Shown here one piece after another: positions 1-64,000 of a DNA stretch of 64,000 nucleotides (position 1 is its first letter; each line of letters opens with the position of its first letter). The DNA is from Botryllus schlosseri (taxonomy: Eukaryota): contig CM119371.1 in NCBI GenBank assembly GCA_051294905.1, forward strand, positions 26,228,001 through 26,292,000, in the 5' to 3' direction. Position numbers and translations under genes: made by a program. Under the pieces are notes generated by a model. That model had not been told where the DNA came from. It did not search any database and worked only from the letters and a program-made list of their open reading frames with translations.

Positions 1-522
1 GAATTCATTCCTGCGAGTGATCGTCACTCACGTCAATGAGGATTTTCGAGCGTTATAAATAGGGGAATGCAGAAGAGTAGCCCAATACGCCGTTAAACTC
101 AACAAACAATTGTCGCGATGCGAGCTACTCAATGCGACGTCTGAACCCTATGGTGTTTTATGTTAAAGACAAAATTTCTGATTTGATAGGCGATTTCCAA
201 TTTGTAATCATCTGTGCCGTGTATTCATTCTTCTCGTCTGCCTGATACTCTGGTATTCGCGAATTATCGAAACAAAAAAAGGTCCTGTCCCGCCCATAGG
301 GTGATAAACCAAAGATGAACTCCCATCAAGCTGTACGTTTTTGCCGCCACTCAGCAGCCAGATATGTTGTACAGTCTAGTTTTTGTTGTTGTTTGTTTAT
401 GATACTCATGGTGTTTCGACTACATTGGTCATTTTACACCAGACCGATACTCTTTATATTGATTCCGTATTTGCCGACTTGTAGCACGGCCCACTTCTAG
501 GCTTTTAAGACACCGCTCACAC

Positions 523-656
523 GGATCACGTGGCGAGGAGGAGCCTAGATAAATCCCCAACACTTAGGTAGGTATTCCGGAGTCGACCTCGGTCGGACTC
601 GAACCCGCAACCCATTGGTGCTGCAGCTGTGGATTGTACCACTACGGTATCTCGCC
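523..656 (-). mobile_element. tRNA-derived SINE (degenerate)
   Basis: Reverse strand has a pol III B-box GGTTCGAGTCC (around 595-605) downstream of an A-box-like segment; 3' body (…GGCGAGGAGGAGCCTAGATAAATCCCCAACAC on +) resembles the copy at 2300-2424. Ends approximate. Confidence 0.55.
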
Positions 657-818
657 ACACTGTACAGTCTAGTACAGGGGCGGCCAACCCGAGTACCGCG
701 AGATGGTTTTGAGTGGCCGGCAAGTTAATTTTCTAAATTAGTCATATTATCAAAAAATGAATTACCGTGGTTTGTTTGTTTGTTTTATTAAAACATCATT
801 GGCGCTTATCGCCTATAC

Positions 819-2151
819 CAGACCTGGGCAAAGTGCGGCCCGCGAAGCTATTCTGCGCAGCCCGCGAAAGGTTGCTTCGAATTCAAAACATAAAACTTGC
901 TTTTGGAATGACTAAAACCACAGACTGTATCAAATGAACAGGAAATACGTTTACTTTGAAGCCTGTTCATTAATATGCCACGATTACGCCGCCTACGTAC
1001 CTCGTATGCGTATTCCAGATTCAAAATAAAGGGAATGTGACAAAGTATGAGTAGCAATTGAAGTCACAAGAAATCACTCTATTCATATAGATTAGTTCAT
1101 ACCTTCTCTGTTGTCATTGTAAAGTTACGCATTATACGGTACGTGTTTCCAATTGTTACGTGATACATTTCCAAATCCCTAATTCGTAAAACAAGTCAAT
1201 CAGTGCTCGCGAATACTATTTGACTCATGACTCATCATATCTATCACCCATAAAGGATTAACGGGCATGCCAAAAAAGGTAGTCGAAAACTGAAATTCCA
1301 AGAAGTTTTAGGTTTAGACTTTAGAACACTAATTATTTGTATACTGGAGTCAGGGGTAAACCCATCCTTTTAGTTTTTGCCGAGCATGTCGCCAAGATTA
1401 AGGATTTTAATTAAAGTCGGTCTTATGACAAAAACACTAAACACTCGGTCAAGGGAGGGTGAAGTTCAGAAAAACTGAAAGCCTCGCTCAACCTACAGGC
1501 TATGTAAACTGCACACTGCTCGGAAGGCAGCGACCAAGACACAAAGCTCCTAGCGATTGCATATTCATTTCAGTGCAGTCAGTGGTTCTCGAACTGGGGG
1601 CCTGAAACCAACCAAAGGGTGGCGCGAAGCCGAAGTTGAAGCGACTAACATCCACCATAGTGTTTTTGCTCTGTGTATTGTCCGACTGTGATATTTCAGA
1701 ATTCGCTCATCAACACCCAGAACCTTCCATGGCATCAAACCATCCGTTGGAATTGCTAGCATTCTGGTTGCAATTTTTGATATTTTGTAATATATGATAA
1801 GAGGGCGCGAAATTTTTCACTATCATAAAGGGAGGCGTGCCTAAAAAAGCTTGAGAATCACTGTTTTGAAGTCTTAATAGAAGAACGTGGATAGGGGTTT
1901 AAAGAGAGTTAAAAATGTACCATGCTTAAAATTGTTTCCAATCATGGCGGCAAACATATATATTTTTAATTAACCGTCAATTTCTCATTACCTAATATCA
2001 ACACATTCACTGAGCAGCATTTACTAATAAAGCAATTAGGAAACAAAATTAAAATACTTTGGGGAATATAGCTAAAACATTTCACTTGGCCCGCCAACGT
2101 TTTTTACTACTCCTCATTTGGCTCGCGGAGGAAAATAATTGCCCACCTCTG
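819..2151. mobile_element. non-autonomous hAT-type element
   Basis: Imperfect TIRs CAGACCTGGGCAA / TTGCCCACCTCTG; 8-bp flanks GCCTATAC (811-818) and GCCTATAA (2152-2159). Confidence 0.6.
1579..1863 (+). mobile_element. hAT-type MITE, ~300-bp CAGTGGTTCTCAAC family (degenerate copy nested in 819-2151)
   Basis: Termini CAGTGGTTCTCG…TTGAGAATCACTG; body (AACCTTCCATG.CATCAAAC…GATAAG.GGGCGCGAAAT) matches 40777-41096 and 56082-56378. Confidence 0.7.
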
Positions 2152-2299
2152 GCCTATAAGGTCATTTGCGCCCAGTACATTAATTTCATTAATGTCAGAT
2201 GTCTTTTGCTTTTGTTCCTTCAACGTTATCTTTAGTTGCCATCTTTCTAGAGTTCGGCTCTCTCGCCCTCTGGGCTTTTCAAGGCGCTGTATTCTCAAC

Positions 2300-2424
2300 T
2301 GGATCGGCGATGAGGAGCCCAGTTAAACCTCCGACACATAGAAGCATGGCAGAGCCGAGACTCGAACCAGCAGCCATTGGTGTCGTGACTGCAGTGTTTA
2401 ACCAACTGCACCACCCGCTTCCCC
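2300..2424 (-). mobile_element. tRNA-derived SINE
   Basis: Reverse strand GGGGAAGCGGGTGGTGCAGTTGGTTAAACAC (A-box) … GGTTCGAGTCTC (B-box), followed by a non-tRNA body shared with 523-656. Confidence 0.65.
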
Positions 2425-4423
2425 AATTACCGTGGTTGATTAGCCTGGCCGCAAAATTCGGGATGTTGATGACTAAATTACCATTTCCGACGCATTTGTC
2501 GTAGCCAGGGGCCAGCCACATTTTTCGTAGATGGTCTTATATGACCATTATAACGCAGGGCAAATGTTTCGATGATGATGAACCTGTGTGATCTGACTCC
2601 GAGAAAGTCACCTGTGACAATTCGCTGCGTATACCTTTCCTTTCGACGGACCAGCGTTCAGCGGCAGTGACGGATTTGACTATCGTACAACAGAGTCTGC
2701 CTTGTACACACGTAGTCAAAATCACACGGACAACGTTCTTTGATTCTGTCTCCAGCAGTTGTAAATCTATTGAAATGTTCCCAAACGTAATGTCGAATGA
2801 ATATCAATGAATGAATATCTCACGTGTATAACATGCATATATAAATACGAATTACTTTCTCTCACTATTCCGCATTATACAGAAATCATGTCATATCATA
2901 TTTCCTGCATAACATATCGAGATACTGCACAGACTTAAATCTATAACACCCAAAACGTCGTTACCAATGCATATATTTCATTTCATCACCTGTTTCAAGA
3001 TATTTTACTGACTTTACGTTATTTATTATTACTAAGTTAATTACCAAAATATATTCAGTTAAAACCATGAAGTACAATATTTCGCATATTAGCAGAAATC
3101 TTCGATATTTTCAAGTCCATGCGTCGAATAGACCTAATTCTGTCCTAGCCAAATGAGCCCAGCGGTATGCAGAGAAGACCAGCAACATGTGCAAGTAACA
3201 TTATTATTGACTGAATTCATTCTATGTCCTTGAAAGAATTTCAGCGCTGCGCGCCGATATTGTGTGGCTGCCCCGCGAGTCTTTATGTCGTAATTTTTAT
3301 TGATTTTGATACGTAGGACTGTTATAGGTATTTTTTAGCGTTACCTAATCCGGTTCCCTCCTATCGGATGTGTAAAAAAGGTCATCAACATTCAAGTCGT
3401 CTGCGCAATGGTTCGTAAATCTCATGTGGCCCCTTGGCCGAAATGGTTGGCCACCCCTGGTTTAATTGCATCGACGGGCCACGAGCGATAGTTTTTTTAT
3501 AATTCATGATTAAATCGGTCGAGAGTGTCTTTTTCGTGATTTATGCCTGGTGTCGCATACATGAAGCAGTAAATCGGAAATGTGTTCAACAAAATAAAGA
3601 TGGAAATAAGCGATTTGGCCGGATTTGGAAGGTTTTGAATGCGGATTTAAATTTGCACTTGAAATGCCTGAAAATATTCAATTGCGATGTTTGACAGAAC
3701 TTGAGCCAAGATCAGTTTCGTATTGGATTTTCACCTGGTACGGATATTTGCAGAATATACCGATATATTGCGGTCGATTAAACTAGCACCCTTCGCCACA
3801 ATAGTCTACATTTGGCCCTGATTTTTGCTGCAGATTTCTCGGTAAATTCGCTGAATACATATCCCGGTTTCCGTGTCATACGACATCTTCACTATGTTGA
3901 AGCTTCCAGTATAGGCATTTGCGTTGACCACAACATTTCACAAGTACAGCATCGCTATCGCCTCGACCACATACCCACATACGTTTCATGATTTCGTGTT
4001 ATTGACAGGAATTCACCCTATAACGTTGAAACAAATATAGGTATTTTAATTCAAGCCTATATCAACACAACATCACACAGTGTATGCGAAGCATCACAGT
4101 GAAAGGTTTATGAGCAGGACTGATGGCCTTATGTTATTGCCATGATTCCAGGCAGCTCCGATGATGCAGGCTACTAAAAAAATATTGTAGCATCTCGCGC
4201 ATTGTAGCAGGAATTGTTCTGCAGAATCAAGCTGCGGCAGTGTGCACAGTTCGCTTCATCTGTCGTCGTGGCATCCAATCCCGTACATTGTACAATGTAC
4301 ATACGTTCGTTCAGACCACAATGTCCTGTTCAAAGTCAGAGTGGACGACTCCATTCTCGATGTCCATGTTCTTCGCTGTTAATTTCAGGAACCGACTTTA
4401 CAGAATACCATACTAATGCGAGG

Positions 4424-6618
4424 CTAAACATTAGAAGAGCTGTTCTCTGACGGTCGGCAGACAATACAGTCATCTAAACTAGAGATGCATTCCGAGCAGT
4501 ACGAGGGCGGGTGCGTGCAAGCTACAAACGATTCGTTAGCAGCCATCCGAGAACGGCATTGGATGCAGACATAGTTCTTCAGGTCCTCTTCATCCGGTTC
4601 ATTCAAGCTGCTGTGAAAGAGTTCATTTGATAATTAATTGATTATTCGATGGTAAAATAACATGTTAATTGAGAATGAATCCGATTATTAAATAACTAAG
4701 TTTAACGAGAAATCTGAAATAAACGGAACTAGAAATAACGCGAAGCCTCGAGTTATTGAATGTAGAATGAATCGCATTGGTGATCTTCACTGCATACCAC
4801 TGCTATCTAATTATTAGCTATGACGGTTTACTACGTTGCAATCTAGGCCATTATAGACGCCGGACACGGATAATTTCGTAACGGCGCCTAACAATAATCC
4901 AGAACAGTGGTTCTCAACCGCCGGTCCGCCAGGTATATTACAATTTTACACTTTGATTTCAAGATGCAATGTTGAAGGCTTGTCCATTGATAAAATAAAT
5001 AAAACATCAAATTTAAAACTGATTCACAACTTCGTGAGGCAACATTAGGGCTGGAAACATGTTCGATTTGACTTGAAGTTCAAGACGTTTTATTTGACGA
5101 CATTCGCGCGACAAGCAGAGAACAGATACGAACTCACTCATCGCTAAACAGCACATGCACTTTGATCATTGGATTTCGATTCATTCATTTTGTGCAGGAC
5201 CGTTACTGCATGGGGCACGCCAAACCGCTTAATTGGAGAGGGACCGAGCTCGAAAAGGGCCCAAAATTATTTCGCCATTGAACATAAATCAGCGTTTTTA
5301 TTTGAAACTTTTTTCAACATTTTTCAATTTCTTTGTGCGATTTGCACGAATTAGTGTGCCTAAACGTTTTACTTATTAGGTGCCCTTCTCCGAGAAATAC
5401 GCATGATTTATAGGCATTTCGGCGTCAACCATTACTGCGTCACGACGAACCAACACATAATGAAGTTTAGGTTAACATATGACTCCGAAAGGTGGACCAA
5501 AAATTCGGCCGCGAGAAAACCGCTTCAGTTGTGAATGATCGAAAATTTTCACCAGTGGCGCGATCAGTTAAGTTAACTCTCTGCTTACGCTGAGTAGAAT
5601 GGATGTGATCACAAGCACAGGTGAAATATCCCACAACTGTAGGTTCTGGGGGCGAATCCCCCGAAATTTGGGTTATCGCCCAGTGGGGGCCCCAAGACCA
5701 ACGTTTTTGGGGTGCGCTGAAGAAGTGCTTTTTCGGCCCGGATATGCGGATAGCCGGTATAGCTGCTGTGATGTGCTTTCTTGCGGCACGTATTGCATTC
5801 GTAGTTGGCAGTGTAGCCTTGGTCTGTTGGCAGTGGACAATGAGCAAGGTAGCACGACAAGATGCTTGGTTCGACTCCGATGCGCTTCTTCTCTCCATAT
5901 TATCAAAGAGAAGAATATTATTGGAGTTGGCGTGGTCACTTAATCCAACGGCCTTCGGCGCGAAAGACTGTAAACTCTCGTCGGTAGCACGTTTATCTGG
6001 CAAGGCAATTTTACCTCGACTCAGCTGACTTGCTACCATGAAATCACATCGATGCCATCATGAGTATAATTAAATACGATCAAAACCCTCTAAATGTCAC
6101 TCTCTAGCACCATATAATTGCAAAAAAACAGTTGGATACTTTACATTTTGGCGTCATTTCACTTTTGAAAGTTCACCGGTCCGCCAAACATTTTTTGAAA
6201 TTTTACCGGTCCGCGAGGCGAAAAAGGTTGAGAACCACTGATCCAGAACATTTCCTGAGATTAATAAGAAGCTTTTCTGAGCCGAAAAGTCAGTCAACAC
6301 CATACTACACTGTGGTATTTTACCAATCGGGAACACACCTGCATATTTCATAACATATATATCAACCTGGGTCATTTATAGCCACTGTGTCCATCACCTA
6401 ATTTCAATTAGATTTTAACATCTACAAAAGCCAATACTATTGGATACACGAGAGTTTTCCTGTGCGCATGCTTTGACAAAAGCCGGTATGGTTCCAAATA
6501 ATTGAACCAAATGTTACCTTTCTGCTGTAGCGTCGCTGCAAACCACCCCCAGGTTCAGCTCGCTCGACTTTGCACTATCACTCCGTGACTCCTGATAGTC
6601 AGCATTGTTTACTGACAT
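4424..6618 (-). CDS. 94-aa RING-finger-only protein, paralog A (coding exons 6618-6518 and 4607-4424)
   Basis: GT-AG phase-2 intron. Translation MSVNNADYQESRSDSAKSSELNLGVVCSDATAES-LNEPDEEDLKNYVCIQCRSRMAANESFVACTHPPSYCSECISSLDDCIVCRPSENSSSNV*; pattern Cx2C-x12-CxH-x4-Cx2C-x6-Cx2CR. Identical exon lengths (101+184 nt) in paralog B. Confidence 0.7.
4905..6240. mobile_element. non-autonomous hAT element in the intron of RING paralog A
   Basis: TIR CAGTGGTTCTCAACC / GGTTGAGAACCACTG; exact 8-bp TSD ATCCAGAA (4897-4904, 6241-6248). Confidence 0.85.
5195..5741 (-). mobile_element. internally deleted copy of the CAGG(G/A)CCGTAAC element family, nested
   Basis: Ends resemble the reverse complement of both ends of 24118-25438; TSD not recognisable. 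Confidence 0.5.
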
Positions 6619-9149
6619 TATGTAGGCTCTTGATATATACAGTCGAGCTGAAATCAACACTTTTAGATGGTATTGCTTTCCGTTTCAGTGCATGTGTGTG
6701 GACTTTATCTTGCGATGACCAGCGTGGATTCGGTTCTTAAGAGTTAGGTAATTTAGAGTTCCTCCTCTATAGAGAGAGATGGATAATTTATTCGGTTCCA
6801 TGAAAGTGAAAATATATAGATACATGAATACAAAGCAAAATATATATAATTCAATTCAGAACGAGGTTGTAGTGAAGGAATCGAGAGATAATCAAGTCAG
6901 CTAAAGCATGAAAGGCGGCTGGTTGTGATATCAAACTTTAAACAAAATATATCACAGTTCGCAATATATCATGCCAGCTATATGTGCCCCCTAGTACTGA
7001 AAAGGTTGATAACTATTTACCAAAGCCGCCCTGTTTACAAATACATTGGAAATCACCAGAAAATATCATCAAATATCGTGCGTCAGACGGTATCGTTCAT
7101 GAATTTAGTAACAAGAATAAGCTATAAAGTGTATCAGTACCATGGGTGTCAAACGTATGAATGAGCAATTGAGCATTTAAGCAATTGAGCATGGGCATGG
7201 GGACCTGCTTTCAAAGCTCTTGTATGCGTGGACCATATTGCCTATCTTCAAAGTTTAAACTGATGCTACGATACAAACGCTTTTATGGGAAAGTTAGTAC
7301 ATCAATTTTTGCTCATCTGCAAGTCGGTATTTAACTACTTTGTATATTACGGTTGCTCTATTTGTACAGATGTTGTGATGGCAAACGCATCCCAGCGCAT
7401 CATATGGACCGTGGTGGAAGCCCTATACGCCGATAGTGCAATTACAGCTCTATATTTTCAATTGCAATTCTCAAGTGTACAAAGTGGTGTCTTACAAAAA
7501 GCCTAGAAGTGGGCCGTGCTATCAGTCGGCAGTTACGAAATAAAAATGAAGAATATCAGCCTGGTGTAAATGACCAGAGTAGTCCAAAACACCATGAATA
7601 CCTCAAAAGAAGCACAAATAACTACAGTAATGTTATAGAACCCGAACTGAACCAACGACGTGACATCATGACTATAACAAATCCACTGTTCACTAAATAC
7701 ACAAATAGAAATCCCTTTATTGTGCACTCGTTCACGTAATATAGTTGGTAATTCGCGATACGTCTGATGGGGTGAATCGGACTGGCGAGAGTACGATGAC
7801 GATCATCACTCCAATAATTAATAATATATATCTCTGAGAATCTCCAGCGTTGCCTCAATCCTAGATAACATGTCCGCGATCTTCAGAGGGTAAATCATTG
7901 TGGATTCTGTCAGCTACCCGACGCCAAATTTACGTTACAGCTAACAGCATATCTCTATCAAATGAACAAATGCATTTGATTTTGCGAAATCGCCTCATAA
8001 GCAAGTACCTCGTAAACTTCACAATATACGGACTAATTTCAGACGCTTGGCACGATACCGATTTCCGTATCGTATTCCAAGCAGACTGATCAACGTTTAC
8101 TCTAGTTGTAGTTCATAAACATTATGCTAAAGAATCGCTGCGTATCAAACACTAGCGGACCACGGTCCGTCTCTTGGAAAATCATAAAGGAAATTACAAT
8201 TGATTTCGATTGGTTGTATTCGTGTTGCAAAAAAACTGTCAATTTCATTTCTCTGAGAGCCATAGGTTCCCTACCCTGATCTAGACAGTTAGATACCCGT
8301 AATTAAGTACTTCCCACATACCATGATGGAGTTGCTAATCTGAGTCCAGAATGTATGCTTTCGAGCTTTATACACGGCAAAGACTGTACAACGAGAGAGT
8401 GCTATTTAGGAGAAACCTACCCTAGTAACAGTTACAAAATATAGAATGTATACGTAGGCTACTATGTAAGTCGTCAAAACCCTGAGTAATCATAATATGG
8501 TAAATATGTACTTTGTTCAGTTGTGGATGGTTCATATGTTCCGATAAATTTTTTGCAAGGATCTGTTTGAACACGAACATGAAACGATCACATCGTGATG
8601 TCATCTTGTTAATTCCAACCCTACATTTCAGCGAAGTGGTATATTAATGTAGGCTACACAATACCTAGTGACAACTCGGGCCACACCATGACACAATGCT
8701 GAAGTACATGCTGAATTTTTAAACGCCATCAAATGTATAAACTGGAACAATCAATTACAATAATAATCCGATAAATGCATATTTTCCATTGCTTTGCCAA
8801 CAATTTCGACGGGGACTTGCAGGGGAATATAAGCTTACGCCTTAACGGTTTAAGTCAGACCGGACTATGTATTCGGCGTATAACTATTGATACATTGATA
8901 TTGAGCATAGTGTAAAACGGGTCTCTATACTTGGTACCGATATTACCCTATAAACAAGTTATACAGTAACCAACACCCAATTCGCCCAGATTTGGTTTTT
9001 ATGACACAATAAACATATCAAATAAAGATCGATCCCGCACGCCTGCTTGATTTTTTTTTACATCAGACAACAATGCATTTTTATACGTCTGGATGCACAT
9101 TGAATAATGCCAACTTCCACTACCGAATACGGAGGCTTAGACGCGTAAG

Positions 9150-9637
9150 GCTATGCAAAAATGTCCACTCCCGCTACACGAGATCCTCGTCCAAAGGAAA
9201 TATCTACTTACCCCTACCCAATAGCAACCTAACTAAGAGATCTATCGACTACTCGGGACCTATCATCTGGAATGCATTACCACGACAAATCCGTGAATTG
9301 CCTTATAATAGATTCAAAAAAGCCCTACTTGATCACCTCTTGTCGTTACACTAACACTGTTGCCCTACCTCGCCCAGGCATTGCTTCATTGATCATTTGC
9401 TACCATCGTTTAAGTTATCCTTTTTTTTTTAAAACTACCGTAACATTTTTTACAGCCAGACTGTTTAGAGTCTAGTGCACCTGTTTGATGCTGGTGTGAT
9501 TAGACTAGATGACCTTCACGGTCTTATCGATCATTCCTATCTATTACCGAATACTGTGCAAGCATATTTCTGTACCACCACCACTGCCGTGTGTTATGTA
9601 TTTTGGTTGGATGCAAATAAAGACTCTCTCTCTCTCT

Positions 9638-9686
<49 letters not shown>
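9150..9686 (+). mobile_element. 5'-truncated CR1-group (L2/Crack-like) LINE 3' end with (CT)n tail
   Basis: Peptide HSRYTRSSSKGNIYLP…KRSIDYSGPIIWNALP…FKKAL (stop at 9354) is typical of the C-terminal end of CR1/L2-group ORF2; 3'UTR ends AATAAAGA followed by a CT microsatellite. Confidence 0.7.
9624..9686. repeat. (CT)n microsatellite
   Basis: Seen directly; slightly interrupted. Confidence 0.95.
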
Positions 9687-9689
<3 letters not shown>

Positions 9690-9875
9690 GCATAGCCACG
9701 CAGATCGTCTAGCACGCGTGTGAGGAATGAGGATAATCATACCTCGACAAGTTTACTGGCAGCCACCCGCAGTTCAATTACATTTCCAACAAATCGAAAT
9801 AATAACAAAGTTATTAACTGATAAATTTGATCAACGTTACTTCTCAATTCTCATATTCGTCGCCTGTAACAAAAC

Positions 9876-10448
9876 GTTGTACTACAAGCATACATTTAAA
9901 CGGAAGTGCCTGCACGCTACCAAACAATCGCAATATGAATCGCTTTATTTGTAATTCGAATTTGTAAACGGGAATATCATTTCCAAAGGCGTTGCACTAC
10001 AAGCATACATTTAAACGGAAGTGCCGGCACGCTACCTAACAATCGCAATACGGATTGCTATATTTGTAATTCGAATTTGTAAACGAGAATATCATTTCCA
10101 AAGGCGTTGCACTACAAGCATACATTTAAACGGAAGTGCCGGCACGCTAAGTAACAATCGCAATATGGATTGATATATTTGTAATTCGAATTTGTAAACG
10201 AGAATATCATTTCCAAAGGCGTTGCACTACAAGCATACATTTAAACGGAAGTGCCGGCACGCTACCTAACAATCGCAATACGGATTGCTATATTTGTAAT
10301 TCGAATTTGTAAACGAGAATATCATTTCCAAAGGCGTTGCACTACAAGCATACATTTAAACGGAAGTGCCGGCACGCTAAGTAACAATCGCAATATGGAT
10401 TGATATATTTGTAATTCGAATTTGTAAACGAGAATATCGCTTCCAAAG
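9876..10448. repeat. 115-bp tandem repeat, ~5 copies
   Basis: ACTACAAGCATACATTTAAACGGAAGTGCC recurs at 9881, 9996, 10111, 10226, 10341. Confidence 0.95.
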
Positions 10449-10548
10449 AAAGTAATTTCTCGATGGTGATTGGGGAAACAATGAGGATTGGAAAACTGTA
10501 TTGTCATACAGGCGCCGCCAAGTCTGCCTTCTTTGCCATCACTTAACG

Positions 10549-11592
10549 CAGGGTTCACCAACCCGGTGCCCGCGGGCACCAGGTAGCCCGCGAGGACTAG
10601 ATGAGTAGCCCGCGATCCCATTCTAAAAATAGGTGGAATAGCAGCATTTACCAATATTCGTCAGATTATTACCAGTGAGCTTTTAAATATATAGATTGTT
10701 TGATTCAGCTATTCTTGTTTAAAACACACTAACATGTGGATAAACACTTGAAAATATCTTCAATTACAATTAGTAATATAGATGTATGTGATGGAATCAC
10801 CAGAAATTCAAGATACGGCGCATTGCCTACACAGGTGGCATGACGGAATGCCGTCCACGGTCTTCTTGAAATGGTGGGGGGTTCCGTTACGATAGCTCGA
10901 CGACCAGGACAATGCCAAAGTAGTAACCAATATTACTATTCGGACTCAGATAGCCGTGAAGTACTAGCAGATTTTCAGTAACTGTATACCCATTACGTAT
11001 TGCATCTTTTGGCACAGCTTGTTTCTGTTACACTAAACGCAGTTTAATGTACCATGTTTCTAACTTTCTGTAATCGTTGCTGCTGTCCGGTATAATGAAA
11101 TCTTGTCATTTCTGGATGCTGAACATTAGGAGATTGAAATTGTAACACTGCAAAATGACCCCCACCTCACTGTGCAGAAAATGTTCGGTGCCTTGTTGAT
11201 ACGGAAAACTACAGTAGTGTATGCGCAGCAATTATGAAGGTTGCAAGCGTCTATTGTTCGACTTATCGTTGTGAATCAGCCTTTTCGGACATGAACTTCA
11301 TCAAAAACATACACAAAACACGCTTAATTATTGCACATCTGGAACACTAACTTAGAATCGCAGCGTCAAGTTAAATACCAGTGTACAACGCACTAGTTGA
11401 TATCATACAATGCCAGGCTTCCCACTGACTGCTATAGAAACAGATAACATGATGTCCAGTCCTGCCCAGTGCTATGAATATCAAAGCGGAAATTCAGTGT
11501 GGTACGGGTAAACGGCGGGAGTAAATAGTCGTTCGCCGCTTCAATCATTACGCAAAAGTAGCCCTCGGTTGCAAAAAGGTTGGTGACCCCTG
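10549..11592 (+). mobile_element. deleted hAT (Buster/Charlie-like) transposon with C-terminal transposase remnant
   Basis: TIRs CAGGGTTCACCAACC / GGTTGGTGACCCCTG; flanks ACTTAACG / AATTAACG; 11258-11428 translates STYRCESAFSDMNFIKN…*LRIAASS*IPVYNALVDIIQCQASH*, the hAT dimerisation-domain end typical of GTF2IRD2/EPM2AIP1-like transposases. Confidence 0.8.
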
Positions 11593-12081
11593 AATTAACG
11601 TATTGTGCAAAACTGAATTCATCCTTCAGGGAACGCGATATGTCGGGTAAAGCGATTTCGCGGGCATGTTGATTGCGGGCATAACATCAATTTTGATTTG
11701 TCAAATGTGCAAACTTCACATTGAGCACGATTTAGATTATTTATTGATCATTTGCTTTAGACTAGAATTATTTTGCGCATAATTTTGAAATTTGGAAAAA
11801 ATCGCTCGCGGCACACTTTCGACATGTAAATGGCACACTAGTGTGCCGCGGCACACCGGTTGGGAACCACTGCCATACGTCCTCTTGTCATATTTTTTGA
11901 CATTTTTGAAACTGTCCTCGGAGGACGCCCAAATGTCCTCTTTTTAGGAATGTGTCCTTTTTTAAATATCGGTTAAATGTAGCCTATGTTAAAATTCAAC
12001 TGGGATAAAGAAAATTAGTACTCGAGTCACGTTCCGGCGGGTCTTTCGGGAGTTGAATCAGAATGTTGACCTTGTTCGCTC

Positions 12082-13089
12082 CGGATCCGGAGCCCAGGTG
12101 GTGAAAATGCAGAACGGTTCAGAAACCGAAAAGGTTACTTTTCCATAAACTGCCAGGTCAATATCATAACCGTGGTTTATAATGATATATATCGGCAGCA
12201 CTTGCACTAAAATAATTATAATTTATAATTCGTATAGGGTATGATAGGAACATTCGTTACCTCTACCGCAACCTTAACCCAATCATAAATGCCATAAATT
12301 TTGACGTATTCATGGGGAACACTGCCTAGTGATAGTCAATTGATCATGCTGTTGCTGATAAGTAATTACACTGACCCCCCCATATTATGTTGCTGCCTTG
12401 ATGATAATGCAAATATTCCTAGCTAACAAAACATGAAGTTACACCATACAATTTGGTTTGGGTGTTTGTTGTGATTTAAAAATAACTATTTAATGATTTT
12501 TTTTGTCCAGTGATGCAAGTGATATATAGAATAGTAATTCACAATACTAATACATACATTCATGTTTCAGGCTGTATGTGATGCAAGACTCGTCTTTACG
12601 AACATTTATGCAAAATGGTACGGTTCGACACATGATGCAAGGATATTCCATAATTCTGCATTATATGGTTATCTGGAAAGCCAGTCGACCTCAAATGGAC
12701 TGTTGCTTGGCGACCAAGGCTACCCATTGACTACTTATCTAATGACACCGTTACGCAATCCTTTGCGTGAGCCTGAGCTGTGTTACAACAGAAGCCACAA
12801 AAAGATCAGATTGACAATCGAACGCGCGTTTGGTGTTTTGAAGCGAGTATTTTCCTGCCTGAAAACAGGCATGAGGTTAAAAGTCGACACAACTTTGAAC
12901 GTGATTCCAGCCTGCGTCTGCATGTACAACTTTCTCAGGCAACGTGGCATGATCGAGGCATCACTTGATGAATTTACAGATGATGGAATGGATCCTAGTG
13001 ATTCTACACCACAAGGCCAGCGTACAGACTACGCACAAGCTTCTGCGATCCGTCCGCAGCTGATAAGATTGCACTTTTCATCTGCGTAG
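12082..13089 (+). pseudogene. PIF/Harbinger DDE nuclease (HARBI1-like), 5'-truncated; exon remnant 12082-12156 and exon 12571-13089
   Basis: RIRSPGGENAERFRNRKGYFSINCQ | AVCDARLVFTNIYAKWYGSTHDARIF…LLGDQGYP…IERAFGVLKR; phase-0 GT-AG intron; N-terminal part with the first catalytic Asp not found. Confidence 0.85.
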
Positions 13090-14176
13090 AACCGAATGTG
13101 ATGTGGTGCAGTTGCAAATGATAAGATAACTTGTATAGTTTTTGACTAGATGTTTCCTAAAAAACAATTTCCATTGTCCAATCTCCCTAACATAAGCAAA
13201 AATAACCCTTCAAATTGGATTAATTTTGGAAAGTTTATTCCGTTACCATGATACAATGGCTATTTGACATGGTTCTTATCTTACTACTGAAATACATATT
13301 GACAAGTTACTACTAGTAAATATACCTTGTCACAATTCTACAGATTGTTTGCTATTGCTGATTTAAATGGTACCTGCAGTGGAATGAATAATACTAGATG
13401 TCTGAAGCACTCTTTTATTGAGCAGCAGCCCAGCACAAAGAAACTTTATTGAGTGGCAGAACAAAGAAACATAAGCAAGCACAGTATAATCAGCATGACA
13501 TTGGTAATGAGTAGGGCAATATATCCAACATGTCAATATTGTCACGTTGAGCCAAAATGATGTCGAAATTTTTTGCAACCTGCATTCGTTTCACCTGCGC
13601 TCTCGGTGAACTTATTGACATTTTACAGCTTGTGTAGCCCCTACCGTTTTAGACGGTCTATTGTGAATCATAAACGCCAAATGCAACAAATTTTAGGTTG
13701 ATGTGGTGTTACACTCAACATACTGCAGTATCTTAAGTGAAGCAGAAGCAGTCGTTTTTAGGTAAAAAAATCGCTCTAGTAATGAGACATTTTAGCAGTA
13801 GCAAAGAACCACAGTACAAAAATATATTAGGCAATTAGCCCTTTGCAGCACAGTATTGGAATACAAACGTATTATCGCTCTGGAATCGAACGTGTCTAAT
13901 TTTCTTTGGTCATATCTTGACCATGTTCATGTTAGAAACAACGTGACACACACAAATAGACATGGTCATGGTCATGGCCATGATGTTATCAAAAGAGAAT
14001 AAAAATCTTACAAAAATGGCCAATAGCTACTTTGATTCCACAGCGGCGATATGGATCCAATTCTATTGCACTAAAGAAAATATATTAAATCACAAAAGAA
14101 CAGTGCTGGCTAAAACGAAATAATGAAGCTGTTAGGAACGAGCATTACGACTCTTCAAAATATCTATTAATCACGT

Positions 14177-15724
14177 CTACTTTTTGATGGAACGCTGTTC
14201 GAGTTCCATTTCTGCCAATTTCAGCTTTTTGTTTAGGAGCTCTATCTGTTTTTTTAGTTTGATTGCTTGCAATCTGTACAGCTCATTCCGGGATTCAGAC
14301 TCCTGAGCAAGTTTCCTCTTTCCAGAACAGGTTGGTTTAGGAGGTGCAGATATCGACGTATCATCTGAAAAGATACCAATATGTCTTGTTCTGTTGCAGT
14401 GTTGGGATGACTCAAGTCAGCATTGAAAATCGATTGACTTGACTCGAGTCAAAATCTGCAATGACTCGTGACTCGAAGGTAGTGACTTGATCCCAACACT
14501 GTTCTGTTGAGCCTAGGACATATTCAGCAGGAGTAGTCGGCTCCTTTTACCACCTACTCTATCTCAGACAAAAAATACCTTACCTGCTGTCGTTTTGAGA
14601 GGTCGTTTTTCCGGAGTAGATGCATACGTCCTCAAAGATTTTGAACAGACGGGATGCCTGCTTGGTGCAGATAGTACAGAGTCATCGACTATATTGGATG
14701 GAGATGACACCGATACCAGTGTGTACATTTCCTCTGAAATCAAGCAGTACATACTAAGTGACACGACACATACTTTCTATGAGATATACAGATAAACCAG
14801 TTAATATATTTCTGTTGTGTAAAATAGGTTATCAAATTCGTATGGACTACGCAGAGGTGTAAGAAGCATTTATGAGTTTGAATTTATACATGCAGTTGGC
14901 GTATTCTCAAAGCCTTAATGCAATAGAACGGCGTGACCAGCATGTTTGTGTTGAAACGTATACAGGCCTATTTCTGCTTGTAGCTCTGGATTGCACTTAT
15001 GAAATAGTACAATAATTGTGTTGAGAACGCATAATACCCAACATTGAGACAATTTTTACAAACCTTGCTCTGTACTTCCAACGATCCCACCAGATTATGG
15101 AAGAGTTGCGCTTTCAGTGTCCAATTGAGAGTCTGTGATTATGGGATTGAAGTGCGCTGGCTCCATTGCGAGCAGCTGGAAATACAATTGCAATAATCAA
15201 AATGGGAATCAATTTTCTTCAGTGAGAAACAACAACATGAGCAAACCAAATGAATTGTCTATCAATTCTCTGCGCGTGAATCACAAAATTCATGCAGCAA
15301 TAATATATTCCGATTTCAATTCAAGATTGAGATATGTTTCAATGTTCACTGATGCCAATGTACACCGAAGAGTGGCAAAAGAAGTAGGCCTACAAACCTG
15401 CTGCGAAATTGGAGTTAATTCTTTATCCTTGAAGGATCCACCACCGGTCTTCACATTTTATTTGCGGATAAATGTCATTTCTTTTCCCACCTTTGCCTTC
15501 AGGTTCTTATATAGAGCTCTTAGCTTCATCCAATTGTCAATTTGCCGTGTATGGCTGTCCATATTAAACTCAACCTGAATCTTTGTCCAGGCCAACGCCT
15601 TGGAATTGTTTGTAAATTTATTTGTTGATTTGTCCTTTAATATAGGCCACTTTTCCACCAAATTCAGCAAAAACTCTTTTTCATACTCTGAATAGTTTGT
15701 CCTCTTTTCAACACTTGAATCCAT
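14177..15724 (-). pseudogene. Harbinger Myb/SANT-like DNA-binding gene, 4 exons (15724-15398, 15175-15064, 14733-14584, 14364-14177)
   Basis: MDSSVEKRTNYSEYEKEFLLNLV…AWTKIQVEFN…KLRALYKNLK…*NVKTGGG; phase-compatible GT-AG junctions; C-terminal coiled-coil-like ELYRLQAIKLKKQIELL…; two in-frame stops and one frameshift. Confidence 0.75.
14397..14501. mobile_element. 105-bp hAT-type MITE in the Myb-gene intron
   Basis: TIR CAGTGTTGGGAT / ATCCCAACACTG; exact TSD TTCTGTTG; miniature relative of 17622-18556. Confidence 0.85.
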
Positions 15725-16164
15725 ATTTATAATCTTGTGGCTATGAACTAGAGAACTAAGAAAAATAGCTAATCGTTAAAAAGTAATAGCTTCACCACAG
15801 CAAGGTTTACACCGCCGTCAGTTTTGTAACAATAGCAGATTCAGTACCGTAACTCAAAATTTATTGCAAGATTACGATTTATTGATCGCTAGACATCATA
15901 TGCTTCCTTTAGTAAACCTGAACTTTTCCTTAGGTACACGAATACATACTGCAAAACAGCCTTGAAATATTCCAAAATTTGGCACCCTACTGTACGTCCG
16001 GACAACCATCGAAATGGAATGTATTACCTGAGCTATCTATAGTGACATGCTCCTTTTGTTGTTCTATAAGATGGGCCAGGTATGACCGATCATTGATGCT
16101 GAAAATCACCGTGAAAACACGAACCGCTCGCGTAACGATAAATTCATGTACCGGTATCGCAAAT

Positions 16165-19100
16165 GGGCAATTCCCCGCACAGACAACCGATGTTCCCACC
16201 ACTACCTCTCCAAATATTATGAAATTTGGTACACGCACAGATGAGCTAATTCCAAACAGGATGAACTTTATTTTATGAAAATTGGACTTGGGGGTCAAAA
16301 GTTACGTCACTTTGAAAATTGACAATTTTCTGCTCATTTCGGGTCTGCACTTTCGGGTTTTATCAATGCAATATTCAAGAAGGTGTAGCTAGATGTTAGA
16401 CGACAGTTGAGATACGGTACTTGGATTTATCTGAAGCTTGTCTGATCGTCTATATTTTCAAGTAAAATTTAATGCCCTGTAGGTTAGGGCCAAAGGTTAA
16501 ATTGAGGGGGAATTTGGTCAATGGTCTAAAATCAGTCAGGCGTTACGCGATTTAGACTGCGGATTGCTCAAAAACATATTAAAATATTTTGGAAAATAGG
16601 ATCTTAAATGAAAGTTTGCTTCAAGGAGACTTCGTTCATAGCAGTTTGATTTTGGCTATTAGACTGTAAAGTGATGAAATTGCAGTTTCAAGAGCACACT
16701 TCATTTGCACACGGAAATGCAGTAGTAGAAGGGTGCGTTCGGACATCGAGTCTGGGGTGTGTGTGGACATCATGTCTGGGATGTGTTCCGCCATCATGTC
16801 TTGGGTGTGTTCGGACTGTGTTGCCATTGAAACGTAGTGTCTGGGGTGAGTTCGGACTTTTTTCCCCTCGGACATCGTGTCTGGGATGGGTTCAGACAGT
16901 TTTGCAACTCGGACATCGGGCCGAGGGTGTGTTCGGAATGTGTTGCCATTCGGACATCGTGTCTAGGGCGTGTTCGGACATCATGTCAGGGGTGTGTTGC
17001 TACTCGGGCATCGTGTCTGGGGGGGCTCGGACATCATGCCGGGAGTGTGTTAGGATTGTGTTGTCAATTGCACATCGTGTCTGGATATTTTTGTGCTGCG
17101 CCAGATATGCCTCAGACCTGATATCTGGGCACAATTCTTATCCAGACATGCTCCGGAGCTGATGCCTGCGTACTAAATACCTTCAGGCATTGTCCGAAAC
17201 GGATATCTGCTCACTTAGTGGACACAGACATACGTCAGACGTGATACCCGCGTACTAAACGACGCGTGACCTATATACGACCTCTTTATTTGCGGTTTTT
17301 GCTTATATCTGCGAGAGCTGGGTATATTCACAGTAGTGATAGCTGAGTATATCCACATCCACAGTAGTGATAGCTGAGTATATCCACATCCACAGTAGTG
17401 ATAGCTGAGTATATCCACAGCTGTCACTACTCTGGATATAGGCCTACTCACCTCAACTATCACAGATATCACTACTGCGGATGTGGAAATACTCAGCTAT
17501 CGCTACAGTGGATATACTCAGCTATTGCAGATATCAACAAAAACCGCCAATATAGAGGTCATAGGTCTAACGTCGTTTAGGACGCGGGCATCACGTCCGA
17601 CGCATGTCTATGTCTATTAAGCAATGTTGGGATCAAGTCACTACCTTCGAGTCACGAGTCATCTCGAGTCATTGTACATTTTGACTCGAGTCAAGTCAAG
17701 TCAATCGATTTTCGAAGGTGACTCGAGTCAAGTCAAGTCACTCGTTTTTTGGAGGTGACTCGAGTCAAGTCGAGTCAAGTCAAGTCAAGTCACGAGTCAA
17801 GTCACAATTCAAGTCAAATTGAATTTTCGAAGTATGAGTGATGATTCAAAGTCATTACATTTTGCTAGCTGTGTTAATGACAGATTGGTTGCTGATATCG
17901 CTTGAATCAAATAACGGGTGTCAAGTTAAATATACATGCAAAAAGGCGTTGTATCACTCACGAACTCTTAGAGCTGCTAAAATGGAGGATCTAATACGAA
18001 GCGCCGAGAAGTTGAAACAAATTAATATGGTACAATACGCTACCCATCAACACATCCGTGAGATTATAAACGCATAAACTATATTCGTTCGATTCAAATC
18101 ATACTAGGGGGTTGCCTAAACAGGGCACTTCGCGATGTAAGCACTGAGCCATCTAACAAACAGAGATACGTAGTTATTAGATTATTCTACAGCTACTACA
18201 TAAACGTAAGCTGTGATCATTTCGTTTTCGGTCAATATATTTGTGATGTAACAATCGAGGAACAGGGAAAAGTACAATCTGTGAATGACTGCTTGCTCTC
18301 ACAAGTCACACCGGCGTATCGCGAACAATCCGAACATCAAAGAGATGCAGCGATTTAATTGACACCGTTTACTAGATGACTTGAAATTGACTCGTAAATT
18401 TTGCTCCGAGTCAAGAGTCAATCCTCATTTCTGAAGCGCCGAGTCAAGTCAAGTCAAGTCATTTTTGCAAAGTGACTCGAGTCAAGTCAAGTCATGCGAA
18501 AAAGTTGACTCGAGTCTGACTCGAGTCAAGTCATGACTCGAGTCATCCCAACACTGCTATTAAGTGCGCAGATATCCGGTTCGGACCCTGCCTGGGGGTA
18601 TTTAGCACACAGGTATCAGCTCCGGAGCATGTCCGGATAAAAATAGTGCGCAGATATCAGGTCTGAGGTGTTCGAATTGTTTTGCAACTCGGGCATCGTG
18701 TCTTGGAGGTGTTCAGATATTATGTCTTGGGTGTGTTCGGACTGTTTCGCAACGCGGACATCGTATCTGGGGGGCATTCGGATTGAGCTGTCACTCGGAC
18801 ATCGTGTCTGGAAGGTGTTCGGGCATCATGCCTGTGGTGTGTCCGGACTGTGTTGTTACTCAGACATCGTGTGTGGGATATGTTTGTGATGCGCCAAACA
18901 TGCCTCAGACCTGATATCTGCCACTATTTTAATCTGGACAGTGGACATGCGTCGTAGCTCTAACCTGCGCACCAAATACCCCCAGGCATATTCCGAATCT
19001 GATATCTGCGGGCTTAAGGGATACATACATGCGTCAGACGTGATACCCGCGTCCTAAACGACATTTGACCAATATATGACCTCTATATTTGCGGTTTTTG

Positions 19101-20394
19101 CTGATATCTGCGATTGCTGGGTATATGTATAGCAGTGATAGCTGAGTATATCCTTATCCACAGTAGTGATGTCAGTGATAGCTGAGTATATCCACAGTAG
19201 TGATAGCTGTGGATGTACTCAGCTATCACTACTGTAAATTTGGATATACTCAGCTACCACTATACTGTGGATATACCTAGCTATCGCAGATATCAGCAAA
19301 AACGCGTCGTTTAGGACGCGGGCATCACGCCTGACGCATGTATGTGTCCAGATATCCGTTTCGGACAATGCCTGAAGGTATTTAGTGCGCAGGCATCAGC
19401 TCCGGAGCACGTCTGGATAAAAATAGTGCGCAGATATCAGGTCTGAGGCATGTCTGGCGCAGCACAAACATATCCCAGACACCATGTCCGATTGACAACA
19501 CAATCCTAACACACTCCAGGCATGATGTCCGAGCCCCCCCAGACACGATGCCCGAGTAGCAACACACCCCTGACATGATGTCCGAACACGCCCTAGACAC
19601 GATGTCCGAATGGCAACACATTCCGAACACACCCTCGGCCCGATGTCCGAGTTGCAAAACTGTCTGAACCCACCCCAGACACGATGTCCGAGGGGAAAAA
19701 AGTCCGAACTCACCCCAGACACTACGTTTCAATGGCAACACAGTCCGAACACACCCAAGACATGATGGCGGAACACATCCCAGACATGATGTCCACACAC
19801 ACCCCAGACTCGATGTCCGAACGCACCCTTCTACTACTGCATTTCCGTGTGCAAATGAAGTGTGCTCTTGAAACTGCAATTTCATCACTTTACAGTCTAA
19901 TAGCCAAAATCAAACAGCTATGAACGAAGTCTCCTTGAAGCAAACTTTCATTTAAGATCCTATTTTCAAAAATATTTTGATATGTTTTTGAGCAATCCGC
20001 AGTCTAAATCGTGTAACGCCTGACTGATTTTATACCATTGACCAAATTCCCCCTCAATTTAACCTTTGGCCCTAACCTACAGGGCATTAAATTTTACTTG
20101 GAAATATAGACGATCAGACAAGCTTCAGATAAATCCAAGTGCCGTATCTCAACTGTCGTCTAACCTCTAGCTACACCTTCTTGAATATTGCATTGATAAA
20201 ACCTGAAAGTGCAGACCCGAAATGAGCAGAAAATTGTCAATTTTCAAAGTGACGTAACTTTTGACCCCCAAGTCCAATTTTCATAAAATAAAGTTAATCC
20301 TGTTTGGAATTAGCTCATCTGTGCGTGTACCAAATTTCAGGAGATTTGGAGAGGTAGTGGTGGGAACACCGGTTGTCTGTGCAGGGAATTGCCC
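16165..20394. mobile_element. foldback non-autonomous DNA transposon with ~1045-bp inverted arms (Sola2-like termini)
   Basis: 16165-17209 is a close reverse complement of 19349-20394; termini GGGCAATTCC…GGAATTGCCC; 4-bp flanks AAAT on both sides; no transposase ORF. Confidence 0.8.
17622..18556. mobile_element. non-autonomous hAT-type element with GACTCGAGTCAAGTC subterminal repeats, nested in the foldback
   Basis: TIR CAATGTTGGGAT / ATCCCAACACTG; exact TSD CTATTAAG (17614-17621, 18557-18564). Confidence 0.85.
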
Positions 20395-21656
20395 AAATAT
20401 GACCAAGATATATGACGCAAATACGCGAATTACATGTAATGCGAGTATTGAGTAGACGACGAATTACATTTTTTTCGTAATACCAACCGGAGTTTACTGT
20501 AGGCCGAGTTTCTATCCGAGTATTACGCAATTTTTGAATTAATCCTTGTTTTCGTAATACGGCCATAGGATTCCGACTAGATTGGGCGGTGAGTCATACC
20601 TATAGAAGTAAATTTGACTTGTGACTCGGTCACAACCCTGAATATATGCAGGATCCACCGTTCCTCGTGATCTTCCTAGCATATAAGTATCCCGCTAATA
20701 GATGTGTGTTCATCATACACTGCAAAACGTTTTAAATCACCACTGCATCGACCACACACCCAAGATTATTTCATGATTGCATTTAGTCACAGGAAAACAC
20801 ACAATAATTATGAGGTGACCTTTCCGCATCAGAAACTCTAAAAACGATAAATAAATAGGTATCTCAATGTAAACGAAATTAACACAGGATCACACTGCGG
20901 ACAGTGGCAGAGCAAAAGTACTGAACGAGACAAAATATTATTTGCTGAACTGAGAGGAAATCGGCAATAATATAGCAAACAATAGATAAATGCAAGTTAC
21001 CAACCGCATGCGTTGATTTGAAAGTGTGAAACTGTGTTTCATTGTTTCTGTAAAATATATGTACAGCGAAGCTAATGCCCGGATATAACAGGACTAAGGG
21101 TATACAAAAGGGCAATTTCAGTGCATCTTTAGCAAACCCATGACCTTCCCTTTCAATTCTAGGGACCGAAATGAAACTAAACGAATGCTGGGAAAATTGG
21201 TACCAGAGTTTTTTGATTCAGAGTCAAGTATTGGGCATTGATTTAGAGTCGTGTATTCGAGCACCACACACGATTACTTCATAGCCGTAACACGACTTGG
21301 AAAGTTCAAGTATGTATAAATATTGAGGCCACAAGGAAAACCGTGTCAGGTACACTTTATCCAATTTGGTTTTGTATATCTTGACTATGGCTAGCGCTTT
21401 GGCACCGTATGTAAGGGTCAATATTATTGATCGACAGAATAAAGGGTTCCATGAATATTCGTAGCCTTGTGCAGCAAGTTCGTCGACGCTGAATTACGCC
21501 CGAGGTGTCGAGGCTCCAACGGTCGGGAATAGAACGTTGGAACTACATTTCCCGTGCCGAAGTCGTATATTTTCGTTTCTCGTAAAGATCCACTCACACT
21601 GTTCGACTCGAATAGTTGTGATCAGCCCTATTACCGAGTACCATACTAATGCGAAG

Positions 21657-24600
21657 TTAAACATCATGAGATGTGCCCGCAGTCGGCCTGCAGACAATGC
21701 AGTCTTCTAAAGTTGCAATGCACTCGGAGCAGTACGCTGGCGGGTGCGTGCAAGCTACGAATGATTCGTTCGTGGCCATCCGTGAGCGACATTTGATGCA
21801 AACATAGTTTTTACGGTCCTCCTCCTCCGATTCGTTGAATCTGGCGTAAAAGAGATGATTTGATGTTGACGAATCGCGATGATACTGTTTCTAATTATGT
21901 TTTATATGAACTCGATTAAATAATGCGAAATTGGATAAATTTTTACGTCCCATTAATCAACATAAAGCTTCCCGCGCATCTGACGAGGCAATACGAATCA
22001 TGCACTGTAATGATAAATATTTAGAAAGCGGATCCGACTCATACATGGATGTCGAAAAATAAATATGGACACTAATCTGGTCGCAGGCGAATCGACAGCC
22101 AACATCTTTTTCGGTACGTATGTACTGATACATTTACTGTCAGACGTCTTGATGAGTGGTTCCCAACCGGACATCATTTCTTCACTATGGAGTAAAGGAG
22201 CCCGTCAGAGAAGTAATTTCATTAAAAAAAAACTTTTAAAATATCTCACATTGAAAAATGTAGCTTCTTCAGATCCGTGGGAAATATTTAGCACGTGTGA
22301 CTGTGATTAAGGTTATTTCAAGTCGTATAATTGCGACTTCGACAGGAGTGTTAGTTTTGATAAGCCACACTAAAAAATGACATAACGGATAATAATTTTC
22401 GTAGACCGCCGGCTGTGCGGTCGATCGTAAGTGCACAAGCAAACCTATAGCTTTACTGGTTTCTACTTAAATCTAGGTGGATTGTAGAGAAACCAATTTA
22501 ATTGAAATGCCAGGATTCATAAAATTCGGGACTCCTTTTTTAATTTTCAGTAATATAGGTATGAAGCCATCATTTCAAGGCCGGTCTGACCATCTGAGCA
22601 AATGGAGGAGCGTGACGAAAATGGACGAGAACCACCAAACGGGATTCATCAATACTACAGCGGTTTTAAAAGGACAATAAAACCATTATCGGTGCTCTCT
22701 CAGATTCGAGAATACAACATAGTTTACTTTAATATAACAGTCGTGCGAATGTGGAAAGAAACAACTCTTAGAACGCACTATCCACATACTGTATCACTGA
22801 CAGTCAATGTAAAAAATGTATTGCGAATCAGAGATTGTCAGTAACTAAGTATTTCCATATTTTTTGAAGTACCCAAGTAGGCTCTGCCTTCATCCACTAC
22901 TCCCTTTCTTTATATTACTTCCACTTCTACGGAACGTTTTCTTACGAAAAACTATTTACTTTCAGAACTTTGGATTTTGTATAGTAGAATCTACTTGGGG
23001 ATATTTTGCATAATGTTTGTAAACGATACTGCCTTAACACTTTGACTGCCAACAATCCTAAATTTGGTATTCTACTCAATTCCATAAAGTGCCGGCGATC
23101 CTATATTTAGGATATTTTTGAAATGCGTACAGTAAAGTCCGGGGTAGGCTCTATATCAGTGGTTCGCAACCTTTTTCGGTGGCAGGGCCAAATTTAGAAT
23201 TACTGAGTACGGTCGGGGCCGCACGAATACCAGGGCAATGAAAGGAACCCAAAATAGTCACCAAAACATGAAAATTGGCATCGTTCCGATTGTTCGCTTG
23301 ACGCCCTTGGCCGTTGTGTTGCCGCGCTCCCGTTGTTCAGAACAATCAACCTTTGGTGATTATTTCGGAGTAGTTTTATTGCCCTGGCAAGATTTCAATT
23401 CTTATTATTGGAATCAGTGCGACACTTTCTTTCGATAAACACCGACATATCAAATTATTCGGACGCTCGGGTCGCGAGTAGGGCTGGGCACAATGATTCG
23501 AGTACTCGAATCTGAATCGAGTATTAATTTTAATGATTCGAGTCGAGTAGTAAAAGACGATTTTTTCGAGTAGTGGAATTATGCGCTTCTCGCCACTGAA
23601 GGTTAATTTGTCAACGAGCATTATAGTTTCGATACTAATTTTCACTGTTGAAGCCTTGGAACCTTGTTTGGTGGTATCGTAGCATACAAAACATATGGTA
23701 CAAAGCTACGAGGTTGCTTGACGTATAGTACATTTCCGGAGTCATGATTATCCCACAACATTGTCACCAAGTGGAATGAAATCAATATGGTCACAAAAAT
23801 ACCCCAAAGTATCAGTTATGAGGTGGATAACAGGCATTATATTCTTTGTGGTGGCATTAACGATACATATTTGGACTTTGACATATTACATTCTGTTATG
23901 ACGTCACTATGGGTGATACTCGATTACTCGACTCGACTCGAAGCATATTACGTGATTCAGAATCGAATCACTCAAGTACTCGATTTTGCCCAGCCCTAGT
24001 CGCGAGCTATAGGACTACCAATTATGTTGCTTTTTGCCGGCTAAGCAGTACGCATCTCGGCTTATTCCATCGTGAGTCACTTGTTGCACATCTATCGGTG
24101 AATTAGTTATCAATACCCAGGGCCGTAACAGCACTTTGTCAATCCCCTCCAAAACGTTGCTCTTGGGCCCCCCATAGGGTGATAAACCGAACTTCGAAGC
24201 CCTACAGACCCCCATCAGGCTAGAGGCTGTTTATCGCTATTTATCAACTAAATCGGGTGTCCGTTTTAGGCAGCTACTCTCGACTAATTGCGCCAAGCGC
24301 GAAAAATTTCTATAATTCATGATTGAATCGGTCAATATAATCGGGAATTGGATATTAGTATTAATATTTATCCTCTCTCTGCTCACGTAATCAGATTGAC
24401 AGGTTGAGCAGAGTGAGTTGTGTTTGAAAAGGTAGGACCCCTCAATATTAATTAAACATATTCGGGCGTATTCCCGTTGGCAGGAACGAAACAGCACTTC
24501 GTCAGGCCCCCCAAAACACTTAGGTCTTGAGCTCCCATAGGGTGACAAACCGACCCCCCGTCTCGTTGTTCGCTTCTGCCACGAAATCAGGATCACCTTT

Positions 24601-26608
24601 TAGTGAGCCAGAGTGAAGCGCGAAAATTTTCGATAATTCAAAATAAAATAGGTCAATAAAACCGGGAATTGCATATATATTGCTATCAATTACTTGTCCT
24701 CTCTGCTTACGTAATCAGATTTACCGGTAGACCTGAGCGAGGTGTCTTGGAAACTGTAGGGCCCGTAAATAATAAATAAATATATTCGGACGGGCGGACC
24801 CCGTTGGTACCACTTCGTTACATGTTATTTCGTGACCTCCAGTCTGCTATATCAAAAAATATAGAATCGCCCAAACGTACTAAACTAAAAGATGCACACG
24901 ATTTCAAATTGGTAGTTCTTCACTGGCATATAATTCTTCCCTGCGAGATGGTAGCCTAGTTGTCTCGTGAGGTTCAGATTGCCAAGACAGAAACATTCGA
25001 CGCCAGTCATTTAGGCGCCTATGGTCAATTATACCTATATGTATTTTGCATATACATAACGAAGTTTTCGGTCAGCGTAAGGGCAGTCCTTTTCGGTCAA
25101 GGTTTTCTCGCTGCTGATCGTTCTGGCACAGTTCTTGGAGTCGCATGTTACATGGCCTAAAACTTTATATGTGTTCGTGCGTCGTGGCGCGGTATTGGCC
25201 AACGCCGATATGCCTACTTCTATAGATCTTGCGAATTTATTCTTGGTGGAAGAGTACCCAATAGTTAAGGTACCTGGAAACTTGAAATCGCATGCAGCGC
25301 GAAAATTTTTTGAAAAAGTCGCAAAAAATTTCATAAAATACTCTATAATTTATGCTAATTCACTAAATAATTTTGGGCCACCTTCGAGCTCGCTCCCCCC
25401 CCCAATTGGGGGCTTGGGGTGCGGCAGTTACGGTCCTGTCAATACCTATATCTATAGGTACTGCTCGTTCAACTGGAAAGTTAGGGCACATCGCTTGAAA
25501 CAGCAGAGACGTAATTTTAGCAGTCTACTCACAACTTTCCTGCAATCCTAATTGAAAACTCCAGACTCCAAGCCAAGCAAGAGTATTTTATAAATATGAT
25601 TTTTTTTTTCATAAATCGATTTCTCAATATTTTTGTGGGGGCCGCAAGAAGGCTAGCTGGATGCCGCATGCGGCCCTCGGGGCCGCGGTTTGGAATCACT
25701 GCTCTATATCCCCGGATTGCAGCTATATCCGAGGCTACTCAATAGGCTTATTGTCATAAACCACCATTTTCGTTGCCGAAAGTATTTTTTTTAAATCACA
25801 TCTGCATACAATAGGTTAACCATTTTTTTGGTTTGATCACTAGGTGGATTTTCATAAAATGAGCAGCTAAAAAATCGAATTATTTTTATAATTCCTTAAT
25901 ATTGACAAAAATATTTTTTTTCATAACTTGTACAAGGTTTACACTTATCAGCACGCCCGATTCCAGCCAAATATCCAACTACTCGAAAACTCATTGTTTG
26001 CTGGAGTTTACTGGCAATTTCCATAATAGGCCTTGGTACCTAAAGTGTTAATAACAAATTGAAATAGCCTCTGTGTTGGGCCTACTGAATATGATTGCAA
26101 ACATCGTACCTGCTTGTAGTTTCACGAGTCATTGTGATTTAGCCGTGAAACTACATCTTACAATTGAGTCGTCTCCGATTAATTAAGGTTTGTTACACCT
26201 CAACGAAATCTGCTTTGAGACTAGTACTTTTTAAACATTCCACTTTCCCCTTACACCTCTTGAAACTTTGTTCTTTTGGCATTATTTCTTGAAAATTTTC
26301 GCATTATTTATACATGAGTACCACCGCCTAGTATTTTGGCCACCTCTGTTAACCGCATACCATACTGAAATTCAATGTCACAACATTACCGCGCGATTTC
26401 GTATCTAAGTTAAATAAACAGCATTCCTGAAATCATAGCATGGCATGAAATAAGGGGGTTGCTGGACACAGAACTGTATAGTACCATTAAAACAGTGCAA
26501 ATGTTACCTTTCTGCTGTAGAGTCGCTGGAAACCGCCGCAAATTTCAGCTCGCTAGACTCCGTACCCCCACTGCGTGATTCCCGACTGCCATCACAGTTC
26601 ATTGACAT
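21657..26608 (-). CDS. 94-aa RING-finger-only protein, paralog B (coding exons 26608-26508 and 21840-21657)
   Basis: MSMNCDGSRESRSGGTESSELKFAAVSSDSTAER-FNESEEEDRKNYVCIKCRSRMATNESFVACTHPPAYCSECIATLEDCIVCRPTAGTSHDV*; same splice sites and phase as paralog A, all 8 metal ligands kept. Not in the ORF track. Confidence 0.7.
23479..23998 (+). mobile_element. TAGGGCTGGGCA MITE nested in the composite element
   Basis: TIR TAGGGCTGGGCA / TGCCCAGCCCTA; exact TSD GTCGCGAG; empty site present in copy 2 at 58271-58278. Confidence 0.9.
24118..25438 (+). mobile_element. CAGG(G/A)CCGTAAC non-autonomous element nested in the composite element
   Basis: TIR CAGGGCCGTAAC / GTTACGGTCCTG; exact TSD TCAATACC; free-standing homolog at 50002-51237. 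Confidence 0.85.
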
Positions 26609-26950
26609 GCTGTATAGGCTGCTGGAACACACGGTCGAACTGAAATTCCACCGTTGAAAGAGAATCCTGCGATTTTAGACGAGTCTTGGTGACAGAATAA
26701 TTATCTCCACTTCGTCCAACGATGATTCGGTTATCGGACGCCGGCGTATCTTGTGTTATCAGCAATGCATCAATTCCTCATCTGCCGGTGCTTAGCCAGC
26801 AGCTAACTGATTGATAACTATCTTCTAGTGTAGCGTTGGCTGCCTGTGCGTGGAAAGTCACTTTAAAATTGCGTAAACACCGTACCGTCAGGCGTCAGTA
26901 AGTTTTTACGACGTGAACTTTGGTAACTCACACAAGCCGTCAACTTTGAC

Positions 26951-26986
26951 TATAGATAACTAACCTACGTAGGTTAGTTATCTATA
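26951..26986. repeat. 36-bp perfect palindrome flanked by a 7-bp direct repeat
   Basis: TATAGATAACTAACCTAC|GTAGGTTAGTTATCTATA, with CTTTGAC at 26944-26950 and 26987-26993. Confidence 0.9.
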
Positions 26987-27516
26987 CTTTGACACGCGTA
27001 AAAACCGGGTATTATTGAGCATTGGCGTCGACCGTACTCGTGTACTTTAATGCCTATCATAACCTTTCGAGTTCGCTGTACTATACAAACGCTTACATTG
27101 AATATTAAATATATCAATTTATTTGCTCATCTACAAATCGTTATCAAAGTTGCTCGTGTTTGCTGTGTGACGGTTTCTCAATTAAATATAGACGCTGTAG
27201 GTAGGCAGTACTGGGCGCAAATAAACCAAATTTCTGTATCGTTCGGATATTATCATGAACAGCATTTTACGCTCGCAGCAATCCGGTCCAGTGCAATTTC
27301 ACAATTAAGCTGAATATACCTGAAGTTGGGATGCATGATGCATCAATAAATTACACAGATTTTTGGAAATAATGACTGTGGATTACTGTCGAATACAGAC
27401 GATATTGATCGACAAGATTTTTCCCAATAAATATTCTTCCTAAATGGATAACAGAATCAGAAAAAAACATCTACATCCATTTCGAAGGATATTTGCAAAT
27501 GCAGGGCATTTATTAT

Positions 27517-28043
27517 TAGGGCTGGGCACAATGATTCGAGTACTCGAATCTGAATCGAGTATTAATTTTAATGATTCGAGTCGAGTAGTAAAAGACGAAT
27601 TTTTCGAGTACTGATATTATACGCTTCTCGCGACTAAAAGTTAATTTATCATCAAAAATTATAGCGTCTCTACTCTTTTCCACTGTGGAAGCCATGAAAC
27701 CTTAATTGTCCGTATTGCAGCATAGAAAACAGGGCATGAAGTACAAGTACTAAGCTACGAACGTTACTGGAAATACCACATTTCCGAAGTCATGATCATC
27801 CCACAACATTGTCACAAACTGCAATGGAATCGGGATGGTCGAAAAATACCAAGTATGGTTAATGTGATGGATAGCACGCATTATATTCTTTGTGGTGGCA
27901 TAAAGAGGTACAAATTTGAACTTTAACATATTACATTCTGTTATGACGTCATAATGAGCGATACTCGAATACTCTACTCGACTCGAAGCAAAATACGTGA
28001 TTCAGAATCGAATCACTCAGGTACTCGAAAATGCCCAGCCCTA
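27517..28043 (+). mobile_element. TAGGGCTGGGCA MITE, free-standing copy
   Basis: Same TIR and body as 23479-23998; exact TSD TTTATTAT. Confidence 0.9.
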
Positions 28044-30531
28044 TTTATTATAGCATAATTCTTCACGCTGGAATATGTAATCTCCAAGTAATCTTCTGCT
28101 TTGCATTCCGATTCCGACATTGATCGTTTGAATTATCACGCACTCAAGCGAGACTAGCAATATCGAATACTGACAAACTCATTGATATCTAAAATCTAGC
28201 TAGATGCTGAAATGTTGATATTCCTGTGGCAAACTTCTAGACGGGGAACCCCCGACGTAAATACCTGAAGTCTAGTCTACGCATTGCACCATAAATGCGT
28301 ACTGCGTATAACTTCGTAAATCCCCGTGCGTATAATCGCGCCCGTTTGTAAATGTAATATCATTGGTTTATTTACTACTCGCAACTTGCACCGGAATAAT
28401 ATATAAAAATACAAATACAGCGATGCGAATGAATATGAACGTTTTTCATATTTGCGTAAGGGTAAGGTATCAGGTATATCTAGAATTCTATATATCCCTG
28501 GTCACTGGTAAGGAATTAATGCCTACAGCACCTATTGGAAAGAGTAAGCCTCGTAAACACAATATGATCATGATCACCGTTACATGGTGAAGTTCAATAA
28601 AATGAGAAGTTCGTAATGATTTGTTGCAAATGTAACAGCGACAATCATTAACTAGCGCTGCCAACATCTATCTATGTAGAAATGCCTACATCCTCCATAT
28701 CTGTATTTGTATATTTGGTTTGGTTTGGTTTGGTTCGGGCAAACTATTGCAGTGAGAGAGCCAGTTATTCTCCGCGAAAATATAGGCGTAGAAAGCCAAC
28801 ACTTTCCATTACCCTGCTGCTATTCCAAAATCGTTATCAGCTGTATTTCTGATGAAATTTTAGATATTCGATCGTTGATTGCAATATAATACTCGTGGCG
28901 TCAATCTCTCTCGCTCCTCTGCGTCGACTGCGATATACAGCAACAGCCAACAAATTTATAATGAGATTCGTATCCAGATTTACCGATTGAAACAGTTAAT
29001 ATTCCGCAACAGACAAATAGTATAGAATCTAAGTAAACACCAAACCAATCACCAATAGGCCATGACAGCATGAGAGTTCGATTGCGGCACAACACCGGTA
29101 AATTAAACAACTTTAGGACCACGGAATTCAAACCGCAAAGTAGGCTGATACTAATACTGAACTGGTCATAAAACGAATTGTTACTAAGAGTAACTTCAAT
29201 GGCTGCTTTCTGCGAACGTCGACGGTTCCGACCTAGAGTAGATGGTATAGGCATAACCTTTTATCGACAATTTAAACGATTATCCATATCCAGATGAGCA
29301 TCCTAATAAGTTAACTGTAAACGCTGATTACTACCTATGATTTTGACGACGCATTCATGCGGAAACTTTGATGCGTAAAATTCCACTGAATACCGCGAGT
29401 GTTGATTCCCGTCATCCATGTAACAGGGTCGGTTACGCTGACAATATGACACGTTATATAGAGGTTACAGTACTCTACATATCCTCCCGTATGCGATGGT
29501 TTCGTAATTGCCAGAACATAATCTTAAGACAAGCGGAAAAACGTACGTCCGCCCGGCAGGGACACAGATCAACGAAATGAATGCCGCCAATTTTTCACGG
29601 GATATTTTGTGTTTGCGTGAGTGCGTGATATTGTTTGCGTTGGAACTACAGCACCTCGCACTAGTCCCCTGGTGTGCTTCTAAATATTCTCTGTTCAGCG
29701 CTCACACGTATGACCTCTTTCTTCAAGTGACGTTTGCGTAAGTTATTGTCACCGGCCTCCGCAAACATTACGCACCAAACTAGAAACAACGTATGCTATC
29801 CGATTGAGGAGTCATTCAAATATTTATGCGTAGGGGAGACGTGATTCTGATGACACGGAGGGATTTGAAGCACTAGTATAGTTCTCGATGATACTAAAGT
29901 CAAACTTTTCACTCAGTGAATTATTTTATGGCTTGAAGTTCGTTTTGGCAAAAACTTTCTTCATCACCTGCAAATTATTCCGACTTGCGAGAGCTTATGG
30001 GGCCTGTGACCAAAAATCTGTGTTGTTTTGAAGTAGATTAAAATTGTGCCCACCGTACATTTTTGTTAGTAATGTTCAACGCAAATTGACAGTCTCTGAC
30101 AGCAACGGATTGGTGTCATCTATATCAGTTGAATATTTGATCAACAGCCACTCAGCTAGAATTGCAATACTTAACTGGAAAGTAGATGTGATCTGTCGTT
30201 CGAGAAGTAGTGCACTAATTCCCATTAATATAACTGTGAACCTGGACGAAGGTCTATAGCACATGGGTTGCCAACCTGCAACTTTAGAAGGAAATTTGGG
30301 CTACCGGCGATACCTAATTCAATTACTATGTGCTGGCGGCCGTCCTTGTGCAAATTTAATTTACGAATTGACTCCCGAAGTCTCGCGCGATTTTATTTAT
30401 TATTCTTTAAAATATTTTCGCGCTATATGCGTGATTCAATGCGACTTCGTTTTTGATACTAATATAGTATAGCCCTTTGAAATCCGACAGTGTAGATGCG
30501 AACACAAGAGTAAAATGAAGATACCCATATA

Positions 30532-30878
30532 TAGGGTTTCCATATTTTTGAAATCTGGAAGAGAACACTTTTTCAAAATTTTAGACTTGCAATACCGGAG
30601 GAAAATCCTGAAAAAATGGTACATTTTTATCACTTCATGGTCGGTAGACTAAAAAAAGGTCACCTTCCCGGAGCTCAAATTCCGAAATAGCCGCCAGAGC
30701 GTTACTCCAGTGCTGATTTACTGTATCTTAGTCGAGTTTTGCCCTATATTTAATCATAATCCTCAAAAAAAGAGGGCAAAATTTCATAAAAGAGGACATT
30801 TGGGCGTCCTCCGAGGACACATTCAAAAAAGTAAAAAAGAGGACAAATCCTCTTAAAAGAGGACGTACGGTAACCCTA
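30532..30878. mobile_element. hAT-type MITE with AGAGGAC subterminal motifs
   Basis: TIR TAGGGTTTCCATA / TACGGTAACCCTA; exact TSD CCCATATA; inverted fragment at about 11874-11965. Confidence 0.8.
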
Positions 30879-31938
30879 CCCATATAGAAATACCAACTAG
30901 CAATCGTGCGCTCACCACGAAAGAAATATGTTTCCAATATATACCGAAAACCCTGATGAGAAGATAAGAAATAACAGCATCCAACTAATGACATTACTAC
31001 CGGTAATAACAATTGGCTCACCCGAAGATGCATCATCATTTATAACTTGCCCTAAATGTTCGAAAACACTCCCACATCTCTACCGGTGAATCAGATCACA
31101 GGAACTGAGATACGATAAATTTTTGATTTAAGATGTGAAACCAATGATATCAATGATAAAATTCTTTTGTAAATCTGAAAATCTTTCGCGCAAAGCGCGA
31201 CCACAACGGACCCCAGTTTCTATTCATATTATAATCACTCGCGATTTCGGTGCATATAGTAAGCCGATATGTAAAAGTAAATTATTCCGGAGCTCAGCAG
31301 AAATGGACATGGATAGTTTACCAGGGGTATTGTATTCGGCGTCCAGTTAGTTTGTTATGGCTATATGTCCTGAAATGCGGCCGTGGGCTACATAAGTAAT
31401 CGAACTGCAGCCGTGAATAGCAAAAAGTTTGACCACCCCTGGTCTAGCACGATGACGAAAGCTTGACCGCAAACTAGCAAACTTACATTAGGCATTGAGA
31501 ATTATTTTCACCGATACGACGTCATAATTACAAAAAATGACAAAAGCCATACATGAATTAGTACATGATTTTTTTGATCCGAGGACATATGAGCACGCGA
31601 CACGACACGTGGGCATGCTGCTTAAATCTGGAGGCAAGGTTCGCTGCATGCCCGTGTGGTGGCGTGCAGCCAGCATAGAACCGCTTGATTTATCAATTCG
31701 TTATACTGCGGCATATATCTGTAGCATTCGTAGCTTGCATATATATATTTGTAGTCGTGATTAGTCGTCACCGCGTGCGGACGTCTTCAGTAGCGGAGAG
31801 ATTTGAGGTCGCGCGTATCTTGTTGGACTCCTATAGTTACGGTAAGACTGTTCTATATTGTACATACGGGGTAGCATAGTTATCTATATAGGTAGGCTAA
31901 TAGGCTTAGCCCTATTATTCTGCGGTTTCATAGTGGTC

Positions 31939-33363
31939 ATGGACACTACAGACGCAAATCTTTCCGAGAAGCGCAGATCATCTGTGGCATTTACGTCGTC
32001 GGACAGTGAAGGAGACGGTAAAACAGCCGCTAAGATTCCAGCAAAGTCGTATGCATTATCAGGGCCAAACAAGCTTGTAGACGGGAATAATACTCGTAGG
32101 GAAAATAACAGCGTCCCTTCATCCACTGTACCAGCATTGGCAGATCCAAGTAGTGCTACTCCGGAGCTACGGGTGATTGTATCATCCAGAGGTCCCGGCC
32201 GGAAAATGAAACATTACCGTCCAGATACCATTCACAAATGGCTCATAAATCGTATAGGACAGTATGGAAGTATTAAGGCATTGCCTTCGGGAGATTTGCT
32301 TGTTCCTTGTTTGAATAAGAAGCAAGTTAACCTCTTACTCGAAAGTGATCTGATTACGGTAGAGAAAACGACAATTGAAATTAGCACTTCACTGTATCAA
32401 TCAAAGCCGTACGGCAGTCGCGCTGTGGTCTCGGGCGTTCCGATAGAAATAACTAATGAGGAAATCCCGAAATATCTTGCGCTATTCAAAGTTAAATCTG
32501 CTAAGAGACTTCAACGTACGACGAAGGAAGGGGATAAGGTAGATAGTCTATCGGTGTTGTTATTCTTTGAAACGCAAGAGATTCCCGAATACGTCGCAAT
32601 CGGGTACCTTAAATTGAAAACTCGACCGTACAAACCTACACCTCTCAGATGTTACAAATGCAATCGTTTTGGGCATACCAGCGCGCACTGTCGAGGGAGG
32701 AAGTGTTGTACTAAATGTGGAAGTAGAGATCATGAATATGAATCCTGTGATAAGGATAAGAAATGCGTCAATTGCGGGGAGCATCATAGCGCCGCTTATG
32801 GTGGGTGCCGCATATTCAAAGAAGAGGCCAAAATTCTTGCCGTAAGAGAGCGCTCGAACATATCTTACAGTGAAGCCAAAACTATAGTCTTAGACCAAGA
32901 GTGGCCACAGTTATCGAACACGAACATATCTAATACGGACATAACAACAAGTACCCCTAACACATCATTTAGTGCAGCACTACGAAGGAAAACTCGACCT
33001 CGTCATGATTACAGGGCTGCATACCCTTTTCCTAATGACTGTGATCTACGCAACCTAAAATCGCGCAATGACCAATCATCACCTGGGAACGGACAACAGT
33101 TTGTGCGGGATTCAGTATCCCACAACCCTCTGCTTCAAGGAAGCCAACATGATTCGCAGTTACTCCCAGGTTTAGACGCCGTACGCCTGTTGGCACTCGT
33201 CGCCGAGATTGTTCATTTGACTAAGTCGGGCGACCAAGACGTATTTAGCATTGTCTGTCAAGTCTCGTCGAAATACCTTGGAATTAGTATAAACCCTGAG
33301 GTTCTGATGAATGTGCCGTCACCCGCGGCTGGGAAGACTTCCTTGGTACGAAACTCGAATTAA
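31939..33363 (+). CDS. LINE ORF1, gag-like nucleic-acid-binding protein with three zinc knuckles
   Basis: First ATG at 31939 (MDTTDANL…); PLRCYKCNRFGHTSAHC, CTKCGSRDHEYESC, CVNCGEHHSAAYGGC; ISYSEAK motif. Confidence 0.9.
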   Translation: MDTTDANLSEKRRSSVAFTSSDSEGDGKTAAKIPAKSYALSGPNKLVDGNNTRRENNSVPSSTVPALADPSSATPELRVIVSSRGPGRKMKHYRPDTIHKWLINRIGQYGSIKALPSGDLLVPCLNKKQVNLLLESDLITVEKTTIEISTSLYQSKPYGSRAVVSGVPIEITNEEIPKYLALFKVKSAKRLQRTTKEGDKVDSLSVLLFFETQEIPEYVAIGYLKLKTRPYKPTPLRCYKCNRFGHTSAHCRGRKCCTKCGSRDHEYESCDKDKKCVNCGEHHSAAYGGCRIFKEEAKILAVRERSNISYSEAKTIVLDQEWPQLSNTNISNTDITTSTPNTSFSAALRRKTRPRHDYRAAYPFPNDCDLRNLKSRNDQSSPGNGQQFVRDSVSHNPLLQGSQHDSQLLPGLDAVRLLALVAEIVHLTKSGDQDVFSIVCQVSSKYLGISINPEVLMNVPSPAAGKTSLVRNSN

Positions 33364-36300
33364 ATGTATACTTCGGCACTACTTATTTTGCAGTGGAACT
33401 GCCGTGGAATTTACAGGAAACTTTTCGAATTCAAGCATTACATCAATAATCTCGCGACTCCCCCGGACGTAATTGCTCTTCAGGAAACTCATCTCATTGA
33501 AAAATACTCGCCTAGGTTGCCAGGATACACTCTCTATAGGAATGATAGGTCGGCGCATTCTGGTGGGATTGCCTTTTTTGTCAGCAATCGAATAAATTCT
33601 TCCACGAACCAAATAGTCACCGCCTCTCAAATCGATGCCTTGGCTATCAACGCGGGCGGTCTCCAGATATGCAATATTTATATCCCACCGCATTATCAAC
33701 CGCGAGAACAAGACTTTTCTTTTCTGCGGAATCTGTCATCGAAAGCACTTATCTTGGGAGATTTTAATTCCCACCATCTGTCCTGGAGTACCTTCACAAA
33801 CAGACGGGGTGATATCCTCTCTGATGCTATCGATAAATACGGACTGGTTTTGTTAAATTCGTCCATCCCGACTCGCGTTAATATCTCGTCAAACGCCGTT
33901 AATCGCTGGTCCCTGCTGGATTTAAGTCTTGCTTCATCTGATATTGCTTCGAAATGCCACACATCTGTGAGTGATCAGCTCCTCGGAAGTGATCACTGTA
34001 TAGTACACACAGAATATAGGAAGCGGATCACAAGAAAGTCTATAAAAAGACGACCCTGGTCTTTGAGAAGAGCAAATTGGGCCGCTTTCTCCAGTCATGT
34101 TGACAGTAATCTGGCAGAATATCAGAATTCTAATATTGATGACACCAACGAGTTCATCACAAAGGCAATAATATCAGCATCCACCAACAGTATTCCGCGT
34201 TCTAAACACACGTCAAAAAACCCTGTTCCTTGGTGGAATTCGGAATGCGACCGAGCGGTACGGCGCAAAAGAGCGGCATTCCTCAAAATGAAGAGGACTT
34301 TCTGCTTGAATCATGTCATAGCCTTCAAGAAACTACGCGCTGACTGTAGACGCACCATACTATCGGCAAAACGAGAGGGATGGGAAAGCTTCTGTACCTC
34401 GCTGAATCGGAATACAAATTTATCAAAAGTATGGGGCGTAGTGCGATCCATGTCGGGCGGCTCGGCTTCGGAAGCAACTAGAGTCTTCACTCCGAACAAT
34501 CTGTCTTTGTTGGACGACAAATCAATTGCTGATCGACTAGGACTGCATTTTGCCAGAGTCAGCAGCAGTGATAACTACTCCGTAAGTTTTCTCCGGCATC
34601 GAGACCTCATGGTGGGACCGGTTCCCGATACTCGACCACTTCAGCCCGTCGACCCCATCAATGTCCCGTTCAATCTGGAAGAACTGCTGGATGCAATTCG
34701 ATCTCGTCGAAACTCATCTCCTGGGGATGACGACATCTGCTATGCCATGCTGCAGAACCTATCTGCGACTGCTCTCAACCATATCTTAGAGCATTTCAAC
34801 TCTATATGGCACGACGGACTGGTTCCGGAAGCCTGGAAGAAAGCCATAGTGATCCCTCTTCTCAAACATGGCAAAGACCCTGGCGCTCCGGAGTCTTTCC
34901 GACCGATATCATTGACAAGTCATTTATGCAAAATCATGGAGGCTATGGTCACAAACAGGCTAAGGTGGTACCTCGAGGAGAGAGGGCTCCTTCACACCTC
35001 GCAATCCGGATTCAGACATGGTAGAACCACATTAGATCACATTCTCACACTCCACGACACAGTTTACAAAGCCTTGAATAGTCAGCGTTCGGTCATTGCC
35101 GTGTTTCTAGACATCGAGCGCGCGTACGACATGATGTGGCGCGAAGGAATGTTGTATAAACTTTCGCAGCTTGGAATAACCGGTCGCATTTATTCGTGGA
35201 TTAGTTCTTTTCTAACCAACCGAACGTTCCAAGTTCGAATAGGCTCTACATTATCAGACACGTACATTTTAGAGAATGGTACACCCCAGGGAAGTGTTAT
35301 TAGCCCATTGCTTTTTTTCGATAATGCTGAATGACCTGCCATCTGTTATCCAATGTGATCACGGTCTCTATGCGGACGATTGCGCAGTGTGGGAAAGCGG
35401 TCTCTCTATTCCTAACCTACTATCATCGATACAAACGTCGCTTAACAGCGTTTTCGAGTGGTGCTGTAACTGGGGGTTCTCGATATCCATGTCAAAGTCG
35501 GTAGCAATGCTTTTCACTCGTAAACGTAAGGTGGGCTGTTTATCGCTTACAATCGGGGGTAGAGAGGTTTCCTTTGTGGAAAAATGTAAATACCTCGGAG
35601 TAGTTTTCGATAAGACCTTGTCTTACAGGCATCACATTGATCACGTTATAGAGAAATGCACCAAACGATTAAACTTGATTAGACTTCTTTCCGGGACGCA
35701 TTGGGGCGCGTCTAAACAATCATTGCTTGTGCTTTACAGATCACTGATACGCCCGGTTATTGATTACGGCCTCCCTGCCTATGGTTTCGGTGTAAAGTCG
35801 CAAGTAGATCGAATTCAAGTCCTACAAAATCGGGCACTACGGATATGCTGCGGCGCGATGCGTAGCACCCCCATCTGCATTCTTCAAGCTAGCTGCAATG
35901 AAATGCCAGTGCAAGTTCGACATGAACACCTTTCCCTTAATTACCGATGTCATGTAATGAGTAGACCACTTGGTACCCACCCAGCCGAAGGCCTGATGTC
36001 GGACTCATGGCAAGAAATAGACTATCTGCTAAACCCAAGACTGCGCTCTTTCAATACTCTCACCAAATGCTTTTTCACAGATCTCAACGTAAATAGATAC
36101 CAATGGTCGGCGTTGCCACCGTGGACAGTCCCTCGCCTCGGAGTGGACAGGAACCTTGTCTCCATCCTTGACCGGCAAGGAGTTCGAGATCATAGCCAAC
36201 GACATATTTGTCTTGATTATGTTTCCGACATATACAATAGCGCCACAGAAATCTACACTGACGGCTCCAAGTTCGCCGACTGCGCGGGCTTTGCAGCGTA

Positions 36301-37093
36301 TATCCCTGATCATCAAACTGTCATCAAACGGCGTTGCTCAAAACTGCTATCTAGCTTTACATTAGAACTGCTGGCGATATTGTCCGCCTTGAGGTGGATA
36401 GTGGAGCGCGGGCAGCCATCTAATTACGTTATTCTTTCAGACTGCCTGAGTGGCCTCCAGCATATATGTGGAAGATCACTTTCGTGTCAACCCGGAATCC
36501 AGCGCGAGATAACCTCATTGAACCATCAAGCGACCAACCTCGGTGCAAGTATCCATTACGTATGGATACCAGGGCATGTTGGTATCCCGGGAAATGAAAT
36601 TGCAGACGCACACGCAAAAGCGGTGGCAAGCGATGAATCGCCAGCTTCTGAATTCAATATAGACACACCAACAAAAGACGCAAGAGTTTTAATACTCGAG
36701 CATTGCCGGCAACGCTGGAACAATAATTACATACGTGACCAAAAAGGAGCCTGCTATAAACAGCTTCAAAATACAATTTTCAACCGCCTCCCCGACACGA
36801 ATAATCGTCATTATGATCGAATATTATTTCGTCTACGGTCAGGTCATTGCCGCCTTAATTCCCATTTATTCAAGATTGGGTGTGCCGACTCCCCCTTGTG
36901 TTCCTTATGCTGCGTCCCGGACACTGTTTCACATTTGCTAATGGAATGTCGTAAATTTGAATTTCATCGCCGATTTTTGATTGCTCATTGTGCCAATGAA
37001 AACGTTGCTTTCTCTGTACAAAATCTATTGACCCTCCATTGCCTAACTATACCAGTTATAGAATTTATTCTCTCCAGCGAATTATTTCTCTGA
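33364..37093 (+). CDS. LINE ORF2: AP endonuclease + reverse transcriptase + RNase H + C-terminal zinc finger, split by a +1 T at 35312-35318
   Basis: QWNCRG, LQETH, GDFNSHH, GSDH (APE); QSGFR, LDIERAYD, GTPQGSVISPLLF, YADD (RT); IYTDGSK, WIPGHVGIPGNEIAD (RNase H); CSLC…HLLMEC. The two ORF-track pieces (33364-35334, 35276-37093) join if one T is removed. Confidence 0.9.
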
Positions 37094-40000
37094 TCTCTTT
37101 GTTTTTCTCCGATTGCCTCATTGAATGTATACTGAGCGTGGCGCAAATAACCATCATCGGTTGAAAGCGCCACTTGTTTCCATAATAATAATAATATATA
37201 TATTTGTGCGAAACAATTTGTATGCTACTCTTCAAGAACAATTCCAACGACACTAGCACCGTTGCGAAAGTAAACCATTAATTCACTACTCACTAGTACA
37301 ACACCACGCAGACAGTTACGCACCTAACTTCTCAATGAATTTAAAATTCATTGTTTCGTTTTTTCAATTAATGGCAAGCATCCTACATCCTGCATTATGG
37401 AATTGAATTAGGATATAAAATTAGAATATATTTGGCGGACCGGCTGGAAACTTGTCACGGGTCAGTAGGCTACCGGCCCGCGGACCGGTCGTTCAGAACG
37501 ACTGGTAGTAATTAACTTTATTTAGCGACCCAGACATAGGCCTCTGTGAATAATACTTGCAGTCATTATGGAAATTTTACAAAGCAAGGAACGAAAGTGA
37601 TTACCCCAGTTGTCACTGAAAGAACGTGCAGTCGCAGGGAATGAATTTATTCACTGTGAGGTCATTTGGCAAGCCACCTCTAGCTTTACCAGGCATTCGA
37701 AAAAGCATTTATTAGTCATGTATGACTGGCGATGCTGGTATGCAAGTTGAATATCTTATCAGCTGTTAGCTCTGTAACAGTCGTGAGCGATAAGACTATA
37801 CGAGTGTACGTAGAGTGCATTATACATGTTGCGTATAGTGATATCGATGATCAGTCTGTATAACATACAGCATGGTAGCTAAAAGCTATTGTGACAATAT
37901 GTTACATGACTTGGAGAAACAAGAGGTTCGTACGTGCAAATGTTACTACATCAACTTCAACAATGCAAGGATATCATAAGGCGGCCCCGAAACTCACGAA
38001 GCAAAGCGTAGCATGTTTTATAGACAATAACATATAATGTATAATATAGTAAATCAGTGTAAGTGTTATACAGCACTTATGCACAAAATGTCGTGTGTAC
38101 ACAAGAGAGCAATGAGTTGTTTTTATTTTTCGCGAGTCGCGACGTTCTAATCCAGACCGGACCATTACAATCTATGGTGAAGACTATTCAAGTATAAAAG
38201 TATTCTGATGAAACGGAGCGTGCGGTTTTCTTTTACAATTGAGCAATTGCGAATCAAAAGAAGCTGTCAAAGCTCAATTAATATAAACGAGCGGCTGGCT
38301 TGGTGAAGTGGATCGAGAGCGGTATTTCCGTCGGTGATTCCCCGTCTTCCATTGTATTAATTCGTACGACCGCGCTTCAGTAAGCGCGAATTCCAATGAA
38401 GGACGTTGGACTCGAGCGATATTGTTGTTTACGTCTGACTGGTTGCTCGTATCACGAGAAAATTTGCGGTTATTATTAGTACAGTACGTAGTCAGTTAGC
38501 GACATCTTTCAGCTGTTCAGCCATACCATTCAATGGGCTAATCTACCGTTGCCGTAGTGTAAGCAATGAGCATTAATGGGCAATGGAACCCATTTCTGAT
38601 TTACAATTGATGCAATTTCGTAGCTGCCAATTTAGCCCCATGCGGCATTGCATCCCACCAGATACGTCACGAAATATCAAGAGTGCGTGAAATCGTCATG
38701 AGGTAGCTACATATGGAACAACAGCGGACGGTTGTATATGATGTTAGAGTAGGCGGTCGGATTTCGCAGATGTTTCGGAATTTTTATATAGATTTTAAAA
38801 GTCGCTGACGAATGCGAAATTTTGCAACGATTCGTATAACTGCATAACGTCACATTTGTGAAATCACTGCACGTAAAAGCGTTCCCTACCTGACATTACG
38901 TTTACTTGAGGAACGTAGCCTAAATATATGTTGGTTATGTCATGTCGCCCTGCTGCCACAGCGTTCTTAGTACGAGCTACTAGGATATTTACAGTTTCGT
39001 ACGATTACCCCACAGTACACTTATCTACAATTAAATACCACACCTTCTTCATGTCAGCATGGTAATAGCGATAAGTCACGAACGAGATGGGCAGCATAAA
39101 AATTCTAATTTTGTGGGCCGGCGCCTGTTTGGCCGTCGATCCGGACATAGTAGAAAGAGCAAAGTGCACACCGTGAGTATTGATATATGCTAGTCGATTC
39201 TCGATCACACTCTATCGCGAAATGGGAGCTGTTGGTGTGAACAAATAAGGAAATATGACATCCGGAACTCAAACAATTGTCGGATGGCGATGTGGCATCC
39301 TTTCAGAAATCGTTGTCATATGCGTAGTTTATCATGAATACAATCTACTCCTACTGATTCATGAATGTTCGGCAACTCATATGGGAATATAGCCTGCCTA
39401 TGTAATAAGCGGAAATCTGTGTATTATAACGATTCCTACCCTAGCTTAGATTGCAAATCAAGTCATCGTCAATTACTGGTAAAAAATCCACCTTTCACAA
39501 CATCCCATGTAGCTGAAAATGAGTCAAGTACACCAGCTAATATGAGGATCTATCCTGGTGGTAGAATTGGTGACTTAATGAAGTACTTGACATATTAAGT
39601 ATACCTACATACTTTCTGCACTTCAAACTTTGTAAAGTAGGAATTAGTTTCGGGATTTGCTTGCATCAAGTTAATGAGTGAAATTGACATGAAAACCGGA
39701 CGAAAGAGACCCGGTCTTGCGGTAACTGAATATATGTACGCAAATTGCACCTATTTGTAGTTCATTCTCTGTGGTGGTCGGGAAGATGCACCCTGTCATT
39801 TCAAGAGTAACCGCTTGTCATCACTTACTGGACGTCAATCAAATCTACTTTTTTCTCGCTTCTTGCTTGCGTACTATTTATTTATCTTCATTCCACTTCT
39901 ACTTGAAGTAGTTTGAGAATGCCTTTGAATTACGACTTCAACCTGTGATTGAGTAGATATTTATGCGGTTACTTATACTTACACTTGAGTAACAATGGTG

Positions 40001-40776
40001 ATTACATTGAAGACCTTCTTTACCTATCCATAGGACATAAAGTGACACGAATCATTCAGCAATGCTGAATTGCTCGAGTAATATTACCATTGGGATGGAT
40101 AAAGAGCAAGATAAGCGCTTTAAATTTTGCCGACGCAACGTTATGGTGCTTGGCACTACTTTAATTCAACTCAGGATGTCTGTAAGTCTAGCAGCTGCAA
40201 TACATCATTCGTTACATGACACCATGAATATCCTGCAGAAATTGAATTACAAAGTTTGGTGCGGTTGTATACCTGTATTCAAACTCGTGATGAGCGAAGG
40301 TCATAGATCCGTTACACGATGTCTTGTATGTCGCATGAAAAGTAGGCCTACTGGATGTGTAACTGCACCTGTATATCGTGTATAGCGCGAAAGAGTAAGG
40401 ATGAAATTAACGACTGCAGTTCTGTCAAATTGCCTGCCTGCCTTCATCACCGCGAATTTGATGCAACGTGCAATTTTACATCAGAGTTGAGGGATCTTCT
40501 TCGGGATAAGTTACGCATAGAAGCCCCTTATTATTCACTGATCACAATACTGGATATATTGTTATGGGCAATATTCCACGACTGGACGTTACTCTACGAC
40601 TCCTAATCTAAGTAGAGCTCAGTCACACGTACTTATTTCGTCAATGATGAACTATTGTTTTCATTTCTCATTAATAAAACGGTCTCGGCTAGTGGTTCCG
40701 GATCTTTTTTTAGTCTAAGCGCATAAATATGTGTGATTGTAACCAGGAGAGGAATGTTTCTATTGATCTCCCAAAG

Positions 40777-41096
40777 CAGTGGTTCTCAACCTGCGGGGCG
40801 TGCCCCCTTGGGGGTGGGGTGGGGGGTGACGTGAAAGCATCTGGAGGTGGCGCGAAGACGCGGTCAACCTAAAAAAAATTCGCGATTTACCTCCAATTCA
40901 TGCGTGTTCCTCTATATTTAGACCGAATTTCATATTTTTGAATTCTCCCATCAATAGTCATAACCTTCCATGCCATCAAACAATCTGTTAGAGTTGCTAG
41001 CATCCCGGTTGGATTTTGTGATATGACGATAAGGGGGCGCGAAATATTTCACTGTCATAAAGGGGGGCGTGTCTAAAAAAAGGTTGAGAACCACTG
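40777..41096 (+). mobile_element. hAT-type MITE (CAGTGGTTCTCAAC family)
   Basis: TIR CAGTGGTTCTCAACCT / AGGTTGAGAACCACTG; flanks TCCCAAAG / TCTTAAAG. Confidence 0.8.
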
Positions 41097-41162
41097 TCTT
41101 AAAGTGAAAATCAATGTTGCAAGGATGACTTCATTTATTTGGCAATCGGTATTTTTCCTCAG

Positions 41163-44100
41163 ACGCGACAGACGAGTCTCCATCTACCCGGAATGCATGC
41201 AAGGGAGCAACCTGATACTATGGTGTGATTATTCCAATTACACCAAAATTCCAGATCCCGACCATATATATCAAGCAAAATCGTGTCGGAATACATTACA
41301 ACTGATCGTCAACGACAGCTGTTTACAAGAGCTCACCGAAGGTAATTCGATTTTATGTATGGATGTAGCCGTGGTATTGAGAATCCTAATGCGGGTTGTT
41401 GGATTACATCCTAACCCAGTGCGTCCCAAAATCATTTCCGCGGTCCTTTTGGGGTCCGCGAGACAGTTCTTTGGATCGCTACTAAGAATGGCAAATGGAG
41501 TTTACGGTGTTGACATAGGATTTAACGATCGCCTGTTGCAATTCCAGTGGTGACACCCAGTGTTCCCTCTAAGCTGCGCACGTGCGCAAATGCGCAGGGC
41601 TGATACGATCTCTGCGCACAGAAAATCTAAGTTGCGCACAAAAAATCCGAAATGATGACTTTTTTTTAGTCGTTACGCACTGTTGTCGAAGGCTCTGCGC
41701 AGTGAGTTGGTTAGTGTGCGCAGACTCGTCAAAAATTAGAGGGAACATTGGTGACACCCCATTCCTCAATTCGACGGATGTCCAATTTTTACACTCGAAT
41801 GTCTGCAGATCAATTGGAAAAATATGAGAACATAGAAGTCTTGCACTGTGGTTGGAATAAAATTCGAATACTCAAGGGTGGCGTCTTTCGCAACAATGCC
41901 AAGCTCAGGAGGATCGATATGAGGCGAAACTACATCACGCATATCGAGAGGGAAATTTTCACAGGTAAATCAACGGGGCTTTCTATTGAAAACGATCATC
42001 AGAGCAAAGTTCATAGCGCCAGTGAAAACCACCAGCCTAGCACATCTGTTTGGATGGACTTCTCTATACTTGGTCGATAAAAGGTAAATATATATTTGAG
42101 AAACAATACCAAACCCTACAAACACGCGAGATTCCCTGATATTCTCACATCAAAGCACACTCATGCACACTCAAAGACATGTCAGAAGGTATCGGAAAAG
42201 TATCTAAAAAGTATGCTAGTAAGTAGTATCGAAATTCGATTTCTTTACCCAATCGCATATACCGTCGTCAGTTGATAAGCATTGTCTAACTTAGTAATTG
42301 TAGGTAGAGAATGCCTTTGCGACAAACGCAAAACGATTAATGACACTACAGATATTTCAGAAAATACATACGACCATAGGCTTCTCCGAGTGTGGTCCGT
42401 GGACCCCATTGAGTTACCTGGATTATATTTTGGGAATGCGTGAAAAGGCAGTACGTCATCAATATCTACAAAAAACTTTATCATTTGAAAATGACATCGT
42501 GAGTGGGACTGCGAATACCTTGTAGTCATTAGTTATTTTGTTTCAGCCATGGGATAGCCCCAAATCTAAATAGAGTTTAGCTAGATGCGATGACTCTCCA
42601 GTCATCGGTTTCTCAAATTCTTGAGGTAAACGCATCCGCCTACGAAACTTGAAAGGATCTGCACTCAAAAATCTTTAAGAACCCTTAAACCATAAATTTA
42701 TCGCGATACGAGCGCTATTTTGCCCAGGTGTTTTGACAATTTTACTCTTAAATTTGATCCAAAAATATAAGGAGTCCTGCTGTGTGCTACTACTCAGGTT
42801 GAAGTATTTTAAAAACATAACCTGGTAGTACAGGTAATCAAAACCTACTCGAGGCCGTTGAAAACCTGGTTGTAGTTAGTTACCGAATACCTCTGTACAC
42901 CCATTTTATATACATAATTCTAATTGGCCAATTCCATTTGACTTATCGATATCGTTTACGTACATTCATTATTCCGGTATCGTTCCGATGATATAAAAAA
43001 ATAACATATTCGTTTCATTGTCAAGTCATAAATACGTGTGGGTGCTTGTGCTATAAAAAGAGTTTCCTACAGCTATGCTACAATGGAGATCAATGCCTTG
43101 AAATGATCGGTATCGCTGAATGCGTTCTATAAATCACTTTTGCAGGCTTACATCATCTGGAGTCTCTGTACCTCAGCAGCAATTTATTGGAGGAAGTCGA
43201 AGGATCGGCGTTTGCGGAGCTAGAATCCTTGCAAGAGCTATCTTTACATAATAACGTCATAAAAGCGTTGAAGAAGGGAACATTTAGTCATCTACGTCAT
43301 CTCAAAGTGCTGGATTTGTCAGGTGGGCTTGATGAAGGCAATACAGAATGGACGTGGGCTACATTCTTCATCGCAAGATGTGTCTTACTGAATCACGCGA
43401 AACGATTAACGACACTGTACTAGTAAGCTCAGATCGCGTATATAGATTTGTGTATTGCAATACAAAACTATTTTCCACTCTTCAAAGTTCAAATCGGAGC
43501 AATTAAGTAGTTAATTATGCCTAAAAATCAGATCGAATAGAAGAAGCAGTCATCTAAAAACATTTCTACTTGATTGTAAGCACGGATCTTAGTCGGAATC
43601 TCAAATTTGGATTTGTCAGAGTCGGCAGCAGGGTGGCTAAGTATAGTAATCTGATGATGCATAGAGTCGTGAGTTTTAGTCGGGCGTTGGGAATTGGAAA
43701 CTCGCTGCAGTCGGGTGTGGAGTTGAATTGAAATTTGTGCCAAAGCACCCGCCCATTCCCCAGCCTTGTCTTGCAGTAGTAGAAAGCACCATTATGCTAC
43801 TGTCAAAACGCGTAGGCGCATTGAAAGCAGTTTGTAATCACATAATTCGAAGTTTCAAGACAATGTGATTTGTATGTATATAAGTGAGCCGGCAGAAACC
43901 AAATCTAAATTTCGCAGGAAATGAAATAACTGTCATAGAAGACGGGGCTTTCCAAGGGCTCAATGCGCTTGAGACGCTGCACTTGGATGGAAATAGAATA
44001 TCTGAGTTCAATACGGCAATCCTCGAATCTCTTCCTAATTTACAAGTTCTAACGTTATCAAACAACAATCTCAAGTCCGTCTCACTTTTCGCAAACGTAA

Positions 44101-47100
44101 GTATGAATTAATTTCCGGAAGGCCTGGAAGTTGTCATTTCGGACAGACATTTCGAATATCTACGACGTAATAGAGCTACCAGGATATGATACGGTCTTTT
44201 GTCCAGATGTGGTCAAACGGTGTCTGCGATAACTTACGGCCCTATCTGTCGCATTGCACTTGCAATGTCGTGGCGGCCGACGCTCGTAAAACAGATTCGC
44301 TTCTCGCAACCAGACGACTCTCTTCAGATAAGTGTAACAAAGCCGTATACAAGAGAAATGTTATAAGCTAGTCAAAACGGAAGCTAAATATAACTCTATC
44401 GCCACTGAAATCGAACACATTCGTTACTATATTATTAGCTTATCATGGCATGATTTCATAATAATTCAAACGCAGCGATTAGCTCCAAATCTTTGCCTCA
44501 AACTTTAAGCCGTCTTCTATACACAGAAGCGCAATCACAAATGCACAACATCACAGTTGAGTAATGAATATTATGGCTTCAAAACGGGAGTCGTCTGGTC
44601 GAAATCGAAAACAATAGCCGATGTCTGTTTTGCCAGTGCCGGCCTCCTCGAACTTGCGAGTGTTTTGAACCAATTCAGACCGTAAGTTATCATATAGGTC
44701 GCGGGTCAAAGTAATCTACTCAAATACCAATAATGAATTCAAAGAGTCTGTCATTTACGAAATTCCAGGATGCCGAGAAATGATCAACGACACTATAAAC
44801 AGACGCAGATTTCGGCAATATATTCTGTTGACGTGGTACAGGGGCTGTTTCACCATCCGTTCATGTCGATTTCACTCATAAAGGTGACGCGAACTTATCG
44901 TGAAAGTACCCTGTACGTTTCAAACTCAATAGTTTAAAATAGTCAGTTGCTTTGCCTGAAGATATGATTAGATAGAAATGCAAGTAGTCGAAAAACATAA
45001 CCCCTCAAAGAAGTAGAATAAGTGGGCAAAAAGTAGAGCTAGTAGCTTACTCGTTTATCGTTGGAAATCGCTTATCCCCAGCTAAGACATCGCTAAACCG
45101 CCTGAAGAATTTAAACCCTTTCAAATACCTTAAGAATCCATAACCTACTCTCATCCCCAGCCCACGCTAACCAATATCGGCTTCCATCTAAACCTTCTCT
45201 AATCCCGAAGTCAAGTCGAGCTAAAACTAACCGTCGCCATGTTGTCATCGATATCCCAAGATAACCTCAACCCGAAATATTTCCTTATAGTCTATTCGTT
45301 AACACAGTCGTGGGGCCGCCTTATCTGTCGCATGAATGCCCGAACACTCCTTCCAGAAATTGCAGATATCCGAATGCTCTGGTCACCCAGTCCATAGTGT
45401 ATCCAAACCGCGTGCATATAATTTACAGGGACCGTTTCCACACCTGCATACGCTTGACCTCAGCCACAATTGCATCCAATCTCTTGGCGAGTTCATGCTA
45501 TCAAGAATGCCAAAGCTTCAGTGAGTCGATGAACTTTTATTTGTGGAAGAAGATTTTGTATCGTTACATTGAATTCCGCAAAATAGATAACATGAATCAG
45601 TGGTAATATTGGTGATATTGCAATTTATAGGCTTAACTATGAGCCGTCACTTTAATCTCAGTAAAATTGTGTCGAAATGTACTCCTCACAGAGACGATGA
45701 TCAAAAATGTCTATATGACCAGCAGATATCAGGATATATCATTGTCTGACCGGTACTCACTATTCATCCCTGCGTTTGACGCTAGTTTGCAAGAATTCTC
45801 TTTCCCCGTTTTCAGCCCCGGCGGCTTCAGACGTCACAAATATCCCCTATTTTAGCATTCGTAAACATAAATTGACAATAATTATTCATGGATACTAACA
45901 ACAGCTGTATAATATATTTTGCGGCATATTCTGAGGTTAATCAGAGCCTCAAGAATGCCAGCTTGGACTCGCATGCTGCTGTGAGAGTTGCGGTTGGTAA
46001 TCAGTATCACTGATATAGATGTTGATTTGCCTTTAGAACTTTGAAAATGGAGTACAACGAAATACGGTCAATACATGAAGATGCCTTTCGCAACAACAAA
46101 GAATTGAGAGTGGTCGATCTTTCTGCCAACAACCTGACTGAGATAGCGCGATATATGTTTTCGAACTCATGGTAATATTACTTTTGTGATTTGTAAGGCC
46201 GTGACTGATTGCAGCCCATCCCGATAAGTTCATTACAATTCTGGATATATCATCGGAATATCAAAACATTAAACTACACATGATAGCTTGACTTCACGAA
46301 TAGTAATTTTGCGATGGGATCGTAGTGTTTCAACAATCACACCATAGAATTGCATAACCTTTGAATGACATGGTCTGAAGCAATCACCAATCACATTCAT
46401 TCTGGTACCATATCCGTTCCCAAATTGAGATGTTCTACTTAAGTCAAATACTGATTGATTTATCTCGCATCATTGAGAAAAATAGTACTATTGACCTATT
46501 TTTCATGTTGTCATTTCAGCAGAATCTGTCTGATTTGCGCAGTATTCGTATCGCAACGATCGAGTGAACTTTCGTATTATAATTCCGCACTTTTGTATTG
46601 CTGATATCGCCCCATAATAGTGCCCTTCATAACATTCGGTGCTTTTTGTATTATAGTCATTTGGAGGAATTGAATCTGAGTGATAATGGAATCAATAATT
46701 TTTATCTGGATTGGTACTCATCAGTGATCAGAAACGGGCATCCTATTGGTAACGATATTAGAAGAAACCAATGGGAATGTACATGCGACATTTATTTGCT
46801 CAAAGTAAGTTTGATATGGGATTCGATGTGATGTTAATTTAGGAAGATTCGGAATTAGTTGGGTATTCTTTCTAACACTATATCGTGGATAAGTGGTTGT
46901 GATTTTATGGCGACATTCACTTAATTATTACGACGAGCACGGTTTGAAAACTTTGAAACACATATATTCTGCAGTCCGAAGTATTGAATCATATCCATTT
47001 GAAAGGAGGTGTGACGATACTGGGTGTGGCGATAACCCTTCAAAATCGCATTATATTTTCAAATTTCAACTATACTACGACGTCACGTCGCAGTTTCTTT

Positions 47101-47703
47101 GCAAGTCATAGAGGAATGTCCTTCACGATATCTCCCATTATACAAAACGTGAGCGCGAGACCGCCTTTTTGACCTACGGATAGCATATTTGATGTAACGC
47201 AAGTAGAAACGAAAAAATAGTTCGGTGCGATATTGGCGACCTACTGACGATCGATTACATTTATGCAGCAAGCTCTTCGAGACAAGCAAGCTTGGGGTCG
47301 AATGTTACATTTCGATTGTCGGCCAGACGAACATGAAGAAGTATTTCAAACCAAATGCAAGGGAATACTCAATCGCCGTTCTGCGTTTCACCGTTGTCAT
47401 AGGAGAAATACAACGAAAACCTTTCAAATACACGTTTACAAAGTGGCGTACGTCGGCTCTCTCTTGAGGAAGCAAATGAAGTTACACACTACATTCTCAG
47501 AGAAAAGACTATCGTATAAAGCGCCCACAAATTTATGGCCAATAGTCATTACCATTGCATGCTTGGCCACCCTCGCCATAATCATTTTTGCTGCTGTGAA
47601 TTTTCGTCGTCAGCGACATGGGATGAAGCGTGAGAGACCGCAAGATAATGCTTCAAAACGTCGAGATAACAGATCAGATATGTCGCTAGATTTTGCTGCT
47701 TGA
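41163..47703 (+). CDS. single-pass leucine-rich-repeat transmembrane protein (TLR/Slit-type LRR ectodomain, no TIR seen); 5' exon(s) not identified
   Basis: Phase-consistent GT-AG exons 41163-41341, 41809-41964, 43146-43322, 43918-44096, 45429-45520, 46037-46171, 46657-46804, 47269-47703; many LxxLxLxxNxI repeats; LRR-CT start NQWECTC; TM LWPIVITIACLATLAIIIFAAV followed by RRQR. The last exon may hide a further intron. Confidence 0.8.
41558..41750. mobile_element. hAT-type MITE in an LRR-gene intron
   Basis: TIR CAGTGTTCCCTCTAA / TTAGAGGGAACATTG; exact TSD GTGACACC; TGCGCA subterminal motifs; end fragment also at about 57806-57853. Confidence 0.85.
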
Positions 47704-50001
47704 TGAGCTGGATTACGTGTTTTCAATGACCTCCGGTATTATTGTGCATGTACAATTGTACACTAGCAGTGTACAATATTCTGATTTAATATTTTGTGCG
47801 GATGTGTAGTTTCCCCGAATGTTCCCGAAATGTTTGAATCGATTGTAGCTGATCGCAATCAACAAATTTTCACTTTAGCTCCCTACAACCTTGTGATGAG
47901 ATTATGCATTTCTATGGCCGAGAACGACTTCACGCGACAAGCACTTCTGCACTATCGCAGGTACGATGGACATGATGACATTGATAGACTCTAGACGCGC
48001 AACGACGAATACCCTTTCTATGCGAGCAAAACCGCGTGACAGGATTTGGTTCAACTCATCATCATATTGAGAAAAATGCACGGATTTGATGTTCCTCTTC
48101 GGTCACAGATTTGGTGCTCCGAATCCGAATGAGCTATGAGGGCACAATTATGTCATGTGCCATGCTAGAAATGATGTGGCTGTCGTTGTTGTTGTTGTTG
48201 ATGATGTTGTTGTTAGAATTGCACCAAACTTGGTGCGCATGTGCAGCGTTTTTTAAGGTAACCTGACAATTTAATCACTGAATGGCTGGAATCCGGAAAA
48301 ATAAGTTATTTATAAACAGCCCTAGTTTATAGTCTAAAGCAGCAAGTTAATTGTGGTTTGTAGATGCAATGTCATAATTCATTATCGTTGAAATTGCTAC
48401 ATTGTTGGCTTGTTCATAACATGTTACTGTTACATATTATTTTTATCTCGGAATATTCCAAATACTATATCTTACAGTTTAGTCCGTAGAAGTTTTCCTA
48501 AATTTTGCTGCAGTTGTCCCACTTATAATTTTGTAAAATTGCTGCATTTGTTCTTGCATTTGTTTCATACACGTTAGTATCTGCTATATCAATAGGTTTA
48601 ATGGAACGAAGTGATTCCTAATGACCTAATACAAACGGAGATCAATGAGTGGCAGTTTTGAAGAGTTCGAGGTGGGTCGCAGAGCTATTTGTAAAATTGG
48701 AACCATTGAAAGTTTAGGTATATATCAGTCATATTATTTCCGCAAAACATGTATTCGTAATGTCGAATTATACGTACTTCAAGATTTTAAAGTGCCCCGA
48801 TAAAGACGGGTAGGGTGTCACAATGTGTAAAGTCGAAAATGGGATGGGCAAAACCGTCTCTTGCCCCCTGGCCTCGGGTATGGGGACAATCTGCGTCTAG
48901 CGTAAATAATTTCGATTATATAATAACTGGAAGTTAATACTGGAGTATGCTTACTTTGTGCACCTGTGAAATCAAGATAGGACTTATGCAAACTGACCGT
49001 TAACGACGAAACAACATGGCTAAGATGGAACAACTATTGTTATTCCTATACAACAGTGGCTCCCAAAGTGGGCGCTGGCCATAAAATGGGCGATTGGGGG
49101 GGGGGGGGGGGTGGCAATAAAATTTGGCGGTAGGGGGCGATGAGAGCAAACGGGGGTGGTGTAGGTTTAGAAGGCAACTACTGCGTATAGTGTTGAAACG
49201 ATTGATTAATAAAACAGCTAAATTCTCAGTAAAAATGCAAAATCGATGCAGGAAGGGCAATTATATTCGTCCGTCTATTTGTTCAGCTGTACCAGAAAAG
49301 TCCATTGTTACTTGACAATGTTGATCATGGCCATCAATGGACTAATTTAGCAATCGGCAGTATCCGTGAAATGCGTGGTCCATTGTGTGCAGTGAGAAGT
49401 ACGAAGTAATTGATTAGGTATTGCTCACTGCAAGGTGGGATGACTTTTTTGAAGAACCTCTATTGCGGCCTTCGACACGGCGTTCTGGTTGCGAGAAACG
49501 ATATCGCTCCTACGGCATGCTTTCCAAAACTTATAAGTAGATTATAAGTTCTTGATAATGATGAAACCTGATAAAGGCGAATATGGCACTGTCAGGATTC
49601 AATGATAAGACACGTGCGACTCGTGACTGTTCCAATTCTCAAGCTAGCATGAGCTACCGGTCCAGCTCGAATACCCGATTTTGATTTAGAAACATAAATC
49701 AATCATCTCACAAAATTACACGAGGATATAGCAATGTCATTCCAGAATATATTCCAATTAGAAATTCCTCACCATATAATCAATCTATTCTGTGAAGTTT
49801 CCGGGCATGAAATGATTGAGTAGCTGATTATGATTACATTGTTTCGATTTCAATATCCCCAATCAATCGTTCTGGATACACAATTGAATCAAATAGAAAT
49901 GCTCTCACTGGAGTCGAGTTGACTTTTTCGTCATTGCATTTCCCCGCTCATATTTGACAGAACGTATTTTCAGTGCCGTGACAAAGTTTCTGAGTCACAG
50001 C

Positions 50002-51237
50002 CTGGGCCGTAATACTACTTCGTCAGCCCCACCAAATGTTGGTCTTGGGCCCCCCATATGAGGATAAACAGAACTTCTGGGGGCTTGGTCCCCCAAACCC
50101 CCCTCACACTGAAGCCTGTTTACCGCTACTTATCATCTACATTGGGTTACGTTTTGTGGGTCAGCTTTTCTTGGCTTAACGCGTGAGTCCGAAAATTTTC
50201 TATAAATAATGATTGAATCTGTCAATATGATCGGAAAATGCGTATATATTGCTATGAATTTTTATCCTCTTCCTGCTCACGTAATCAGATTTACTGGCAG
50301 GGCTGAGGGAGGTGTGTTTGAAAAGGTAGGACCCCTCAATAACAATTGAACATCTTCGGGCGATATCCGTCGGCAGGAACGAAATAGCAGTTCGTCAGGC
50401 CCTCCAAGAAAAATTGGGTCTTGGGCTCCCACAGGGTGATAAACCTTACCTTCACACCTTGTTCGCTTTTGCCACGAAGCTAGCCGTACTCTCTAGTGAG
50501 CCAGCGCAAATCGCGAAAATTTTCGATAATTCATGATAAAATCGGTCAATAGCATTGGGAATTGCATATAGATTGCTATCACTATCTTGTCCTCTCAGCT
50601 CGCGTAATAAGATTAACTATGGTAGAGCTGAGTGAGGTGTCTTGAAAACTGCAGGGCCCGTTGGTATGACTCCGTAACATGATGTTATTTCGTGACCTCC
50701 AGTCTGCTATATCAAAAAATATAGAATCGGTCAAACGTAGGCTACTAAACTAATAGACGCTTACGATTTCAAATTGGTATTTCTTCGCCGGCATATACTT
50801 TTGTCCTGTGGGATGGTATTTGTCTTGTGCGGTTCAGATTGCCAAGACAATATTTTGTATCTATAAGGAAGTCTTCGGTCAGTATAAGGGCAGTCCCTTT
50901 CGGCCAAGGTTTAATCGCTGCCGATCGTTCTGGCACACTTCTTGGAGTCGCATGCTACATGGCCAAAAACTTTATTTATCGTGGCGCGGTAATGGGAATC
51001 GCCGATATATGCCCATTTCTCTGAATCTTGCGTAATTTTTCTTGTGGGAAGAGTACCCGAAAATTAAGATATTTGGCTGCTTGAAATCGCACCAAAAGCG
51101 CGAAAAATTCTTGAAAAAGTTGCATGAATTTTCAAAAAATACTCTATAATTTATGCTAATTTACGAATTAATTTTTGCCTCCCTTCGACCTCGACCCCCC
51201 CAATTGGGGGGTTTGGGGTGCGGCAGTTACGGTCCTG
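50002..51237 (+). mobile_element. CAGG(G/A)CCGTAAC element, free-standing older copy
   Basis: Termini CTGGGCCGTAAT / GTTACGGTCCTG; flanks GTCACAGC / CTCACAGC; colinear with 24118-25438. Confidence 0.8.
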
Positions 51238-53085
51238 CTCACAGCAGAAACCAACTTGACAGTAAGCCTACATGAAGGGGACAATAACAGATTGCTACTA
51301 TCAAAACTCAAAGCCAATATGACGAGGTTGAGGATAACAACACACCAGCTTCATCCGTTTCATTATTAGCTGTGATAAATGCAGAACAACATTCGTTTTA
51401 TGATTTAGGCGTGGTGATGGGGGTGTCGTTGAGGGGGCGCTGGCACTTAATTCTTCGTCCAGGTGGGCGGTAGCTCAATAAAGTTTGAGAAACACTGCTA
51501 CAAGGTAATACATTTAACTGCGGCAATAGCACATTCTGCTGAATAGCTCTTAGGTTTTGTACACACGATGACACGGCGATAGTTGTTAATCACCACAATC
51601 CTCCTTATACAAACAGACAAGAAGAGTTGGAGAATATAGACTATAGAGGGATGTGTGACATCTTGGTGGTGCGACTTCCTGGCGAGATAGCGTAACCATA
51701 GAGGACGCAGTGTCTAATGTAGTAGGTCATAGGCCCACTTTCCGACCAGGGCTGATAATAGACTTGGCCCAAAATTGGTAACCTTGGCTTCCCTGCTAGG
51801 CGAGTAGCATACAGCCATGGTGTGGAGGGAAAGTTGGTTCTGACTCAATAGCCTTCTTGTGTTACCGTCGCATCTCCATCGTCCAAGCACATTCATAGCG
51901 AAAGTAAACTGTCTTCCTTCCTTTAATATGTTCTCAGATACGTGTGTATGGACACTGGGCTGCATACATATTTGACAATATTTTCAAGTCCCGCTTCTCA
52001 TGACTTCTCAGGTATATTTGTATGACTTACAAAACGACTGTTTGCGTTTGCGAGATTGGGGCATATAAAATATAAAAGTCAAATATACATTATTTGACCT
52101 CATACATCTTTTGAGTCTCAGGAAGACGTAATGATAAACAAGGCACGAGAGTAAATAAAGCCTCCACTGTTGATATTCGAAAGAATCGAGATTCAAATTT
52201 CAGGTTGAGAAAATGGAGAATGTTCAAATCAACGATTATGCCACAGACAGTGTGACCTGGATATTTACTATTAACGTATTTCTATGATATTCGTGATGGT
52301 ATCTTCATCTCCTAGTTTGATTGATGCAATTGTGCAATGTGCATTGTGCACTAACGATTTGGAATTCTAACCATGGGTATAACTAGGGCGATTATTTTAT
52401 GACCTAAAAAATGGAAGATTTGACACTAAAAATGAAAATGACTTTTTTGCATTGTCAAAAAATAATCGCCCTAGTTATAACAAAGACGAAATCAGAGAGC
52501 TCGTCACAATATATTTTACAAAGCTCGTGCAACAACTCGGAGAAGAGAAGAAACAATTGCAACTCTGATATTCGGCATGATAACCGTGGTGATCAGAAGG
52601 ACCAAAGCTAGCTCGCTGCATTGCTGAATTTCTAAAGCCTTCTGTTGTATGAGGAATAAAATGCATTGATATCATGGGAGCTGTCGGGGTTAACTTATGA
52701 TACTAAGCCACACTGTGTTCCCAATCTCTACAGAGCTCTCGAGCGGACGACATTACGCGTGGTAGCGAGGTACTGCTGCGACTTGTCACAATTCAGCTTT
52801 CTTCGGTGGGATAATTGGCAGAGTGAGTCAGGCTCATAGTCACAACATTTAATGATACATGCATATTGTACATAAACCGACCGAAGACTCCGTTCGCAAC
52901 TACTGCATTGTAGTGGAGCAAAATTTACATGTACACTGCACTGTAAAAAATATCCTCGGTAAATCCCGACCTTAGGCTCGGATATGACTCGATTCAACCC
53001 GTTTCCTAGTTTTTTCCCCAAAACGTCGACTCGTTTTCAGTGCATTCCGAGTCACGCGAGATGTCAACCGCATGCGAGGTTGGAA

Positions 53086-53352
53086 ATTACCGAGGATACC
53101 ATTACCGAAGCTGGAACCTTACCGAGAATGGTCATTACCGAGAATAGACACAACCGAGAATGGACATTACCGAGAATACCATTACCGAGAATGGACACTA
53201 CCGAGAATATACATTACCGAGAATGGTCATTACCGAGAATAAACCACCGAAAATGGACATTACCGAGAATGTACCCTACCGAGAATTACCGAGAATAATC
53301 ATTACCGAGAATGGACAGCATCGAGAATGAACATTACAGAGAATGAACAATG
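53086..53352. repeat. minisatellite of ~15-16-bp ATTACCGAGAATGGAC units
   Basis: Seen directly; inverted copy at about 53484-53510. Confidence 0.9.
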
Positions 53353-56081
53353 TCAAGAATCCAACTTACTAGGACGGATGTTGCCGAGATTAATACCTGA
53401 GAATCGACACCGAACGTGACAACGCCGTGATAAATATATACATGTCCTGTACCTATGAGTAACATGCCCGCATGGCATATATTGCATTCTCGGTAATGTC
53501 CATTCTTGAGGATGGATCAACATCAAAAAGAACTGTGACATCGGGCACTCTGGGCCGAGGTGGATGCTAGAGTGAAGGATCGCTGCTGATGCGTGTCATT
53601 CAACATCCTCCTATCTGTTCGTTACATTGCATTGTGTCTTATCGCATTGTGCATTGTGCGTAACAGTCTTTGTCAAAACATTTTGTAGTGGAAAATTCCA
53701 TTGTAAAATCGGGAGTTGAGATTACATCATCGCGCTTTCGGGCGATCATGATAGCTGATTATTCAGTACAGAGCAAGAATGGGCAATTATTTCCATCCGC
53801 GCTAAACAATGTCAAACATGTTACATTTTGAACTGCCTTGTAACCCGTATTCGCGTTTGTCTAATGCGTAATGCGTAGCCTAATGTGACATTGCAACAAA
53901 GAAGGTTTGGTGACTTTAATTGTCGCGGCATATTAGTATGTGATTATTTGTTCTGCGATCTCAAAATCACAATGCACGTTCAATTTTAACGCGCCTTCAA
54001 TTTTAACGCGCCTAAGCCCACTAACTATGACACAGTAGATTCAGTTTTGTGGCCACCAATGCCCGCGCTTTCAATTTTATTTCACTTGGCATAATGAATG
54101 GAGTGCTGTGTAGCAAGCGCTTAATATAGCAACGAACACTCGAACAGGCACGAAGCTCCATCATTTCCGTCTCGCTTCAGCAGGCATGACAAAGTTTCCG
54201 CGACTATTTGCTCTTATATATCGACCCGAGAGAGGTCTTTTGAGGTCAAGAATTTGCCGCGCGAGTGGATGCGCGTACCAAGCATTTCGCCAGGAGTTAA
54301 CGAACAGAGTGCGGTTTCACGCCGACAGACGGCCATGAATTGGGTATGTTCTTGGAAATTATATGGCAATGGATATGAAACATATGGTAGGCAGGGGATT
54401 TATGTTGTAAATGAGGCTGATGATGGATCAATATTTTGTCGTGTGGAATATATTCTATATTGCAATGAACAGTGGCACTTGTGTGGTGGCCGTTGCTGAA
54501 GTCGAGATTTGTACGACATTTACACTGCTATGCTGTGGAGGAAACCGGTTCTGTTTACGTTTTTCAGCCCGGGGAAATATTTTAGCAAAGGCCCCATGAT
54601 GCATACTTTATTGGCTGCATCAACAAATATGTTTTAAGTTTGAAGCCTAAAGATAATTGAGCTCATACAGTGTAGTATGTTGATTGAAAAATATTGATTG
54701 ACACAAGTTTTGTGCAATTTTCATTATTTTGATTATGACCATTGTATTTTACAGATACACACTACAGCTGGTTATCAAATTACCACTGTGATTGTTGTAC
54801 AGTTGAATATGAAACTGCTGATTAGTTATGGTGATATTAGAAGAGTGATCACAGTTAATCACCAATCTGCGGTTCCTGATGTTGTGAGAAATGTATTTCG
54901 TAATGAAATTGGGGACAATCAATTCAAAATGGAATATTATGACAAGACATTTGATTCGTTCGTCGAACTTTATAACATGTCGGCAATTGTAGATGGACTA
55001 ACGTTGCGGCTGATTTTGAGCACCAGTGGCGGTAAGTGAAATGTAGGATCAGTAGGCTCATTCACAAGAGAGATGAATATTTACCTACTCATATATTTCT
55101 TGCAATAAATTAGATTAGAATTAGATTACTGACATTTCGCTATAATTTTGTGAAATTACGCAACTATAATTATCTACCGTAGTTCTTCAAGTCTGATCTG
55201 ATGTGCCTTGGCGAAATAGATTCAACCCTCATCGAGTCTATTTTTATTGGTGCAGAGGGAACCTCTCCAAAAACCAACAACTCTGTTGTTGAACGTTTGT
55301 TACCTGTATAACGGGTGAGAGGGAGAACATTAAGGATATTGATATTTAGCACAAGAGAATAGCATATTTTGAAACAACAACATTAATAATAACTGAAATC
55401 AATTTAAACATTTCAAAAACTACCTGGCATTTCTCCAAAATTTCAAATCAGATAGCATGCACCATAGTATGACCTCCGGGGCGTGTGTTGGTTGGTGACA
55501 TGGTCTATAACGCACAGCGTCACGTGAATTTTTCAACGAAGGGGTTCCAAAACTTTTTATAGTCCCGATCTCAAACTTTTATTGGTAAATGTTCCGCGAC
55601 CCGCCTCCGCAGATTATTAAAGAAAGTGGTCTGCACCTTCTCCCAAACCTACTCTTGGCGTATGCGAGAGTCTATTGACTATTCGCGCAGTAATAGCAAG
55701 TACGCAATTATAAACTCGTCAAAATTTGACGATGAAAAGTAACCTCTGACCATCTCTGATTAGAAATTTTTTTTTTCTTGTAGATTCCAACCGTATACCC
55801 TCCGGAGGATGACAGTAGCATCGAAGCGCATTAAAATGAAATGAAGACTGAGTGGAAAAGAAGCCGGAACGCTGATAAAAACACAATCTTGGATAGGATG
55901 AAAAGAACCTTCAAAGATCGTCGACATAACGTTAGCAAAGGGACATCAACAAAGAGTCTGTTGTGTGCGTACCCAGTTCTGGCAGGTGCATATTGGGTAG
56001 GTATAACGTATTGGTTTCAGGCACGATTTATAAGCCCTGTGTGCATACATACGAAACGCACAAGAATGAATTACACTAAAC

Positions 56082-56378
56082 TAGTGGTTCTCAACCTGGG
56101 GGGCGTGAAAGCTTCTGAAGGGGGGCGCGAAGAAGCGGTCAACTACAAAAATTTGCGCTTTGCGCGATTTACCTCCAATTCAGGCTTGTTTCTCTATATA
56201 TAGGCCGAATTTCATATTTTTGAATTCTCTCGTCAACGGTCATAACCTTCCATGCCATCAAACAATCTGTTGGGGTTGCTAGCATCCCCGTTGGATTTTT
56301 TGATACGACGATAAGGGGGCGCGAAATTTTTCACTATCATAAAGGGGGGCGTGACTGAAAAAAGGTTGAGAACCACTG
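56082..56378 (+). mobile_element. hAT-type MITE (CAGTGGTTCTCAAC family), intronic
   Basis: Exact TSD CACTAAAC; homologous to 40777-41096. Confidence 0.85.
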
Positions 56379-56774
56379 CACTAAACGCTATGATATATAT
56401 TTTTCATAAGTGTATAATATTCTCTATGTATTAGTAGAGCATTAATACATAGTTATGACCAGTACGTCACCGGACTTGCACGTCAATTTAAACTACTGAT
56501 GAAATTGAAGGCCCCCGCAGCAAAATTATACTATACTAACCACCCATGGCATGGTAGCTATGCTATGAAGTCAATATTTCCCATTGTTCAGATTTTGGAA
56601 GAAATGAAAATGATTTGTCAGAAACAAGACTGTTCCGACGATACTTACTCTGTCGACCTGACGTCAAAGATTTTTGGGAAGAGTTATAGCTCAGCATCAA
56701 GATTCATACTAGCGCTGGATAGTCCTTGGGAAATCACGAAGTTAAAGCGTAAGTAATGTTTTTATCCTTTCACA

Positions 56775-57110
56775 GGTTGCCCAACACAGCGACACAATGA
56801 AAAACCACAGATCAGTATGCCACACTTTGGCATGTGGTTTCACAACTCAAAAACTCACCCTAACCCCTAACATAATCCTGAAATTAACTCTTGTATATAT
56901 CTTAACCCCAAACCTATTCCAAACTAGATCCTCATTCTAAACCTTACGCAGTCGTAAACCCAAATTTCTGCAGCTGACTAGATGGTCCCTAAGGAACCGT
57001 ATCGCTGCAACATGTATTTTGTTTTTGAATGTAATTTTTTGCTCAATAAAAACTGTCTCTCCGTCTCTCTTCACCCACATTCTCAAGTGTCGCATGCCCA
57101 ATTGTCGTAC
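56775..57110 (+). repeat. interspersed repeat with CCTAACC-rich core, second copy about 61219-61456
   Basis: Shared GCGACACAATGAAAAA…CAGATCAG…CACTTTGGC.TGT…TAACCCCTAAC…TGTCGCATGCCCAATTGTCG. Confidence 0.7.
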
Positions 57111-57120
57111 GCTCATTGCG

Positions 57121-57497
57121 TAGGGCTGAGCAAAATCGAGTGCGTGATGGATTCAATTCTAAGTCACTTATCAGGCTTCCAGTCGAATATTCGAGTATCA
57201 CAATGGTATTTTCCAGCCGTACATATTTAATTGCACTTTGCGGCGATGCTGTGGGTTGATCATGACTTCAGAAATAGGATATTTCTAGTATTGTGGCTTA
57301 TACGACCAATCGTGATTTCACGGTTTCCGCAGTGGAAAATACTATCTGAACTATACGTCTCTCTCTTTGATAAATTTACTAGCAGTTAAAAGGAGCGTAT
57401 AATTACAATACTCGAAACAATCGTTTTTCACTACTCGACTCGAATCACTACAATTTATGCTGGATTCGTATTCGAGTACTCGAATTATTGTGCCCTA
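57121..57497 (-). mobile_element. degenerate, deleted TAGGGCTGGGCA MITE
   Basis: Starts TAGGGCTGAGCAAAATCGAG and ends …TACTCGAATTATTGTGCCCTA; similar to 59365-59867. Confidence 0.6.
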
Positions 57498-57955
57498 CGC
57501 ATGTGTCAACGTACCCCTTTTACTTGATAAACCGCCAAAGTTCGAACTTTCGCTGACTACGTTATTTGTTATTTCGGGAATCATTTTCTGTCCTTTTATG
57601 CTTCATCTGAGTTGGCACTTCGTTTTCAGGTACTCAAAAACTGGACTGGATGGTTTACATCCCAACCATCTTCAAAGAAAATTATGACAACTTCCTGATT
57701 GTGGACAAGGTGTGTTGATCATTGGTATTCCTCAAACTGCAGCTAAACATTTCCATCCATTCATTACATATTTTGGACATTTAAAATGGCCTCTGTCAGT
57801 ATTGTTTTCGCATTTGCGCATTTGCGCACGTGCGCAGCTTAGAGGGAACATTGGTTATAATTAATTAATTAAATATAATTTACATAATGTTCCAGCCTCT
57901 GCCTACCCGCCCACATTATAAATCACTGATCCACAAACCTCACACTCATTTAAAC

Positions 57956-60039
57956 CAGTGGTTCCCAACCTTTTTCGGCGTGAGGGCCAAATTTAGAATT
58001 TCAGAGTACGGCCGGGGCCGCACGAATACCAGGGCAATGAAAGGAACCCAAAATTGTCACCAAAATATGGAAATTGGCATTGTTCCGATCATTCGCTTGA
58101 CGCCATTGGCCATTATGTTGCTGCGCTCCCGTTGTTCAGAACAGTCAACCTTTGCTGGCTATTTCGGAGTAGTTTTATTGCCCTGGCGAGATTTCAATTC
58201 GTATTTTTGGAATCAGTGCGACATTTGCTTTCGATAAACACCGACATATCGAATTATTCGGACGCTTGGGTCGCGAGCTATAGGAGTAGGACTACCAATT
58301 ATGCTGCTTTTTGCCGGCTAAATAAGCAGTACGCATCTCGGCGTATTCAATCGTGAGTCACTTGTTGCACATCTATCCGTAAATTAGTTATCAATACCCA
58401 AACAGCACTTCGTCAGGCCCCCCAGAACACTTAGGTCTTGGGCTCCCATAGGGTCATAAACCGACCCCCGTGCCGTTGTTTGCTTCTGCCACGAAATCAG
58501 GATCCCCGTTTAGTGAGCCAGCGCGGAGCGGGAAAATTTTCGATAATTCAAAATAAAATAGGTCAATAAGAACGGGAATTGCATATATATTGCTCTGCTC
58601 ACGTAATCAGATTTACCGATAGAGCTGAGTGAGGGGTCTTGGAAACTGTAGGGCCCGTAAATAATAATTAAACATATTCGGACGGGCGGAGCCGTTGGTA
58701 CGACTTCGTTACGTGATGTTATTTTTTATTTCGTGACCTCCAGTCTGCTGTATCAAAAAATATAGAATCGCCCAAACGTACTAAACTAAAAGATGCAAAC
58801 TATTTCAAATTGGTAGTTCTTCACTGGCATATAATTCTTCCCTTCAATTATACCTATATGTATTTTGAATATACATAACGAAGTTTTCGGTCAGCGTAAG
58901 GGCAGTTCTTTTCGGCCATGGTTTTCTCGCTGCCGATCGTTCTGGCACACTTATTGGAGTCGCATGTTACATGGCCTAAAACTTTATATGTCTTCGTGCG
59001 GCGTGGCGCGGTAATGGCTAACGCCGATATGCCCACTTCTATAAATCTTGCGCATTTTATCTTGGTCGAAGAGTACCCAATAAGTAAGGTACTTGGAAAG
59101 TTGAAATCGCGCGCAGCGCGAAAAATCTTTGAAAAAGTTGCATAAAATTTCATAAAATACTCTATAATTTATGCTGATTCCCTAAATAATTTTGGGCCCC
59201 CTTCGAGCTCGCTCCCCCAATTCAGGGGCTTGGGGTGCGGCAGTTACGGTCCTGTCAATATCTCTAACTATACTTATATGTATAGGTACTGCCCGTTCAA
59301 CTGGAAAGTTCGGGCACATTGCAATGGAACAGCAGTGACGTATTCTTAGCAGTCTACTCACAACTAGGGCTGGGCAAAATCGAGTACCTAAGTGATTCGA
59401 TTCTGAATCACGTAATATGCTTCGAGTCGAGTAATCGAGTATCACCCATAATGACGTCATAACGGAATGTAATACATTAAAGTTCAAATATGCACCGTTT
59501 ATGCCACCGCAAAGAATATATTGCCTGTTATCCATCTCATAAATGATACTTTGGTATTTTTCAGACCATACCGATTTCATTCCACTTGGTGACAATGTTG
59601 TGGGATAATCATGTCTTCCGAAATGTGCTATGTCCAGTAACCTTCGTACTATATTTTTCGTTTGCTACGATACCGCCAATCAGGGTTTCAAGGCCTCAAC
59701 AGTGAAAATTGGTATCGATACTATAAATCTCGTTGATGAGGTAACTTTCAGTGGCGAGAAGCGTATTATCTTACTACTCGAAAAATCGTCGTTTACTACT
59801 CGACTCGAATCATTAAAATTAATACTCGATTCAGATTCGAGTACTCGAATCATTATGCCCAGCCCTACTCACAACTTGCGTGCAACCCTAATTGAAAACT
59901 CCAGACTCCAAGCCAAGCAAGAGCATTTTATAAATATAATTTTTTTTCATAGATCGATTTCTCAATATTTTTGTGGGGGCCGCAAGGAGGCTAGTTGGGG
60001 GCCGCATGCGGCCCTCAGGGCTGCGGTTGGGAATCACTG
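57956..60039 (+). mobile_element. composite non-autonomous hAT element (copy 2), intronic within the CACTA passenger gene
   Basis: TIR CAGTGGTTCCCAACC / GGTTGGGAATCACTG; exact TSD ATTTAAAC; homologous to 23157-25701. Confidence 0.9.
59365..59867 (-). mobile_element. TAGGGCTGGGCA MITE nested in composite copy 2
   Basis: Exact TSD CTCACAAC; opposite orientation to 23479-23998; empty site in copy 1 near 25528-25535. Confidence 0.9.
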
Positions 60040-61479
60040 ATTTAAACTATTCCATGGATACTGGATATTAGCAACGTTTATATTTCGTAGGAACCGAAGA
60101 ATGTCTACCCGACCATCGCATTCAATTCTGAGACGGAAAAGTGGACGATTCATTTCGATGGAGAAGTTGTGAAAGGTTTATTTGGTTTTCACCATGCTCT
60201 AGCATGCCTGATAGCTATTTATTGGGTTTTCAATGTGAAGTTTGCTCCTTCATCATCAAACTCCTTGAACTTTATCGCAACTTTTCTCGCCGAGCTTCCA
60301 AACGTCAAGCCAACTAATGCTGTTCGTAACAAGATAAACATGATATTCGATGAATAATGGTCGTATTATGATTTGTGGCGGTCCTGTTTTTGCCATCTTC
60401 GATGACTGCCAGCAGTAATAACTTGTGTTGTGACGCTTAGCATTGGTTTTTTAATTAATCGGTGCTACTCTATAGTCGTCCTTGTCGATATTAATTCGCA
60501 AAAAATTTGTAATGATCGTGGCCCAAAATTTGGTCTTTTGATTATATTTTTGGATTGCTTAACGCATTGGCAACCAATTGGCCTAAACCTTATAAGCACC
60601 ATTGTTCAGTTGTTAGCACCAGCACATAGCGTGCTCATTACACAATAAAATTTTCAACTTGAACAACAAACATATGTTGTTTGTTTACCTGTAATAATTA
60701 CGCTTCATTATGAATTTGTGACCCTGCAGGTTTCCAATATTGTTCATTGTACTTTCATGGAACATTGCTTGATTTGCTGCATACACTGTTCTTTAATCTG
60801 CAGACTGACTACTGATTTTGTGTGTTTAAGGTGAAAGGTCAATGACAATTATTTGTCAGGCTCGGTTTCTTGCAATCCTAGTCAGTCAGCACAGTTATGA
60901 TTTGGGTGAGGTGAAAGGTCAATGAAAATATAGGTGAAAGGTCAATGAAAATTATCAGACTCGGTTTTTTCCAATCCGAGTCAGGGAGAACTAGGGATTT
61001 ACCGACTTTTAATAAGGTCGGAAAGTAGTTTCCCGGGTCACAACTCGGGGAATTTTGTTCCTAACCTAATGTCGGGATTTACCGAGGATATTTTTTACAG
61101 TGTGTACAGAACAGGCATTTAAATATAGGCAATGGTTATTCGTTTGCTACCGTACGAATCTTATCTCAGGCTATTAGTCCGACACTGTGTGCCGTGCCCG
61201 TAACTATGCGTTGGGACAGGTTGTCTGACACCTAAGCATGCGACACAATGAAAAAACGACAGATCAGCATGCGTCACTTTGGCGTGTAGCTTTACAGCCC
61301 AAAACCTACTCTAACCCCTAACACAATTCTGATATTAACACTTTTTATATATATATTGACCCCAAACCCAACCCTAAGCCGATGTCCATTATAAACCTTA
61401 CCCAGCCCTAAATCCAATTTTACCTACATTCTGGAGTGTCGCATGCCCAATTGTCGTTAAAGCTAGGTAATCTAATTAC

Positions 61480-61897
61480 TAGAGCCGGACCTATTATCGG
61501 TTTGCCACTAATATCGAGTCGATATCACGCTTTGAAAAAATATAGGTATCGGCTATTAGAGGTGAAAAAATATCGGCAATTTTCATGACGTCACAACATG
61601 GTGGTAGGAAGTCAGAAAACTATAATGTTTGACTGTTATAGACTGGGAATATTGTCATATTTCATATAGCTTACACTTTGAAGTTGTCCAGTTGCAGCCT
61701 TTCTAGTTTATTTCATGTTCAAGTATGGCACTGACTGTAAAGCTGTTCAAATAAATGCTCTGAAGTTTCGAAAATGCGCCTTTTAAGGTAGTCCCGCCTA
61801 TTTTGAATATTGGCTGAATGTATTGGATGTATCTGTGAAGGTGTTAGATATCGGTTTATCGGTATCGGCCAATAAATCCATTATCGGTCGGGCTCTA
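61480..61897. mobile_element. MITE with TATCGG subterminal motifs
   Basis: Termini TAGAGCCGGACC / GGTCGGGCTCTA; TSD only approximate. Confidence 0.6.
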
Positions 61898-61952
61898 CAC
61901 TCATTACTCCGGCAATCTGTCTTCGTTGGGTAACTCGTGGCAAAGCTTAGGT

Positions 61953-63430
61953 CAGTGGTTCTCAACTCCGCGAAGCAATTTCAGGGGGTCCGCGAGACCA
62001 CTAAATTTTTAAAATTGTTGATAACCTTATTTTTATTTTATTTTTTAATTTGAGAAAGCATGAGGAAGTTTCGCACCACAACTGCTAAAACCTCTTGACT
62101 CATATCATGATAATAATCGTCTGACATGAACTATCGTAGAGTGGAAATTCATTTTCGTTGCCAATTTTCCAATAACCTGCTGATACAAACATATTGCTGT
62201 TTAGAGACGTTTTGTAGGGGTCTGTGGAAAAAATAAAAGTATGGAGATAGTACCGTTAATCAGGATGACGTCGCAATGTCTGCGAAACCTTCTCGATTTG
62301 CAGTTGTCAGTCTCGTCAAATTAGTGAACAGTCGTTTGAAATGAAAATTTCCGAAGTGTTTCCCTAATTTGTCCCAATGCTGGGATTGAAACCTCGCTAC
62401 GCGAAATCCATTTGATCCTGTGATATACATAACCACTATTTGAACAGTTTCTTGGAGGTACAGAACTTCAATATACAATTGAGTAGTATATTCAATATTC
62501 ATATTGAAATGACAAGACTTTTGTCGGCTGACACTCGTCATAAATTGGACAATGATATACCTGCTCTCAAAGCTCGCGGCTATCAATCAGATTTGGCGCA
62601 TTCTTATTGCGGATGCCCTATCGACAAGGCTGTTTTTTGATGAACAAGGAGTGTTTCGTTGCTATCTAGGCATTACGCTCCAACCCCGAGATTCCTATCA
62701 CCAGTTATATTGGTATGCAGCCTTGTCTCGTTAATGTTCAATTGTTCATGGTCGAAAATGTTTGCTCGTCAATATATACGTAAACCCGAACAGAACAAGT
62801 CGTTTCATAACAGTCTTTCTAAGGTTGGAAAACTTGGATCCATTCTTTGGCGAATAAAATTTGTCTATACTTTTAGATTAGGATTTCACTTTGACGGTAG
62901 AAACTCTCTGCGAGCCGATCAAAATGCCGTCGCGGGCCGAATCCGGCCCGTGGTCCGTATGTTGTCCGTCCCTGCGCTAGATGCTGGGGGTGATATGTTC
63001 ATAAAATATATGTTTCCCCATTTTGGTGCCATAAATGTTGCGATTACACCAAAAGTATCGTCGGAAGCGTTATGCGGTAATATTGAATTAGCCTCCATGT
63101 ACATTTGCGGAAATGGTTTTCGTCACTCCTCGTTCATATCAAAACGAAGACGCGGATTTCCAAGACACGACCGCGTACTTCAAGAAATACAGCAGCAAAA
63201 GTAGCTTCGAAGTATTAAAGTCTCCCAATTTCTACATAAATAGTATGATGTTATTTTTAAGAAAAATCATTTATTTTGCCCTTTATCACAAGCCTCCAGT
63301 TCATATCTGCACAAAACAGATGAAGGTTGCACCATAATAGAGCTAAAATTGAACTAAAACTTGAGGGGGTCCGCGAGGGTCCGTAGCGGTCAAAAGGGGT
63401 CCGCGAAGCCAAAAAGGTTGAAAACCATTG
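61953..63430. mobile_element. non-autonomous hAT element
   Basis: Termini CAGTGGTTCTCAAC / GTTGAAAACCATTG; exact TSD GCTTAGGT; GGGGTCCGCG subterminal motifs. Confidence 0.8.
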
Positions 63431-64000
63431 GCTTAGGTGTTTGATTGCAAAATTACGTTTCAAGTGATTGTTCTATTTTTCAATTCCTACTTATTTTTCT
63501 TGAAATGAATTATCGCTCAAATACATTTTCTTGGCCAAATTCTGAAGTAAATGCTAGCTTTTACAATAAAAATGGAAGAGCCGTATTCACCATTGTTAGT
63601 GCGGAAATGATCGTGACCTATGCTTCCGTGATCAATTATCAAGCTTGCGCACCCCTGACCTATAGCATATATATAAGATAGAATAAAATGGGTATTGTTA
63701 TTGAGGCAGATTGACATGAAATCATAGTCTTCTTATAATTGATGTGCGAAACATTGATATCACAGTCCCAACCCAACCCATTCACCAAAATTTGTGTACA
63801 TAATACAGGTATACCTCCACAGTATACAATTTCACTTGTAAATGGTGCGTTACGACGTTAACATACCACAGGCCAATATTACACAGTTTCTTTGTCATTA
63901 GGTCATCATTTTGTTGTATAAATAATTGGTCAGAATAAATTGCTTGATTATTCTTCGGTGGGTTATCGCCACATGGTTTCTAATATTTTTAATTCAGGTG

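Follow-up and report, generated by a model that had tools for sequence, protein, structure and literature searches.

Candidate RING-only genes of two exons in Botryllus schlosseri: a small and apparently lineage-restricted family

Two minus-strand loci of Botryllus schlosseri, here called A and B, raise the question of whether a pair of short exons separated by kilobases of intron can make up the complete gene of a free-standing RING protein and, if so, what such a protein would do. Both lie in the window, by which we mean the whole 64,000-nt stretch of DNA that was analysed.

Gene models, copies and relatives

The coding exons of A (6618-6518 + 4607-4424) and B (26608-26508 + 21840-21657) were reproduced on the minus strand as given in the original prediction, with their coordinates, frames, sizes (101 + 184 = 285 nt each, or 94 codons and a stop), phase-2 intron and eight zinc ligands. 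The donor AAAG/GTAACA is common to both, as is the ligand pattern Cx2C-x12-CxH-x4-Cx2C-x6-Cx2C-R, which holds 8/8 C3HC4 ligands. The acceptor of A seen in RNA is 3 nt upstream of the one first proposed, giving an exon 2 of 187 rather than 184 nt and a product of 95 aa. The shared 3'UTR block also stands: it is a 16-mer starting 3 nt past the stop in A and B, with exact matches at these two loci only in the whole 495-Mb genome. The features of the two genes are listed by position.

4406..4421, minus strand: gene A, conserved 16-nt 3'UTR block (alignment and genome-wide exact match)
4424..4610, minus strand: gene A, coding part of exon 2, including an acidic stretch and the complete RING, and ending in the stop TAG (4426-4424)
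4611..6517, minus strand: gene A, intron in the version of the RNA contig, 1907 nt, GT..AG (CT..AC on the plus strand)
4608-6517, minus strand: gene A, intron as first proposed, ending at the second AG of a CAG/CAG tandem acceptor
6518..6618, minus strand: gene A, coding exon 1, 101 nt, ATG at 6618-6616, ending in phase 2 before the GT at 6517-6516
6619..6654, minus strand: gene A, conserved block upstream of the ATG, ATTTCAG followed by CTCGACTGT, then a 29-nt spacer
21639..21654, minus strand: gene B, conserved 16-nt 3'UTR block (alignment and genome-wide exact match)
21657..21840, minus strand: gene B, coding part of exon 2, 184 nt, with the RING and the stop TAA at 21659-21657
21841..26507, minus strand: gene B, predicted intron, 4667 nt, GT..AG
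26508..26608, minus strand: gene B, coding exon 1, 101 nt, ATG at 26608-26606
26609..26646, minus strand: gene B, conserved upstream block, ATTTCAG followed by TTCGACCGT, with a 31-nt spacer to the ATG

Both introns contain repetitive DNA. A MITE-like insertion lies within that of A (4893..6252), its 27-nt terminal inverted repeats occupying 4893-4919 and 6226-6252, and variant joints of this element are present in run X1; the B intron carries repeats common with 50-60 kb of the window.

In tblastn searches of the window, the A exon-2 peptide found its counterpart in B (73% identity, E 5.5e-29), identity between the exon-1 peptides was 52% (E 2.4e-5), and the next unrelated match had an E of 0.046. 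Self-blastn aligned the exon-2 regions (4398-4631 with 21631-21864, 78.6% over 234 nt) and the exon-1 regions (6508-6654 with 26498-26646, 76% over 150 nt), the similarity being confined to the exons and 25–38 nt of flank; the introns, of 1.9 kb in A and 4.7 kb in B, gave no alignment to each other. The description of A and B as a duplicated pair holds within the window but not genome-wide, where copies total six, five of them intact. In a tandem array of two-exon genes on one strand, A and B are joined by a third copy, C (G000:C1:26202985-26206965), which has the same structure and lies about 27 kb off. A second, more divergent cluster on contig C7 contains three RING exons (D, E and F), of which F is degenerate, having lost two ligands and being preceded by a stop; neither blastn nor tblastn, the latter with open minus-strand pieces from between the copies, recovered an exon 1 for D or E.

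Three homologues, all unnamed Logan proteins (86, 93 and 119 aa), were retrieved from 1.84 billion representatives. A search with an 8-sequence alignment returned the same three alone among 720 candidates, a search with the A exon-2 peptide for homologues of near length returned none, and longer fused forms were absent from 6660 longer candidates. P0004 (86 aa) aligns with A, B and C from Met to end. Its N-terminal part is similar to that encoded by exon 1 in B and C, at scores reached by 5 and 4 of 2000 shuffles, respectively, and gave no BLASTP alignment with the B exon-1 peptide; the similarity of the P0005 N-terminus to exon 1 was not significant. P0003 (119 aa) was rejected as an instance of a longer N-terminus, being collinear with a genomic open frame through the D/E acceptor, a frame that has a stop in E and no Met in D. 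P0006 (516 aa) and P0007 (986 aa), which are internally repetitive and match the profile only in part, without the ligand pattern, were rejected as homologues. Rfam had no match in the window, and the ESM Atlas returned generic small RING clusters only (0.86-0.91), the nearest being unnamed Nucleocytoviricota proteins. No such family was found described in the open-access literature on small or RING-only proteins and on zf-C3HC4_3/IAP expansion, which is not proof of absence, and the terms searched in a 2026 IAP survey (PMC13159474) led to no passage on RING-only forms. The suggestion of an undescribed family thus agrees with searches that found neither named relatives nor longer fused forms, and the family, judged by its sequences, appears to be a small, unnamed, lineage-restricted and unannotated addition to the RING finger superfamily.

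RING class and its residues

Three comparisons concur with the resemblance to IAP/MDM2-type RINGs that was originally claimed. The family zf-C3HC4_3 (PF13920) is the top Pfam match for 8/8 members. The best PDB sequence matches are BIRC7, cIAP1, cIAP2, XIAP and MYLIP, with E values of 0.011-0.6 for the IAP RINGs. The best fold matches are IDOL, MDM2-MDMX, MEX-3C, MIB1 and BIRC7, obtained with a middling-confidence model and with weak scores for IDOL; a first AlphaFold2 model (pLDDT 49) was set aside before fold comparison. The Pfam assignment is uneven, however, in that D (30.0 bits) and E (30.4) exceed the gathering cut-off of 27, as does P0003 (29.2), whereas A (18.4), B (17.5) and C (18.3) fall under it, as does P0005 (26.0). 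A profile of the family aligns with that of 23 canonical RING exons (hhalign 93.7%, E 1.8e-7), and the eight ligand columns are invariant in 31/31 sequences aligned together with the canonical exons. Placement of the A and B RINGs in the zf-C3HC4_3 (IAP/IDOL/MDM2) class is supported by these matches. No BIR domain was detected in the 94-95-aa products or in 96 other ORFs of at least 75 aa (134 are listed, those outside the 96 mostly overlapping scanned frames).

At several positions the family departs from its class. The gap between the His and the fifth ligand is x4 in A and B versus x3 in the 23 canonical exons, and Ile replaces the Pro of C-P-x-C in A, B and C. An Arg directly follows the last Cys in these three copies (C-I-V-C-R), at the linchpin position that the relevant passages of PMC6349121 place at Cys605-Arg606 of cIAP1; elsewhere this position is Glu (D and E), Ala (P0004) or Thr (P0005). 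The original prediction had noted that RINGs of this type dimerise, from which the same might be argued for A and B. Passages on the linchpin and the tail in PMC6349121 and PMC12326332 give the background, the former describing how, in dimeric BIRC7, cIAP1, RNF4 and MDM2-MDMX, a C-terminal Phe/Tyr tail packs in trans against the donor ubiquitin. Past the last Cys, none of the intact copies (A to E) has a Phe, Tyr or Trp, whereas 22/23 canonical RING exons of the B. schlosseri genome end in [YF]-x. Since the aromatic tail is absent from 5/5 intact copies, the argument from RING type to dimerisation is weakened.

The same departures bear on an alternative that we consider unlikely: that these are real small zinc-finger proteins whose RING is not functional towards E2 enzymes and acts as a scaffold module, like the RINGs of arenavirus Z or of PML type. 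The longer His gap, the Ile in place of Pro, a linchpin that varies across the family and the missing aromatic tail would all suit a scaffold. So would the language-model neighbours (0.86-0.91), which include small viral RINGs and arenavirus Z and serve as leads only, the Z cluster at 0.86 being under the lead threshold. However, A, B and C retain both the Ile past the first Cys and the Arg past the last, and the nearest neighbours in sequence and fold are active E3 RINGs.

Start codon, splicing and selection

Improbable, in our view, is that the A and B exons form the 3' end of larger genes, with upstream coding exons spliced to the TTTCAG and the ATG internal. In keeping with such a gene, all three of A, B and C retain ATTTCAG and are free of in-frame stops from there to the ATG, and the 5' end of the transcript is unseen, the one spliced RNA contig stopping at 6585. 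The spacers between the acceptor-like TTTCAG and the ATG nevertheless differ: the 29 nt (A) and 31 nt (B) reported earlier were confirmed, C has 33 nt, and three different upstream phases would be needed. Minus-strand ORFs of at least 75 aa near A and B carry no Pfam domain save a transposon-type Myb; the homologues are 86-119 aa long, and none of the 6660 longer candidates carries the RING.

Exon 1 (101 nt) is indel-free across A, B and C, and frame 0 is the sole open frame in 3/3. In-frame stops lie in the genomic DNA upstream of the ATG at -69 (A), -69 (B) and -162 (C), with no ATG between, and position -3 is an A in all three copies. With the spacers in three phases and frame 0 alone open, the ATG is likely to be the start codon, as had been proposed. 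The conserved TTTCAG block may be 5'UTR behind a splice acceptor or, equally, an initiator-like start site; TCAGTT, which is initiator-like, occurs in B and C. A TATATAT 16-22 nt before the ATG of A was rejected as a promoter element, being too near the ATG and not present in B or C.

RNA support for removal of the A intron is thin, and consists of one transcript-like contig. This 196-nt contig, from one run at depth 3.2, joins 6518 to 4610 across GT..AG sites with 1907 nt skipped, and covers exon 1 of A over 6518-6585 only, the 5' end of the transcript lying beyond. The predicted junction of A was therefore seen in this contig, but with its acceptor at 4610, not 4607; three bulk RNA runs gave no reads over A exon 2. 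The run that yielded the contig was the only match (share 0.08) in a search on 4050-4640, the others being chosen by species label. Its RNA nature is a guess, with which a second GT..AG joint in the run, in a transposase gene, agrees. The contig differs from the window at 8/128 letters, and may for this reason belong to an allele, strain or sister taxon that has diverged. In the bulk runs, mapped over 3950-23949 of the window, and of which 6, 6 and 13 in 100 were read, depth was 0 over 3950-4616, a stretch that includes A exon 2, and about 0.65, in one run only, in the bin with B exon 2.

Selection separates the two exons. From KNY to the end, omega of the RING exon is 0.137 for A-B (Fisher p 1.7e-6), 0.154 for A-C, 0.169 for B-C (p 3e-4) and 0.101 for D-E; all 4/4 paralog pairs thus fall at 0.10-0.17, with dS of 0.4-1.0, and the RING exon is kept by strong purifying selection, the dN/dS of the paralogs being well short of neutral. 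For exon 1, omega is 0.88, 1.74 and 1.26, indicating no protein-level constraint there. The contrast first described, a diverged N-terminus beside a conserved RING, is borne out by these ranges, but plain relaxation fails to explain the synonymous rate of exon 1, which is below that of exon 2.

These values weigh on the idea, in our judgement highly improbable, that the duplicates A and B are in decay or go untranslated and represent leftover exons of what was once a RING ligase gene. The three bulk runs without reads over A exon 2, the degenerate state of F and an exon 1 that evolves as if neutral at the protein level are what relics might show, but constraint on the RING exon in every pair is not, nor is the retention in A, B and C of the ATG, the frame, the splice sites and the position of the stop, and a spliced contig exists. 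Carriage by a transposon, or a recent origin from a virus, is scarcely credible: the region is transposon-rich, large DNA viruses commonly encode small RING proteins and the nearest Atlas clusters are from Nucleocytoviricota, but the copies share no common terminal repeats and nothing beyond their exons and short flanks, they have spliceosomal introns and number only six in the genome, and a scan of viral contigs gave 58 pattern matches, none encoding a relative.

Proposed role and comparison with known systems

The reading that we favour, and hold to be probable, is that A and B encode real free-standing RING proteins of ~94–95 residues, likeliest to be weak or partner-dependent minimal E3 ligases or E2-binding modulators; the genes appear real, small and RING-only, and it is the mechanism that we infer. 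The protein would consist of a fast-evolving Ser/acid-rich N-terminal stretch from exon 1, then an acidic run and the C-terminal RING from exon 2. This RING would bind two zinc ions in a cross-brace and could dock an E2~ubiquitin conjugate through the Ile after its first Cys (C-I-x-C) and the Arg after its last. As the predicted product has neither a substrate-binding domain nor a Phe/Tyr tail to lend to a partner, we expect either a minimal E3 that is weak or depends on a partner, or a protein that binds E2 and thereby modulates the very large canonical RING repertoire of the genome; a self-sufficient, tail-swapped dimeric ligase seems less likely. Having a RING but neither a substrate domain nor a trans-acting tail, such a protein is a natural candidate regulator of RING ligases; if translated, it would rank with the smallest proteins that have an IAP-class RING as their core.

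The genome has at least 135 zf-C3HC4_3 RING exons. A bolder and decidedly doubtful extension is that the proteins are RING decoys or co-factors that tune the ligases of these >135 canonical IAP-class exons, by pairing with them or by competing for E2~ubiquitin. If this were true, they would form a 'micro-MDMX' layer of regulation over a massively expanded, probably immune- or apoptosis-related ligase repertoire, and the fast-evolving N-terminal peptide would choose the partner or substrate. Apart from this, the family is ordinary: a very common domain has undergone a lineage-specific expansion. It also carries a lesson for annotation, namely that short two-exon genes are missed by ORF-based tracks.

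Among known systems, the IAP RINGs (BIRC7/ML-IAP, cIAP1, cIAP2 and XIAP) share with the family the C3HC4 order, a RING at the very C-terminus and a hydrophobic residue past the first Cys, and with A, B and C also the Arg past the last. The family has neither BIR nor UBA nor CARD domains. Compared with these RINGs, the family has one more residue between the His and the fifth ligand and a tail without Phe or Tyr, and A, B and C have one more residue in loop 1 as well as Ile for Pro in C-P-x-C. IDOL/MYLIP has a FERM substrate-binding domain, which the family lacks. RBX1/RBX2, APC11 and arenavirus Z, of about 85-115 residues, resemble the family in having little beyond a RING, but are of RING-H2 or other classes and work in cullin or APC scaffolds or in virus budding, and no sequence relation to them was found; RBX2/SAG and Z are named as small RING proteins in the literature. 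For the proposed role, and as an analogy only, a parallel is MDMX (MDM4), the RING partner of MDM2, whose RING belongs to the class of the present family; by itself it is a poor ligase, and it acts through a RING–RING heterodimer.

Structure of the RING-only genes and their paralogs

The RING-only genes A and B each have two exons on the minus strand of the window:

6618-6518 + 4607-4424, minus strand: gene A, 101 + 184 nt = 94 codons + stop
26608-26508 + 21840-21657, minus strand: gene B, 101 + 184 nt = 94 codons + stop

The coordinates and ligand pattern of the original prediction were reproduced: both genes share the exon sizes, the donor AAAG/GTAACA, a phase-2 intron and eight ligands arranged as Cx2C-x12-CxH-x4-Cx2C-x6-Cx2C, followed by Arg. 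By tblastn within the window, their exon-2 peptides are 73% identical (E 5.5e-29) and their exon-1 peptides 52% (E 2.4e-5), with no other close relative there (next match E 0.046). DNA alignment is limited to the exons and flanks of 25-38 nt (234 nt at 78.6%, 150 nt at 76%), while the introns (1.9 kb in A, 4.7 kb in B) do not align to each other at the DNA level, which argues for an old duplication with conserved exons.

The RING exon of A matched six loci in its own genome (495.5 Mb, 219 contigs), such that the pair described originally stands within the window but is part of a wider set. A, B and a third copy, C, share one contig (C1) and one strand, with C located ~27.6 kb beyond A; D, E and F form a second cluster.

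G000:C1:26202985-26206965, outside the window, minus strand: paralog C, 101-nt exon 1, phase-2 intron of ~3.7 kb, 187-nt RING exon
G000:C7:6005077-6031456 (loci L012, L013, L014): paralogs D, E and F, three RING exons

The RING exons of D and E are intact, are preceded by a phase-2 acceptor and end in C-P-F-C-E. F is degenerate, with two ligands gone and a stop just upstream. First exons were sought for D and E and were not found.

Because no in-frame ATG precedes the first ligand within exon 2, translation has to start further upstream. The ATG occupies one aligned position in A, B and C, with A at -3 in each; the 101-nt exon 1 shows no indel among them, and frame 0 is the sole frame open in all three. 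Reading upstream, the first in-frame stop in the genome is reached at -69, -69 and -162, respectively, without an intervening ATG. A conserved block, ATTTCAG/YTCGACYGT, sits 29, 31 and 33 nt ahead of the ATG and hence in three different phases, making a conserved upstream coding exon joined to exon 1 unlikely; the predicted start codon is thus supported. The block could be a splice acceptor, as first proposed; alternatively, the TCAGTT of B and C would fit an initiator-like start site.

Selection and RNA evidence

Omega, obtained from Nei-Gojobori counts over the coding sequence from KNY onwards, was 0.137 for A-B (Fisher p 1.7e-6), 0.154 for A-C, 0.169 for B-C (p 3e-4) and 0.101 for D-E, and fell to 0.054 for the A-B RING core alone (dS ~1.2). 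A RING-exon dN/dS close to 1, which would speak against the genes, was clearly not seen in any of these four pairs, and values so far below 1 argue that the RING is translated. As predicted, the N-terminus has diverged while the RING is conserved: exon-1 omega is 0.88, 1.74 and 1.26 among A, B and C. Exon-1 dS (0.34, 0.20, 0.14) lies two- to fourfold below that of exon 2 (0.97, 0.80, 0.42), and between B and C the 80 non-coding nt upstream are conserved as much as exon 1. Such free amino-acid change with slow silent change possibly reflects nucleotide-level constraint near the start or, alternatively, gene conversion of the 5' part.

RNA was examined over window positions 3950-23949; none of the runs listed as carrying the sequence was recorded as RNA. 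In sequencing run X1, whose RNA nature is a guess, a 196-nt contig (depth 3.2) spans 4483-4610 and resumes at 6518, skipping 1907 nt with CT..AC on the plus strand, or GT..AG for gene A. A second GT..AG joint in X1 (12153->12568, in a transposase region) fits an RNA origin of the run. The predicted splice from 6518 was therefore seen in one contig, but its acceptor is 4610, not 4607: the first AG of CAG/CAG (4611/4610) is used, 3 nt upstream, adding one Ser to give 95 aa. At the homologous site, B and C carry only one AG. Because it differs from the window at 8 of 128 letters, the contig may come from a divergent allele or close relative. In three bulk RNA runs (6, 6 and 13 in 100 of the raw reads read), depth was 0 in the exon-2 bin of A and reached 0.65 in that of B in one run; expression is thus low or restricted in those samples. 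Downstream of gene B, 190-620 nt past its stop codon, lies another X1 contig of 437 nt (21034-21470, depth 6.5, 13 differing letters), which may belong to the 3'UTR of B or to a transcript unrelated to it.

Genomic surroundings and relatives

The window is eukaryotic and transposon-rich, and contains:

4893-6252: MITE-like element in the intron of A, 27-nt terminal inverted repeats, several variant joints in X1
9875-10448: five tandem units of 115 nt each, 95% identical, adjoining a (CT)n run at 9624-9686
12153-15775: Harbinger/PIF-like element, DDE_Tnp_4 transposase frame 12538-13089 (plus) and Myb_DNA-bind_5 frame 15461-15775 (minus)
16164-17267 versus 20395-19302: inverted duplication, 96% over 1.1 kb, enclosing short tandem repeats
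31846-37093, plus strand: LINE (non-LTR retrotransposon), three consecutive open frames of 505, 656 and 606 aa (endonuclease, reverse transcriptase, RNase H)
41715-42077 and 43133-43420, plus strand: leucine-rich repeat open frames (LRR_8), probably exons of an LRR gene on this strand

The highest RNA depth within 3950-23949 falls at 17290-18623, enclosed by the inverted duplication, and an expressed repeat family is thus probable for the region 16164-20395.

Searched with a profile built from the intact RING exons of A-E, 1.84 billion representative proteins yielded five matches, two of which were repetitive proteins and were set aside after inspection. The three kept, P0003 (119 aa, E 1.8e-28), P0004 (86 aa, E 3.5e-15) and P0005 (93 aa, E 5.1e-11), are unnamed singletons from Logan assemblies only. 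The sequence of P0003 is collinear with the genomic reading frame passing through the D/E acceptor, and it is probably an unspliced ORF call. P0004 aligns with A, B and C from Met to end; the resemblance of its N-terminus to exon 1 of B and C was equalled by 5 and 4 of 2000 shuffles, respectively, against 66 for A, and BLASTP finds no alignment with the exon-1 peptide. For the P0005 N-terminus, similarity to exon 1 was not significant in the shuffle test. Querying the genome with the two foreign homologues recovered the identical six loci, beyond which only weak generic RINGs appeared (E 0.008 and worse). No longer protein carrying the family RING was found by the profile search of the 1.84 billion representatives or among 6660 longer candidates (a negative that the search tool itself rates as weak evidence), and no relatives were found in viral contigs.

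RING class and comparison with known ligases

The resemblance to IAP/Mind-bomb/MDM2-type RINGs noted originally agrees with zf-C3HC4_3 being the top Pfam family in all eight members, though A, B and C score ~18 bits, below the 27-bit cut-off that D, E and P0003 exceed. Among solved structures, BIRC7 and cIAP1 are closest in sequence (E 0.011), followed by cIAP2, XIAP and MYLIP. An AlphaFold2 model built with a 31-sequence alignment reached pLDDT 67; Foldseek gave no row at E <= 0.001 for it, its first eleven rows being IDOL and XIAP RINGs. Against a profile of 23 canonical RING exons from this genome, the family profile scores 93.7% (E 1.8e-7). This set is 23 of 29 exons extracted from 30 loci, after removal of near-duplicates and of two exons whose ligand pattern was irregular; in the tree, a 100/100 branch with a very long stem sets the eight family rows apart. 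With zf-C3HC4_3 matched at least 135 times in the genome, many of the matches in tandem clusters (e.g., C3:16.1-17.6 Mb, C3:29.8-30.0 Mb, C12:7.16-7.55 Mb), the A-F family is a small, divergent branch of a domain that has expanded hugely there. A and B are real genes, without annotation in the sources searched, that belong to a very well known kind. A zf-C3HC4_3 RING also closes numerous open frames of ~581-583 aa dispersed over C10, C2, C3, C5 and other contigs, a pattern suggestive of a mobile element or of an intronless gene present in many copies.

The Arg that follows the final Cys of cIAP1 is described as a linchpin locking E2~Ub, and the RING dimer as supplying the donor ubiquitin with a tail Phe in trans, likewise in BIRC7, RNF4 and MDM2-MDMX (PMC6349121); linchpin identity is reported to tune activity (PMC12326332). 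A, B and C keep the Ile after the first Cys. The tail aromatic residue is absent from all five intact copies, versus a [YF]-x end in 22 of 23 canonical RING exons, and a self-sufficient tail-swapped dimer seems unlikely; this weakens the original argument from a RING type that dimerises. No BIR or other ligase domain was found near A or B. With linchpin and Ile kept, the tail aromatic absent and no other domain, we infer that the A/B/C product is a putative E2-docking module, and that the family protein would act as a weak or partner-dependent E3, or as a modulator of other ligases. A, B and C carry Arg at the linchpin position, like cIAP1, whereas D and E have Glu there; and, unlike in cIAP1, BIRC7, RNF4 and MDM2-MDMX, the tails of the five intact copies are without Phe or any other aromatic residue.
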